Source: Cyanophora paradoxa CCMP329
Taxonomy: Eukaryota > Plantae > Glaucophyta
Length of the DNA stretch: 64,000 nucleotides
Assembly (NCBI GenBank): GCA_004431415.1
Contig: QPMI01000048.1
Location: forward strand, 1-64,000
Direction: 5' to 3'
How positions within the stretch are numbered: position 1 is the stretch's first letter; the number at the start of each line of letters is the position of its first letter. Below are positions 1 through 64,000 of this stretch, piece after piece. The notes under the pieces are model-generated. The model worked only from the letters and a program-made list of their open reading frames with translations. It was not told the origin of the DNA and ran no database searches. A program made the position numbers and the translations under genes.

Positions 1-3000
1 TCGCTCGCTCGCCCCACCCCTTCCAACCGATCTAAGCTGATCGCTGGGCGCGGCGGCGGCGGCGCAGGGGCCCCGCGCTCGCCTCGGCGGCCGCGGCGCT
101 GGGGCGCACCGCCGAAGACCTCCGCTCCGCCCACGCCTCTCTCTTCCACGTAGGCCCCCATTCCCCCCCCCCCCCGCTCCCGGTCTCGCCACCCGCCCTC
201 CTTCCCATTAGCCACCCTTGCGCCCACGCCTCCCTCTTCCACGTAGCCCCCCGCCCCTCCCTCCCTCCCTCCCTCCTTATCATTTCCTCGCCCCTTCCTC
301 TTCTTCTCCTCATCGCCCCTTCTTTTCTGTTCGCCCAGTCGGCGATGGCGCTGGGTACCCCCTCAGCGCCCTTCTACACATCCGACTGGCTCGAGGTACG
401 GACGAAGGGCGCGGCGATTCCTCTAGATAAGACAAGAGAATTGGCGCTTCATTCTCATCTGCGCATCTCAGGGGACCGAGTTCGTGCGGGGGGCGCCGGC
501 GGCCTGGCGCGGGGGCCTGTGGGAGGCCGGGCGGCGGGCCGCCGAGGCGGCCGCCGCGTGCGCCGCGCCGACCCCGCCGCCCTCGCCGCCTGCGCGGCCG
601 ACGGCGGCGCCGCCGCCGCCCCGGCCCTCTGGTGCGCTCCCCTCATGATAAAGGACACCTTACTCGGAACGATCTGACTTGAGCTTTGCCTTTTTCCTTA
701 GCGACGCGCTGGCGTGGGCGCTGGCGAACGCGCCGCGCCCCTTCCTCACCGCCTTCGGGCGCGAGGCGGCCGCCGACGCCGCCGACGCCCGCCGCTCCCT
801 CCTCACCGTGCGGCCTCCTCTCTTCGGCTCCGGCTTAATAATAGAAGCTCTGTTAACGTTCGAGTCGCCGAGAGTCGATTAGAGAACTCGATTAGATGAG
901 AGCGATCCCACTCGAGTGACACTGACTCGCCGAGCCCCTCCCCCTCTCTTCGGCTCCGGCGAACGGACGGGACGGGACGGAAAGCGCTGACGCCGACGCG
1001 CCCGCCCGCCCGCCCGCCCGCACGCGCAGTCGCTGCCGGCGGGCTTCCTCGCCGCCTGCGCCCTAGCCTCCGCCCTCTGCCTCGCCGTGCGTCCGGCCTG
1101 ACGCCCCCTTCCTCGCTGCGCCGAAGAACTCAAATCTCAAGATAGCGCAAAATAGAATCTACAACAAATCTTGATTCTATAAGATAGAAAATCTCAAGAT
1201 AGCGCAAAATAGAATCTACAACAAATCTTGATTCTATAAGATAGAGCGAAGGAGAGGACCACCGAGTCGCTGGCCCGCTGCCAGGCTGACCCGCCCCGCC
1301 TCCCTTGGCGCAGGCGCTGGTGGCGGGGGCGCGCGGCGCGCGGGCCGAGGCGCGGGCGCTCCTCGCCGCCCTCCCCTCCGTCCACCCCGCCGCGGTGCGT
1401 GCGACCAGATGCAGACGAAGAACAAGTGGCTATAGATAGATTGGAGGTCCTTAAATGCGGCGCCTCGCTCCAAGCGCCCATACTAGACGGCGAAGAAGAC
1501 AGGGGCGTGGGGTGCTGATCCTAGCTAACGCCGCTGGCTTCGACGCCGCTTGCCCTCGGATGCTGGAGAGCATTTAGGGCATAGAATCTCGTCCGAAGAG
1601 AATCTCGTCTGTGCTGACGCGGCCCGCCTGCCCCCCCCCTCCCCCCCCCCCCCCCCCCCCCCGCAGATACGCGCCCTTCTCCACGCCAACGGGGAGGGGG
1701 TACGCGATGCCGGCGCCCCTGGCGCCGCCTCAGGGCCGCCCTCGGGCGGGTCCTACGTGGTACGCCCGCTCCCCCTCCCCCTCCGCCCCGCCCCGCCTTT
1801 CTTCTTCCTCCTTTGGTTCTCATCGCTTTTGTTTTCTTCTTCTTCGTTCGCAGGTCCCCGCGCCCTCGTGCTCCCCCACGGGTACGCTTCCGGAGCCGAG
1901 CCCGACGTTCACCGCTGCGACGAAAGGCCGTCGCGGGGCCGCCCGCCGGGGGCCCCGGCGCGGCTCGGGCGCTGGGATCGGCTCCGCCGGGGCCGCCGCC
2001 CGACGCTACTCGGCAGCCTCCCTTGGCCCTACCACGTCCAGGTCAGATCTGATCTGATCTGAGCTTCCCTCCGCTCTGAGCTGAGCCCGTCCGGCTGAAC
2101 GGTCACTGAACCGTCCACAGGAACGATCCCCCGACCGGAGCGAGCGTCGCCGCATGGGGCAGGTCCGCAAATTCGAAATTTCAATCGTAAACGGCGCCGT
2201 TTGACTCCCCATTCAGTTCGACGAGCGTCACGACCGCCAGCAGCGCCGACAGCGCTTCCATTCAGGTACCCCGCTTCCCCCTCCTCCCAGCAGCCACTTC
2301 CGCCCCCTGTACCCCTAGCCTCACCGTACCCCCCCCCCCCCCCCAGGCCCGCCAGTCCGAGGCGGTATCCATGTCCTCGCTCAGGCCGGCCATCGCCTCG
2401 AACCCCGCCCTATCCCTCCTCACCCGTGCGCCCCGCTCGGATCTGATCTGATCTGATCCGATCTGATCTGATCCGATCTGATCTGATTTTGGATTGCAGC
2501 GGCCGTTCCCCCCCGCCGCCGCTCCCTCGGAGGTTCTTCTGTGCCCCCCGTCCCCCAGAGCTCGTCCGACGGGCCTGCGTCCTGCAACCGTGCCCCGGGT
2601 CCTCAGACGGCGAGCGCAACCGTACCCCTGCTCACGTCCCGCCGCGTCGCACTAACCGACGGACGGGGGTACAGATTCTCGTGAGGGTCGACCCGCCCGC
2701 GCGGTCCGGCCAGCGGCCCCGGCGCGCCCTCTGGACGGCTCTCCTTGCGTCCCTTCTCCTTGTTCTCCTGCTCGCCCCCGCAGCCGTCCATCTCTCCGCC
2801 GGTACGCCTCTCTGCTCGTGCATCGAGCGCCACGTACCGCGGCCGCTGAACGATTTTTTTCTCGCAGCCTCCTCGGAGCTTCGGGCGGCCCCGGCGCAGA
2901 TCGCGGCAGCCGGGCAGCGGCTCGCGGCGGCCGAGGCGCTTTTGGTCTACGCGGCCGCAGCCCTCCAGTGAGAAAAAAGATTCCGAACCTCCGCGGAGCC

Positions 3001-4178
3001 TCCGAGGAACCTCTAACTGCCGCCGCCCTCCGCAGAGCTTCGGAACCTCCGCAGAGCCTGGCCATCGCGGAGCTCGCGGATTCGATCGCGTCCCTGCAGC
3101 GATCGCTCGTGTACGGGGACGCTTCTGAGGCGCGCCGTACCCCCGCCACTCCCCTCCCCCCCTCCTCCGCACCGCAAGGATCGAAACTGGTCCGCGCAGG
3201 GCCTACCTCCCTCCTCCTCGGCCTCCCCGGCACACCGTCGCCTCCTCTTCGAAGCGACCTGCTTCGCGTACCCGTGCGCGCCGCCTCCCGAGACTCTTCG
3301 CCTCTGTACCCCTCCAACCGCCGCCGCGACGGCAGGGGGGAGGAAGCGGAAGTCTGCGCCGGTACCGATACGGGTACCCCGCCGCTCCGGGGCCTGGACT
3401 CGGCCGTCGGGGCCCTCGTCGCTTCCGCCCGCCGCCTCGCCGCGTGCGTGAAGGCGTACCCCTTCCCCCCGGCCGCGCCGCTGTACCCCCTGACGTGGAG
3501 TCCCGCAGCGCCGGCCCCGACGCGGCGGCCGCCGCCGGCGCCCTGCTCTCGCTCTCCGCGCCCGGTCCCCGCGACGTGATTCAGGTACCCCCGCCGGATC
3601 CCCGTGCCCACGTACCCACCTGGAATCTTAGCGCGGTCGTTCCAGGGTCTTCAGGCTTCCCTGAAGCTCTACGAGGCGGGAGGGGCGGCCTCCGTGCGCT
3701 CCTGGAGGCGCTGTACCCCCACCCTCGTTCTGAACGCGGTACCCCCCGCAGGCCCGAGCCGCGGCGGACGCGCATGGCGCTCTCTTCGCCGCCTTCGCGG
3801 CCGCCCTTGCCGCGGGGTACGTTCTCTTCGCGTACCCGTACTGCGCGGCGCTCCGGGGTACGCTTTTCGGTTTTTTCCTTGGCGGACGACTTTTTCCGAG
3901 CTGATTTGAGTTGATTGGGGATTCCTCGAACAGACGACGCTGGGCTCGCGAGGGAGGCCCTTCGTTCGCTGCCCTACGGGGCGCTCCCGCCCGCAGTCCG
4001 GGCGCTGGTCGGGCGCCCGGCGGCCGGCGCCGGCGCCGGCGGCCGCGGGCGGCGGCGGGCTGGGGGGAGGAAGCCGCCCCTGTTGGCCGCTGTCCACCCC
4101 GCCCCTGGCGCCGGCCCCGCCACAGAGGGGATGGGCGGCGAAGAGAGCGGGAGCGATGCTTCGTCTAGGAGCGATTAG
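1..4178 (+). CDS. 3' part of a multi-exon, multi-pass membrane protein (possibly TmcB/TmcC 'tiny macrocysts'-like sensor); 5' end outside window
   Basis: Exons bounded by GCAG/GTGCG sites read DALAWALANAPRPFLTAFGREAAADAADARRSLLT | SLPAGFLAACALASALCLA | ALVAGARGARAEARALLAALPSVHPAA | IRALLHAN... A hydrophobic helix RRALWTALLASLLLVLLLAPAAV lies at ~2720-2790. The last exon AREALRSLPYGALPPAVRAL ends at TAG 4178. The family call rests only on a TM followed by an 'R.LL..LP'-like pattern seen twice. Confidence 0.45.
1132..1245. repeat. Intronic 57-bp AT-rich tandem duplication (2 copies)
   Basis: AAATCTCAAGATAGCGCAAAATAGAATCTACAACAAATCTTGATTCTATAAGATAGA starts at 1132 and again at 1189. Confidence 0.95.
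2440..2487. repeat. (GATCT/GATCC)n pentanucleotide microsatellite
   Basis: Read directly; related runs at 2046-2061 and 19849-19893. Confidence 0.9.
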
Positions 4179-4356
4179 TTAGATAGTGGCTCGCTAAGGT
4201 TTATGATCCGGTTAGCTTAAGTTCGTGGCTCGCGCTTTCCGATTTTCAGTCTAGGTCTGCTTCGCAGCTTACTCAATAATCTGCCCGCCAGCTTTCAGTC
4301 TCGAGGCTCCCGCCGTTTAACCAGACCAGCGCGTAGCCAGCCGTGCACAGAATTTT

Positions 4357-4546
4357 AAACAAGTTACAGATCAGAGTTGTAATTAAATGCCATCAGAAAG
4401 GTGCAACAAATTACAGATCAGAGTTGTAATTAAATGCCATCAGAAAGGTGCAACAAATTACAGATCAGAGTTGTAATTAAATGCCATCAGAAAGGTGCAA
4501 CAAATTACAGATCAGAGTTGTAATTAAATGCCATCAGAAAGGCGCA
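4357..4546. repeat. 47-bp AT-rich minisatellite, ~4 copies
   Basis: Unit TTACAGATCAGAGTTGTAATTAAATGCCATCAGAAAGGTGCAACAAA starts at 4364, 4411, 4458 and 4505, with no spacers. Confidence 0.95.
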
Positions 4547-5194
4547 GACGCTCAGATCTATACTCGTAGCATTCCTGCAGTGCATAGAAAGATATCACTG
4601 TTTTCAGTCGTCATTAACTTCGGTTTTCTGTTTTCTGTGTATACGTATCTGTTTGAACTGACTTTTCGTGTATCTGGTTTCTTTCTTTACTGCGGTAGTC
4701 GTTAGTGTAGCCTTGTAGACGCCTCCCTTGTGTTGTGTGTTTGTGGGCCTAGGCCTACACGGCCTGCTACTTGGTGATCATGGCTAGATTATAATATATT
4801 AGCCGCGCAGCCGCCCAGGGTAGGCGCGCGCGCGGGGCAGCGGCGCCGGGCGCGCGCGGAGGCGGAGCGCGGCGCGGCACTCGGCGGCTCGTGCAGCTGC
4901 CGGGCCGCGCGCTGAGCCGGGGCCCAGGAGCGCGGGCAGGCGCAGCAGGGCTGCCGCCACCGAGCCGCCGCCCGGGGGCCAGGCTCCCGGCCAGCGGAGG
5001 CCGCCTTCATCGCTCATCGTCAGAGACTATACTAGTACATTTACATCCGAATCCGGCGAAGAACTGAGAAGAGCTTAAGCTTGGCTAAAGCGTATCGCGG
5101 CGGGGTTGATCCCTCGGCCCTCCCCTCGCCCCCGGCCCTCGTTTTCTCTTCCGGCTCTTGGGCTTTGTCCCTCGAGCTGCACCACCCCCCGTAA

Positions 5195-8100
5195 ATGACG
5201 TTTAGGTTTCTTTCTCTGAACGTAGCAGGCAAACTAGATCGAGCTTTTCATGATGTATTAGGCAAATCTTATCGTTCTTTTCTCTTTGATTGCCTCCGCG
5301 ATAGTGCGCGGCATTCAGCTGTGTTCCTGCAGGAGACTCATGTTTCTTCTTCCTCATTATCCAAGCGCCTCGCGCGCGCCTGGGGATCGGCCCCTCTTTT
5401 TGGTCTCATAACCCTAGTGGTCAGGCCACTCAGGGGGTCGCCGCTCTCTTTCCTGGTGATTCCCTTTTCAAATTCGGTTGTTGACTCCAGCTGATAGTCC
5501 TCGACTTCAACTTTTCTTGTTCGAGACCAAATTTGGTCCCATTTATTTTTGCAATGTATATGCTCCTACAGATGATTCCGAGCGTCGCGGTTTCTATGAA
5601 ACTCTTCTTTATACTCTCGAGTCCGTGGTTCCTTTCGACAGCCGCCTCATCTTAGGAGGAGATTTTAATTTCCACGAGCTCCCCTCTGATGCTCCCGGCC
5701 CTAGTCGTGGAACCCCTCCCCCGACGCCTTTGAGTTGATCCGAGCTCGTTATGGCCTTTTCGATGCCGGGCCTCACACTAGAGCGTGCTTTAAAACCTGG
5801 AGCCGGCCGCGGCCGGCGGGCGGGACGATTGAGTCCCGGCTCGATTATTTTTTCCTCTCGTCCTCCCTCCGCGATTGGGCCGTCTCGCTTCGGCCGTGGA
5901 CGGCTTACTCTGCAGTCGGCGAGCCACGCAATTCTGATCATATAGGCATCTATCTCACACTTAAAGCCCCGGAATCTCTCGCCGTGGCCCCGGTCGCTGG
6001 CGCATGAACTGGGCGGCGTATGGCACATGCCCGGAATATTCTGGTTTCATTTCTACTATAATTCGTGACTGGCGCGCCGCGTGGCCATTAGTTACAGATC
6101 GCGTCCGTCGGTGGGACGCCCTCAAATCCGAGCTCCAGCGTCGTGTTCGGGCCTGGGAGCTTGATGAGAAGCGCAGGCGGAAGGACGCTTACATCTCCGC
6201 TGTTCGAGCTCTCGAGGCTCTCATCCGTCGCCACGCCGCTGGCTCTATTGATGATGTCGCTTTCCGTACACTGCGCACTTCTATGATGCGCAGCTTGAAT
6301 TCGCTTGTGTCTGACTATGCCAGACAGCATTCACGCAAAGAAATTCGTTTTGCCGCAACTCAAGATGGACGGTCTAGTAAAGCTTTTTTTGAGCATTATT
6401 TACCGGATTCTCATGCTCAGTTCACGGAGGGGCTTCGGGCCCTCGACACCGAAGGCCCAGAGGCCGCGTCGGACGACCCCCGCACTTTGCTCGAGCTTTC
6501 TTCCGCCTATTACGCTCAACTATATGACGGCGCTGCAGCTCAGGCCGTGGTTGATCGGTCGCTAGCTGAGCGGTCTGGCGTTGCCTCTCTCTATTCCCCT
6601 CACCGCCTGCTCCCTACTGAGTCTGCTGATCTTGACTCTGACTTATCGTCTGGAGAACTATTTCGTGCTTTTAAGGAGATGTCTGGCGGAGCCAAGTCTC
6701 CTGGCATCGATGGTCTCCCTGCTGAATTCTACGTTCACTTTTTTGATGAGATTGGCCCCGATTTCTGTGCTTACATCGCTGCTATGTATGAGTCTGGGCA
6801 GCCGTCCGAGTCTTTGCGGCACGTCCTCATTACTCCTATTACTAAACCGGCAACGGACCCTACTTTGATTGCAAATCGCCGCCCAATTTCTCTCTCTAAT
6901 GTCGAAGAGCGTGCAGTCGAGCGCGCCCTCTCCAACCGCTTAACGCCACTCATGTCTGGTCTTGTATCCCGCTTTCAGTCTGGCTTTATTCATCGTCGGT
7001 CCGCAGTGCACCAGGTTATGCTTGTTTATCTTCTCATGCATTACGAGGGCGGTAATCCTGCACTCGAACAGCTGTGCTTCGGATTTCTTGATTTTTCAAA
7101 AGCCTATGACCGCGTTAACTGGAGCTTCCTTTTCTGGTCGCTCGAACAGTTCGGTTTCGGGTCCCAATTTATCAAGTGGGTCCGCCTGCTCTACTCTGAT
7201 CTGCAGGGTTCTGTTCACATTAACGGCTGGACCTCCGCCCCTTTCCCCATTCGATGCGGTGTACGTCAGGGTGGCCCCTTTCGCCCTATCTATATAATTT
7301 GTGCACACACCTTTTAGCCCTTTTGATTAATGCTGATGCTCGTATACGAGGTGTCCGCTTGTCCTCTAGCTCTCTTTGCAAGGTGCTCCAGTTTGCAGAC
7401 GACACTGTTCCTTTAATCTCGTCTTTTACCGAATTGCCTTTCTGGAAAGAGTGCTTTGATAAATACTGCCGGCTCTCTGGAGCTCTTATTAATCTCGAGA
7501 AATCTAGCCTTCTTCCACTCCGCGATATCCCCGCACATGCCTGGCCTAGCGTCGAGGACTGCCCCTGGCGGCGTCTTCAGGTGACGGATCTCCCTCCCGC
7601 TGAAAAAATTCGAAAATACCTGGGCTTTCCACTAGAGCCCGATCTGTCTCGGTTCTGGCGGAAAAAGAACGCTGCTCTTGATATCCGTGTCCAGCAAGCG
7701 AAGACTTATCGCATGCCGATGCGTTCCGGCGTTCTCCTTGCCTGGGCTGTATTTATTGGGTCCCTACATTATGCTCTATATTTGCTTGACCCCCTGATGC
7801 TCAGTATTCGACATGGCAAGAGAAGCTTCGCGCTTTTGCTGGCGTGAGCGGGCAGCTTTCGAAGTATATTTCTCCTCTGCCGTGGCGTCAAGGTGGTCTC
7901 AACTGCCCGGATATTCGAGCTTTTTCGTTATCGCTGAAAATGAAGTGGGTGGCCTTGCTCGCTGACCCCTCTTGTTCGGCTCCTTGGAAGGAGTACCTCT
8001 TGAGCAAACTGGACGCTCAGCTGGCACCTTTTTCCTATGGCCCCGCCCTTGTCTCGCTCCGCCTCCCACTTGACAGACTTGACTTGCCTCCTATTTGGAA

Positions 8101-9681
8101 GCAGACTCTCTCCGAGTGGGCTCAGCGCCAGGGCGTGTGTCAACCTCGTAACTCTCCCGAAGTGTTATCCCAACCTCTTTTCTTCAATCCTCTGTTCAGT
8201 ACTCCCGGCGACGAGGTCGACTGGAGTCGCTGTGCACGGTCCGGCTTGCTGCGGGTCTGCGATATCTGGGATTGTGCTGCCCGGGGTTCCGGGCTCCAGC
8301 AGCTGCCTCCTCCGCCCTCCACTCCTTTTTCCCTAGTCTGTGCTCTGCGCTCCCGGCTACTTGGCGCCAGGTTCTCGAGGCCCCTGCACCGCCGCCTCAG
8401 CATCTCTGGTGGTCCGGACCGGACGCCTCGTTTGCTCTCCTTCGAGGCCCAAGTGGTACTTTTGTTGCCTTCCCCGTTCGCGATAACCAGATAATTCCAC
8501 GGGTGCTGGACTACGTACCGCGCGTTCCTTGCCGCCCTGCGGCTTCCCACCCTGTGGGCCTATCCTCGAGCTCCAATTCAATTCTGTCCCGTTTGCTCCC
8601 GCTGCATGTTTGCTTCAGCGCTGTCTTCCTCTCTTTTCGTCGCGGGACCCTGCCTGGCCTTTTTGTTCTTGGCGCAGGTCCTTCGGCCTTTCTTTCTCTT
8701 GATAATCTTGCGTTCACTTTCGCTCGTATGCTCCCTCTCCGCCTCTCCTCTGTTCGTCGCTTCTACTGCCTTGAGGTCCAGCGGCTTCGCGATGTGTCTA
8801 GCCACGCTCAGATGCCCGATGCTAAGTGGGGGTTTCCCGGCGCCTTGTCTCCGTCCCGTCTTCCTAATCTTGTCGTCCTTCAGTGTTTCCCGATGCTTTG
8901 GATCGATGCTCTTTACCGTTTGCATTTCAAATTGTATCGTTTGGGCGAGCAACAGTCGCCCCGCCGTCGTTTCTGTCGGGTTTGTAATGACGGATCTGCT
9001 CGCTCTCACGCGCACGTTTTCTCTGAGTGCCCGCTTTCTCGTTCGTTCTGGGATTTCATTCGTGAGCGCCTGAATTTCTGGGCTTCTACTCTTCCACCGG
9101 ATGAGCGTGAAGAGGTCGCAGTGCCTGACCTCTCTCTCTTCCACATCCTCTCGGTTCCGGATTTATCTGGACCCATTTTGCGCAGTAAAGTTAACCCCGC
9201 CTTCTGCCTTCGCTCACTTGGAGCGATCCTTGCTGGCGTATTTTCCATCCAACAGGTTGCTCGCGCTCGGTGCGATCTTGAGGAGGCTGACATTGATGCA
9301 CCTTCTTACAACCGCGCCGCGCTTGTTGCCGCCTGGGACAGAAATATGTCGTACCTCGAGTTCACCCTTCCGCAGGCTTCGGCCTTGTTGGAGGAGCGGC
9401 GCGCTCGCTTGGCTGCTGCTGACGCTGATGATCAGGCTGCCTCGGATGATGACGCACATGATTCAGAGTCTGGTACCGGTTCTCATCGTTCTAGTTCAAG
9501 CTCTGATTCTGACTCGTCCGGCGCTCCTTCTTCGGGCGGTGCTGACAACCTCGTCTCTTCGCGTGACATCGATTCTGTCCTCCGGAATCCTGCGGAGTTT
9601 GCCGTTCGTGGGAATGTCCCGTTGGGGATCCCTGGTGGTCGCCCGCCTCCTGCGCCGTCCCTCCTGCTCTGGCCCCTGTAG
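5195..9681 (+). pseudogene. LINE ORF2 (APE endonuclease + reverse transcriptase + CCHC finger), broken by >=6 frameshifts
   Basis: APE motifs: FLSLNVAG, FLQETH, NVYAPT, LGGDFN, SRLDYFF, SDH (5195-6007). RT motifs: KSPGIDGLPAEFY, RRPISLSN, QSGF, LDFSKAYDRV, GVRQG/PLSP, FADD, INLEKS, KYLG, GGLNCPD (6004-7920). Zinc finger CRVC-x8-H-x4-C at ~8974-9030. Intronless. Confidence 0.93.
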
Positions 9682-11504
9682 TGACCCTTGGGCCCATTCC
9701 TATTCCTGCTCTCGCTGCCCCTCTCGACGCTCCTTTCCCCCCATTCCCTGCGGTCCCGATCCCTGTGCTCCTTGGCCCTCTGGCCCCGCCTCTGCCTCCT
9801 CCCTCCTTACAACTTGCTGTCACGGGGCCTCTTCACTTGCCTGTTCCCCGGCAGGTCCCTGGTCATCTTGCAGCTCCATACCCCTTCTTACCTCTTCCCC
9901 TTGCTCCTCCACTTCCGCCCCTGCGAGGCCCTCTTTCTGACGTCCTCCTGGTTCAGCCCCCTCTTCAGCCCATCCTTCTTGCCCCCGCTTCTGCAACTGT
10001 GACGCTGGGCGGCACTATCTTTTGCATGCCCCTCCCGCCTCTACGTCCCGGTCTCTTTGCATCTGCATCCACTTTCCCGGATCCGCTTGCAGGCCCCCTC
10101 GCCTCCAGAGCTCGCCATCACTTCGGCCTCCCTCGCCTCCGCTCTCGATTCTCCATACCCTTCGAATAGCCGCCTTCTCTCTCCTCCTCCGCCCTCCCTC
10201 CCCCCTCGAGCTCCGGGTCCTCGGCCTCTGCCCGCTTCCGAGTGTTGGCGAGACTGTCCTCTTTTCGGTCTCCCCGTCATTCCGGCTCCCTGCTCCCCCT
10301 TCGGCGCCTCGGGTCCCATATGCGGGTCCTATCCCGCTTCCTGGCGCTCGTGAGATTCGCCGCCGGCGCCCTCGTCGGGCCCTTGCGCCCTCGAGCTCGT
10401 CTCTCTCTGCGCCGCCCATGGCCATGACCTCCGTGTCATCTGATCCGGCGCCACCCGACCTTTCTCCAGCTTCGCTGCCCTCTCTTCGGCGCCGGCAGCG
10501 ATCCCCGTCACCTGCTCGCGGCCCTTCCCCTGCCTCCGACCCTTCCTCGGCCCCCTCCTCGCCTAGGCCTCTTCCGTCTCGTCGGCCCCCGCCGCATTCC
10601 CGTCGGCGGATCTCTCGATCGACCCTGGACTCTCCGCCTGCCACTGTCTGCGGGGTACCTCCGCCGCCGTGTTCGGCGCCGGCTGTCAGTACTTTGCTCG
10701 GTAGCTCCCCCGTCGTGGCTCCTCGGGGGCCTCTTCGTCGTCGTCGTTCGCTGGGTTCCGGCTCCGGGTCAGATTTCTCGCCGGGCTTACCTTCTCCTGG
10801 CTCTGCTCCTGGGCCCTCAGCTCCGGGACCGGCTTCCCCGATCTCCTCCCGGACTCGTGGTCGTACCCGTCGCCGGCTTGCCGAGCCTGCGGCTCCTTCT
10901 ACTTCCCCCCGGCGGTTTGCCGGGCCGGACCCTCCGGCCTTTGTTCTTGATACCGGACTGCCGCCTTTGCCTTCGTCTTCTGCTTCGCTGGTCGCGATCG
11001 TATCCCGCCGGCGCCGGCGTACTTCTTCGTCTTCTAGTTTAGTTCGGTCTGGTTCGGATTCTGATCGTAGTGTTGATGCTAGAGTTAGTTTCAATACTAG
11101 CTATAGTCCTCGTGCTCGACCTGTTGTTCGCCGTCGTTTGCAGTTCGATTGCCCGCCTCGACCCTGGCCGGCTTTAGTGATTCCTTTGACTGTCCTTTTG
11201 CCTGCTCTTGATCCGCCTGTTCCGCCTCCTGTGTCCTCCTCGACCTCGTGCCGTAGCTCTGCCCTTTCGCATCGTCCTGCTTCGCCTCCGCCTCCATGTC
11301 GTCTTGTTGTTCCTCTTACTTGTCTTCTTCCTGTTATTTATCTTTCTCAATTTTGTCCCCCGCTTCTTAGTGATGTAATTCCTTCTGATATTGATGGTAT
11401 CTCTAGCTCTGGCTCTTCTTCGTGTCAGTTATCCTCTGTCCCTAGATCTGCTCGATTTATCGTCTCTTCTCGCTATCGATCTGTCTCGAGCTCTGTGTCT
11501 TTCC

Positions 11505-11798
11505 TTTTTTATTGTCGATTTTGGCTCTTTGTCTTATCTTTCTTCGTGCTCTTGTCTTAGTTATTTTGCTTTTTTGTCTTTATGCCCCCTGGGCAGCCCC
11601 CGCAGTGCTGGTGTCTAGAGACTGTGGCCGGTAATTCACCAAAAAAAAATTTTTTTATTGTCGATTTTGGCTCTTTGTCTTATCTTTCTTCGTGCTCTTG
11701 TCTTAGTTATTTTGCTTTTTTGTCTTTATGCCCCCTGGGCAGCCCCCGCAGTGCTGGTGTCTAGAGACTGTGGCCGGTAATTCACCAAAAAAAAAAAA
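11505..11798 (+). repeat. Head-to-tail duplication of the LINE 3' terminal 146 bp, each copy ending in poly(A)
   Basis: 11505-11649 (A9) and 11650-11798 (A12) are identical apart from tail length. Confidence 0.95.
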
Positions 11799-12330
11799 TC
11801 ATGATCAAGTTATATAATTAAAGGGAAATCCGAATCGGCGGGAGGCGGCGTGACGTGATCGCGTCACCGCGTCACCCGTCACTGGGCCGTCAGCAGGGCT
11901 GGGGTAACTTAGTAACGGTGGGGTTACCGACCAAGACCGATCGGCCAGGCCGCGGGCTCGGCGGCTAGCGCGCGGTGCGCCGGTGGCACCGGTGCCTAGC
12001 TAGCGCCTGCTGGGCAGCTGAGCTAAAAGAAGCAACGTTATCACAAAGCCTTGAAGCAGCATCGACTCGCTCGCACCCTGTGAGCAAAGATTGGGATCCC
12101 AGCGCGCGGGTGCGTAGTCACTGCGTACGCGTGCGAAATCGATCCTCGCGGCGACTTGCACTCTGGGGCTGACGCGGGATCTTGCCGGGGCCGGCAGCTA
12201 GCTAGTCCTGGGTGAGCTTTTGATCGCTTTCGAGGGCTGAAATTTTAAAGGCGGTACCGGTAGCACTGCGGCAGCTGCAGCCTTGAAGGAGATAGGTGCG
12301 CCGCGCGCCTTGTCTCGCTGGCCCATGCAT

Positions 12331-15300
12331 ATGGGTCCCGAAGTCGACGTCGCGCCGATCTGATCATCGATATCGTCCTGCATATGCATGCGCAGCTGCG
12401 GTCGCGTCAGAGCTCTTCGAAGAATGTTTCGGCAACTCTTCCCTCAGTGCACGAAGGAGACGTGCACGGTGGCGCTCTGCGCCACCCGCACGGGCCAGGT
12501 CAGTCCCGCGCATCCCCGGCCCGAAATCGATCGATATCCCAATTGCAATCCTGGGGCCGTGCGCGCCGACGCCGGGGCAGGACGAGGAGGCGATCGCGGC
12601 GGAGTTGACCTCGAAGAGGCGCAAGTTCGAGGACCCGAGCTTCCCCGCGACCATGGCGGCCCTGTACCGCAACGGAGCCTCGCCGTTCGCTGATGCGCCG
12701 TGGAACCGGCCCGTCGGCGGCGGGGCGGCGGCGGCTGCTGCTGCAGCTGCTGCTGCTGCTAGCGCTGCTGCTGGGGCGGCGGCGGCTGGGGCCGCTGGCG
12801 CAGCGGCAGCTGGAGCGGCCGCAGCCGGTGCAGCGGGCGCGGCCGCAGCCGGCGCAGCGGCCGCGGCCGCAGCCGGCGCAGCGGCCGCGGCCGCAGCCGG
12901 CGCAGCGGCCGCCGGAGCTGCTGGCGCCGCTGGTGCGGCAGGGGCAGCAGGAGCAGCGGCAGCGGGTGCGGCCGCAGCCGGTGCAGCGGGCGCAGCTGCA
13001 GCCGGCGCCGCCGGTGCGGCAGGGGCCGCAGGAGCAGCCGGTGCAGCGGGCGCGGCCGCAGCCGGTGCAGCGGGCGCGGCCGCAGCCGGCGCAGCGGCCG
13101 CCGGAGCTGCTGGCGCCGCTGGTGCGGCAGGGGCAGCAGGAGCAGCGGCAGCGGGTGCGGCCGCAGCCGGTGCAGCGGGCGCGGCCGCAGCCGGCGCCGC
13201 CGGTGCGGCAGGGGCCGCAGGAGCAGCTGGAGCAGCTGCCGCAGCCGGCGCTGCGGGCGCGGCTGGTGCAGCCAGTGCCGCGGGCGCGGCGGCAGCAGGG
13301 GCCGCCGGCGCGGCGGGCGCGGCCGGCGCAGCGGGCGCGGCCGGCGCGGCGGGCGCGGCTGGAGCAGCCGGCGCGGCAGGCGCAGCCGCAGCCGCTGGCG
13401 CTGCCGCCGGTGCAGCAGGGGCCGCTGGAGCAGCGGGCGCGGCTGCGGCGGCAGGCGCGGCCGGGGCGGCAGGCGCGGCGGAGGCAGCAGCCGCGGCGGC
13501 CGCGGCGGCGGCGGCGGCGGCGGCGGCGGGGCCCAACGCCGACGCCATCCCAAGCGCAGGTGCCGCCGCCCCGCCCACCCGCCCGCCTCGCCCACCCGCC
13601 CGGGTCCTCTTTCAGCTTTTCCGCCCTGCCCTGACCTTCCCCCTCTGCCCCGACCCGCCCCGGGCAGGCTCTGTGGACGGGGACTTCGTCGAGAAGCACT
13701 GCATCTGGCTCCGGTCCGCCCCGCCCCGCCCGCTTATAAAACTTAATTGTAATTAGACAAGGCCAGCCCGTCGACGTCTCAGCCTGCCTACTTTCGTGTA
13801 CCTCATTACTAAAGTTAGGCGCCCCGTTTAGACCGGACAGGCGCCCCTAATATATATATTATCTGATTCTTTCTTCGGAGCGCAGGCCGAAGGAGTTCTG
13901 CCCGGGGCGCCCGCAGCTCTTCATTGACGGCTCGAACCCGGGCGACGTCATCCAGGGCATGCTCAGTGCGCCTTGGAAGCATCCAGAATCTCGATCTAGA
14001 AACATCTAGAAACATCCAGAATCTAGATCTAGATAACTTAAGAGTCTAGAAAATGCATTCGATCGGGCGTCGTCCAGGGCGTGCTCAGTGCGCCCCCGGC
14101 CCCGGAGTCCACTTCGATTATTCGGGCCGGGCCCTCTCGCCTTCCTAAAAAACCGATCTTCTCGCCGGCGCCGCTGACGCGACCGGGCGGGCCATCCCAG
14201 GCGACTGCTGGGTCCTCTCGGCCATACAAGGTACATATGCCACCCCCGCCCGTTCCCGCGCTCCTCGGAAAATTCTTCTCTCTCGCTGTCCCTCTTCGGA
14301 TCTAATTCTCGCTGCCCGCGGCCCGGCGCAGTTCTGGCGGCCCAGCCGGCGCTGCTCCAGCGCCTCTTCGTCTCCACCGCCAACGCCCACCTCGGCATGT
14401 GCGCCCGGCCCCTCGCTAGAGACTAGAAACTAGAGGCCTCGTTAGCTATGCCTGAATCACGACTCAGTGTACCTCCGCTCACGCCCAACCCCCTTTCAGT
14501 TACACTGTGGCCATCTTCAAGGACGGTTTCTGGCACGTGCGTGTACACCCTCCCCTTCTCTCCGCCACCCCCACTCCCCGTACCGACACGCCCCGTCCTC
14601 CCTCCCTCCCCCGCAGCGCATCGTGATCGACGATCGGATCCTGTGCCGCTCCGACCGCACCCCGCTCTACGCTTCCTGCCGCGACCGTGCACACGCGCCC
14701 TCCCCTATCGGCCGGCCCCCTCTCCTCCCTCTCTCTCTCTCGCCCTCACGCCCGCCGCTTGTGTTCCGCAGGCAACGAGATCTGGCTCCCGTGCGCCCGC
14801 GCCGCAGCCCACGATCGCGATCGAGCCTCTAGCCCTCGGCCCTCGTTTCTTCGTTCGCCCTTTTTTGAGGCTTCGTTCGTTCCCTTCGTTCGCAGCCTCC
14901 TGGAAAAAGCGATGGCGAAGGCCAACAACTGCTTCGAGGTCCGGATCTATTGTCCTATCTTATCTTCTTCTTTTAAAGACTCTTGTCTGTCTGTTTGTTT
15001 GTTCAAACGAACAGAACCTGAACTACGGGCACGTGAGCACCGCCCTCCGAGACCTGACCGTGCGCCCCTACCCCCCCCCCCTTGGATCCCCACCCCCGAA
15101 CCGACCTTCGTTCGCAGGGCGGGACCTCCTCCATGACGTGCGCCCGAACCCGCCCCGCGCGCCCCGGTCCCGGCTTGAGAGTGAGAGAGAGATCTAAAGC
15201 CGGGACTGCTCTGCTCTGCTCAATCTTTAATCCGAGCACTCGATTGTACGTGTGGGGCCGGCTGACCGGTTGGCCCGGGGACAGGTACCTCAAGCCCGCG

Positions 15301-18300
15301 GACCCCCGCGGCGAGGCGCGCCCCCCCCCCCCCCCCCTCCCCCTTACCCCTGCCCTTCTCACTCACCCCCCCCCCCCCCCCACACACACACACAGGTGCC
15401 GCGGGAGCGGCGGCCCTTCGCGTTCCGGGCGGAGCTGGCCCCCGAGGAGGCCTGGGCCCACCTCGCCTCCCTCCTCGCCCGCGGGTCCGCTCGCCCCGCC
15501 GTCGCCCCGCCCCGCCCGCTCGCCCCGCCTTGAAGAAGAAGAAGAAGCTATAGCCAGGCTAAGAAGAGCCTTTAAGACCAGACAAGCTTAGAAAGTCTTA
15601 GCTCGCTCGCGAGATCTTCTTTCAATGTGTCCGATGCGGTCCCGCTCTCCGCGCGCCGGCGCGCAGGGCCCTGCTTGGGTGCATCTGGGTGGACCTCGGC
15701 ACCCTCGGCCTCGGCCTCATCGACAACGGCGTCGTCAAGGTACGTACCCCCGGGCCCCTATCTCCCTCTACCCCCCTTCACTCTTCTCCCCCCGCAGAAC
15801 CACGCGTACGGCGTCCTGGAGGCGCGGGAGGTCGAGGAGGGGGCCCGCCGGCACCGCCTCGTCCGCGTCCGGAACCCTTGGTGCGCCTAACTAATTAAAC
15901 TTATATGGAACTACAAGCGATAGAAGATAGAGAAAGGAAACCTTGGCGTATCAATAGGAACGCTCTAGCTTTGGACTACGATTCCGGCTGAGCGGTCTTC
16001 GGCGTCCGCGGCGGGGGCGCAGGGGCCGCCAGGAGTGGTCGGGCCGCTTCGCCGACGGCTCGCCGGACTGGACGCCCGCCCTCCTCGTGCGCGCCCTCTT
16101 ACCCCCCCTCGCTCCTTCCCCCGGAGGGGTGGGGGGGGGGGGGGGGCGGCCCCAACCTTTCGCGCTTCGTTCGCAGGAGAAGCTCAGGCACAGCTTCGCG
16201 GACGACGGCACCTTCTGGATCCTCTGGCAGGATTTCGTCCAGGTACCCCCCTCCCGTTCATTCCCCCGCTCACCAGTTCTCCCGCGGAGAGTTCTCACAT
16301 CGAGGCAGACATTCAACTGCCTGTATGCGTGCGAGATCTTCGCAGACGGCTGGAAGGGCCAGAGTGTCACGGTGCGATTCAATTGAGTCGCTCTTGAAGT
16401 TCATCCGAAACCACCCCGCTCGGAATCGACCCGGGGTTCCGTACGTAGGGGGCCTGGAAGAAAGGCGTGAGCGCCTTCGGGCCGCCCCCGGACAGCGCCT
16501 GGGAGCGCAACCGCCAGTTCCACCTGAAGGTACTGTACCCCCGCTGGATCCGGAGCCGTACCCTTTATTCGACAAAGACGTACCCCCGCAGGTGACGGGC
16601 CGCACGCGCCTCGAGATCTCCCTCTCCCAGGGTGACGTCCGGCCGCTCGGCCTCGACGAGGTGCGTGCGTTCCCGCCTGGATCTGCGACCCCCCCCCCCC
16701 CCCCCCCATCTGACGCGGTACCCCAGCTGCACTTCCCCGCCGGCGTTGGCGTCGCGATCGTCAAGGCAAAAGGTGGGATCCTTCAAGGCTTTCCGTCTAT
16801 CTCGGTTCTGGCTGCGCTTGTTCTTCAGCTAAAGCTCGAGCAGGCTCCGCCCCGGGCCGCCCCCTCCGCAGCATCGACGCCCCCTCCATCGTCTTCCAGT
16901 CGCCCTGCCTTTACTCCCGCGACGGTGCTCAGAATTCGATCTCCACTTCGAATTACTCTCACTTTCTTCCCTCTTTTATTCTGACGGCCCGCCTCCGGCA
17001 GTGTCTGCCTCCGCCGTCCTCGAGGCCGGCGACTACAAGGTGGGGCCCGGCGGATTCGAACCCGAAGCCCCGCTCCGCGCACCCCCTTTCCGAACGCTGA
17101 GCCGCTGCCCACCGTATACGTACCCCCAGATCGTGCCGATGACGGCCAAGCCCGACCAGGAGGCGATCTACAGCCTTTCCGTCTGGTCTGACCGTGACGT
17201 CGACCTCGAGGTCCGGATTCGGATCCGGGCTCGAATCCGCCCCGGGGTCTTTTCTGACGCCCGGGTAGGGGGAGAAGGCCATCCAGGAGCTCGACAAGGA
17301 GGAGGTCACGGCCGCCGGAGGTACGATTCCCACGAACGTGCGACCGTACCCCCCTTCCCGCGTGACCAGGCCGCGCAGAGGGCGCCGGGGCGGACTTCGC
17401 TGCGCCCCCCGCGCCGAGCGTGTACCCCCCGACCCGTGCGCGTCCCCCGCGGCCCTGGCCCGGATCGGTTCGTTTCCGAGAGGCTGACAGTCCCGCAGGG
17501 CCCCCGCCCGAGAACCCCAAGAACGCAGCGTGCGCACCTCGCGATCGATCGCACCACCCGCTCAACGATCGCATCGGCACTTTCTAAATCCGAAGTGCCG
17601 GCGCAGGGCGGTGGCGATGGAAGTGCTGGACGCGCTGAGCGCCGCCACGCAGCGCCTCGCCGCCGAGAACTCCGCCCTCAAGAGGGTGAGCACGAATGTT
17701 GCAGGAGCTCGAGGAGTTTCGATCTGTTCGAAACTTACGGCTGACGCGTACGCGCGCAGCGGCACCAGCAGCTGCACCTGCCCCCCGTGCGGGTCCTCTG
17801 CATCGACGGCGGCGGCATGCGCGGCGTCATCCCCCTGACCGCGCGCCCCCGTCCCAGCCCCAACGCGCCCCATCCCTCTCTCCCTCTTTTCTGAGCGGCG
17901 GTCGCCGTGCCCGCAGATTCTGAACCACATCGAGAAGACTGCGAAGAAGGTGAGAGAAGGCCCTGGGCTTGTCCTTATTCGCCTTGTCGCTCGGATCGTG
18001 TTCCGCGGTCTGACCAGCCCATCGCGGGCAGCCCATTCCCGAGCTCTTCGATTTCATCGCCGGTCAGCTCCGAATTCGATCGCGACTCCCGTCGAGATCG
18101 CTATCGGCCTTAAGCTTAAGATCGCCAATACAATGTTAAGCTTAAGGGAGTGCGGCCCTGGAATAGCTTATGGGCGCGGCGGCCTTAATTCGACTCCCGT
18201 CGAGATCGCCGTCGGTCTTCTAAAGGGCGCGCAGGGACGTCCGCCGGGGCGATCGCGGCCATGGCCCTCTCGGCGAGGGGCAAGGACGGCAAGCTCGCCC

Positions 18301-21300
18301 GCAACACCGACGCCGCCGTGCGCCCGCCCGCGCTTTTATCCGCTCGCTTTTCGTTTCCTCTAGATCTGACGCATTGCTTTTTGCTTTGGACGGGCCCGAC
18401 AGATCCGCTCCACGTACGAGTGGTGAGCCATCGGCGGCCGCGGCCGCGCGGCGGCGTCGCGCCGCTGCAGCTGATCGTGAGATTAACTCGCTTCTTTTGT
18501 TAGGGGCGGGCGGATCTTCCCCCACTCGACGAATGGCTTCGTTCGCTTCTTCCGCAACTTCCGCACCGCCTCCGTCTTCTCGGTGCGCCCCATCCGAGCT
18601 AGCTTCCCGCGGGTCTCAACTTGCTACCCCGCGGCCCGCCGGGTCGTCAAGCCTTTTTATGTTTCTATGAGCTTCCTGCAGTCTTTAGCTTCTGCATGTT
18701 ATCCCGCGGTCGCGGTATCCCGCTTGCTTGGCGGCTTATAATTAAGCTTCCGCCCTTCTGACGGCCGGCCGGCGCTCGCCGGACCGTCGGGCGGGGCAGG
18801 GGTCGGGAATCGACGGGTACCTCGACTCGCTCTTCGGGCGGGCGGCGCGGCTCTCCGACCTCCCCAACGACATCATGGCGCGCCCCGTCCACGCCCCCGC
18901 CCCTTTCCGCTCCCCCAGAGATATATACGGCTTCGAAGCTTAAACTTCTAGGGACTTGCGCGCCCAGCCCCCGCCCCCGCCCCCGCCCCCGCCCCCGCCT
19001 CCGGCCTGCCAGAAGCCCAGAGAGCTCATAGACCTAGAGATAGCTAGTTTTATAGAAAACCGAGAATCATGGCGCGCCCCGCCCCCGCCCCATCCCGCGC
19101 CCCCAGAGATACGGCTTCAAATTAAAGCTTAAGCTTCTAGGGACTTGCAATTGGTTTATATCGAGAAGACCTAGACCTAGCATTGCGGATCTAGCAAGCT
19201 GGGCGATCTAGGCCCGCCCCCGCCACCCCCCGGCCCCCCCACCCCACCCCACCCCCCTCCTTGATCTCGTTTGACCCGCGGCCTTTCGTACCAGATCACG
19301 TCGTACGATACGGAGGCGCGCTGCCCCAAGTTCTTCAAGGTGACCTAGAACCCTCAAGGCCCCGCCGCCTCCGTCCCCGCCCCCGCCACCCCCACCACGA
19401 GCCCGACGTCGACCCCGCCGCCTCCTCCTCAGACGTGGAAGGCCCGGGAGAGCAAGGAGGTGCGCGCACGCATGCGCGATCGCGAGGCTCGCGAGAATTC
19501 GAATCTAGCCGCGATATCAGACATGGCCAGGCGTTGTATCGCACTTGAACGCACCACTTAAGCTTATGCGACTTGTGCGCGACAGGAGGACCACCTGCTC
19601 TACGACGTCGGCAAGGCGACGTCGGCGGCCCCCGCCTTCCTCCCCGCCCACGAGGTCGACGTCCCCCCCGCTTAAGCTTCTTTCTTAAGCTTTCTCTTCC
19701 AATACCTCATCCTTTAATTTAGTCTAGGTCTATAGCTATGTTACTGTGCGCAGTCTTTCTTTTGCTGACATGTCTTATGATCAAAATCAGATGCCGATGC
19801 CGAACGCGCCGGAGGACCGCGCCACGTCCACTTTCATCGACGGTCCGCTCAGATCAGATCAGATCTGATCAGATCTGATCTGATCAGATCTGAGGCGCTA
19901 AATTCGGTCTGATCTGACTCCGTTCGAGCAGGCGCGTGCGTCTGCAACAACCCGACGCTCGCGGCCTGGCTGGAGGTATCCAAGATGTACCCGGGTCGGC
20001 CTAGGCCTTCGTTCCCGCCACTACCCTCCCCCCCCCTCCCCCCCCCTCTGAATCTTTGTTCGCAGGGCGGGACATCCTGATGGTCTCGCTGGGCTCCGGG
20101 AGCTGCGGGACGCCCTTCTCGAGGCGCGACGCCGAGAAGTTCACCCTCCTCCAGTGCGCCCCGGGCCCTCTAGATCTCAAGCGATCCATTCTTATTTCGC
20201 CTTCTAACGGAGAATGTTTACGACGACGCGCAGCTGGGCGTCGAAGTCGGTTGACTGGTGCGTCGCTCATTTATATATACCGTCCTCGAATCGAAGTCGG
20301 CCCTTCGCTGGAATCTAAATTTAAACTCGGACGGCACGTGTACGGCCGACGTCGACAGCATCCTGGACGGCACGGCCGACTCGATCAACCAGGTCGCCGG
20401 AGAGCTCCTGGGCGAAAACGTGCGCAAATCAATTATATATACCAGCTGGTTTTTTTTTTGGTGAATTACCGGCCACAGTCTCTAGACACCAGCACTGCGG
20501 GGGCTGCCCAGGGGGCATAAAGACAAAAAAGCAAAATACCAGCTGGAATTCGAAGTCTATTTCCCAAAAATCGTCTGCTGGATATATATAGAAGACTAGT
20601 TCCGATTACATAATCACTGGTGTCTAGAGACTGTGGCCGGTAATTCACCAAAAACAAAATCACCTTATACAATTATAATTAGGATTCGCGTCTCACGCGT
20701 CGCGTCCTTCGCAGTATTACCGCTTCCAGCCGGTGATGGCGCCCGGAATGGACGGCAAGCGACCTCGGCCACCTCGCTCTCTTTCTTTTTAAGGGGCGCC
20801 TAGCTCACCCACTGCCCGCGGCCGGCCCTCAGACATGTTCGACGGGCGGCGCGAGATGCTCCAGAACTTCGTTCGCCAGGCCCAGACGCAGGTTCGCGCG
20901 CGCGCGCACCGCCGCTCTTTGCTTCCCGGTCCGCCGACTGCCCGCGAATCTCTCACCTCGCGCCTGCACGCGCAGATCCTGCAGGGCCCGTCTCTTCAAA
21001 AGCTGGAGGAGGCCATCGACCGCCTGGTGCCCTCCGACCTGTCCTTATCGCAGTCCCACCTGACTAAAGACGTTCATTTGCAAAGGCACATTCTATTACA
21101 CTTTCTAGATCTAGTTGCTAGTACGTATACGTCGACCGGCCAGTGCCCTCCGCGGCCGCGCCGCCGCGCCCCGGCCCGGCGCTGGTGCCGGCGCCACAGC
21201 TCTCTGGCCCTTCGAATTCTTCTTCTTCTTCTGAGCCGCGGGGCCCGCGGCCGGGGTCAGGTGTCGGCCACCGAGGCGCGAACGAAGCTGCTGGCGGAGG

Positions 21301-22069
21301 ACCCCGAGGCCCTGCGGCCCATCCGGCCCGCGGAGCCCTCCGCCCCGGGCAAGTCCGTGCGGGTGCGTGCACGCGCCCCTTACATACGCGAATTCGAATC
21401 ATTGTATAAGAATCAATTTTACATGTATAAGCCTTTATGCGCCTCCTCTTAGAAGCCCATAAGCCTATATGAGTAATTAACGGGCTCGAACTTCAGAAGC
21501 CGAACATGGTGGTGATCGCGAAGGAGGACCTGGACGCAGCCCTCGGGGCCGCCGTCGACCGCGAGACGGGTGCGCCCCCCTTCTTCCTTTAATTTCTCGC
21601 GGAGAGATATATAGCCTCAGCCATAGAAGGCTTAGGTGGCTTAGGCGGGGCGGTAGAGATGAGGCTGGGCTGTACATGTGCCCGGCACGCGTCGATCGCT
21701 TTGCCTGCAATCGGTGTTCTTATCAACTCTAGATCTAAGGCTCTACCGCTTCGCTTGCACTCGGTGTTCTTGTAGCTCTTAAGGCTCTACCTCCACACCT
21801 AAGCCACCTAAGGCTGTCTCTCGACCACGAGATGGGCGCGCCCTCCTCTCTCGACCACGAGATGGGCGCGCCCTCCTTTGATTTCTCGCGATAGATTAGA
21901 TTTCCGTGTAATCTGAGCTCATTGGTTTCCGAACGCGCCAGCAGATGGGCCGGGGCCGGCCCGGGCGCCAGGCGCTGCGCAGCGGCGCGTGTACCCCACG
22001 CCGCAGGAGACCAGCGCGGGAACCGGGACGGCGGCGTCGGTATCACGGCTCGCGGCGCCGGCCGTTTAA
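12331..22069 (+). CDS. Calpain (CysPc + domain III/C2L) - coiled coil - patatin-like phospholipase fusion protein, ~40 exons; start codon tentative
   Basis: Calpain part: KFEDPSFP, WLR|PKEF, QGMLSDCWVLSA (Cys 14206), VIDDRI, EIWLPLLEKAMAK, NHAYGV (His 15801), VRVRNPWG (Asn 15873), DDGTFWI, then GAWKKG..NRQFHL, YKIVPMT..YSLSVWSD. Patatin part: VLCIDGGGMRG (17805), FDFIAGTSAG (Ser 18240), ATSAAP, FIDGACVCNNP, VSLGSG, YYRFQ. Linker exons 17269-17840 stay in phase with no stop. Stop TAA at 22067-22069. Confidence 0.85.
12716..13530 (+). repeat. ~270-codon Ala/Gly low-complexity repeat (AAAGAAG...) inside the calpain gene
   Basis: Almost all codons are GCN/GGN with a variable third base, with internal higher-order duplication. 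The frame runs from FEDPSFP to a phase-1 donor at 13560 that matches the next exon (G)SVDGDFVEKHCIWLR. Confidence 0.85.
20450..20538 (-). mobile_element. 5'-truncated LINE copy (~88 bp incl. poly A) in a patatin-region intron
   Basis: Exact reverse complement of the LINE 3' end. Flanked by ATACCAGCTGG at 20439-20449 and 20536-20546 (TSD overlapping 3 nt of microhomology). Confidence 0.93.
20617..20659 (+). mobile_element. Minimal LINE 3'-end copy (33 bp + A-rich tail) in the same intron
   Basis: CTGGTGTCTAGAGACTGTGGCCGGTAATTCACC followed by AAAAACAAAA; candidate TSD AATCAC at 20612-20617 and 20658-20663. Confidence 0.85.
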
Positions 22070-23169
22070 TACGAGCCTCGCATTGAATTGCGATCGATTT
22101 ATATAATTACATGTACAGAGAGAGTCCTTGGGCCCTGGCCATGGCCCGTTATGAATAGGCTTGGCGATCTTATATAATTAGACATCTTCTGGATTCGTGT
22201 GCAATTTCATTCGTGATGTACATACATGCTTATTACATATAATATAATAGTACAAGGGTCACTTCCGTACTTCTTCGATCCATCAGATTTCAAAACACAT
22301 CTAGATCTAGACACGGCGTTCCAATTGATTTCAAATTTCAAACGACGGCACTCTCTAGTCGATATGCACATGCGCAAGCCTTGGCCATTGGAATGATTGG
22401 ATCGCTATGCCATCGCTAATTTTTTTAAATGCACATTCCAGCGCGGACGGGCGAAGATTGAATTCAGCAGCCTCCAGCAGGGGCCCCAGCTGCAGGCCCC
22501 GGCCCCGCTCCCCCCCTCCCCCCCGCGCCCCGCGTGGGCCCTCCCTGGCCCTGGGGCCCCGCCGCACCGTCGGGGCCGGGCCCGAGAGCGCGCGGCGAGG
22601 CTCTCGACTCGGCAAGCTCCCTGGCCTGCCCAGCACTCGCACTACCAATGGAAACCGTTGAACCTTGCACGTTAAACGTAACCGACCGCGCGCGGCGCGC
22701 GCCAGACGCTCACGATCGGAGCCCGGCGCACAGCTGCCGCGCGCGCGCGCGACAGCCGGTAATTATATGTAAGCAGCAGGAAGAACGGACTTCGGCCGCG
22801 GGAGGGCATGCATATGGCATGATGCGCATGGCGGTGAAAGTCCACGTGCACGTCGACGTCGCGGCGGCCCGGCCCGCGGCCGACGCCGGCGCCGGCGGAC
22901 GAGGGCGCCGGCCAGGCCGCGCGCGCGGCCGGCCTCCGTTCGCAGGCCTAGGCCGAGCTCGTTGTTGGCATACTCACCTGCGCGATCATCGGATCAGTGT
23001 GCTACGTATACATCCATATGATGCGCGTGCGGCCTCGAGCCTCGGCCTAGGCCTCGAGCTCGCCGCGGCCGCGCGGCCGACCTGCCGAGGCGCGGCGACG
23101 TCGCGCGCGCGGATCGCGCGGCTCGAGCGATAAAAAAAGCGCGAGAAATCTAGTACCCCAGCACGAGCG

Positions 23170-24397
23170 ATGGCGCCCGCAACTGACATCCTGGAGAAGC
23201 ACTGGGACGCGCTCAACCTCCCAGCGCACCTGCACCACTGGCTGCCCTTCCTGGTGAAGCGCTACAGCGAGCCTAATCGCTTCTACCACAACGTGCACCA
23301 TCTCGAGGTCCGCCGCGAATACGCCGCATGGCCTCAGCACTAGCATCGCTTCCGCCGATGATCGAGACCCCGGACGCCCGTGACGCTGAGGGCGCTCCCC
23401 GACACGTAGGCGCTCTTCGAGCTGCTGGACGCCGCTGTCGCCGGTGCGGCTTGCTTCGCGGCTTCAAGGCGCTCCTTCTCCGCGCTGAAGCCATCGCAGG
23501 CGGGGAGGCCGTGCGGGACAAGACCGCCATCACACTTGCGGCTTTCTTCCACGAGTGCGTTGTCGATGCCCCGGCCGTAGCTAAGCTCGCCCTGCCGCGC
23601 GCTCTTCGCTCACGCAATGCTGCAGCGCGGTGTACGACACGAAGGCCCAGGGTTCGTCCAACGAGGCGAAGAGCGCCGCCCTCTTCCGAAAGTTCGCTTG
23701 GGAGGCGAGCGCCTCGAAGGCGCTGGTACGCTCGCGCGCTCCGCCGCTCGCGGGTCGCCATTGTGCTCAGCGCGCGGCGCTCGTGCAGTCCGAGAAGACG
23801 GCGGCGGCAGTGGAGGCGTTCATCATGGCAACCGCGAAGCACTGTGCGGAGGGCGCGGAGAACTCGGCGGGGCCGGAGTACGCCGGTGCGCGCGCCGCGC
23901 GCTCCGCGGCGGAGCTTCCCCTCAACCCGCTCTCCGATCCCCCGTCTCACGGCCCGGCCGGCAGGCGACCTGGCTCTGTTCTTGGACCTCGACCTCGCGA
24001 TCCTCGGGCAGGACCGCGCCCACTACCTGGACTACGCCGGCCAGATCCGACAGGAGGCGCGCGCCCCGCCCCGCCCCGCCCCGCTTCGCCCCGCCCCGCC
24101 TCGCCCCGCTCCGCCTGCAGCTGACTCGCCGCCCGCCCGCCCGCCCGCCCGCCCGCGCAGTACGCGGCGGTGGAGGAGGGCACGTACCGGGCGAAGCGGG
24201 CGGAGGTGCTACGGGGCATGCTGGCCGCCAAGTGCCTCTTCCGCACGCCCTTCTTCGGCTCGCGCCTCGAGCAGGGCGCCCGCGCCAACCTCGCGTTCGA
24301 GGTCGCCGAGCTGGATGCGGGGCGGATCCCCCCGGCCCCACACCCGGCCGGCATCCCCCACCGCCTCCGCCTCTTCCTCGCCTCCCTCAAGCAGTAG
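23170..24397 (+). CDS. Predicted metal-dependent HD-superfamily phosphohydrolase (COG4339-like), ~7 exons
   Basis: Spliced product: MAPATDILEKHW..RYSEPNRFYHNVHHLE | ..LAAFFHD|AVYDTK..SNEAKSA.. | FIMATAKH | LFLDLDLAILG..YLDYAGQIRQE|Y..YRAKRAEVLRGML..EQGARANLAFE..; stop TAG 24397. Confidence 0.88.
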
Positions 24398-24940
24398 GCC
24401 TAGCTAGGCCTAAGCCCGCGGCCGAGGCCCCCCCCCCCCCCCCCCCCCCCCCCGCCCGGCATCGGATACGATTCCCTGCATGCCGCCCCCCCCCTTCCCC
24501 TTCAGACGCTGTTGTATAGATTTAAACAGTCTAAACGTTGACAGTTCGCAGAAATATATATAGCGTGCTGCGCCCCCCCCCCCCCCCCCTCCCCGCCCCC
24601 CGCCGCCCCTGGTTTCCTGCCGCCCCCGCCCCTCTAAACGCTCTAAACGATCTGCCGGCGCCCCACCCCTCTCCCCCCGCCCCCTTCCCCCTGTCCCCGC
24701 CCCTCATTCTGCCCCCACCCTCTCTAGATCTCCCCTTCCCCACCGCCCCCTTCATGTCCCCACCCCTTCCCCCCCCCTCTCCTCCCCCCCCCCCAATCGC
24801 CCTGGCCTGTCCCCAGCTCCCCCCTCCCTCGCTCCTCCGCCCCCCCTGCCCTCCTTCCCGGCCCCGCCTGCCCGCCCCCCTGTTCCCGCCCCTGGCCCCC
24901 GGCGCCCCCCACTCTCGCCCCCTCCCCCCTCCTCCCCCCG

Positions 24941-27380
24941 GTGCCTCTCTCCATTGTACAGATGATGAATTTTTGACGATATCGATACGGCCGTGGCTTG
25001 ATTTTCGTAAATCGGCCCTCCCACACCCCACGCCGGCTCTAGATCTAGATCTCCCCAACCGCGTGTCCCCATGCCACCAGTTCGGCGGCGCCACCGGGCG
25101 CCGTGTACCTCCGCCATACGGGCAGAAGGGTACATGGGGTAGAAGAGGGCCGGGTATGCGGATACAGGGTAGATGGGGGTATAGGCTTGGTGGAAAGCTG
25201 TAGAAAAGGATAGGGGTGCAAGGGAGAAAAGAGGGAACTGTCGACGTCGGGAGCGAGAGTAAGGGCCTAGGCTGATCATGAATATCGATTTTTAAGGAGG
25301 GCACGGGTGACGTACGCGTCGACCTTAATATAAGTAATATGGAGCTCGAGGTGCGCGGAGGAGCTGATGGGGGCAGGGAGAGGGCTGAAGGGCGTCGTTC
25401 GGGAACGGAGTGGTGCAGAAACAATAAAGCCGTGAAAGCTTACTCCGGAGGTACGGCCCCCGGAACTCGACTCGGCGAAGGGAAGGTCGGAGATAGAAAT
25501 GCATGCGCAAAGAGAGATAGGTTGGAGAATTCGAAGCGGGAAAGGACAGTCGGCACTGCGGCATCCGAATTAGAAGCTACGTATACCGAACAAGCGAGTG
25601 AGGGTGGCCGCTCTTTGTTTTAAAACGGGGTCCGCAACCGCGCGCGGTTACTGTTGAGAGGACTACGGCATCACTACGCCGCCTAGTAGCTTCTAGCTTG
25701 GTCTATAGCTAGCCGCTGAGCTAGCGCCAGCGATACGTAACGTACGCGTACTACGGTACGCCGATATCGCGGCCGGCGCCGGCGTCCGACGGTCGATATC
25801 GATCGCGACGTCGACGTCGACGTCGGCGCCGGCGCCAGCGCTAGCTAAATTAAAGCGAAGCGACGCGCGGCGATTCTGCCGGCGAAGCGCCTAGTGACTC
25901 CAGCCTCCCAGCCGGGTACAGAGGCTTTTTGCAATTTCTATCGCCGAAGGGCAAGCAAGCTTGTGCCTCTCCCCAATGTACAGATGATGTACAGATGATG
26001 AATTTCTGACGATATCGATACACCCGTGGCTTGATTTTTGTGAATCGGCCCTCCCACATGTACGTATACACCCCGCGCCGGCTCTAGATCTAGATCTAGA
26101 TCTAGATCTCCCCGACCGCGCGTCCCCGGTCCGTGTCCCCTAGATTTCTAGGGGAGCGTCCATGGCTACGGTCCGTGTGCGCGCGCGCTGCGACACCGAC
26201 TGCGCCTTCCCCTGCCGCCCCGCCCCGCAGTCCCTCGGGATGGTCATAAGGGTACACTGCCTTGTGACACCACTCTCTGACAGAGGGCGTGCGGAAGAGG
26301 CGCTGTCAGAATGGTCAGAAGGGGACACTGCTCGATTCTTCGAGCTTGCCTAGTGCTCTACCTTACCACTCTCACCTCAACCTGCCGATCTCCCCGACCG
26401 CGCGTCCCCATGCCACCAGTTTGGGGGCGCCACCGGGCGCCGTGTACCTCCGCCATACGAGATGAACGAGAAACGGGCAGAAGGGTACATGGGGTAGGGG
26501 TAGAAGGGGGTATGCGGATACAGGGTAGATGGGGGTACAGGGGGTATAGGCTTGAGGAATTAAGAGAAACTCTAGATCTGCAAACCTTACGTATAGGGGT
26601 GTATATATAGCGGCCGAGGAATGGGTACAAGCTGAAGGGTACAAGGAAAGCTGTAGAAAAGGATAGGGGTGCAAGGGAGAAAAGAGGGAACTGTCGACGT
26701 CGGGAGCGAGAGTAAGGGCCTAGGCTGATCATGAATATCGATTTTTAAGGAGGGCACGGGTGACGTACGCGTCGACCTTAGTTATAATTAATATGGAGGT
26801 GCGGGAGGAGCGGATGGGGGCAGGGAGAGGGCTGAAGGGCGTCGTTCGGGAACGAAGTGGTGCAGAAACAATAAAGCCGTGAAAGCTTACTCCGGAGGTA
26901 CGGTCCCCGGAACTCGAAGGGAAGGTCGGAGATAGAAATGCATGCGCAAAGAGAGATAGGTTGGAGAATTCGAAGCGGGAAAGGACAGTCGGCATCCGAA
27001 TTAGAAGCTACGTATACCGAACAAGCGAGTGAGGGTGGCCGCTCTTTGTTTTAAAACGGGGTCCGCAACCGCGCGCGGTTACTGTTGAGAGGACTACGGC
27101 ATCACTACGCCGCCTAGTAGCTTCTAGCTTGGTCTAGCCGCTGAGCTAGCGCCAGCGATACGTAACGTACGCGTACGCCGATATCGCGGCCGGCGCCGGC
27201 GTCCGACGGTCGATATCGATCGCGACGTCGACGTCGACGTCGGCGCCGGCGCCAGCGCTAGCTAAATTAAAGCGAAGCGACGCGCGGCGATTCTGCCGGC
27301 GAAGCGCCTAGTGACTCCAGCCTCCCAGCCGGGTACAGAGGCTTTTTGCAATTTCTATCGCCGAAGGGCAAGCAAGCTTG
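24941..27380. repeat. Tandem duplication of a ~1.0-kb non-coding unit (24941-25961; 25962-27380 with extra inserts)
   Basis: Both units start GTGCCTCT..TGTACAGATGATGAATT and end GCCGAAGGGCAAGCAAGCTTG, with long near-identical blocks (e.g. 25562-25961 vs 26992-27380). Confidence 0.93.
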
Positions 27381-27659
27381 AACCAATAAAATTCGCGCTT
27401 GTGCGTGAATGGCTGAATTGACTTTTTGTGCCAGTGGCAATCGAGCTAAACGCGAAACTGTGTTCGTACGTCCTGTTAGTGCTTGTTAGAGGTGTCACAT
27501 TTGAAAAGTAGCCCGGCCATCGTGTTCCCTGGGGTCGAAAATGGGTACCTAGGTCCGAAAATTTTCACCTGAATCGCATTTTGAATTTACGGACAGGATA
27601 TGCACAGACCTAAGGGCCTCTCCTTTCCCCAAGGCCGATTAGAAGCGCGGACCCGGGGG

Positions 27660-28864
27660 CTACAGGTAGTCGTTCGGGTCCATCTCGCCGCAGTAGTGCT
27701 CGTGCATGCACGTGCGGCAGCACCGGAAGCCGCAGACCTGGCCGATCTTGTCCTCGTCGATCGGATGCCCCTCACTGACTGCGGTGCCATCATCCACGAC
27801 AACCTTCGTGCATCGCTCGGGCTTGTGCTCTCCGCAGAGGAAGGCGGTGGGCACGTTATAGAAGACGCCGATGCTGCTCGCGATTGTTTTTCATTCGCGA
27901 AACAAGCAGTTCGAATTCTAAGTACTCACGAGGGATTCGTCAGATAGTCCTGCTCCTGCTGGCAGTTCTGGCAGCGCCAGCGCAAGTGCTCGTTGACGTG
28001 GTCGTCGCAGAAAAACCTGCAGGAGTCATTAAACAAAAAATATTCGGATTCGCATGTACAGTTAATATTCCAATGGCAAGCACGCGCGATGCGGCGCACG
28101 CACCGGTTGCACCCCTCCTCTATACACCGCGCAACGTCGTAGAGCATGTCGCTGACGTCCGTCCTCGGAGGCCCTGTGTAGTCTATGTATTGGTCCTGCG
28201 CGTATCCGTTCCCGTGCTCCACACAGACCGTATCCTCGCAGCCCGGCGCCGAGCACTTGACGATCCAGCAGACCATCGGCGGATAGACGGTCGCGTTGCT
28301 GTAGGGCCGGCAGACGCCACGGAAGGCACCCAGGACCGGAGGGTGCTCCCCCGCGGGCTGCGAACCCGAACGCGAGCGCCGCGAAATTCGAAGCCGCGAT
28401 CAGGCGCAGTGAGAGGGCGTAGTGAGAGTGGGCCGGGAAGGGCAGGGCGCACGTCGTCGGTTTCTAAAAGGCGCTTCTCTTCCAGATCTTCTCCTTCTTC
28501 GTCGCTCTGGCGGCGCCGTCATTGGCATCACGAAAGAGATCACGAGAGATCGCGAAACTTGGAAGCTGCTCGGGCGCTATATGTAAATTATTTCTTCCGA
28601 CTTTTGGGTTCTAATTATAGATATATCATTCTAATACGAACTTCGGCGCACCTCGGCGACATCCTCCTTGCGAGCCTCGCGTTTCGCGTCCGCGGTCGAT
28701 TTTTGCGGCCCATTGCATTCTACGGCTGCAGATGTCGAGACGCGACGTTCTGCGCGGCCCTCGCCGCTCCGCTCGCTCGCCGGAGAGCTCGATGGCTGAG
28801 ACAAAGCGTTTACATCATGATCATTACTAGGGGCCCGGCCGCGATTTTCGCGCCGGGGGTGCAA
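27660..28864 (-). CDS. Orphan Cys/His-rich protein, multi-exon, start uncertain
   Basis: Exons read ..KEDVAE | SDEEGEDLEEKRLLETDD | ..VKCSAPGCEDTVCVEH..RCIEEGCNR | FCDDHVNEHLRWRCQNC | FLCGEHKPERC..VCGFRCCRTCMHEHYCGEMDPNDYL*, with GTGCG donors. Confidence 0.6.
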
Positions 28865-29129
28865 GGGGGGAACCGGGATCTAATGAAAGAGTCCTAGCTA
28901 TATATAGTGGCACGCACATGCGCGAGGCAGAACGACCCCGGCCCAGTGCGCGCGGCAGGTTGAAGTGTAAAGGTAAACACAGATCATGATTGAAAAAAAT
29001 AGAAAAGGCGCGATAAGCACACGCTGCTCAAACCGAATAAAGAAAAGCCTCAATGAAAAGCCAGATTCAGCGCACACTATATGAAAGATTGTTTTGGAGC
29101 CACGCACAATATATGAAAAGCGCACAATA

Positions 29130-31039
29130 TATGAAAAGCCAGATTCAGCGCACACCTTGGCCTTCTTGGAGGCCTCTTTGTCGTCCTCGTCCGCCTGGTG
29201 CACCTGCGGGGAGGCTCTTAAAATGAAGCGCGCGCACGCTGTCGAGGCGTCGGACCGCTGCGCCGCGGGCTGAGGCGCGGCGCACTGAGGCCTTGGCCTT
29301 CTTCGCCGGCAGCGGCACCGGGGCAGCCGGTGCGAGCTCATCGTCGCTGTCCGAGGTGACAATAGGATTGGACGGGGATAAGCCTGCCGAATTCGCGGCC
29401 TCCCGCGTCTTCTCCGCCGGCGCCTGCTCCTTGGCCGCGCTGTCCTTCTTCTCCTTGTAGATGGCCAGGCTGTGCGCAGGGAGCGTTAGAACTCTGAACT
29501 GGGCTGCAAGAGCACGAAAGAGACGCACCCTGCCGCAGCCACGGCCTGCGCGGCTTCAGGCATGTAGTCGTCCGTGAGGATCTTCGTGTTGTAGGTCGAG
29601 CTCAGCAGGAACGGGACCTCCCCATTTCCGGCCTGAGATACAACTCAGCCGACGGTGAAGAGAGGGGCGGAGTGCGCGGACATTGTGCTCTAGAATGGCC
29701 CAGAAAAGGATTGCTGACAAGCCGTCCGGGTTCGTGGCAAGATTGCGCACGAGGGCCTCGGCGCGGAGACCCTGCAGATTGACGCGAATCTCGGTCCTGC
29801 AAGCATCAGTCAGGTGGTCTTGACAGCGCCCACACGTCCGCGGTGCGCACCCGTCCGCGGCCGCCGCGACGAAGAGCTTCGATTTGCTCTCGTTCGGCTT
29901 TTCGGTGGTCGGGCGAATGATGTGGCGGACGAAGTGCACAATGCAGCTGCAGGCGATGCGATCCACGCCCATCGCGATCATTTCCGTAGGCGTGAGCTGC
30001 GTGACCTCGTTGCCGATGTTCGTGAAGCCGCTTTCTTCCAGCTCGTCAGCTGTGGGCTGCGGCCAGACAAATTGCAATATTTTAATCAGGGCACGCACAA
30101 TCTGAAGGAGAGCGCTATGCGACAAAAGCAGACGCACCTCGTCGCGCCAGAAGAGCGCCTTGGGCTCGACGAGGCCGAGGGCGGCGTCGCCAAGCAGCAT
30201 GGTGTACTGCTGGAAACGCCCGCCGATTGCGGGCTTGTACGTGGGGTCCTTCGGTGTGAGCACCATCCCGTCAACCCAGATGAACGCGCGTCCGTGTTCC
30301 TTCTGCGGGACGGGATCGGATTGAGCAAGCGTAGATTCGGGAATTCTAAACAGAAACGCGGACCAGGTCCTCGCGGAAGGAGTTGCTGAAGCTTTCGAAG
30401 AGCCGGTGCGCGTTCCTGCCGAGAATAGTGCCTTCAATGTGGCGCTGCGCAAATCCCATGTCCGTGAGTGCACTGTACAAAACTGCAATCACACAGGAAA
30501 TTAAAGCGCGGTGCACCTTGAAGAAGAAAGGATCCTTGGCATCGGGGTGCGGGTCCTCGTCTGTAGCCGGCTCCGACGCTGCAGACTCATCGTTGGACGG
30601 CAGGAGCATGTACAGCCCGGTCTGCGGTTTGCAGTATTAATGGTACATGAGGGAGGGGTTTGACGACAGCGGGGCTCCAAAAAAGAACGGAAACCGGGCT
30701 TGCCCTGGGGGTCGCGTTGTCCTGCCCGCAGAGGCTTTCGGTGCCGGCGAAGAGGACGCACACCAGTCCGGAGAAGGGTTTAGCGCCCTTCGGAATTCTG
30801 CGCGCGCCCGAAGTAGTCACGATCAGAGAGCATCTCGATGCGCGCGCGATTCCCCCCGGAATAGCTATAGTGCGGCGGGCAAAGGCAAGCGGCACGCACG
30901 AGGCCTTCTTTTTGGTGGCGCTGAGCGAGACGCGGACCTTCGCGTTGGGCGCCGAACTCGACCCGGCCGGTCCGAGAAAGGGGGCCGGGGCGGAGTTCGA
31001 CCCGACGACGAACGAACGGCTGGCTGGGCGCTTCGACAT
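29130..31039 (-). CDS. Orphan globular protein with Lys-rich (NLS-like) termini, ~9 exons; 3' end uncertain
   Basis: MSKRPASRSF..TKKKAS | ..DPFFFK | LYSALTDMGFAQRHIEG..FREDL | KEHGRAFIWVDG..LFWRDE | FVWPQP..ACSCIVHF.. | ..ILFWAILEHN | ..PAKKAK. Exon ends carry GTGC/GTCC donors. No family recognised. Confidence 0.6.
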
Positions 31040-31778
31040 CGAAGGTGGCTACGAGCACAGGACGCAGGATGAGGAAGGGCGGCGACGGCTGTCAAGGTCT
31101 GTGGAGCGGAATGAGCTTTTGCCGCGCTGTAGCGGCCGTTTTATACTGGCGAGTTCAAGCTGTACTCGCGTGCGTGCGCTGAGTGCGCCCTGGCTCTAGA
31201 TTAGTGGTTGTCGGCCGGAGTGCCACGGGCGACTCCGCAATCCGGAGGTTTCGCAGAAATTCCGCTCGCGAAAACCGGTTTTTCTTCGCGCAAAATCGTG
31301 CCGGGAGTTCGATTCACTTATTCAGTTGATTGCCTTTTCGCGGGCTAGCCTGCTTTGGTGTTCTGGTTTTTTAAAGTGGTTTTTTTAAACCAGCCGCAGG
31401 ATGAAGTGGTCTGGTTTTTAAGCGCCGCTGCACTCGACGCCGGCCATCAGTACTGGAGAGCTAGAAATATTTAGTGGGCTGCGTATACGTATTTATAGTA
31501 CTAAAAGTTTTTGGGCGATCTACTAAATATTTCTCGCGTGTTTCCAAATATCGGCACTGGAGTCTTCTCGCTTATAATCGGGAGTCTATATCTTCGCGAA
31601 CCGTCCAGAATGGTCTAAACGGACGAGAAACGAAAGCGACGCCAGTGAACAGCGCGTCTGGGGCGATGTATCAGTGTACGATACATTGGTGTTTTATGCA
31701 TGTGAGTTCTGGCATTCACGGAAAATTGTTGCGATGCCGTGCCATGCTTTTGCTGCGCATGCAGTCGGTCGCGCACGA

Positions 31779-32466
31779 TTAATCAGCATATCGATCAAGA
31801 CCGTCCGATGTCGACAGCGTTTTGCAAATTAGCCAGATTAGCCAGATGATGAGGTCTGCATTATCCACCGCGAGTTTCCCCGACAATAGTAATGCGACCA
31901 GCGCAGCGCCCTCCACCAAGGCGTTCAACCGCTGCGCGTTTGTGCGCGCAGGTCTTGCTCGGTAGAACGTCGCTCCAGCTATCACCAGCAGCACGATCTC
32001 GAAAGGGACGAGTGAGAGCGCCTCCTGCGGCAAGTACTTATTTCGAAGTTGCAGCGGCCGTGCGCGCTTAAAATTAGCTTGCAATGATGATTAATCCATT
32101 TGCAACACCTTTGGGAGTGTCCACGCGCGTGCAACGAAGCTCCGGGAGTTCGAGGAATCGCTTAAATTTGGAACTGGGGATGGTTAACGTTGCAGAACTC
32201 GAAATCGAATCACAGGTCGAGAGAGAAGCGTGCGCACTAGGGATCGCGATCGGGGACGCATCGTGCAACGAGCCGCCGCCGGCCGCATCGTGCAACGATC
32301 GCGAGCCGAAGAGAAGAGAAGAGGCTGCGGGGGAACGAACCGTCGAAAACAGAAAATTCTGCGGCGCAGCGACGAATTAAGCTGCGGCGCACGGCGGAGC
32401 GAGATGCCGAGCGGGCCGACCACATAGACCCGCGGATCCGGCGTCGGTGCGACCGCCATGCTCATG
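31779..32466 (-). CDS. Possible small orphan membrane-protein gene or gene remnant
   Basis: ATG at 32466 (MSMAVAPTPDPRVYVVGPLGISLR|GTGCGC), a second exon in phase, and downstream hydrophobic segments LVPFEIVLLVIAGA and ALVEGAALVALLL. Splicing could not be fully resolved. Confidence 0.25.
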
Positions 32467-32800
32467 ATCAATTTTGCTGCGTAAGCTCCGATCGAAATTC
32501 GCGATCCTCTCCAAGCTTTTTTTAAGCTCGAGGCTCGCCCGCCCCCCCCGGATCGAATCCCCCCCTCCCCCCCCCCCTCTCTCCCCCCTCCCTCCTTCCC
32601 CTCTCGCAATATATTCGAATTCGTGCACAGTTCAAGGTTAAGCAAACGACCGGCTCGGCGGCTCGGAGGGACCATCGGACAACTTGGCAAGGCTACCGTA
32701 GTACACGTTCAACATGGTCTTCTGTTAATATTTGTGCTATTTGCGCACGTACAGAGCTTCCACTCGCAAATAAATAAAACAGCAGACGGCACGCTGCACG

Positions 32801-35800
32801 CTAGGTTAAGCACACGATCGTGCTGGCTCGGCGGGGCGCAGAGGGCCCGGGGCCGCTTCGTCCTGGCGGGACGAGCACTCCGCTCGCGCTCGTGGAGCTC
32901 GACCCGCGGTGCTGCGCATGCAGCCCCGGACATGGATCGAATTAGCGAGCGCCGCCGGATCAAATTTGAATATTATGGTCACGGATCGAAATACGATCTC
33001 TGTCGCTTCGAATTCGGGCGGCTGGAGCGAGCGCCGTGGCACGCGCACCTCTGCCAACCGCAAGTGCCCGGCGAGGTCGGGGACCGACCGCACGCGGCGG
33101 CCCCGCAGTCGGGACCAGCGCACGGAGTCGCCGCCCTCTGCGCCCGTAACATGTTCAAAGATTTCTCAAGGAAAGGCGCCGCAGCGCCTGCAGCTTCATG
33201 CGTAGGGCCGCACCGTCGTCTTCGACGGCGCCCTCGGCAAACGCGGCGAGGCGCTTCGACAGCGCCGGCCAGTCGGGCTCGGAGCCGGCCGGCAGCCGCG
33301 CCGACACGCACTCGGGGCAGGCGGCCGGCGGGCAGCTGCCGTGCGGGCAGACCTGCGGGCATCCTCAGAGAGAGGGCGGATCCGGGGATCGAAGTAGAAA
33401 GCTTAAGAGAAATTAAAGCTGCACGCACCCCGGCCTCGAGCAGCGGCGCGAGGCAGCGCAGGCTTTCCATGAGGGCGGGGCCGAGTCCGCCGCGGAGGGC
33501 GAGGCGCGCGGTGCCGCGGGGGACGCGCCGGAGGGCCCTAAGGAGGCACTCAACCCGCGCGGCGCCCTCCTCCCTGCGCGCGCGAAAGTTCAGACGGGCA
33601 GCTGCAGCTTGCAAGGGAAGCCCAGCGCAGCGCATATAAAGCTTGCTGTAAATCTGGTTAGAAGCTCGCGGTCAGCTTGCTTGCCTGGAGTGGGCGAGGA
33701 GCTGGAGGGCGGAGGTGGCGGAGCCGTCGAGGCCCGGGCGCATCTCGGCGTAGGCGCAGCGGGGCAGCGGCCAGCTCAGCCGCAGCTCCACGCGCCCCGC
33801 GGCCGCCTCCGAGTCGCCGTCGATCGCGAAGTCTCCCGGGTCCGAGGCGGACGCCAGGACGAGGGGGGGCGGCGCCGGCGCCGGCGCCCCCCGATCTCGA
33901 CCGTGGGCGAAGCTGGCCGGCCGTGGGGCCGCTTTCGAATTCGAGGGCGGCGCCTTCGCGGCGGCGTAGGAATCGGGGGGAGGGCACTGCCGGCTTCGCC
34001 GGGCGAGGCGGAGAAGGAAGGCGGCGGCGAGCATGAGGGCGTGCCAGGCGGCGCGCGCGTGCCTCGGGAGGGCGAGGAACAGAGAGACGATGCCCGCCTG
34101 CGAACGAAGGAAGGCGTCAGCGGAGGCGGAGGCGGAGACGCCCCAATCCCGGCTGGCTGGCTGAACCCTCGAGTTTCCCGCAAGGCTACACGCTTTGCTT
34201 TACCACGTCGCTGATTTCTATTTTATCGCGCGGCGCACCGCCTCGGTGAGGGCCTTGTCGAGGAGCTGAATCTTCACTAACTTAAAAGCAAGGAGCTAGC
34301 CTTAACTAACTGGCTTGGGCGACTTGGAGCTTAGGCTGAATAAGGCTCTTATGTCCCTAATGAGAATTCGAGTGCGAGGCGCACCGCCTCGGTGAGGGCC
34401 TTGTCGAGGAGGACGACGAGGACGAGGAGGAGGCAGCTGGCAAAGACCGCCACCTCGAGCCGGCCCGGGTCCACCTGCGACGACGAGGGGCACGGGTGAG
34501 CGGGTGCTTCAGCATATAGCAAGCTTAAATTTCAAATATCTGGCGCCCGCAGCGCTAGCCGCCGTGATCTGATCATCGCGGGACGGAGGGCTTGGCGGCC
34601 CGCGGTCTGGCGCCGGCGCCGGATCTGGACTCGGCTCCGGAGACTCACGCACGTTGGCGCCCGTGTCGAGGAGGAGCACAGCGAGGAACGCGACCAGCTC
34701 ACTCGCCGTCGACACGATCTGCGCGGCCGATTATACAATTATATATTTGTTTACTGAAGCGTATGCGTTCCTGCAGCCGAGTGCTGTTTATAGCTTATTA
34801 CGTTGCCTATTTACTTTTATACGCTTCTGGATCTATAAGCTTAAGCAAACGGGGCGAATTCGAACCTGGACGAAGTTGCACCAGCGGTTGATGAAGGGCC
34901 GCAGGAAAACGAGGACGCTGCGCTCGTACAAGAAGAGAGTTAGTTGAAGGAATACGTATCAAGGAGTGCACCGGGTGAGCTCGAAAGCGAGCGGGCTAGC
35001 GCTGGCTCGAGGCCTACAGCTGCCTTAATAAGCTTCTGGATATGCGATTCTATAAGCGTTTTTATATGATAGGTCTAGAGGTCCGGGCGGCGAAGGATCC
35101 GTCTCGGAAGACGCACGCGAGTATTGCGGCGTTCGTGGCGAGGAGGAGCGCGTCCTGCGCGGCGCCGTTATAAGTAAATGGGACGCCTTCACACGGTCAG
35201 ACTTAAGCTTCGGAGAGTTGTACTAATAAATGGATGCGACATAGACATGGACTGGAAAAAGATCGGATTACAGCTCATAAACGAAGGAGCGGTTGATTAA
35301 TATTTCATGTTCGCGCCCTTGCGAGGCGATCGCGAACGCGCTAGGGGCGGCATATATGCCGCGATCTTTGAAAAACGAAAACGAAGCGTAAACCGCTCAT
35401 GATTAGCGGCTCGAATGGCTATGGGTCGAAGTTTGAGCTTCCGGATCCTGCCGCAAATGCGAAAGAGGCCGAACGGACCTGCGTGGCGGGCTGGCGGATG
35501 ACGGGGCTGGGGCCGCCCGCCAGCGCCACGAGGAAGCAGCACAGGAGCAGCTTGAAGAGCTCCAGCATCTGCGGACGTTGCTCTCAGACGTTGCGCATGT
35601 TGAGAAGTCGTTGCTTCATGATCAATTAAAGGTTCGCAGGCTCGTTGGTTAGGTCGGTTCACGACATAATAGGCCGCTTGAGCTAAAATCCTACAAAGAG
35701 CTCGACTTATTCACCTGGTAAATATACATCCCGCGGTGCTGTTCGAACTCCTCGAACAGAGCGTTGTACCCTGCGCGGGAAGGCGTTGTACCTCGTGCGG

Positions 35801-38800
35801 GAATCGAACGTACATCGGGCCCAGCTATAAGCCAAGGGGGCGTTTTGCGAACCCTGCGCGAAATACGCCCCCTCGCCAGCGCCTGATGTCGAACCTCCTT
35901 TGGCGACTTCGCCCTTTCCCTCCGGATCCGCATCCGGCACGCGCCACTCGCCGCGAAGAACGGCCATTTCGATCTGCGTGGATTCGCGATCAGCGACGCG
36001 CGAGCGACGATGAACGGTTCGCGCGACGCCGGCGTACCCGCTTGACGGAGAACGAAGTGACTCGGTACAGAGCCACGGGCCAGAGGGCGGGCCGCCGGCC
36101 CCAGTCGAAGGGAGCGGCGAGGCCGGAATCGGGCGCGCCGTGTGCTCCAGCTGGCGACCGCGGCTGCGGGCAGAGGCGAGCGTAGACCCGACGCATCCAC
36201 GCCGGGGCGCCCTCCGGTGCCGGCTTGGGAGGCTCCTCTTCCTCCTTGAGGCTCGGATCCTCGCCCCTCGCCGCCCGCCCCAGGGCGGCGCGCAGGCCCC
36301 CGCCGCCTCCGCCGCCGCCGCCGGGCCGCTGAGGATTGATGTTGCGGTACTCGGAGAGGGTCCGGCAGCCCGTGAGGGCGCGCAACATGCTCCCGTTGGA
36401 GTCGTACAGAACGACGGGCGCCCGGTCCAAGTTTCGGTAGAGGTGCACGAACAGCGCCAGGATCGGCGGCGCTCCGAGGACGGCCTGGGCAGGCACGGTA
36501 CGTGTTAAAACGCTTTACGGTGCGTGCGGGGGTGTTTGAGCTTGAGCTTAAGCTTAAGCTTAGCGGACCATGCAGAGGGCGGCGGCGGCGCGCAGGGGCA
36601 CGTCGCCGGTCCACATCGCCCGCGCCGCCTGCAGGTGCACCGCCTCGTAGAAGGCGAGGAAGAGGGCCCTGAGGTAGCCGAGCTTTAGAAGAAGTCCGTA
36701 GTAAAGTTCTCATGTAAATAATAATAAAGAAGGCAAAAGCCGCACAGTTCGATGGCGGGGAAGTAGAGGAGGGAGGGTGGGCTCCGCCGGAGGCGGCGGA
36801 GGACGGCGAGGGCGGCGAGGTGCAGGGCGCAGGCGCCGGCGAAGATGAAGAGCATCCACACGAACGTCGTCTGAAGAAGGGGCCGCGATCGCGATCGCGA
36901 TCAGGCCGACGAATGTGCGAGCGGTCTAGCCATATTAAATTTTCAACAATTGGAGTTTTTACATTTCGCTATTTGATTGTTTGGAACAATATTAATTCCT
37001 GTGCGTTCGGTCTATAGCAAGATCGATATCTTCGACGTCGGCTCACCTTCGTGGAGAGTGCGATTTCCGCCTCGCTGGCCGCCGGCCCGCCCGCCTCGCC
37101 CTGCGCCTCTCCGAGCAGCCGCAGCCGCCGGCTCGAACTCGAGGGGGTGGAGGGCGGCGGCCCGATCATGTCGAGCGCCGAGGGCGGGGCGCTGCGTATA
37201 TACGCCTTCGAATTCAAAATATTCGGGATATATATATCGCGTACCCGAAGGGCGAAGAGAACTGGAGGAAGAGCGGGCCGGCGAGGAACGTTCCCCCCAG
37301 GACGAGAAGCGAGTACGGGAGTCGCCGGGACGCGACCGCCGATATGAGTCCCACCGTGTGCACCTTGGAGATCAGGCTCTGCAGAAGGCAAATAAGGTAA
37401 AATACGCGAGGGATGCAGAGACGACGCATGTGCACAGCGACGGAGCTGGCCCGGGGCGGCTTCAGGTAAGTCCCGCTCCGGGAGCGGCCGCCGACGGCGG
37501 GCATAGATCTAGAGACCGCCTTCGACAGCGCCAGAGCGCTCTTCGACGTCAGCTCTGTTCCACAGGCGTCAGATGAAAGAACCAGGCGAATCCCATGATT
37601 TCATGAATTCGTTTCAACGCAACTGGTTCTGAAGAGGCTGCGGAAGGTGCTGACGGCGGAGACAACGATGACCGCGATCTGAAGCGATTTCGATGTGGTC
37701 ATGAGCGAAGCCAAATTTTTTTAAACGGATCTAGGTCTGGATCGGGTCGGGAGATCCAGATCCAGATCTAGACGCCGACCCCGTCGCACCTGGACGCCGT
37801 TCGCGATGCGCTCGGCGAGGCCGGGATCGATGGCGCCGGGCGCCGGCGCCGGCGTCGGCGTCGGTGCGGGGCGATAGCGGAACGCGGCCGGAGCCGTGGC
37901 AAGAGTGACGGACTCCGCGAGAACGGAGACGTCGCACCTGGCGCCAAGTCAGCTCAAACGAAAGGACTTCGATGGCACGGTCCGGGAAATTTAAATGGGA
38001 AGCTTATGGGGGACGATGCACCAGGTCATGGGCGGGAGGGTGGCGGGGCTTGGCGGCGCCGTGACCAGCAGCTCGGTAAAGGATCTGCACGGATCGGAAT
38101 TCGTTAGCTAAAGGTCGAGTCCATGAGGATTGTGCAGCGCCTCGAAATCAAAACGACGGAATTTGAAGCTAGCGTGTGTCTTATAATTATAATGAGATCG
38201 CACCGCGAGACGATCGCGGCGGTCTGGTTGCAGATGGTGACGCTCAGAGGAATGAGCCAGGGTCCGGCGGAGGCGGGAAGAGGGGTGAGAGGGGACGCGG
38301 CGACGGTCACGTTATCGCCGCCACCCGCATCGGTCGTGTTGGGCGAGACGGAGGCAATGGAAAGACCTGCCAGAAAAAACGTCGAATTTGAATTCAGATT
38401 CGAATTTCGGGGGGCGAATTTCGAATTTCGGACCGGCGACGAAGACTCGAGTTGTGCCGACGACGGACGGTTCCGCGGCGACAAACGCGGGGGCGGATTG
38501 AAGGACAGTGATGTCAAGGAAGCCTGCCAGGCAGGGACGGAGTAAGCGGAGTCGACTTCCCTGAGGCGCCATGGGCCAGCGATCCATCCGACGCGACCCG
38601 AGGCACCTGTGTAGCCGGCGACGGGCTGCACGCGGATGCTGACGCCCGCCGTGACGCGCGACGCCGTGATGGAACTGGAGGCGATCCAGGGCGAGCTCGA
38701 GGCCCCGGCCGCCTGTGCGAGCCGCCGCCTCGCAATCGCCGCGCCGCTCTGTGCGATTGCAAAGCTCGCGTGAGGTCCAGGTCCGCCGAGCGAGCGAGAC

Positions 38801-41800
38801 AAGCGGATTTGGATCTAAACAGTCACGGCCGCACCAAGGGGGATCCTTGCGCTCGGATGGAGAGCGTGTCGGCGTCGACGAACAGCGACTGCCCGCCGCC
38901 CCGTATGTCGAGCGTGAGCTCGAACGCAACCCCAGCCTGCACCACGGGCGCAGCGCCGGGGCCCGATCTCGACCCGCCCGCGCCGCCGCCGCTACCGCCA
39001 CCGCCGCCGCCTCCGCCGACGGTGGGGGCGAAGACGGTCTCAGAGCGCACGGGCACCCCGACGGCGACGTACGACACACTCGCGAACGAAACGCCTCTGC
39101 GCACGCAAAATTACAGGAGTTCAAATTGAAGGAAGCCAAAGGAAGTCGATTGATAGGTTCCGATTGATAGGGTCCTCAGAGCGTACCGGTACGTTGCATT
39201 CAGAGAGCCGCGCCCCGTGCGCAGCGCGGCGGTTCCGAGCTGGACGGCGTACGCAGAGGCGAGTCCGAGCTCCAGCACGGGGGCGGGGCCCAGGGGCTCG
39301 CGCGTCGCGTTCACGCCGCTTCCCGACGTGGCCATCGCGAGGCCCGAAACGTTAACGAGCGCCGCGACGCCGTTCTGCGCATCGTAAGAACAGCTTTAAA
39401 GGAGATTAATTAAAGAAGCAGTTCTGTTAAATCAAGCGGACCGCGCGCGCGTCGAGTGTGCAGTTGTACGTGAAGCCCGCCCAGATCGGCTCGTCCGCCC
39501 GCGACTCGTTCTGCGCACACGGAATTTAAGACAGCGCTCGAAGACGGCGGATATTTTGATGGCGGAACACACCATGGCGTCGCACGCGAGGCGACTCGAC
39601 TCGTCCGGCACGTAGTGGAGGTAGACCGTCGCGCTGCCGAGCGATGCGTTGCTGACCGCCGCCGCCAAAGTCGCGTTGCAAGACCCGAGGAGCGTCGCCG
39701 AAGGCAGCGCCTCGTCGGAAGGCGTGGCGAGCTCGACGGCGGCGCTCGCGCCGGCAGCCAGGACGACGAACGCGGCGCCTTCGCCGGAGGAAAACGGCGT
39801 GGGACGCGTCGAGGTGCGCAGCTCGAGCGTGAAGGAAGGGGCGGCGCCCGAGACGTCGGCGGCGGGCAGGATTTGGGCCGACCAGAGCGAGCCGCACGTC
39901 CGCGCGGACAGCGCGGCGCCGTCCACCCAAACGGCCGCGCCCGCCGTCGTCGGCGCGACGCCGCATCGTAGGGTCTCCCCCGCCTGTACGGCCGGGGTTG
40001 CACATGACACGGTCGCGTTGTCCGCCACGGCTGGAACGCAGTGCGTCAGTGTAATAAAGAAGAAGAATAAAGGCGCAAGGTCTAATTGCGTAGTGCACAT
40101 GTGATTATTATAATGCAGCAACCGAGCAAGCTATGCATAATAAAGAAAAACGCGAGCACCGATAACAACGAAGCGGACGGCGCTCAGCAGCTTGCACGGC
40201 TCCGGCGAGACGGACATGCCCAGAGCCAGAGCCGCGGTCGCGTTCCACACCTTCGCGTTCGGCAGTGAAATATTTAAGATACTTGATAGCATAGGTATAT
40301 TCTATCTATTAACTATCTTTAGAACCTTGGCGGTCGGACAGAAGAAGAACAGGACGTGTCCGGGGCCCGTAGACTCCGGGAGGGAAGGGGCGGAGAAGGC
40401 CGGCGCGCTCGCGCCGCTCGCCAGGCCGGCGAACGTCGCCTGCACCGAACGCGCGCGTTATTGTTGCGCGTGGACAGAGGAACTAGTACTATGACTGCGG
40501 TGCTCATCGCGACAAACGCGTACGGCACCGACGGACCTGCGTCAAGCTGACGTTGGCCAGCGAGCCGTTGGATGAGACTGAGAGGAAGGCGGATGGCACA
40601 GGCGCCGCCGCCCCGCCCTGCGCATGAGTACGAGTCAATGTTAAAAATTGGAACAAACCAAGTAGGTTCAGAGACGCGGGTTGAACTATGAACGCGCGGG
40701 CCTTTGCGGAGGTGAAGGTGCAGCTGACGCTCGCCGACACGGGCAGGAGCGCCGCGCCGGGCGAGCAGACCGGCGCGATCTCGTCCACCGCGTCTGTCGC
40801 GGATATGAGATGAGAGAACCCAAGTCGCTCTGATCATGATCATGATTTAAATTTCCCGGAGTCCGAGTTCGAGGTCACACCGAATGGAACGACGTGGTAC
40901 ACGTATCGTGCCGACGCCGTTGTGACCCCGTTCACCTGTTCACGCACGGTTCTTTGTACCCGGCGGGAACCGGGCCGCGGGCGGGGCGCCAATCTAGATC
41001 TCAAGCAAATCAAAACATGCCGCACCGTCAGGCGGAACTCGAGCGACGCCGTCGTCCCGACCGCCTCTGCCACAGCGAAGGTGGCCGTGAACGAGTCGAA
41101 GGCGCCGGCGCCGGGCGCCGGGAGGAGCGCCAGGGAGGCCGTCGCGTTCGCGCTGGCGGCCGGCGAGCGCTGCACCGGCGTCAAGCGTCAAGAGCTCTAA
41201 TCATCAGCGAGCTTCGAATTCGAATTCTTCTCGCCTGATGAAGCGCGACTTCGCTGCTATCCATGTACTGCTTCACACCGTTCTTGATCTGTGTATTGCG
41301 TCGGAGTTGATTGACATATATATCTTGTTAAGACTATTCGCATGATCATAAATATATGGCATGGGGATTCCGCGCACGGCCTGGAAGGTGCAGGTGACGA
41401 CCGACCCGGTGAAATAGAAGGGGCACGCGGAGGGCGCGCCGCCGAGCAGCGCGGCGCCGGCGGACGGGGCGCAGTTCGGCAGCTCGACGTCGAAGGGTGC
41501 CGCGGGGCAGCCGACCACGAGCGTGGAATCCGCAATCGTGTCCTGCGCATGCGCGCGTGCGCGCGTCAGGCGTTCGAATTCGAACGGGTTTCGGAGAATT
41601 CGAACATGGACCCGCGCGAACCAGGACAATGGATAGAGAGAGGCGGTCAGTCGCGGCGCATCCGGCGTACGAGTCGCGGCCGCTAGCCACAAGCCCTGCA
41701 AGTCAGAGAGATTCGAGGAGGGTAACGGGCTCGGGGCGCTCACAGGGGGCAGTACAGGAGGTCGACGGTGCCGGGGCCCGTCTCCGTGAGCGGCGGAACC

Positions 41801-44800
41801 GTTATCGAAAGCGTGTACGTGGAAGAGGCGACAGCGCCTGAAACCAAATTCGATATCATTGAATTCGTCAACGGCATTGAGTTCTAATTATAAATCCACG
41901 CCGTGAACGCACCAGTCCAGTTGGCGAACGAGACGAGCGTCGGGGCCAGCTTCCCCTTTCCCACGACCAAGGTCGTGAGGGGGTCGACGGGCGACGGGAG
42001 CCCCGTCGCGGTGCGCGTGACGGCGACCGTGCACGTGAACGTCGATCCGCGGGGTACCTGATCGCGATCGAGCGTCGCGATCGCCGATCGCGAGCGCGTT
42101 GAGAGAGGAGAAGCCAAACTTGAAAGCCAAGCGGCACACTATGAATGTGCCGTTGACCGTGTCGTTGCCGCAGTTCGCTTTCAAGACGTAGCCCGGGTCT
42201 GACCGCAAAAGAAGCCGCGAATACTTATTAATTAATGCAGACGCAGATAGGTGTTCAAGGCAGCGGCACCCGTGAAGGCCTGCAGGAAGTTTCCGCCCTT
42301 GGACGTGTAGCCCTTCGAGAAGGCGCAGCCGAGGGCGAGGCCGTCCCGCGCCGGGTCGAGCAGGGCGGGGTCCTCGACTGTGACGCGGAAGGCGTGCGCC
42401 GTGGCGGCCCCCTCCGCGCTCGCCAGCGTCGGCTGCGCGCAGGCGTGTTCTTGTCACAGTGTGCGTCAGAATTCGTCCGGCGGACAATTCAAAGAGGAGC
42501 CTTAAGCGAAGCTTAAGCGATGAAGATGAAGCTCGATTTCGGAGGACCTGAGAGACTGCCAGGCCGGTGGTGTTGGCTGTCAGGCGGCAGCTCGGGAAGG
42601 GAAGGGCGTTGTTGATGAGGCGGGGGAAGAGGACGCAGTGGAAGGTGAAGCCGACCGCGGCAGTCTCCGTTGTGAGGAGGCAGCTGACGACGGAGGACTG
42701 GTCGGGGCCTGCGCGCGCGTGCAAGGCGGATGTCGTCACTGATCCGAAAGAGAATGAGCGGGGCGGAATTTGAAGGTACGTGCATGGGGAGGCGACGAGA
42801 ACACGTGTGTTCAATCCCCAGTTGGGGTACGTGACGGGGCCCAGGCCGCTGCCGCCGCCCCCGGAGACGAAGACCCACGTGTCTTTTCGGGGCGGATTCA
42901 GCGGCGTCAGGAGCAGTTCGGGCGGCTGCGTGAGGCAGCACAAACTCGCCTTTGACCTGCGGCCGGTTTCGGAAAAGCTGAAGTTAAGCGGACGCGGAAC
43001 GGAAAGTGGGAGCTGCAGCTGGCCGCGGAGGAGTTCGGACCAGGTACTGGGTCGGGGCAACGCCCCAGAGAAGGTTGGCGGCCCCCGCCGGCACATTGAC
43101 CTGCGGGTGCGGGCGCGGATGATCATGAGGGGCCAGGCTGCATATTGCATAGCGTCGAGAAGCTTAAGGACGAGAGCGGGGGCGCTCACGGGTGTCGTCC
43201 CTGCATACTCCCACAAGTTCGTCTGCACGGCGCGTCGGACGTCTCTCATGATCAGAGTTATAATTAATTATAAGCACGTGCACGACCGGCGGCCGTGGGC
43301 GGGACCGGCCGCGGGTCGGCGCGCGCACCTCTGTATCGTACGCCCACATCTCCGCGAGCTGCGAGGGCAACCGTGAGCTGTGCCGCGGGCACTTGCTGCG
43401 CATTATAATTAAATGAAAGGCGCCTGGTAGTACAACGCATTGGAGTCGTAGCCCTGGCCACCGTACACTGCGCGAGCGCAGCGTTTTCGCCAACGCCGCG
43501 CTTTGGCTCTCACCGCGCAGCGAAAGATCCAGAGGACGGCAGCGCACTGTAAAACTTCGTTCCGTACGTCGCGTATATGGAACCGTAGCGCCCCCAGGGG
43601 CCCCCTGCAGGCGCCACATGGACTACGGTGTACACGTACGTGTCTGCCGAAGCGTGGTCATGAGGCCTATATAGCTAGGGTATCGATAACGCGAGCGCTT
43701 TTGGTAAATCATATTTAGATTTCCGCTCTTAAGCTTGGGCCGTACCCATGTTGAGCTTCCCAAGGGTCCAGTCGACGACAGGCCCGCCGCCGGCGTTCAT
43801 GGACCAGTGGTTCGCGACGCCTCCGTACATCCTGTTCGACGCGACGCCGACGCCCGGCCGATGCCAACGTCAGCGCGAGATATACAAGCATACTCATGAG
43901 CACGGAGACTCGAGCTCTGAGATCTAGATCTAGAGCGCCGAGCTTACACAGATAAACGCCGACCACATCGTATCAATCATCGATAGACATTTTATCAAGG
44001 AAGCCTTAAGCTCGATGCGATGCTTATCAGATATCGATAGACATTTTATCGAGGGAGGTTTCATTATATTAATCTCTCGTGCGGGGCGGCCGCGGGGCGG
44101 GGCGGGGCGCGCGCGCCAGATGTTGCGGCCGATGACGGCTCCTGAGGACATGTATGCGGCCGGCATCGGCGCGCCGGAGGTCGCCTGCGTCCACAGGGCG
44201 CCCGCCTGCGCGTCGAAGATGCCGAGGCCCCCCACGAGGCCGGCCAGGTTCCAGCCGCCTGCGCGCGCGCGGCTCGACGCGTACGTACGCGGGGCGAGGG
44301 CCGCGGACGGGTCGGGTGCATGACTGGATGTCCATGGCTGGCTCACGCGCCAGGTGCGGGCGCAGGGCCTGTATAGCTTGCAATTGCTAGCTATAGGGAC
44401 GGCCGACGCGCACCGACGACGAGGACGTACCGGTCGTCCTTCACAAAGGCGTTCGCGTCGTACCGCACCTGCGATCGCGGTAGCGATCGCGGAATCGGAA
44501 TCGGAATCGGTTTAAATTTATCTCGCGCGGGGCCGTATACGTAGAGCTGACGCCGTCCGTCGGTCGGCGGGGGCGCGATGTATCCGTATATATGTGTATA
44601 TATAGCATTATGTAGCTACAGGCAGCTGCACGCGCAGCTGCAGCGGTATCGTGTACTTATAATTATTATATCGGTATCTTGGCGAGACAGGAGTAGCAAT
44701 ATAGCGCGAGGAAATTAAATCAAAGCTCTAGCTTTCTTATAAACGCACGGGCGTGGATCCCGAGGCGGAAGCCGTCGCCCACGCCGTCGTCGCGGGATCG

Positions 44801-46163
44801 TACCTGCCGGTCCGATCGCGAGCCCGAAGGCACGGCCGCGATATCGAGCGGCTGGCGCCGCGCGCGCGCACATGCGCACCGGTACACAACGAACGACGCG
44901 CCGGCAACGAGCGCGCCGCTGCCCATGGCCATCCGTTCAGAGGCCGATTGCAGACCCCGGCCCGGGATACAAAAATAGCGCACCCGAAGGCGTAGTATTT
45001 GCCGCGGACGACGGCCGCCGGCGAGTTGAGCGTCGGGAGCATCCAGGGCGCCGCCTGCGCCGGCGGGTTCGAGGTGCCCCGCACGGTGCCGTCCGACCAG
45101 GGCGACGCCGCGACGGCTGCAGAGCCCGGCCGTGGGGTCAAGCGGGGCCGGTCCAGATCGCGGGGCGGAGCGCGATCGTCGAATCCATTTCAAGAGTCTA
45201 CAGCGAAAAGAAAACGCGGGCCGCACTGAAATTAATCGAGACGAAAGAGGGGTGCGGCCTGCGCGAATGCGAAGATGAATTCGAATGATATGAATCCAAG
45301 AAAGAGGGCGAGACTTCACTGTACCCCGCGAAGGCGACGTCACCGATGACGCCCCCCGCCAGCCGGTCCGAGACCGGAGGCGCCACGCCCGTGTTCGGGA
45401 CGTGCACGAGGAAGAGCGTGCCCGTGCACGTGCCGGCCTTGAGGGCCCGCCGCGGTTGCTGGCCATATGCATGGGACCGGCCGGGGGAGCTCGCGGCGCT
45501 CAGGCTAGCGCTCGAGCCCGCGGCCGGATCCGGAGGGCCGAGGGCGGCGCCCAACTTGTCGCTCCCAGCTGCACCTGCATGCGCAGCAGCAGATGCAGAT
45601 GCAGCTGCAGCTGAAGTGTCCAAAGGCGGGTGGGTACCCGGGGCGACCTCGCCTTGGCCTGGCCCCCCATGGCCATACGCGTCGACTGCCCGGGGGCGGG
45701 ACGCCGCCGCCGGCACTGCGGCGCGGCCGCGGGCCCGGGGTCAGCGATCGGAGGCGGCGCGGCGCGCGGGCGGGCGCATGCGCAGTCGCGAGGATGAGCC
45801 GGGGCCCGGGGTAACAGGTCTAGATCGATAGCTAAATCTTCTTAGGGCGACACAGCTGCGCATGCAGATCTAGATCTAGAGTTCCAGGGGGATGCATATG
45901 CGCGAAATAGCTGTGCGGACCGGCCCACGCCTGTCGTTTTAGCTATAGCTATTTAGCTGTAGCCATAGGGCCGGCGGCGGCGATCTCGGAAAGGGCGCAC
46001 CCGTCGCCAATAGGAGGACCGCGACCGAGACAGCGAGAGCAAGGCTACGCAGCTGCAGCCACAGCTGCAAGCGCGGCGCGCGCGTCTGCCGTCCGCGCCG
46101 GCATGGAAAGACGTGGCCGCTGCTGGCAGATCCGGGATCCGCAAAGACCGTTAACGTGCGCAT
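32801..46163 (-). CDS. Large cell-surface protein: signal/anchor - Kelch-like propeller - tandem Cys-containing Ig-like repeats - IPT/TIG - multi-TM (TRP-C-like) C-terminus; many exons
   Basis: N-terminus MRTLTVF..LALAVSVAVLLLAT. Kelch-like: AAVVRGKYYAFG, RYDPATTAW, AFVKDDRYVLVVG, SGAVIGRNIW, EMWAYDTE. Ig-like: VPRGSTFTCTV, AVGFTFHCVL, FTGSVVTCTF, VSASVSCTF, VQAGETLRCGV. IPT: SIASVSPNTTDAGGGDNVTV. TM region: YNALFEEFE, MLELFKLLLCCFLVAL, LVFLRPFINRWCN, ELVAFLAVLLL, VAVFASCLLLVLVVLL. Stop near 32801 is tentative. Confidence 0.7.
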
Positions 46164-47130
46164 GTCACAGTGTGCTGCGTGCATCCCTCGTACTCGAGCT
46201 CATGCCATGATGGACTAGCGATTTGCTCCGGGGATCCCGCGGCTGCGAGCCGTTTCCTACTAAAAAGGCTAATACTCGGCGTGCACGTGGATATGCGCAG
46301 CTGCAGGCAGCGCAGCTGGCCGTGGCCGATTGGGATCGGAGCTGGCGTGTCTGCAGCTGCGCGGCCATATGCATAAAGGATGCTCAGCTAACGAAGCTGG
46401 CGCCGCGCGTCGCGCGCGCGCGCGCGGCGATGCGCCTGCAGGCTGCAGCTAACCGACGGTGATCATGAGGCCGCGGCCGCTGAGGCTGCTAAAGCTAGCT
46501 ATAGCTGGCTAGGGCTGCTCTTCCTTCAGGCTGATGCGGCGCGCGGCGGCGCCGCGGCGCATGCGCTTCCGAGTTCAGCGGGCGGGGCTGCACCCGGTAC
46601 GGGTGCACCGTGCGGGCCGTTGCGGCACTGCGGCACTGCGCTACCGCTGCTCATGCAAGCCTTGATATCGATCATGAAGCAAGTTGAAGGGCGCCGGCGC
46701 CCGGCGCTGCAGCTGCTGCTGCTAGCAGGAGCTCAATGCTTAGCTCATTCAGGGATCGGGGTACTTGCACATACGCGTAAAAAAGCTTCATTGGCCAAAT
46801 ATAATACGCCGTTTCATTGGCAGAGAGACTGAAGCTTGGGGTACAGCCGAATTCATTGCCGCCCCGCCTCGCCGCGCCCGCATCAGCATGCAGTGCCATG
46901 CATACAATTACGTTGTGCATGTTCATCGTGCACTACGGTAGCCTAGTAGACCCCGCGCATGTCAACCGTCTTCCACGAGCTCATCGAGACGTGGGGGTAC
47001 GATGCGAGCTCAAAATTAGGGGGTACAGCGCCGAAGCTAACCAAGGAAGCGCGCCCGAGGTGAGCCCCAAGGAGCGCGATAGCGTCATTGCATGCGGTCG
47101 TAGAGTCTGTGCAGCGCGCACCTTCCTCCG
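46164..47130. promoter_or_regulatory. Putative bidirectional promoter (~970 bp); paralogue at 58051-58987
   Basis: Lies between divergent start codons at 46163 (-) and 47131 (+); rich in CAGCTG and GCATGC. Confidence 0.5.
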
Positions 47131-50100
47131 ATGGGCTGCGGGTCGTCAAGCTCCGCCGCGCAAAGCGCCAGCTACGCAGCCGACAAGGCCGGGCAGCCGG
47201 GCCAGCAGGTCCCTACCGCATCCGCAAATGCAAGCGGTGCATTAGACCAGGAGACGAAGCAGGCGTCCGCTGGCGGCTCTCAGGATGCACAGCCGAACTC
47301 AGAACCCCAACCGCAGCCAGCGAACGGAGAGCAGAAGGTGCGATGCGTTCGCCTTGCATCGCGCTTAAGGGCGCATGCAGTGCGGGCGCTCCGCCTGACC
47401 GGACCCCCAGCCGCAGTCGGAGGCCAATGCGGAGCGGCGGGAGCTGCCGCCCATCCAGCTGCGGGGGGCGCCGCCGCGCGCGTTCAGCGGCGCGTCCGTG
47501 GGATCGGTCGCGATCGACCTCACGCGGACGCCCTCCCTTCTGAGCGCCGCCCAGTCGCCGGGCGCGTCCCAGCACGGCGCGGCCCAGCCGGCGGCTGCGT
47601 CGGACGCAGCGACGGCGACGGCGCAGCCCGCGGGGAACGCAGCGTCGACCGTCTCCGAGCGCCGCGTTGAGCCCGTCTCGTCGATGACGGCGGCGGCGGC
47701 GCCACCGCCCGCCGTGACGCAGGGCCCGCCCTCACCGGCCGCCGCCTCCAAGCAACCGGCCCTCCCGCCTTCGCCCAAGGCGGCGGCGCCGCCCTCGCCC
47801 AAGACCCTCGGGCCCCCCTCGCCGCGGGGGATGCTGGCGCCGCCCTCGCCGGCGGGCGACCAGATGCACCCGGACACGGCCTCGGGCGTCTCGTCGGGCC
47901 CCCCCTCGGCCCGCCAGTACATCGACCTCCGCCACCGCCTGCGCTCCAGCGACCGATTCGTCAGGGGTACGCGTTCATTGGGCTCTGGCCGCCCCCGCCC
48001 CGCCCCGCTCGCCCGCCGCCGCCGCCGATCGAAAGTTTTCGCCGCAGTCTTCCTCTCCTCTACGTTCGCTGACATGGGCCCCGAACGGGAGGCGATCCAG
48101 AAGAGCGCTGTACCCCGCCTGCGGGGCGCCCTCGCCGCCCGCGGCCTCTTCTTCTCGTGCGTCGACCTCCGATGGGTGCGCACACGTACCCCCCTCCCAC
48201 CTCCCAATCGCGGCCCCTTCCACCCCCGCTGAGCTCGGTACCCGGCGCAGGGCGTGACGGAGGAGCAGGTCAAGAACGGGACGGTGCGCCGTACCCCTGC
48301 CCCTTCTTTCCCCCTCTTCCCCTGTTCTGATCCGGTACCCCCCCCCCCCCCCCCGAAGGTCTCTCGCATTTGCCTGCAAGAGGTCGAGCGCTGCACGTAT
48401 TTCCTCGCTTTTCTGAAGGCTCGTTCGCGTACCCCCTCCCCCTTCTTGCGCCCCCCGTACCCCTAATCTCTTCCTCCCCCCTCCGCCAGTCCCGCTACGG
48501 GTGGCACGCCCCCCCGGGCGCCGGCTCCGACGACCCCTTCGTGAAGTGCGACCGTACCCCGCCGAAACCTGCGATCCCGTACCCCCCTCGTGAATGCGTA
48601 CCCCCCAGGACCCTCGAGACGGCCGCGGAGGAGTTCCCCTTCCTCGTTAAGTATGCGGACCGCTCCGTCACGGTACCCCCTCGCAGCCCCCGTACCGCGT
48701 ACCCCCCCTCCGTGTTGAAGTACCCTGCCCCTGCGCAGGAGCACGAGATCCGATTGGGCGCCTTCGTGGACCCGCTGGTGCGTGCGAGACGGGGGATCGA
48801 GTCCTGGCGTGCCCCTTTCGGCCGCTCTGACTGACATCGCCGCAGGGCCGCGAGCGGGTGCGGCGTGACGTCGCGCGCTTCTGGTTCGCTTCTGCGGCCC
48901 TCTCTGGCGGTGCGGGCGGGCGCCGTACCCCATCTTCTTCCTCCCGTAATCGTGTACCCCCGCAGACTCGGGGGAGGGCGAGCGGGCCGCCAAGATGCTC
49001 CAGTCGCTCAAGAGCGAGGCGCGCTCCCCCCCCCTCTTCTCTTCCCCCCGCCCCTTACGCCTGTACCCCCCGCAGATCGCGGGGGCGGGGTTCGGGCTGG
49101 GGGAGTACGCGTCGCCGGCGGGCCTCGCGGGGGCCATCCACGACGCCGTCCTCGAGGTAAGCGGGGCCGGGGTGGAGGGATGGACAGGGGGTACGCGATA
49201 GACACGAGGGGGAAGCCTGCCGGCCAGAGTGGGATGGCTACCGGGCCAGCCGCGCCCCCGCGGACGGAGCGTAGGCGGTCCGTAGGCCACAACAGAAGCA
49301 CGCGAAAGAAAGAGCGATGGGGTCCGCGGCTCGGGCGGGCGGCGCGCCTCGGCCTTCTCCTCGTCCCGCTGACGCTCTCTCCTCTTCTCCTCGGGCAGAT
49401 GGTGGCGCGGGATTTTCCGGCGGTGCCAGCGGCCTCGTGGATCGAGCGCGAGCTCTCCGTCCACGCTGCCTTCTCCGCCTCCCGCAGGCCCGCCCCCTCC
49501 TCGCCGCCTCTTCTCCTCGGCTCCTCTTAAGCTGCCCGCAGGCGTCTGTACGTGCCGGAGGCGGGGCGGATGCGGGCGCTGGACGCGTACGCCGAGGCCT
49601 CGGGGCCGGAGCTCATGCTCGTCACCGGGCCCGACGGCGTCGGCAAGAGCGGTGCGCGACAGCGAGAGAGAAGAAGCAGAGGGGAGGAGAGACGCGTGGA
49701 AGCGAGCGGCCTCGGTGTGCTCTCCGCTGACTCCCGCCGGCAGCGCTGCTGGCGAACTGGGGCGGGGAGCGGGCGCGGCGGGCCGGCGGGGGCCCCGGCA
49801 CCGGCCCCGGGGCCGACCGGGAGCTCGTCCTCGTCCACCACATCGGCAGCGGGCAGCAGTCCGCCCGCGCCGCCAGCCTCGCACGGTGCCCCTCCCCCTC
49901 TCCCCCCGCCCTTCGGATCTATAGAACCGACAGGAGACCATAGACTTCATCCGAGTTGATAAGCCGCCACGCGGCCTCCTTTTCTCCTCTCCATTCGCCC
50001 TCTCCCGTCCTCTCCCGTCCCTCCCTCCCTCACCGGCCTCCTCTCCTTCTCCTCCATTCGTCCCGTCCTCTCCCGTCCCGCCCCTCCCTAGATTTGATTC

Positions 50101-53100
50101 GAGTCGATATGAGCCCTACCCCCCCGTAGGAGCGCGAGCCCTACCATAGATTTGATTCGAGTCGATATGCCGCCACACGGCCTCCTTCTTTCCCCCTCCT
50201 CCTCTATTCGTCCAGTCCTCTCCCGTCCCGCCCGCCCCTCCCTCCCTCACCGGCGGTCGGCGCGCAGGCGGGTCTACGAGGAGCTGCGCGCCAAGCTGCC
50301 CCAGGCCGAGCTCCCCGAGCTGGTAGTCTGATCTCTCTGATCTCTCTCTTTTCACTCTCTCTCGTTCGGTTCTCACGGCTCTCGCCACCTTCCCGCCAGG
50401 TCCTCGACGGGGGGGAGAAGGAACTCATGCCCCGGTGCGCGCGGCGCCGTACCCCTCCACCAACCCCCCTCCCCTCCCTCCTCTCCGCCCTCCTCCACGC
50501 CCTCCTCCCCGACCTCCTCTCACCCCCCTTCAGGTTCGCGGAGTGGCTGGGGGCGCTGGGCGCCGAGCTGCCCTCCCGCTGCCTCCTCGTCCTCGACGGC
50601 CTCGATCAGGTGGCGCCCCGATGCCTTTCTTTAAGCTTTAAGCTTTAGCTCTCTTAAGCCCGTCTATTACGCTTTCCCTCCCGCTCTTTGTCTCCTCTCT
50701 CTTAAGCTCTTTCTATGAAGCTTTCTTCTTTCTCGGCCCCTCTCCTCTTCCATTGAGCGAGAAAGAAAGAAGCTTCATAGAAAGAGCTCGGTCGAGAAAT
50801 GGAAGAGGAGAGGGGCTTCTTTCTTTGGAAGAAGGAGAGCCTTTTCTGCATTGAGCTCTCCTCTTCCAAAGGAGGCCTCATCAATACCGTCTTTTTCTCT
50901 TCTGATACCCCCTCTCCCCCTCTCCCTCCCCCTCTCCCCCCCCCTCCTCGCCCCCCCCCCCCCCCCCCCCACTCCCCCTAATCCCGTCGTCCCCTCAGCT
51001 GCTGGACCGGGAGGGCGCCCAGGGCCTGGACTGGCTCCCCGCCGGCCTCGCCGGGCCCCGCCTCCGCGTCGTCCTCTCCTGCGGCCCCGGTGCGCCCGGC
51101 TCCCAAGATTAGATCCCTAAGATTAGATCCCTAAGATCGGCTAGGGCGTGGTGCGCCCGGCTCCTAAGATTAGATCCCGGCACCGCCGATCTAATTTCCA
51201 ATGCTCCTGCTCCATCGACCCCGGCTCCTAAGATTAGATCCCTGAGATTAGGTCCCGGCACCGCCGATCTAATTTCCAATGCTCCTGCTCCATCGACGGC
51301 GCGGCGCGGCGCCGCTGACGCGGGGCGGGGCGGGGCGGGCGGGCGGGGCGACAGGCACGCGCTGCAGGCGGCGGAGGGCCGCGCCCACGTCCGCCTCGAC
51401 GTCACCCCCTCACCGACGTCCAGGCCCGCCCCGCCCCCCGCCCCCGCCCCGCCCCGCCCTTCAGAACCACCTTCAAATATTCCCATCACCGACCCGCCCG
51501 CCCCGCCCCGCCCACTAGAACCGCGTTACGTTGCCTCGCCCCGCCATCCCCCCCCCCCCCCCCCCCCCCCCCCCGCGCCCGCCGCCCCGCGCCCCGCCGC
51601 CCTCCGAACGAGCGCGCGCCCGGGCTGAGGCGGCGGGGCCCGGGGGGCAGGCGGAGGCGCTCGTGCGGATGGACCTCGACTACAGCGGCAAGTCCCTCTC
51701 AAAGGTACCCCCCCTCCTTCCCCCCCCCCGGCTCCCCGTGACGCGACGGTGGCACAGGAGCACCTGGGAAGGGTCCTGGCCTCGCCGCAGTGCCGCACGC
51801 CCCTCTTCGTCCTCGTCGTGCGCCCCATCCTAGAATGAACTCATCTGGGCAATTCCCATCTGGCCATTCGAGAATGGGGCGTTCATTCTAGAGTTCCACC
51901 CTAGGAATCGTCCATCCCGCCGTCCTCGTCGTGCGCCCCATCTTAGGATGAACTAGGCGGCCTTTCCACCGCTTGCTTCGCCCGTCCCGCCCCGCCCCGC
52001 CCGCCCTTGCTCCATCCCGCCCGCCCGGCCCTAAACTAGCCCCGCCTGGCCCCGCCCGGACCCGAACCCCCCCCCTTCCCCCCCCCCCCTCCTTTCGCCC
52101 GGCCCGACTCCGCCCCGCCCCCCTCGGCAGCTGCTGGAGGAGCTGCGGGCGGGGGCGGTGCACGGGACGCTGGGGCAGCGGCTCGATGAGGGCCTCGCCT
52201 GCACCTCCGCCGCCGACCTCTTCGCCCTCGTCGTGCGCCCCGCGCCCGCCCGCCCGTCTAAGTTGAAGGAAACGAGCGTCTTCGATTGCGATTAACATTC
52301 CTTAAAGCGAGCTTCGTGCGCCTATCTAAGGTTTACTTTTCTCTTGCTCGAGCTTTTTTTGCCTTGGGCCATCGGACTTTTCGAGGAGCGATGCTTCGAT
52401 CCGCCGGCTTGCCCCAGCGGCCTTCTTCGGCGCGCCTGAACCAACGGCCCTCCCGGCGCAGATCAAGCGGCTGGAGGGGGCGCACGGGGCGGAGCTGGTT
52501 CGGGGCGCCCTGGCGGCGGTCGCCTGCTCCCGGCGGGGCCTCGCCGAGGGCGAGATCCAGGGCCTCCTCCAGGTCCGGCCCGCCGGGTTATCAGGCGCTC
52601 TTAGGCTTCGTTGTTAGACGTTTATAATCAATTAGAGGTAGAGAGGTAGACCCTCTTCTCTATCTAGCTGCAGTTTCGGCTTCTATCTAGGGCGAGATAT
52701 CAGGCGCTATTAGACTTCAGGCGCTATTAGGGCGTCCTGCAGGCCCGGCCGGCCCCGCCCCGCCCCGCCCCGCCCGTTACTGAGCGCCATCAACTTCATT
52801 AGACGGCCTGCGTCCTTCCTTTCTTTCTTCGCAGCTAATCTAGTTCTTTAGTCACATAGGACGCACATCGCGTAACGTTGTCCTTCGTCTCACTTCCCCG
52901 TCCCCGCAGGCGGCCGGCGTGCCGCACAGCGGTCTCGCGTGGGCCGAGTTCCTTGCCGCCTCCCAGGTCCCCCCCTCCCCCTCCCCCTCCCCGGCCTCGG
53001 CCTCCCCCGCACCTGCTGACCCTCCCCGCCCCGCCCCCCGGCAGTCCCTCCTCTCGGAGCGTGACTCGCTGCTCGGCTTCTCCCACCGCTACGCCGAAGA

Positions 53101-53444
53101 GGTCCGATCGCGAGACGAAGCGCGCTAAGATCTAGAGACACACAGGACAACGTAGAGGCATAGAAAGAGTACATTATATACGGCTGAGGGGCGCGCCGGT
53201 GCATTATAAATGGAGAAAGCGCATTATCGATCGCGAGACGAAGCAAGCGCATTATAGACAGAGAAAGACAGAGCTGACAGCTGACGCGCGCGCCTCGCCC
53301 GCGTCAGGCGGTGGTGCGGGCGTACCTCTCCGCGTCGGAGGCGCGGGGGCGGGAGCAGGGGCGCCCGGGGGGCAGGCGGGCCCGGGCCATGGAGCGCGGC
53401 TCGCCTCGCTCCTCTGCGAGCCCGACGTCGAATTCGAATTCGAA
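47131..53444 (+). pseudogene. N-acylated DUF4062 - NACHT (NPHP3/TEP1/NWD-like STAND NTPase) gene, copy 1, 3'-truncated by the duplication junction
   Basis: N-terminus MGCGSS. DUF4062: VFLSSTFADMGPERE, VDLRWGV, ICLQEVERC, SRYGW, RSVTEHEI. Walker A LVTGPDGVGKS|ALLANW (49627). Walker B LLVLDGLDQ|L. Downstream: LDWLP, TPLFV..LEEL, SRRGLAEGEI, LLGFSH. The sequence switches to duplicated antisense DNA at 53445. Confidence 0.82.
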
Positions 53445-56400
53445 TCGAATTCGAACGGGTTTCGGAGAATTCGAACATGGACCCGCGCGAACCAGGACAA
53501 TGGATAGAGAGAGGCGGTCAGTCACGGCGCATCCGGCGTACGAGTCGCGGCCGCTAGCCACAAGCCCTGCAAGTCAGAGAGATTCGAGGAGGGTAACGGG
53601 CTCGGGGCGCTCACAGGGGGCAGTACAGGAGGTCGACGGTGCCGGGGCCCGTCTCCGTGAGCGGCGGAACCGTTATCGAAAGCGTGTACGTGGAAGAGGC
53701 GACAGCGCCTGAAACCAAATTCGATATCATTGAATTCGTCAACGGCATTGAGTTCTAATTATAAATCCACGCCGTGAACGCACCAGTCCAGTTGGCGAAC
53801 GAGACGAGCGTCGGGGCCAGCTTCCCCTTTCCCACGACCAAGGTCGTGAGGGGGTCGACGGGCGACGGGAGCCCCGTCGCGGTGCGCGTGACGGCGACCG
53901 TGCACGTGAACGTCGATCCGCGGGGTACCTGATCGCGATCGAGCGTCGCGATCGCCGATCGCGAGCGCGTTGAGAGAGGAGAAGCCAAACTTGAAAGCCA
54001 AGCGGCGCACTATGAATGTGCCGTTGACCGTGTCGTTGCCGCAGTTCGCTTTCAAGACGTAGCCCGGGTCTGACCGCAAAAGAAGCCGCGAATACTTATT
54101 AATTAATGCAGACGCAGATAGGTGTTCAAGGCAGCGGCACCCGTGAAGGCCTGCAGGAAGTTTCCGCCCTTGGACGTGTAGCCCTTCGAGAAGGCGCAGC
54201 CGAGGGCGAGGCCGTCCCGCGCCGGGTCGAGCAGGGCGGGGTCCTCGACTGTGACGCGGAAGGCGTGCGCCGTGGCGGCCCCCTCCGCGCTCGCCAGCGT
54301 CGGCTGCGCGCAGGCGTGTTCTTGTCACAGTGTGCGTCAGAATTCGTCCGGCGGACAATTCAAAGAGGAGCCTTAAGCGAAGCTTAAGCGATGAAGATGA
54401 AGCTTGATTTCGGAGGACCTGAGAGACTGCCAGGCCGGTGGTGTTGGCTGTCAGGCGGCAGCTCGGGAAGGGAAGGGCGTTGTTGATGAGGCGGGGGAAG
54501 AGGACGCAGTGGAAGGTGAAGCCGACCGCGGCAGTCTCCGTTGTGAGGAGGCAGCTGACGACGGAGGACTGGTCGGGGCCTGCGCGCGCGTGCAAGGCGG
54601 ATGTCGTCACTGATCCGAAAGAGAATGAGCGGGGCGGAATTTGAAGGTACGTGCATGGGGAGGCGACGAGAACACGTGTGTTCAATCCCCAGTTGGGGTA
54701 CGTGACGGGGCCCAGGCCGCTGCCGCCGCCCCCGGAGACGAAGACCCACGTGTCTTTTCGGGGCGGATTCAGCGGCGTCAGGAGCAGTTCGGGCGGCTGC
54801 GTGAGGCAGCACAAACTCGCCTTTGACCTGCGGCCGGTTTCGGAAAAGCTGAAGTTAAGCGGACGCGGAACGGAAAGTGGGAGCTGCAGCTGGCCGCGGA
54901 GGAGTTCGGACCAGGTACTGGGTCGGGGCAACGCCCCAGAGAAGGTTGGCGGCCCCCGCCGGCACATTGACCTGCGGGTGCGGGCGCGGATGATCATGAG
55001 GGGCCAGGCTGCATATTGCATAGCGTCGAGAAGCTTAAGGACGAGAGCGGGGGCGCTCACGGGTGTCGTCCCTGCATACTCCCACAAGTTCGTCTGCACG
55101 GCGCGTCGGACGTCTCTCATGATCAGAGTTATAATTAATTATAAGCGCGTGCACGACCGGCGGCCGTGGGCGGGACCGGCCGCGGGTCGGCGCGCGCACC
55201 TCTGTATCGTACGCCCACATCTCCGCGAGCTGCGAGGGCAACCGTGAGCTGTGCCGCGGGCACTTGCTGCGCATTATAATTAAATGAAAGGCGCCTGGTA
55301 GTACAACGCATTGGAGTCGTAGCCCTGGCCACCGTACACTGCGCGAGCGCAGCGTTTTCGCCAACGCCGCGCTTTGGCTCTCACCGCGCAGCGAAAGATC
55401 CAGAGGACGGCAGCGCACTGTAAAACTTCGTTCCGTACGTCGCGTATATGGAACCGTAGCGCCCCCAGGGGCCCCCTGCAGGCGCCACATGGACTACGGT
55501 GTACACGTACGTGTCTGCCGAAGCGTGGTCATGAGGCCTATATAGCTAGGGTATCGATAACGCGAGCGCTTTTGGTAAATCATATTTAGATTTCCGCTCT
55601 TAAGCTTGGGCCGTACCCATATTGAGCTTCCCAAGGGTCCAGTCGACGACAGGCCCGCCGCCGGCGTTCATGGACCAGTGGTTCGCGACGCCTCCGTACA
55701 TCCTGTTCGACGCGACGCCGACGCCCGGCCGATGCCAACGTCAGCGCGAGATATACAAGCATACTCATGAACACGGAGACTCGAGCTCTGAGATCTAGAT
55801 CTAGAGCGCCGAGCTTACACAGATAAACGCCGACCACATCGTATCAATCATCGATAGACATTTTATCAAGGAAGCCTTAAGCTCGATGCGATGCTTATCA
55901 GATATCGATAGACATTTTATCGAGGGAGGTTTCATTATATTAATCTCTCGTGCGGGGCGGCCGCGGGGCGGGGCGGGGCGCGCGCGCCAGATGTTGCGGC
56001 CGATGACGGCTCCTGAGGACATGTATGCGGCCGGCATCGGCGCGCCGGAGGTCGCCTGCGTCCACAGGGCGCCCGCCTGCGCGTCGAAGATGCCGAGGCC
56101 CCCCACGAGGCCGGCCAGGTTCCAGCCGCCTGCGCGCGCGCGGCTCGACGCGTACGTACGCGGGGCGAGGGCCGCGGACGGGTCGGGTGCATGACTGGAT
56201 GTCCATGGCTGGCTCACGCGCCAGGTGCGGGCGCAGGGCCTGTATAGCTTGCAATTGCTAGCTATAGGGACGGCCGACGCGCACCGACGACGAGGACGTA
56301 CCGGTCGTCCTTCACAAAGGCGTTCGCGTCGTACCGCACCTGCGATCGCGGTAGCGATCGCGAGCGACAGCGGAATCGGAATCGGAATCGGTTTAAATTT

Positions 56401-58050
56401 ATCTCGCGCGGGGCCGTATACGTAGAGCTGACGCCGTCCGTCGGTCGGCGGGGGCGCGATGTATCCGTATATATGTGTATATATAGCATTATGTAGCTAC
56501 AGGCAGCTGCACGCGCAGCTGCAGCGGTATCGTGTACTTATAATTATAATATCGGAATCTTGGCGAGACAGGAGTAGCAATATAGCGCGAGGAAATTAAA
56601 TCAAAGCTCTAGCTTTCTTATAAACGCACGGGCGTGGATCCCGAGGCGGAAGCCGTCGCCCACGCCGTCGTCGCGGGATCGTACCTGCCGGTCCGATCGC
56701 GAGCCCGAAGGCACGGCCGCGATATCGAGCGGCTGGCGCCGCGCGCGCGCACATGCGCACCGGTACACAACGAACGACGCGCCGGCAACGAGCGCACCGC
56801 TGCCCATCCGTTCAGAGGCCGATTGCAGACCCCGGCCCGGGATACAAAAATAGCGCACCCGAAGGCGTAGTACTGGCCGCGGACGACGGCCGCCGGCGAG
56901 TTAAGCGTCGGGAGCATCCAGGGCGCCGCCTGCGCCGGCGGGTTCGAGGTGCCCCGCACGGTGCCGTCCGACCAGGGCGACGCCGCGACGGCTGCGCATG
57001 CAGAGCCCGGCCGTGGGATCAAGCGGGGCCGGTCCAGATCGTCGAATCCATTTCAAGAGTCTACAGCGAAAAGAAAACGGGAGCCGCACTGAAATTAATC
57101 GAGACGAAAGAGGGGTGCGGCCTGCGCGAATGCGAACATGAATTCGAATGATATGAATCCAAGAAAGAGGGCGAGACTTCACTGTACCCCGCGAAGGCGA
57201 CGTCACCGATGACGCCCCCCGCCAGCCGGTCCGAGACCGGAGGCGCCACGCCCGTGTTCGGGACGTGCACGAGGAAGAGCGCGCCCGTGCACGTGCCGGC
57301 CTTGAGGGCTCGCCGCGGTTGCTGGCCATATGCATGGGACCGGCCGGGGGAGCTCGCGGCGCTCAGGCTAGCGCTCGAGCCCGCGGCCGGATCCGGAGGG
57401 CCGAGGGCGGCGCCCAACTTGTCGCTCCCAGCTGCACCTTCTGCAGCAGAAGCGTCCGAAGGCGGGCGGGTACCCGGGGCGACCTCGCCTAGGCCTGGCT
57501 CCCCATACGTGTCGACTGCCCGGGGGCGGGACGCCGCCGCCGGCACTGCGCCGCGGCCGCCGGTCAGCGATCGGAGGCGGCGCGGCGCGCGCGCGGGCGC
57601 ATGCGCAGTCGCGAGGATCATCATGAGCCGGGGCCCTGGGTCACAAGTCTACTAGATCGATAGCTAAATGTTCGTAGGGCGACACAGCTGCAGATCTAGA
57701 GTTCCAGGGGGATGCAAATGCGCGGGATAGCTGTGCGGCCCACGCCTGTCGCTTTAGCTATCATAGTATAGCTATTTAGCTATAGCTTAGCTATAGGCCC
57801 TGAGGGCCGGCGCCGGCCGGGCCGGCGGCCGCGCGCGCGCGGCCGGCCGCGGCGATCTCGGAAAAGGCGCACCCGTCGCCAATAGGAAGACCGCGGCTGA
57901 GACAGCGAGAGCAAGGCTACGCAGCTGCAGCCACAGCTGCAAGCGCGGCGCGCGCGTCTGCCGTCCGCGCCGGCATGGAAAGACGTGGCCGCTGCAGCTG
58001 GCAGCTGCAGATCCGGCCGCGGGATCCGCAAAAACCGTTAGCGCGCGCAT
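53445..58050 (-). pseudogene. Second, 3'-truncated copy of the Kelch/Ig-like gene (signal + Kelch + first Ig-like repeats; no TM region)
   Basis: Paralogous to 41574-46163; starts MRALTVF at 58050 and ends at the junction within an intron. Confidence 0.85.
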
Positions 58051-58987
58051 GTGCGTCCCTCGTACTCGAGCTCATGGACCAGCGATTTGCTCACGCGGCT
58101 GCGAGGCGATACCTACTAGAAAGGCTAATACGTATACTCGGCGTGGATATGCGCAGCTGCAGGCAGTTCAGCTGGCCGTGGCCGATTGGGATCGGAGCTG
58201 GCGTGTCTGCGCATGCTCTGCGCGGTCATATCACGACTCATATATATACGTCCAGCTGACGAAGCTGGCGCCGCGCGCGGCGATGCGCCTGCATGCGCAG
58301 CCTGCAGGCTGCAGCTAACCGACGGTGATCATGAGGCCGCGGCCGCTGAGGCTGCTAAAGCTAGCTATAGCTGGCTAGGGCTGCTCTTCCTTCAGGCTGA
58401 TGCGGCGCGCGGCGGCGCCGCGGCGCATGCGCTTCCGAGTTCAGCGGGCGGGGCTGCACCCGGTACGGGTGCACCGTGCGGGCCGTTGCGGCACTGCGGC
58501 ACTGCGCTACCGCTGCTCATGCAAGCCTTGATATCGATCATGAAGCAAGTTGAAGGGCGCCGGCGCCCGGCGCTGCAGCTGCTGCTGCTAGCAGGAGCTC
58601 AATGCTCAGCTCATTCAGGGATCGGGGTACTTGCACATGCGCGTAAAAAAGCTTCATTGGCCAAATATAATACGCCGTTTCATTGGCCAGAGAGACTGAA
58701 GCTTGGGGTACAGCCGAATTCATTGCCGCCCCGCCCCGCCGCGCCCGCATCAGCATGCATACAATTCCGTTGTGCATGTTCATCGTGCACTACGGTAGCC
58801 TAGTAGACCCCGCGCATGTCAACCGTCTTCCACGAGCTCATCGAGACGTGGGGGTACGATGCGAGCTCAAAATTAGGGGGTACAGCGCCGAAGCTAACCA
58901 AGGAAGCGCGCCCGAGGTGAGCCCCAAGGAGCGCGATAGCGTCATTGCATGCGGTCGTAGAGTCTGTGCAGCGCGCACCTTCCTCCG

Positions 58988-61900
58988 ATGGGCTGCGGGT
59001 CGTCAAGCTCCGCCGCGCAAAGCGCCAGCTACGCAGCCGACAAGGCCGGGCAGTCGGGCCAGCAGGTCCCTACCGCATCCGCAAATGCAAGCGGTGCATT
59101 AGACCAGGAGACGAAGCAGGCGTCCGCTGGCGGCTCTCAGGATGCACAGCCGAACTCAGAACCCCAACCGCAGCCAGCGAACGGAGAGCAGAAGGTGCGA
59201 TGCGTTCGCCTTGCATCGCGCTTAAGGGCGCATGCAGTGCGGGCGCTCCGCCTGACCGGACCGGCAGCCGCAGTCGGAGGCCAATGCGGAGCGGCGGGAG
59301 CTGCCGCCCATCCAGCTGCGGGGGGCGCCGCCGCGCGCGTTCAGCGGCGCGTCCGTGGGATCGGTCGCGATCGACCTCACGCGGACGCCCTCCCTCCTTA
59401 GCGCCGCCCAGTCGCCGGGCGCGTCCCAGCACGGCGCGGCGCAGCCGGCGGCTGCGTCGGACGCAGCGGCGGCGACGGCGCAGCCCGCGGGGAACGCAGC
59501 GTCGACCGTCTCCGAGCGCCGCGTTGAGCCCGTCTCGTCAGTAACAACGGCGCCGCCGCCGCCCGCGGTGACGCAGGGCCCGCCCTCACCGGCCGCCGCC
59601 GCCTCCAAGACGGCCCTTCCGCCTTCGCCCAAGGCGGCGGCGCCGCCCTCGCCCAAGACCCTCGGGCCCCCCTCGCCGCGGGGGATGCTGGCGCCGCCCT
59701 CGCCGGCGGGCGACCAGATGCACCCGGACACGGCCTCGGGCGTCTCGTCGGGCCCGCCCTCTGCCCGCCAGTACATCGACCTGCGCCACCGCCTGCGCTC
59801 CAGCGACCGATTCGTCAGGGGTACGCGTTCATTGGGCTCTGGCCGCCCCCGCCCCGCCCCGCTCGCCCGCCGCCGCCGCCGATCGAAAGTTTTCGCCGCA
59901 GTCTTCCTCTCCTCTACGTTCGCCGACATGGGGCCCGAGCGGGAGGCGATCCAGAAGAGCGCTGTACCCCGCCTGCGGGGCGCCCTCGCCGCCCGCGGCC
60001 TCTTTTTCTCGTGCGTCGACCTCCGATGGGTGCGCACACGTACCCCCCTCCCACCTCCCAATCGCGGCCCCTTCCGCCCCCGCTGAGCTCGGTACCCGGC
60101 GCAGGGCGTGACGGAGGAGCAGGTCAAGAACGGGACGGTGCGCCGTACCCCTGCCCCTTCTTTCCCCCTCTTCCCCTGTTCTGATCCGGTACCCCCCCCC
60201 GAAGGTCTCTCGCATTTGCCTGCAAGAGGTCGAGCGCTGCACGTATTTACTCGCTTTTCTGAAGGCTCGTTCGCGTACCCCCTCCCCCTTCTTGCGCCCC
60301 CCCGTACCCCTAATCTCTTCCTCCCCCCTCCGCCAGTCCCGCTACGGGTGGCACGCCCCCCCGGGCGCCGGCTCCGACGACCCTTCGTGAAGTGCGACCG
60401 TACCCCGCCGAAACCTGCGATCCCGTACCCCCCTCGTGAATGCGTACCCCCAGGACCCTCGAGACGGCCGCGGAGAGTTCCCCTTCCTCGTTAAGTATGC
60501 GGACCGCTCCGTCACGGTACCCCCTCGCAGCCCCCGTACCGCGTACCCCCTCCGTGTTGAAGTACCTGCCCCTGCGCAGGAGCACGAGATCCGATTGGGC
60601 GCCTTCGTGGACCCGCTGGTGCGTGCGAGACGGGGGATCGAGTCCTGGCGTGCCCCTTTCGGCCGCTCTGACTGACATCGCCGCAGGGCCGCGAGCGGTG
60701 CGGCGTGACGTCGCGCGCTTCTGGTTCGCTTCTGCGGCCCTCTCTGGCGGTGCGGGCGGGCGCCGTACCCATCTTCTTCCTCCCGTAATCGTGTACCCCG
60801 CAGACTCGGGGAGGGCGAGCGGGCCGCCAAGATGCTCCAGTCGCTCAAGAGCGAGGCGCGCTCCCCCCCCTCTTCTCTTCCCCCCGCCCCTTACGCCTGT
60901 ACCCCCCGCAGATCGCGGGGGCGGGGTTCGGGCTGGGGGAGTACGCGTCGCCGGCGGGCCTCGCGGGGGCCATCCACGACGCCGTCCTCGAGGTAAGCGG
61001 GGCCGGGGTGGAGGGATGGACAGGGGGTACGCGATAGACACGAGGGGGAAGCCTGCCGGCCAGAGTGGGATGGCTACCGGGCCAGCCGCGCCCCCGCGGA
61101 CGGAGCGTAGGCGGTCCGTAGGCCATAACAGAAGCACGCGAAAGAAAGAGCGATGGGGTCCGCGGCTCGGGCGGGCGGCGCGCCTCGGCCTTCTCCTCGT
61201 CCCGCTGACGCTCTCTCCTCTTCTCCTCGGGCAGATGGTGGCGCGAGATTTTCCGGCGGTGCCAGCGGCCTCGTGGATCGAGCGCGAGCTCTCCGTCCAC
61301 GCTGCCTTCTCCGCCTCCCGCAGGCCCGCCCCCTCCTCGCCGCTTCTTCTCCTCGGCTCCTCTTAAGCTGCCCGCAGGCGTCTGTACGTGCCGGAGGCGG
61401 GGCGGATGCGGGCGCTGGACGCTTACGCGGAGGCCTCGGGGCCCGAGCTCATGCTCGTCACGGGGCCCGACGGCGTCGGCAAGAGCGGTGCGCGACAGAG
61501 AGAGAGAAGAAGCAGAGGGGAGGAGAGACGCGTGGAAGCGAGCGGCCTCGGTGTGCTCTCTGCTGACTCCCGCCGGCAGCGCTGCTGGCGAACTGGGGCG
61601 GGGAGCGGGCGCGGCGGGCCGGCGGGGGCCCCGGCACCGGGGCCGACCGGGAGCTCGTCCTCGTGCACCACATCGGCAGCGGGCAGCAGTCCGCCCGCGC
61701 CGCCAGCCTCGCCCGGTACCCCCCCCCTCTCCCCCGCCCGTCGGATCTCTAGAGCCGATATAAGCCGCCATAGACTTCATTCGCTATATAAGCCGCTGCT
61801 ATATAAGCCGTCATAGACTTCATTCGAGACCAGGAGACAGGAGGCCGCCACACAGCTTCCTTTCTTTCCTCCATTCGTTCTCTCCCGTCCCTTCGAACCC

Positions 61901-64000
61901 ACAGGAGCACCGCGAGCTCTACCATAGATTTGATTCGAGTCGATATATAAGCCGCCACGCGGCCTCCTCCTTTCCCCCTCCTCCATCCTCCCTCTCCCGT
62001 CCCGTCCCGCCCCTCCCTCCCTCACCGGGGGCCGGTCGGGGCGCAGGCGGGTCTACGAGGAGCTGCGCGCCAAGCTCCCACAGGCCGAACTCCCCGAGCT
62101 GGTAGTCTGATCTCTCTGATCTCTCTATCTTTTCACTCTCTCTCGCTCGGGTCTCACGGCTCTCGCTACCTTCCCGCCAGGTCCTCGACGGGGGGGAGAA
62201 GGACCTCATGCCCCGGTGCGCGCGGCGCCGTACCCCCCCCCCCTCCCTCCCTCCCCTCCCGCGCCCGCCCTCCTCCCCGCCCTCCTCTCACCCCCCGCAG
62301 GTTCGCGGAGTGGCTGGGGGCGCTGGGCGCCGAGCTGCCCTCCCGCTGCCTCCTCGTCCTCGACGGACTCGACCAGGTCCTCTTTCCCTCTTCTCTCTTA
62401 AGCTACGGAGCTACGGAGGTTTCTGTTTCTACGAAGCTACGGATCGTCCTTGTCCAATCTTATACCTCCCCTTCCCCCCATCTTCCAGCTTTCCTCTCCG
62501 ATCCTTCTCTTTCTGCTTCCTACTCCCCCCCCCCCCCCCTCCCCCCTCCTTCCCTCCTCCCTCGCCGTCCCCTCCCCTCCGATCTAACCCTCTCCAATCC
62601 AACCCCCTCCCCCTCTCTTCCAGCTTTCCTCTCCGATCCTACTCTTCCTACGTCCTTCCAATCTAACCCTCTCCAATCCAACCGGCAGCTGCTGGACCGG
62701 GAGGGCGCCCAGGGCCTGGACTGGCTCCCCGCCGGCCTCGCCGGGCCCCGCCTCCGCGTCGTCCTCTCCTGCGGCCCCGGTGCGCCCTCCTAAGATTGGA
62801 TCCCTAAAATTAGATCTCTAAGATTAGATCCCGGCGCCGCCGATCTCGACTCTCTCAGGACGCAAGGGGCCCGCCCGGCCCCTCGCGAGCCACGCACCTC
62901 TAATACCTCTAATCTAATCTAATCTCTGATCTATGTCATCGTCGGTGACGCTGGCGGGGCGACAGGGCACGCGCTGCAGGCGGCGGAGGGCCGCGCCCAC
63001 GTCCGCCTCGACGTCACCCCCCTCACCGACGTCCAGGCCCGCCCCGCCCCCCCGCCCCCGCCCCGCCCCGCCCTTCAGAACCACCTTCAAATATTCCCAT
63101 CACCGACCCGCCCGCCCCGCCCCCCGCCCGCCCCGCCCCGCCCACTAGAACCGCGTTACGTTGCCTCGCCCCGCCATCCCCCCCCCCCCCTCCCCCCCCC
63201 TTCCGCGCGCCCCGCCGCCCCTCCGAACGAGCGCGCGCCCGGGCTGAGGCGGCGGGGCCGGGGGGCAGGCGGAGGCGCTGGTGCGGATGGACCTCGACTA
63301 CAGCGGCAAGTCCCTCTCCAAGGTGCCCCCCCCGCCCCCCCCCCCCCCCCAACCCCCTCTTCCCCCCCCCCCCGTGACGCGGCGGCGGGGCAGGAGCACC
63401 TGGGAGGGTCCTCGCCTCGCCGCAGTGCCGCACGCCCCTCTTCGTCCTCGTCGTGCGCCACATCCTAGCCGCCGCCCCCTCAACCCCCACCCCCCCACCC
63501 CCCCCGCCCCGACCCACCCGCTCCGCCCGCCCCCCGACGCCCCCGCTGCTCGGCGGCAGCTTCTGGAGGAGCTGCGGGCGTCGGCGGTGCACGGGACGCT
63601 GGGGCAGCGGCTCGAGGAGGGCCTCGCCTGCACCTCCGCCGCCGAACTCTTCGCCCTCGTCGTGCGCCCGCGCTCGCCCGCCCGCCCGTCTAAGTTGAAG
63701 GAAAAGAGCGTCTTCGATTGCGATTAACATTCCTCAAAGCGAGCTTCGTGCGCCTATCTAGGTTTAATTTCCCTTGCTCGAGCCTTTTTGCCTTGGCCCA
63801 TCGGATCCCGGATTTGATCGATGCTTTGATCTGCGGCTTGCCCCAGCAGCCTTCGACGCGCCCGAACCGACGGCCCTTCCTCCCGGCGCAGATCAAGCGG
63901 CTGGAGGGGGCGCACGGGGCGGAGCTGGTGCGGGGCGCCCTGGCGGCCGTCGCCTGCTCCCGGCGGGGCCTCGCCGAGGGCGAGATCCAGGGCCTCCTGC
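58988..64000 (+). CDS. DUF4062 - NACHT gene, copy 2, continuing past the window end
   Basis: Same exons as copy 1. Several 1-bp deletions in exons at ~60380-60815 (e.g. GCGGAGAGTTC vs GCGGAGGAGTTC) may be consensus errors. Confidence 0.8.

Follow-up and report, generated by a model that had tools for sequence, protein, structure and literature searches.

Repeated 5′ splice sites within introns of Cyanophora paradoxa are probably scars of DNA break repair filtered by selection

Roughly 1 in 20 introns in a 64,000-nt window of contig tig00000189 of Cyanophora paradoxa (the whole stretch of DNA analysed) carries, further into the intron, a second copy of sequence that crosses or begins at its own 5′ splice site, or donor. 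These donor echoes are probably scars left by error-prone repair of DNA breaks, a process that would act throughout non-coding DNA and be filtered by selection, with no need for targeting of donors. At a threshold of at least 18 bits, donor copies are present in 9 of the 178 introns of a curated set, and none is expected by chance (1421 cross-intron controls, maximum 16.6 bits); weaker echoes of 10–18 bits show no excess over chance at donors or acceptors. The gene models behind this set are our own and are backed by RNA only at intron 35974–36037, which lies in the single spliced contig among the RNA contigs over 33000–38990; no contig there crosses the donor echo. Read with their first donors, gene A has a stop-free frame of 1315 codons and gene F one of 2146 codons.

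The nine donor echoes are as follows.

Donor echo 1, 128–159 and 221–252, plus strand, first gene: 30/32 identical; real donor 150, echo donor 243; 22 exon nt copied; C-rich filler of 61 nt without a local template.
Donor echo 2, 13946–13972 and 14068–14094, plus strand, calpain-patatin gene: 25/27 identical; donor 13966, echo donor 14088; filler of 95 nt, GC 0.38, built from internal direct repeats.
Donor echo 3, 18872–19148, plus strand: GC donor 18878, echo donor 19072; 16/16 core; only 6 exon bases copied, with gapped homology running about 90 nt into the intron.
Donor echo 4, 21555–21890, plus strand: GT donor 21570; GC echo copies at 21821 and 21851, each 20/23 identical, the echo itself being tandem-duplicated by 30 nt; filler with a 15-nt inverted repeat (fold z −3.7).
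Donor echo 5, 34228–34411, minus strand: donor 34384, echo donor 34238; 37/38 identical, core pair 34/34; 27 exon nt copied; filler of 108 nt without a local template, ending in a CAG directly before the copy.
Donor echo 6, 51089–51297, plus strand: donor 51090, echo donor 51151; 28/29 identical; left copy begins only 1 nt before the donor; additional 57-nt intronic duplication in the same intron.
Donor echo 7, 51808–51954, plus strand: donor 51818, echo donor 51931; 32/34 identical; filler with inverted copies of the donor region of 11 and 8 nt.
Donor echo 8, 52559–52754, plus strand: GT donor 52573, GC echo donor 52743; 19/22 identical; filler with a 10-nt exon piece and repeats of the intron start.
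Donor echo 9, 29053–29155, minus strand: 25/25 identical; first copy begins at donor 29155, its repeat lies at 29077; the model of this intron is uncertain.

The first eight had been listed in the original prediction, and their positions and identities (25/26, 25/27, 16/16, 20/23 twice, 34/34, 28/29, 32/34 and 19/22) are all correct; under our gene models these pairs fall in four genes and every one begins at or crosses a donor. Echo 9 is absent from that list. The copies are 25–90 nt long, 85–100% identical, on the same strand and 61–296 nt apart. As had been proposed, the introns are lengthened: all nine echo introns measure 132–417 nt, against a median of 82 nt in the curated set.

The DNA between the copies points to repair synthesis. 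Fillers are 29–268 nt long, and local templating exceeds that of shuffled sequences in 7 of 9 (p ≤ 0.02), with no local template in those at donors 150 and 34384. The proposed origin in repair or template switching is thus backed by locally templated fillers, and break repair with templated filler is supported as a reading of these sequences. Local patching had been predicted generally, inverted copies included; it holds for the same proportion, 7 of 9, and inverted copies are found in only 3 of 9. Likewise, AT-richness holds for 7 of 9 fillers relative to introns (filler GC 0.36–0.72, versus 0.61 for all introns). The description as fold-back filler was overstated, as inverted patches are significant in 3 of 9 and a stable fold-back is present in 1 of 9. 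Short palindromes are no richer in fillers than in other non-coding DNA and therefore do not distinguish them.

If the filler were instead a mobile element with a preference for donors (a transposon, a 5′-truncated LINE or an Introner), the copies would be its target-site duplications. Short LINE-tail insertions with target duplications of 6 and 10 nt do lie in a local intron (20420–20714), which lends this reading some plausibility. However, the fillers form no sequence family within the window: they share no common sequence of at least 12 nt with each other and, simple repeats excepted, have no match of at least 14 nt in the rest of the window. This lack of shared sequence speaks against a transposon, as originally argued. 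None ends in poly(A/T), terminal repeats and poly(A) tails are lacking, and the copies are variable in length at 25–90 nt, unlike the LINE duplications here. Within the window, filler comparison and copy lengths largely refute the mobile-element reading, which we consider very improbable. The LINE tail, used as a query against metagenome contigs, gave no match. A candidate intron gain was also noted at 21027.

The duplications could also have been created by long-read assembly, and the assembly does contain 1-nt indels in its duplicated region. This reading has a negligible probability. The filler at 34236–34407 is present without differences in short-read contigs from DNA runs of two studies (2024 and 2012), and the 34-nt unit of echo 5 has a depth of 191, versus 77–101 in its flanks, corresponding to two copies. 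The duplication is therefore present in raw DNA reads, as predicted, in the stretch checked (34228–34411), where an artefact is ruled out directly; for 13946–21890 it is ruled out indirectly, sampled words of 13500–22500 being 95–96% present in twenty DNA runs. Copies that have diverged from each other and unique fillers also argue against an artefact.

Donor echoes are part of a broader class. Duplications of the same type lying wholly inside introns, on which the original prediction was silent, outnumber those at donors: 14 further events are purely intronic. An acceptor copy is found in 1 of 178 introns.

18083–18219, plus strand: intronic duplication with filler, an example of the commoner class.
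817/943, 1132/1189, 43979/44033, 49937/50143, 53105/53228, 61758/61801 and 62468/62603: further intronic duplications.
35761–35803, minus strand: acceptor-spanning duplication, 18/21 identical, period 22, the sole such case.

Use of the upstream AG in the acceptor-spanning duplication would add 21 nt, in frame and stop-free. A second acceptor match, in the intron at 62377, was dropped as its identity ends 5 nt short of the AG.

The outermost events (n = 24) comprise 7 that span the donor, 2 that start at it, 14 intronic and 1 that spans the acceptor; where an intron held several events the donor-spanning one was chosen, a choice that favors donor targeting. The data reject a model in which events fall evenly along the entire intron (KS p = 0.004) and show a 5′ bias (Wilcoxon p = 0.001), whereas even placement outside the last 28 nt is compatible with them (KS p = 0.22–0.24). 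This protected-zone model, which was picked after the data were seen and rests on only 24 events, predicts 5.2–8.1 donor-spanning events, and 7 are seen (P(≥7) = 0.25–0.79). The branch-point motif CTGAC lies at a median distance of 24 nt from the intron end; a branch-point-like motif is present in only 98 of the 178 real introns. In introns longer than 140 nt after event removal, donor events (5 of 12) are slightly above expectation.

These results bear on the claim that the process is focused on 5′ splice sites. Under such a scheme, breaks or template switches would form preferentially at donors, for example owing to transcription, splicing itself, R-loops or the nucleosome edges found where exons end, and repair would re-copy exon ends, grow introns from the 5′ end and occasionally yield micro-exons or introns; the in-frame 27-nt copy at 34265–34239 might be such a new micro-exon. 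The excess of donor over acceptor cases (9 versus 1, p = 0.02) is as this scheme would have it, as are the position of the copies, the left one being in 18 of 24 events closer to the donor than the right one to the acceptor, and a duplication density slightly higher in introns (1.42 per kb) than in intergenic DNA (0.81 per kb; exons, 0.11 per kb). The density difference is not significant, however (p = 0.10), intronic events exceed donor events, and no donor excess emerges even with event choice biased toward donors. Because the counts are reproduced by random placement outside the last ~28 nt, the branch point–AG stretch, no donor targeting is needed. In this small sample the predicted donor enrichment stands over acceptors and disappears over the intron interior once selection is allowed for, and the claimed focus is so far not supported. 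We regard donor-focused mutagenesis, in its general form as in the version driven by transcription or splicing, as unlikely.

In the preferred reading, repair without targeting, a staggered break or template switch would duplicate 15–90 nt, and brief bouts of synthesis that copy nearby DNA, in direct or inverted orientation, would fill the space between the two copies. Events would land anywhere and then be filtered by selection, a cause we infer from the observed pattern. Exonic events would be removed, as would most of those across the acceptor or between branch point and AG, which may separate the halves of the 3′ signal or place a new AG first. Donor-crossing copies would be harmless, as the first copy stays on the intact exon and is used; the second donor would stay silent and decay, leaving a longer intron. 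A weak point of this explanation is that preference for the upstream donor is known from mammals, whereas the host is a short-intron alga.

Use of the second donor would bring stops in all three frames and a frameshift in 7 of 9 cases, so the echo copies are probably silent. Echo donor scores fall inside the real-donor range in 5 of 9 and are equal to or lower than those of the first donor in 8 of 9, and two echo donors have changed from GT to GC. A protein search with 33687–34097 (minus strand), a contiguous stretch that reads in frame through one 75-nt intron, found no transcript-derived fragments crossing the echo junction, and words of the calpain-patatin gene are absent from all three RNA runs. 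A functional role, as two-step splicing (recursive splicing or a stwintron), a micro-exon or an alternative donor, would be consistent with individual cases: at 34384 a CAG directly precedes the 27-nt in-frame copy, the copy at 52573 supplies 12 nt in frame together with a CAG|GC junction, use of the second donor at 150 would add 93 nt free of stops, and five echo donors score like real ones. The AGs at 34384 and 52573, however, have no preceding branch-point-like motif, an argument tempered by how few real introns have a detectable one, and in most other echoes an AG before the regenerated donor is absent or out of frame. An AG at one in-frame position or another is also expected by chance. 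Together with the decay of echo donors and a paralogue without two of the echoes, this makes a functional role improbable.

The ages of the events can be compared through a tandem paralogue.

41574–53444 and 53445 onward: tandem duplication of 11.87 kb, source of the paralogue comparison.
62780–62965, plus strand: paralogous intron without donor echo, counterpart of echo 6, also without the 57-nt intronic duplication.
63453–63559, plus strand: paralogous intron without donor echo, counterpart of echo 7, 107 nt versus 313 nt.

Exons of the paralogues differ by about 3%, mainly at silent positions (33 silent, 10 replacement). Absence from the tandem paralogue suggests that echoes 6 and 7 arose recently, although both paralogous introns are altered in other ways too, with unreadable breakpoints, and may instead have lost their copies. 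In echo 8 one base agrees with the paralogue's exon against its own exon, and echo 8 thus predates that exon change. This comparison bears out the prediction that the events differ in age. Differences between copies have no clear direction. Three echoes belong to a gene copy now cut off at 53444, on which selection may have ceased to act.

Published figures of 25,831 genes and 9.2 introns per gene (PMC6704402) give roughly 238,000 introns. Extrapolated from this one window, a typical rate of 5% would mean about 12,000 introns with twin donors that form a graded series in age and strength. Such a set would be a natural experiment on the choice that a spliceosome working on short introns makes between identical 5′ sites, and on the lengthening of introns by repair scars. 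Donor targeting, if it held genome-wide, would tie splicing to the location of DNA breaks, which would be new. We found no published description of donor echoes in glaucophytes.

The closest parallel is with the "doublets" of Pace et al. 2009 (PMC2671141, citing Thomas et al. 2004), repair duplications with filler that in the human set take in intron splice sites: near-identical, short, closely linked copies, filler at the junction, templates in nearby DNA and an empty site in a relative are common to both. In Cyanophora the density is far higher, at about 1.4 per kb of intron, the copies fall short of the 162 bp that the human set averages, and introns are only ~80 nt long, so that a large share of copies overlaps the donor. 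Direct and inverted templated insertions are attributed to polymerase theta-mediated or synthesis-dependent end joining in a review (PMC7407515), which also summarizes rice repair insertions (Vaughn and Bennetzen 2014). The direct and inverted patches seen here, copied from within ~200 nt of the junction, resemble these products, whereas the Cyanophora fillers are long and often re-duplicated, two having no local source. The duplicated flanks of a presumed staggered break also recall the tandem duplications that Pol alpha-primase and NHEJ produce at breaks with 3′ overhangs (PMC8355091). In human F7 intron 7 (PMC1557585) a repeat unit likewise crosses the exon–intron boundary and leaves identical donors downstream, of which only the most upstream is used, as would presumably hold for the first donor in Cyanophora; there a single locus has 37-bp minisatellite units arranged head to tail, in contrast to single copies with filler in many introns. 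Introns gained through tandem duplication or break repair (PMC3443670) and stwintrons (PMC8469720, PMC7138796) also have direct repeats that flank inserted DNA at splice signals, but in those cases a new or nested intron is made, whereas the Cyanophora copy sits inside an existing one. The type of mutation is thus already known, and it is its density in the Cyanophora genome that is unusual.

Gene models for the window, which is 64% GC and densely packed with introns, were built with a simple predictor and curated by hand, giving 178 introns (median length 82 nt) from seven genes or gene copies. The published Cyanophora paradoxa assembly, which is probably haploid, comprises 99.94 Mb in 712 contigs and 25,831 genes, with introns that average 86 bp and number 9.2 per gene (PMC6704402). 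Two of our models run without stops across 1315 and 2146 codons when frames are checked on joined exons, single exons used as Pfam queries give weak matches to calpain, DUF4062, and AAA_16, and exactly one intron is confirmed, to the base, by one RNA contig. GC donors occur in 23 of the 178 modelled introns (13%), a share that a preference of the models for GT may have lowered; the donor consensus is G-T/C-G-C-G-C-C. The main features are as follows.

4358–4546, AT-rich tandem repeat of four nearly identical 47-nt units, upstream of the LINE-like element
5400–11800, broken LINE-like element in which visual inspection shows motifs of an endonuclease and a reverse transcriptase; its tail is duplicated exactly at 11505–11795
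12424–22069, single 1315-codon frame with a calpain protease domain (Pfam), which has an Ala/Gly-rich insert close to its start, and a patatin-like domain (by motif only)
23170–24397, small gene, one exon 100% identical to the 250-residue Cyanophora paradoxa protein tig00000189_g14307.t1 (EukProt)
24960–31040, repeated region that looks like a mobile element (24960–25970 resembles 25976–27380), adjoining an intron-containing minus-strand gene that ends in a Cys/His-rich segment
33040–45458, minus strand, gene of >2140 codons and ~60 introns with low-level transcription; it encodes kelch-like repeats, an extended region of extracellular type, and, close to the end, several hydrophobic stretches
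41574–64000, tandem duplication of 11.87 kb in which a DUF4062-NACHT-type gene is truncated at 53444 (left copy) and the large minus-strand gene at 53445 (right copy)

The eight donor pairs of the original prediction are all found in the window as described. In an anchored scan, the best downstream copy of each intron's own donor junction and the best upstream copy of its own acceptor junction were scored relative to a Markov background and to other introns comparable in length. Of the 178 introns, nine contain a donor copy of at least 18 bits, where none is expected and the control maximum is 16.6, and one contains a true acceptor copy. The additional donor echo (a second copy of the exon end and 5′ splice site within the intron, named by its real donor) is 29155 on the minus strand, where the intron model is uncertain. 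Raw reads had been proposed as a check, and at 34228–34411 the duplication is present in raw DNA data: the filler between the copies is unchanged in two runs of different years and read depth over the 34-nt unit is double that of its flanks, which leaves an assembly artefact a negligible prospect.

The fillers are 29–268 nt long, with a GC content of 0.36–0.72 compared with 0.61 for introns. Each is unique and most are locally templated: in seven of nine, coverage by local matches of at least 8 nt is far above that of shuffles, and for those at 150 and 34384 no local source sequence was found. The predicted patching from local sequence is thus borne out in these seven, whereas the fold-back character is limited to inverted copies in three of the nine and a stable fold-back in one (z −3.7). 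As had also been predicted, the fillers have nothing in common with one another beyond 10–11 nt simple motifs, and, simple repeats apart, no stretch of 14 nt or longer in common with other parts of the window. Insertion of mobile elements is therefore very improbable, the more so as the echoes look unlike the two short copies of the LINE-like element's tail in intron 20420–20714 (20450–20660), which lie in opposite orientation with target duplications of 10 nt and 6 nt. Perfect 6–10 nt palindromes in introns and intergenic DNA are about 1.5–4 times as frequent as in dinucleotide shuffles, with no excess in exons.

Use of the second donor would introduce stops in all frames and a frame shift in seven of nine cases, so that in intact genes the first donor would have to make the protein. 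The echo scores equal to or below the real donor in eight of nine, and two echoes have changed from GT to GC. Among identical donors in mammals the most upstream one is used (PMC1557585); by analogy, echo copies would be harmless. Functional two-step splicing or micro-exons could draw on two echoes able to yield in-frame micro-exons (27 nt at 34265–34239 and 12 nt at 52731–52742), but a branch motif was looked for upstream of both AGs and is absent, and we consider this reading improbable. In intron 20258–20358 (20241–20380), 10 nt from the end of the upstream exon are repeated, minus the donor, and the start of the downstream exon recurs as an interrupted copy that lacks the AG. At 20999–21160, 22 nt around modelled donor 21027 recur (18/22) ~116 nt on, within an apparent exon; judging from sequence, the 95-nt intron 21027–21121 may possibly stem from duplication plus filler in a once continuous exon, as intron gain in progress.

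An unanchored scan reveals many duplications of the same kind without contact to any splice site. They are spread across non-coding DNA and nearly absent at acceptors and in exons (1.42 per kb in introns, 0.81 in intergenic DNA, and 0.11 in exons; intron versus intergenic p = 0.10). For a placement test we took one outermost event per intron, preferring a donor-spanning one if there were several. The 24 events comprise 7 donor-spanning, 2 starting at the donor, 14 interior, and 1 acceptor-spanning. Their 5′ bias is real (Wilcoxon p = 0.001) and uniform placement is rejected (KS p = 0.004), as mutagenesis focused on donors would predict. However, the 3′ signal is long, with the branch motif CTGAC at a median distance of 24 nt upstream of the intron end, and random placement that leaves the branch point-to-AG stretch intact, a model picked after seeing the data and applied to a small test, expects 5.2–8.1 donor-spanning and 0–0.9 acceptor-spanning copies, against 7 and 1 observed; under it, the distribution of event positions is compatible with uniformity (KS p = 0.22–0.24). 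In ~80-nt introns, a 30-nt duplication reaches the donor by chance in about a quarter of cases. The proposed excess at donors hence holds relative to acceptors but disappears relative to selection-allowed random placement; with a small test and a post hoc model, donor targeting becomes unnecessary rather than excluded, and we regard it as unlikely. Both acceptor copies are consistent with selection: the upstream AG of the single case, if used, adds 21 nt in frame, and in a second, at 2978/3036 in an uncurated part of the first gene, the upstream copy has lost its AG.

The tandem duplication bears on age. Exons of the two DUF4062-NACHT-type gene copies differ by ~3% (33 silent versus 10 non-silent differences), and most introns are nearly identical, with four long ones heavily rebuilt. 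Echoes 51090 and 51818 are absent from the paralogue, most simply because they formed once the copies had separated, whereas echo 52573 agrees at one base with the paralogue's exon and differs from its own, and so predates that exon change. These comparisons support repeated events of different age, as proposed, some of them recent. Identity between the tandem copies is a mosaic (99.6–100% over 41574–44000, about 87% over 50000–52500), and both NACHT copies contain 1-nt homopolymer indels that may be assembly errors. Between 44900–46400 and 56900–58300, 11 of about 46 indels are 6 nt, at least five of these being three bases, their reverse complement, and the same three bases. The paralogous introns 50610–50998 and 62377–62688 share a position and differ in most of their content, the left having nested inverted repeats of 12–19 nt and the right a 54-nt direct duplication.

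We think it probable that the echoes are repair-type duplications arising across non-coding DNA and kept or removed by selection. Staggered breaks or template switches would start them, followed by gap filling and repeated templated synthesis of the sort reported for end joining (PMC7407515, PMC8355091); selection would remove copies at acceptors, and the second donor would stay silent. The echoes are at most candidates for stwintrons or for intron gain (PMC3443670), and within the window they fail the tests for transposon or Introner insertion. This analysis contributes donor, interior, and acceptor counts set against a placement model, a check in raw DNA data, and a comparison with the paralogue. 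The echoes are real, and they are a dense, new example of an already known type: they behave like repair-mediated short duplications (PMC2671141) and show each of their features that was tested. Human duplications of this type likewise copy splice sites.

What the first reader, a model, noticed from the sequence alone, without database searches (positions are those of the whole stretch)
12331..22069. Calpain-patatin fusion: a protease and a phospholipase in one polypeptide
Seen: the calpain triad (C14206, H15801, N15873) and domain III are joined to a patatin domain with DGGGMRG, GTSAG and DGA motifs. The join is an unbroken in-phase exon chain (17269-17320, 17370-17435, 17499-17529, 17607-17684, 17760-17840) that includes a heptad-like linker, EVLDALSAATQRLAAENSALKRRHQQL. 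Established: calpains are often Ca2+-regulated, membrane-associated proteases; patatins act as membrane-damaging effectors in bacterial CBASS (CapV) and occur in fungal NLR architectures. I do not recognise this combination as a described architecture. Inference: a protease-gated lipase, self-activated by cleavage or oligomerisation, acting in membrane remodelling or regulated cell death.
Basis: partly seen in the sequence, partly recalled or inferred. Interest (0 to 1): 0.8.

Follow-up and report, generated by a model that had tools for sequence, protein, structure and literature searches.

The report
Calpain protease fused to patatin lipase
In the alga Cyanophora paradoxa, one intron-rich gene appears to encode a calpain protease joined through a short leucine zipper to a patatin-type lipase, a pairing found in no paper or relative searched; no transcript has yet confirmed it.

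Summary
On the + strand, 12424-22069, about 48 short exons encode an intact calpain (Cys 14206, His 15801, Asn 15873, plus domain III). They are followed by an intact patatin domain (DGGGMRG, GTSAG, DGA). The organism is Cyanophora paradoxa. The public AUGUSTUS model of this locus (tig00000189_g14305.t1) already joins the two halves, but it is defective: it omits the catalytic Cys exon and the DGGG loop.

Evidence for one gene:
- The five linker introns (58-77 nt) score like the gene's other 42 introns.
- Linker exons L1 and L4 have codon usage like the confident exons, in the chain's frame only.
- Homology to a paralogous calpain-zipper-LRR protein runs past domain III, through L1 and L4.
- The zipper's fourth heptad leucine is encoded on the first patatin exon.
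- An independent DNA contig spans the join.

Weak points: no RNA cover in two transcriptome-like runs, exon L2 and the last exon are doubtful, and ATG 17617 could give a stand-alone patatin.

No other calpain-patatin protein appeared among the 120 closest calpain relatives or in the literature searched. I rate it a new domain architecture of known families. Function is untested. Gene-level confidence is about 0.8.

The parts
12424..22069 (+). Whole gene as modelled by hand: 48-49 exons and a 1001-1020 aa product. The 5' ATG is at 12424. The stop TAA is at 22067-69 (an alternative stop lies at 21590-92).
   Evidence: The exon table is in frame with a single terminal stop. The AT-richer flanks at 11000-11800 and 22100-22400 bracket it.
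12424..12716 (+). Exons E1 (12424-12498) and E2 (12581-~12716). They hold an N-terminal Cys-rich motif (CTKETCTVALC) and the start of the calpain domain (FEDPSFP).
   Evidence: Aligns to the P0004 N-terminus. The end of E2 is uncertain: there are many phase-1 G|GTGC donors in the following repeat.
12717..13667 (+). 951-nt tract, 85% G+C, with period-3 (GCN/GGN) repeats. Most likely an intron; possibly a partly coding Ala/Gly insertion.
   Evidence: TRF arrays. Codon log-odds is negative in the Ala/Gly frame. The tract is absent from the paralogues.
13668..16371 (+). Calpain catalytic core (CysPc), exons E2b-E17. Cys 14206-08, His 15801-03, Asn 15873-75.
   Evidence: Three-frame views. Pfam Peptidase_C2 hits on single exons. 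Continuous alignment to P0004, 44% identity, E 2e-166. Codons checked.
16449..17210 (+). Calpain domain III (C2L), exons E18-E23. It ends ...SVWSDRDVDLE with donor GAG|GTCCGG at 17211.
   Evidence: Aligns to residues 357-489 of P0004, which Pfam calls Calpain_III. The same donor type is used at 14939.
17269..17320 (+). Linker exon L1 (GEKAIQELDKEEVTAAG).
   Evidence: Codon log-odds 1.23 per codon, with the off frames negative. Homologous to P0004 (DVDLEGE...AAG). Present in the public model.
17379..17435 (+). Linker exon L2 (EGAGADFAAPPAPSVYPPT). Probable but not certain. It is 57 nt long, so skipping it keeps the frame.
   Evidence: Good flanking splice scores (8.7 and 7.3). GC3 is 0.95, but codon log-odds is only 0.03. 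Used in the public model.
17499..17529 (+). Linker exon L3 (PPPENPKNA).
   Evidence: Acceptor preceded by CTGAC 11 nt upstream, and a GTGCGC donor. Log-odds 0.22. Present in the public model.
17607..17685 (+). Exon L4, a leucine zipper (AVAMEVLDALSAATQRLAAENSALKR). It contains ATG 17617, the only possible separate start for the patatin part.
   Evidence: Log-odds 0.74. Ungapped alignment to the post-domain-III zipper of P0004 (3 of 3000 shuffles reach the score) and of Rhodelphis P0013 (61 of 3000). The Leu heptad register is shared.
17760..20891 (+). Patatin domain, exons P1-P18. DGGGMRG at 17805-25, nucleophile Ser codon at 18240-42 (GTSAG), and DGA Asp at 19839-41.
   Evidence: Three-frame views. 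Pfam Patatin hits on the exon piece and on the public model. PDB patatin Pat17 and CapV are the best matches. NCBIfam and PADLOC phospholipase hits. Codons checked.
17841..17916 (+). Apparent GC-AG intron (donor ACC|GCGCGCCCC) after the DGGGMRGVIPLT exon. Two more such introns lie at 18878-19294 (ATG|GCGCGCCCC) and 20755-20832 (G|GCAAGC).
   Evidence: Only these boundaries keep the conserved patatin sequence and the frame. The public model avoids the first by an upstream GT and so loses VLCIDGGGMRGVIPLT.
20976..21569 (+). C-terminal exons P19-P21, with no recognised domain.
   Evidence: Codon log-odds 0.49-1.08. No Pfam hit.
21945..22069 (+). Doubtful last exon P22. If the donor at 21570 is not used, the protein ends ...RETGAPPFFL* at 21590-92.
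   Evidence: Log-odds -0.15. Alternative stop shown. TGTAA at 21907.

Best explanation
This is a single nuclear gene of Cyanophora paradoxa (public locus tig00000189_g14305). It encodes a polypeptide of about 1000-1020 residues with these parts, in order:
1. An N-terminal Cys-rich motif.
2. A complete calpain catalytic core with the Cys/His/Asn triad.
3. Calpain domain III (C2L).
4. A Pro/Ala-rich linker of about 45 residues.
5. A four-heptad leucine zipper.
6. A complete patatin phospholipase domain with its Ser/Asp dyad and DGGGxRG oxyanion loop.
7. A tail of about 100 residues with no known domain.

Origin. The gene arose in the Cyanophora lineage by duplication of a calpain-C2L-zipper-LRR gene. 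That architecture is shared with Rhodelphis. After the duplication, the LRR module was replaced by a patatin module at the end of the zipper.

Likely working (inferred, not shown). The zipper makes a parallel dimer, which brings two lipase and two protease domains together. The protease and the lipase act on the same membrane-proximal target. The disordered Pro/Ala linker is the obvious place for calpain cleavage, which would release or unleash the lipase.

What is shown: the intact motifs, the frame, the splice signals, the codon bias, the paralogue homology and the DNA contiguity. What is inferred: transcription as one mRNA, dimerisation, both enzyme activities, and any cleavage.
For: Gene structure:
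- The 48-49 exons join in frame with one terminal stop.
- Linker introns are 58-77 nt. Their donor scores (5.1-9.3) and acceptor scores (3.3-8.7) lie within the range of the 42 other introns (6.6 +/- 2.1 and 5.6 +/- 2.4). They use the top-ranked sites of the region.

Coding signal:
- The linker exons have GC3 of 0.95, against 0.60 G+C in introns.
- Their codon log-odds is 0.70 per codon in the chain's frame and about -0.6 in the other frames. This equals the mean of the confident exons. With held-out training, L1 scores 1.23 and L4 0.74.
- No 100-nt window between 17150 and 17800 has G+C below 0.60, whereas both gene flanks fall to 0.30-0.49.

Homology:
- The hand model aligns to paralogue P0004 from residue 5 to 575 (E 2e-166), running past domain III through L1 and L4.
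- L4 plus the first residues of patatin exon P1 match the P0004 zipper (3 of 3000 shuffles) and the Rhodelphis P0013 zipper (61 of 3000). They share the Leu register 11/18/25/32, and the fourth Leu lies in the patatin exon.
- Exon P1 has no in-frame ATG before the DGGG loop, so it must be joined to L4.

Other support:
- The public BRAKER1/AUGUSTUS model joins the halves.
- A DNA contig from a 2012 run spans 16689-18956 without a difference.
- In the tree, the calpain part sits in a clade of four Cyanophora paralogues with support 99.
Against: - There is no transcript evidence.
- The public model is a prediction. Its authors warn that Cyanophora models need manual curation and that genes lie end to end with overlapping UTRs.
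- Exon L2 has neutral codon statistics, and the last exon has negative ones.
- L4 holds an ATG (17617) that could start a separate zipper-patatin protein.
- Read-through of the L1 or L3 donor gives stops at 17485 or 17585, which could end a calpain-only product.
- Three introns need GC donors.
- The zipper homology rests on 26-36 residues of coiled-coil-like sequence (p about 0.001-0.02).
- The joined model could not be sent to any family, fold or database tool.
Confidence: 0.62

Rival explanations
1. There are two adjacent genes. A calpain-C2L gene ends shortly after domain III, by a stop at 17485-87 or 17585-87 when the L1 or L3 donor is not used. A separate patatin gene starts at ATG 17617. 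The fusion would then be an artefact of chain-building and of AUGUSTUS merging neighbours.
For: Cyanophora genes are packed end to end, and its HMM gene models are admitted to be error-prone. An ATG exists in L4, and read-through stops exist. L2 has neutral coding statistics. No RNA spans the join.
Against: - The gap between the stop and the ATG would be only 30-130 nt. It shows no drop in G+C and no non-coding signature.
- L1, L3 and L4 are coding-like only in the frames that chain together.
- L1 and L4 are homologous to internal parts of paralogous calpains, in which the residue matching Met 17617 is Asn or Ser.
- The five introns are as well formed as the rest.
Confidence: 0.1
2. There is one locus with two products: the full calpain-zipper-patatin protein, and also a shorter zipper-patatin protein from an internal start site upstream of ATG 17617. 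Lipase would then exist both tethered and free.
For: Met 17617 lies five residues into the zipper exon. It would give a patatin with a typical short N-terminal lead of about 40 residues before DGGG. Internal promoters are common in fused genes (general knowledge).
Against: No promoter-like AT-rich stretch lies upstream. The Met is not conserved in the paralogues. There are no transcript data either way.
Confidence: 0.15
3. This is a recent, silent or decaying fusion: a spare calpain paralogue that captured a neighbouring patatin gene and is no longer, or only rarely, expressed.
For: No RNA contig cover in two runs. The three introns with GC donors could be GT donors that mutated. A long GC-rich repeat and duplicated donor segments lie in the introns.
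Against: All 48 or so exons stay in frame without a stop. All six catalytic or oxyanion motifs are intact. Codon bias is as strong as expected for a translated gene (GC3 0.92-0.95). GC-AG introns are functional in eukaryotes generally.
Confidence: 0.1

Closest known systems
Calpain-C2L-leucine zipper-LRR proteins. Examples: Cyanophora paradoxa tig00021435_g21402.t1 (P0004), Rhodelphis marinus m.9918 (P0013), and the EukProt transcript GFYU01005010 (P0023).
   Same: Same calpain subfamily: 44-51% identity, in a clade with support 99. The order CysPc, C2L, acidic or Pro-rich linker, then zipper is the same. The zipper sits in the same place with the same Leu register.
   Different: The C-terminal RNI-type LRR module (Pfam LRR_6) is replaced here by a patatin phospholipase domain plus an unknown tail.
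Non-classical CysPc-C2L calpains, such as plant DEK1 phytocalpain and the CysPc-C2L type of Zhao et al. 2012 (PMC3563603).
   Same: Catalytic triad, QG..DCW and RNPW motifs, a C2L domain, and no penta-EF-hand domain.
   Different: None of the 41 architectures in that survey mentions a patatin or phospholipase partner. From memory of the rat mu-calpain Ca2+ sites, the residues matching E302, D309 and D331 are kept here, but the R104-E333 pair is Pro/Thr. Ca2+ control is therefore uncertain and was not tested.
Patatin Pat17 (PDB 1oxw) and the bacterial CBASS phospholipase CapV (PDB 8zr9, 9kh7).
   Same: Best solved-structure matches to the lipase half. NCBIfam CBASS_lipase and PADLOC phospholipase-effector profiles are the best family hits. 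The DGGGxRG, GxSxG and DGA motifs come in the canonical order.
   Different: Scores are far below the family cut-offs (52.9 against 200 bits) and were obtained on a partial sequence. This is a eukaryotic, intron-rich gene with no cyclic-nucleotide synthase partner. Here the domain is tethered to a protease by a zipper.
Patatin-ABCG transporter fusions noted earlier in the same genome (scan notes s1-517558, s1-589918, s1-621003).
   Same: The same organism attaches a patatin domain to an unrelated large protein by exon-level fusion.
   Different: The partner differs (an ABCG pump against a calpain), and there the patatin is N-terminal. I did not compare the sequences.

Membership tests
Calpain (MEROPS C2; Pfam Peptidase_C2 PF00648) | Catalytic triad Cys, His, Asn in the motifs QGxxxDCW, HAY and RNPW | tested here: met
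   The motifs read VIQGMLSDCW (Cys 14206-08), NHAY (His 15801-03) and RNPW (Asn 15873-75). The residue before DCW is Ser, not the usual Gly.
Calpain (MEROPS C2; Pfam Peptidase_C2 PF00648) | Full-length CysPc domain homologous to known calpains | tested here: met
   Single exons hit PF00648. In the sandbox, the joined hand model aligns over the whole PF00648 span (44-344) of P0004, E 2e-166. The joined model itself was not scanned against Pfam.
Calpain (MEROPS C2; Pfam Peptidase_C2 PF00648) | Domain III / C2L (PF01067) after the core | tested here: met
   Exons 16449-17210 align to P0004 residues 357-489, which Pfam calls Calpain_III (E 1.5e-13 for P0004).
Classical calpains (CAPN1/2 type) | C-terminal penta-EF-hand domain | tested here: not met
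   No EF-hand exon follows. After domain III come the linker, the zipper and the patatin domain.
Calpain (MEROPS C2) | Ca2+-dependent proteolytic activity | not testable with these tools
   This needs an enzyme assay. The partial conservation of Ca2+ ligands was judged from memory only.
Patatin-like phospholipase (Pfam PF01734) | Gly-rich oxyanion loop DGGGxRG | tested here: met
   DGGGMRG at 17805-17825.
Patatin-like phospholipase (Pfam PF01734) | Nucleophile Ser in GxSxG and catalytic Asp in DG[AG] | tested here: met
   GTSAG with the Ser codon at 18240-42. DGA with the Asp at 19839-41. Both Gly residues are split by introns.
Patatin-like phospholipase (Pfam PF01734) | Profile match above the gathering score | tested here: met
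   The public model P0001 scores 30.2 bits against a cut-off of 27.7, although it lacks the DGGG exon part. The exon piece alone scores 15.1 bits.
CBASS CapV phospholipase (NCBIfam NF041079) | Equivalog score of at least 200 bits, and an operon with a cyclic-oligonucleotide synthase | tested here: not met
   52.9 bits on a partial sequence. This is a eukaryotic spliced gene, and no synthase was seen in the flanks examined. It is a resemblance of fold and clade only.
Calpain-zipper-LRR subfamily | Post-C2L leucine zipper followed by RNI-type LRRs | tested here: not met
   The zipper is present and homologous. However, tblastn with P0004 and P0013 finds no LRR part anywhere in the 64-kb window. 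This gene is a derivative of the subfamily, not a member by architecture.

The most novel reading that the evidence does not exclude
Glaucophyte calpains of this clade would be a modular stress or defence toolkit. On this reading the calpain-patatin protein is a self-contained, dimerising executioner. Its lipase would be held in check until the calpain, triggered by Ca2+ influx or membrane damage, cuts the Pro/Ala linker. That would be a eukaryotic counterpart of signal-activated patatin effectors such as CapV.
Probability: 0.15. Interest if true: 0.75.

Novelty: new variant of a known kind. Interest (0 to 1): 0.45.

Why it matters
Calpains and patatin lipases are each well-known executors of membrane-linked signalling and cell death, but they are known as separate proteins. 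A natural fusion of the two is a "Rosetta stone" hint that they act on one pathway or one membrane target.

The fusion also offers a simple test system: one protein, two active sites, and a linker that may be the protease's own substrate.

It shows how the calpain family diversifies in a deep-branching alga, by swapping the module behind a conserved zipper.

On the practical side, the public gene model of this locus lacks the catalytic Cys and the oxyanion loop. Any proteome-based survey would therefore score both enzymes as dead or partial, and the corrected exon map changes that.

Tried and rejected
- **RNA evidence.** The look-up of sequencing runs listed no RNA holder of the stretch. Read laying on two DNA runs and two RNA-like runs gave only DNA cover. 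The RNA contigs touch the stretch only at 24-35-nt repeats.
- **First word search.** A search with an exon-plus-intron ORF piece found nothing. The piece was too short, and the length filter excludes long proteins.
- **Patatin-side word search.** The search with P0001:741-869 returned only the query itself. Proteins under 478 aa were not candidates, so the blank is weak.
- **ESM Atlas look-up.** No usable hit.
- **The look-up of encoding contigs for paralogue P0004.** Not on record, so the intron positions of the paralogue could not be compared.
- **LRR remnant.** A remnant of the ancestral LRR module downstream of the patatin was sought by tblastn and not found.
- **Flanking ORF pieces.** No Pfam hits.
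- It was redone with coordinates only.
- **IQ-TREE.** The run did not finish, so FastTree was used instead.
- **Alternative donor at 17338.** This was the top PWM score, but it was rejected because the resulting frame runs into a stop inside L4 and gives Arg/Pro-rich sequence in the non-coding-like frames (my reading).
- **Joined model.** The spliced model has no reference, so it was kept in the sandbox only. It was not sent to Pfam, PDB, the big protein searches or structure prediction. Those steps were left out.
Full report
**What the sequence is.** The region is G+C-rich (0.55-0.86 in 500-nt windows) and has no long ORFs. Conserved peptide blocks lie scattered over all three + frames, as expected for a eukaryotic gene with many short exons. 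Single ORF pieces hit Pfam Peptidase_C2 and Patatin. Earlier notes of the scan name the genome as Cyanophora paradoxa. I confirmed this. A representative search with window:15958-16383 returned P0001, which EukProt lists as Cyanophora_paradoxa tig00000189_g14305.t1. Its sequence is made of this locus's exons.

**Exon map.** I read the locus in three-frame views and wrote an exon table by coordinates (and with exon L2). Forty-eight exons (49 with L2) join in frame from ATG 12424 to TAA 22067-69. They give 1001 residues, or 1020 with L2. The mean exon is about 63 nt. The common donor is GTGCGC, and acceptors are mostly GCAG.

In the sandbox, the joined model aligns to the paralogue P0004 from residue 5 to 575 with 44% identity (E 2e-166). 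That span covers the whole Peptidase_C2 and Calpain_III regions that Pfam finds in P0004.

The patatin half holds DGGGMRG, GTSAG and DGA, followed by the usual NNP, SLGSG and YYRFQ blocks. Its nearest solved relatives are potato patatin and CapV. Its best family profiles are the CBASS and PADLOC phospholipase effectors, all far below membership cut-offs.

**The public model.** P0001 is a BRAKER1/AUGUSTUS prediction, and it already joins the two halves through L1, L2, L3 and L4. It is defective in four ways:
- It reads the GC-rich repeat in another frame.
- It jumps from exon E3 to E8 and then to E13, and so loses the catalytic Cys exon.
- It uses a GT inside exon P1, and so loses VLCIDGGGMRGVIPLT.
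- It runs into a stop at about 19673.

The genome paper's authors state that such models need manual curation, that genes lie end to end, and that UTRs overlap. The model therefore agrees with the fusion but does not prove it.

**One gene or two?** Six lines of evidence favour one gene.
- *Splice signals.* I built donor and acceptor matrices from the 42 introns outside the linker. The five linker introns score 5.1-9.3 for donors and 3.3-8.7 for acceptors. The training means are 6.6 +/- 2.1 and 5.6 +/- 2.4. The linker introns are 58-77 nt long, against a training median of 90. They take the best-ranked GT and AG sites of the region, and four of the five have a CTGAC- or GTGAC-like motif 11-15 nt before the acceptor.
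- *Frame.* The four linker exons total 219 nt and hold no stop. By my estimate, sites picked by score alone would achieve this about 1 time in 7.
- *Codon bias.* In the chain's frame, the linker exons have GC3 of 0.95 and GC2 of 0.55, like the calpain and patatin exons (0.92-0.93 and 0.50). Introns have 0.60 G+C. The linker exons' codon log-odds is 0.70 per codon, against about -0.6 in the other frames. That equals the mean of the confident exons. With held-out training, L1 scores 1.23, L4 0.74, L3 0.22 and L2 0.03. L1 and L4 are therefore clearly coding, and L2 is open. L2 is 57 nt long, so skipping it keeps the frame.
- *No intergenic signature.* No 100-nt window in 17150-17800 falls below 0.60 G+C, while both gene flanks fall to 0.30-0.49. 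Some introns also dip below 0.5, so this point is weak.
- *Homology past domain III.* P0004 continues after DVDLE with GE...AAG like L1, then a Pro/Ala-rich linker, then a zipper. L4 plus the start of P1 (36 residues) aligns without gaps to that zipper. Only 3 of 3000 composition-preserving shuffles reach the score. It also aligns to the zipper of Rhodelphis P0013 (61 of 3000). All three share leucines at positions 11, 18, 25 and 32, and two share Asn 22. The fourth leucine is encoded on patatin exon P1, just before PPVRVLCIDGGG. The residue matching Met 17617 is Asn or Ser in the relatives.
- *No independent start for P1.* Exon P1 has no in-frame ATG of its own before the oxyanion loop.

Physical linkage is independent of the assembly in hand. 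A contig from a 2012 DNA run covers 16689-18956 with no difference.

**What is missing.** There is no RNA evidence. The two RNA-like runs that I could lay hold only short repeat matches, and the reads tools are capped. Read-through of the L1 or L3 donor would end a calpain-only protein at 17485 or 17585. ATG 17617 could start a zipper-patatin protein. I cannot exclude these as additional products. Three introns need GC donors (17841, 18878, 20755). Two of them begin with the same GCGCGCCCC, a one-base variant of the common GTGCGC donor, and the third is the classical G|GCAAG. The 3' end is uncertain: exon P22 has negative coding statistics, and an alternative stop lies at 21590-92. The 951-nt GC-rich period-3 tract after exon E2 is absent from the paralogues. 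It does not look coding in the Ala/Gly frame, so I treat it as an intron.

**Origin.** In a FastTree of 35 calpains, the window's calpain part falls in a clade of four Cyanophora paralogues with support 99. That clade lies inside a clade, also with support 99, that contains the calpain-zipper-LRR proteins of Rhodelphis and another protist. Proteins with two calpain cores were left out of the tree. The paralogues differ in what follows the linker: LRR in P0004, and long Pro-rich tails in P0005 and P0009. I did not check that note. The simplest history is duplication of a calpain-zipper-LRR gene, followed by replacement of the LRR module by a patatin module at the end of the zipper. No LRR remnant is left in the window.

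**Novelty.** Among the 120 best of 5815 calpain relatives, only P0001 carries PF01734. The patatin-side search found only P0001, though it could not see proteins under 478 aa. Full-text searches found no paper on a calpain-patatin protein. The survey of 41 calpain architectures does not mention patatin, phospholipase or LRR. The architecture thus sits unremarked in a public proteome, in a broken form.

**How it may work (inference).** The protein would be a zipper-mediated dimer carrying two proteases and two lipases. The C2L domain, and possibly the N-terminal Cys cluster that is conserved in all four Cyanophora paralogues, would serve as membrane-proximal elements. The 45-residue Pro/Ala linker is a likely cleavage site. 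From memory of the mu-calpain Ca2+ sites, three ligands of site 2 are kept but the R104-E333 pair is not, so Ca2+ control is possible but unproven.

The spliced protein has no reference, so it was used only inside the sandbox. It was not sent to Pfam, PDB, the large protein searches or structure prediction.

Noticed in passing
window 13946-13972 and 14068-14094: The last 20 nt of exon E3 plus its GTGCGCC donor are duplicated, at 93% identity, 122 nt downstream inside the following intron. This 'donor duplication' is of the kind another note reports elsewhere in this window (s1-590008 at 51808-51954). Using the second donor would shift the frame.
   Followed up: partly
window 17841-17916, 18878-19294, 20755-20832: Three of about 47 introns need GC-AG boundaries. 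Two start with the same GCGCGCCCC(C)GTCC motif, which suggests a shared intron family or a tolerated T-to-C variant of the common GTGCGC donor.
   Followed up: partly
window 12717-13667: A 951-nt tract of 85% G+C built of GCN/GGN period-3 repeats, with a 189-nt unit present 2.4 times at 91% match. It is open in the Ala/Gly frame and holds 15 phase-compatible G|GTGC donors. It may be an intron or a variable low-complexity insertion. The public model translates it in a different frame.
   Followed up: partly
window 12424-12498 (exon E1); P0004, P0005, P0009 N-termini: A Cys-rich N-terminal motif (C-x3-T-C-x-V-x2-C-x-T-x-T-G) is conserved in all four Cyanophora calpain paralogues but not in the Rhodelphis relative. 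It may be an acylation site or a metal site.
   Followed up: no
window 18083-18111 / 18191-18219 and 18889-18959 / 19077-19148: Introns of the patatin half contain internal direct duplications (90-96% identity, spacings of 108 and about 189 nt). One of them re-copies the start of the intron.
   Followed up: partly
window 19845-19895: A (GATCT/GATCA)-type microsatellite in the intron between the D and GA of the DGA motif draws more than 1000-fold summed contig depth in the DNA runs. It is therefore a highly dispersed repeat in this genome.
   Followed up: no
P0001 (public model of this locus): The public protein tig00000189_g14305.t1 lacks the catalytic Cys exon and the DGGGMRG loop and ends prematurely. 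Proteome-based surveys would misjudge both enzyme domains.
   Followed up: yes
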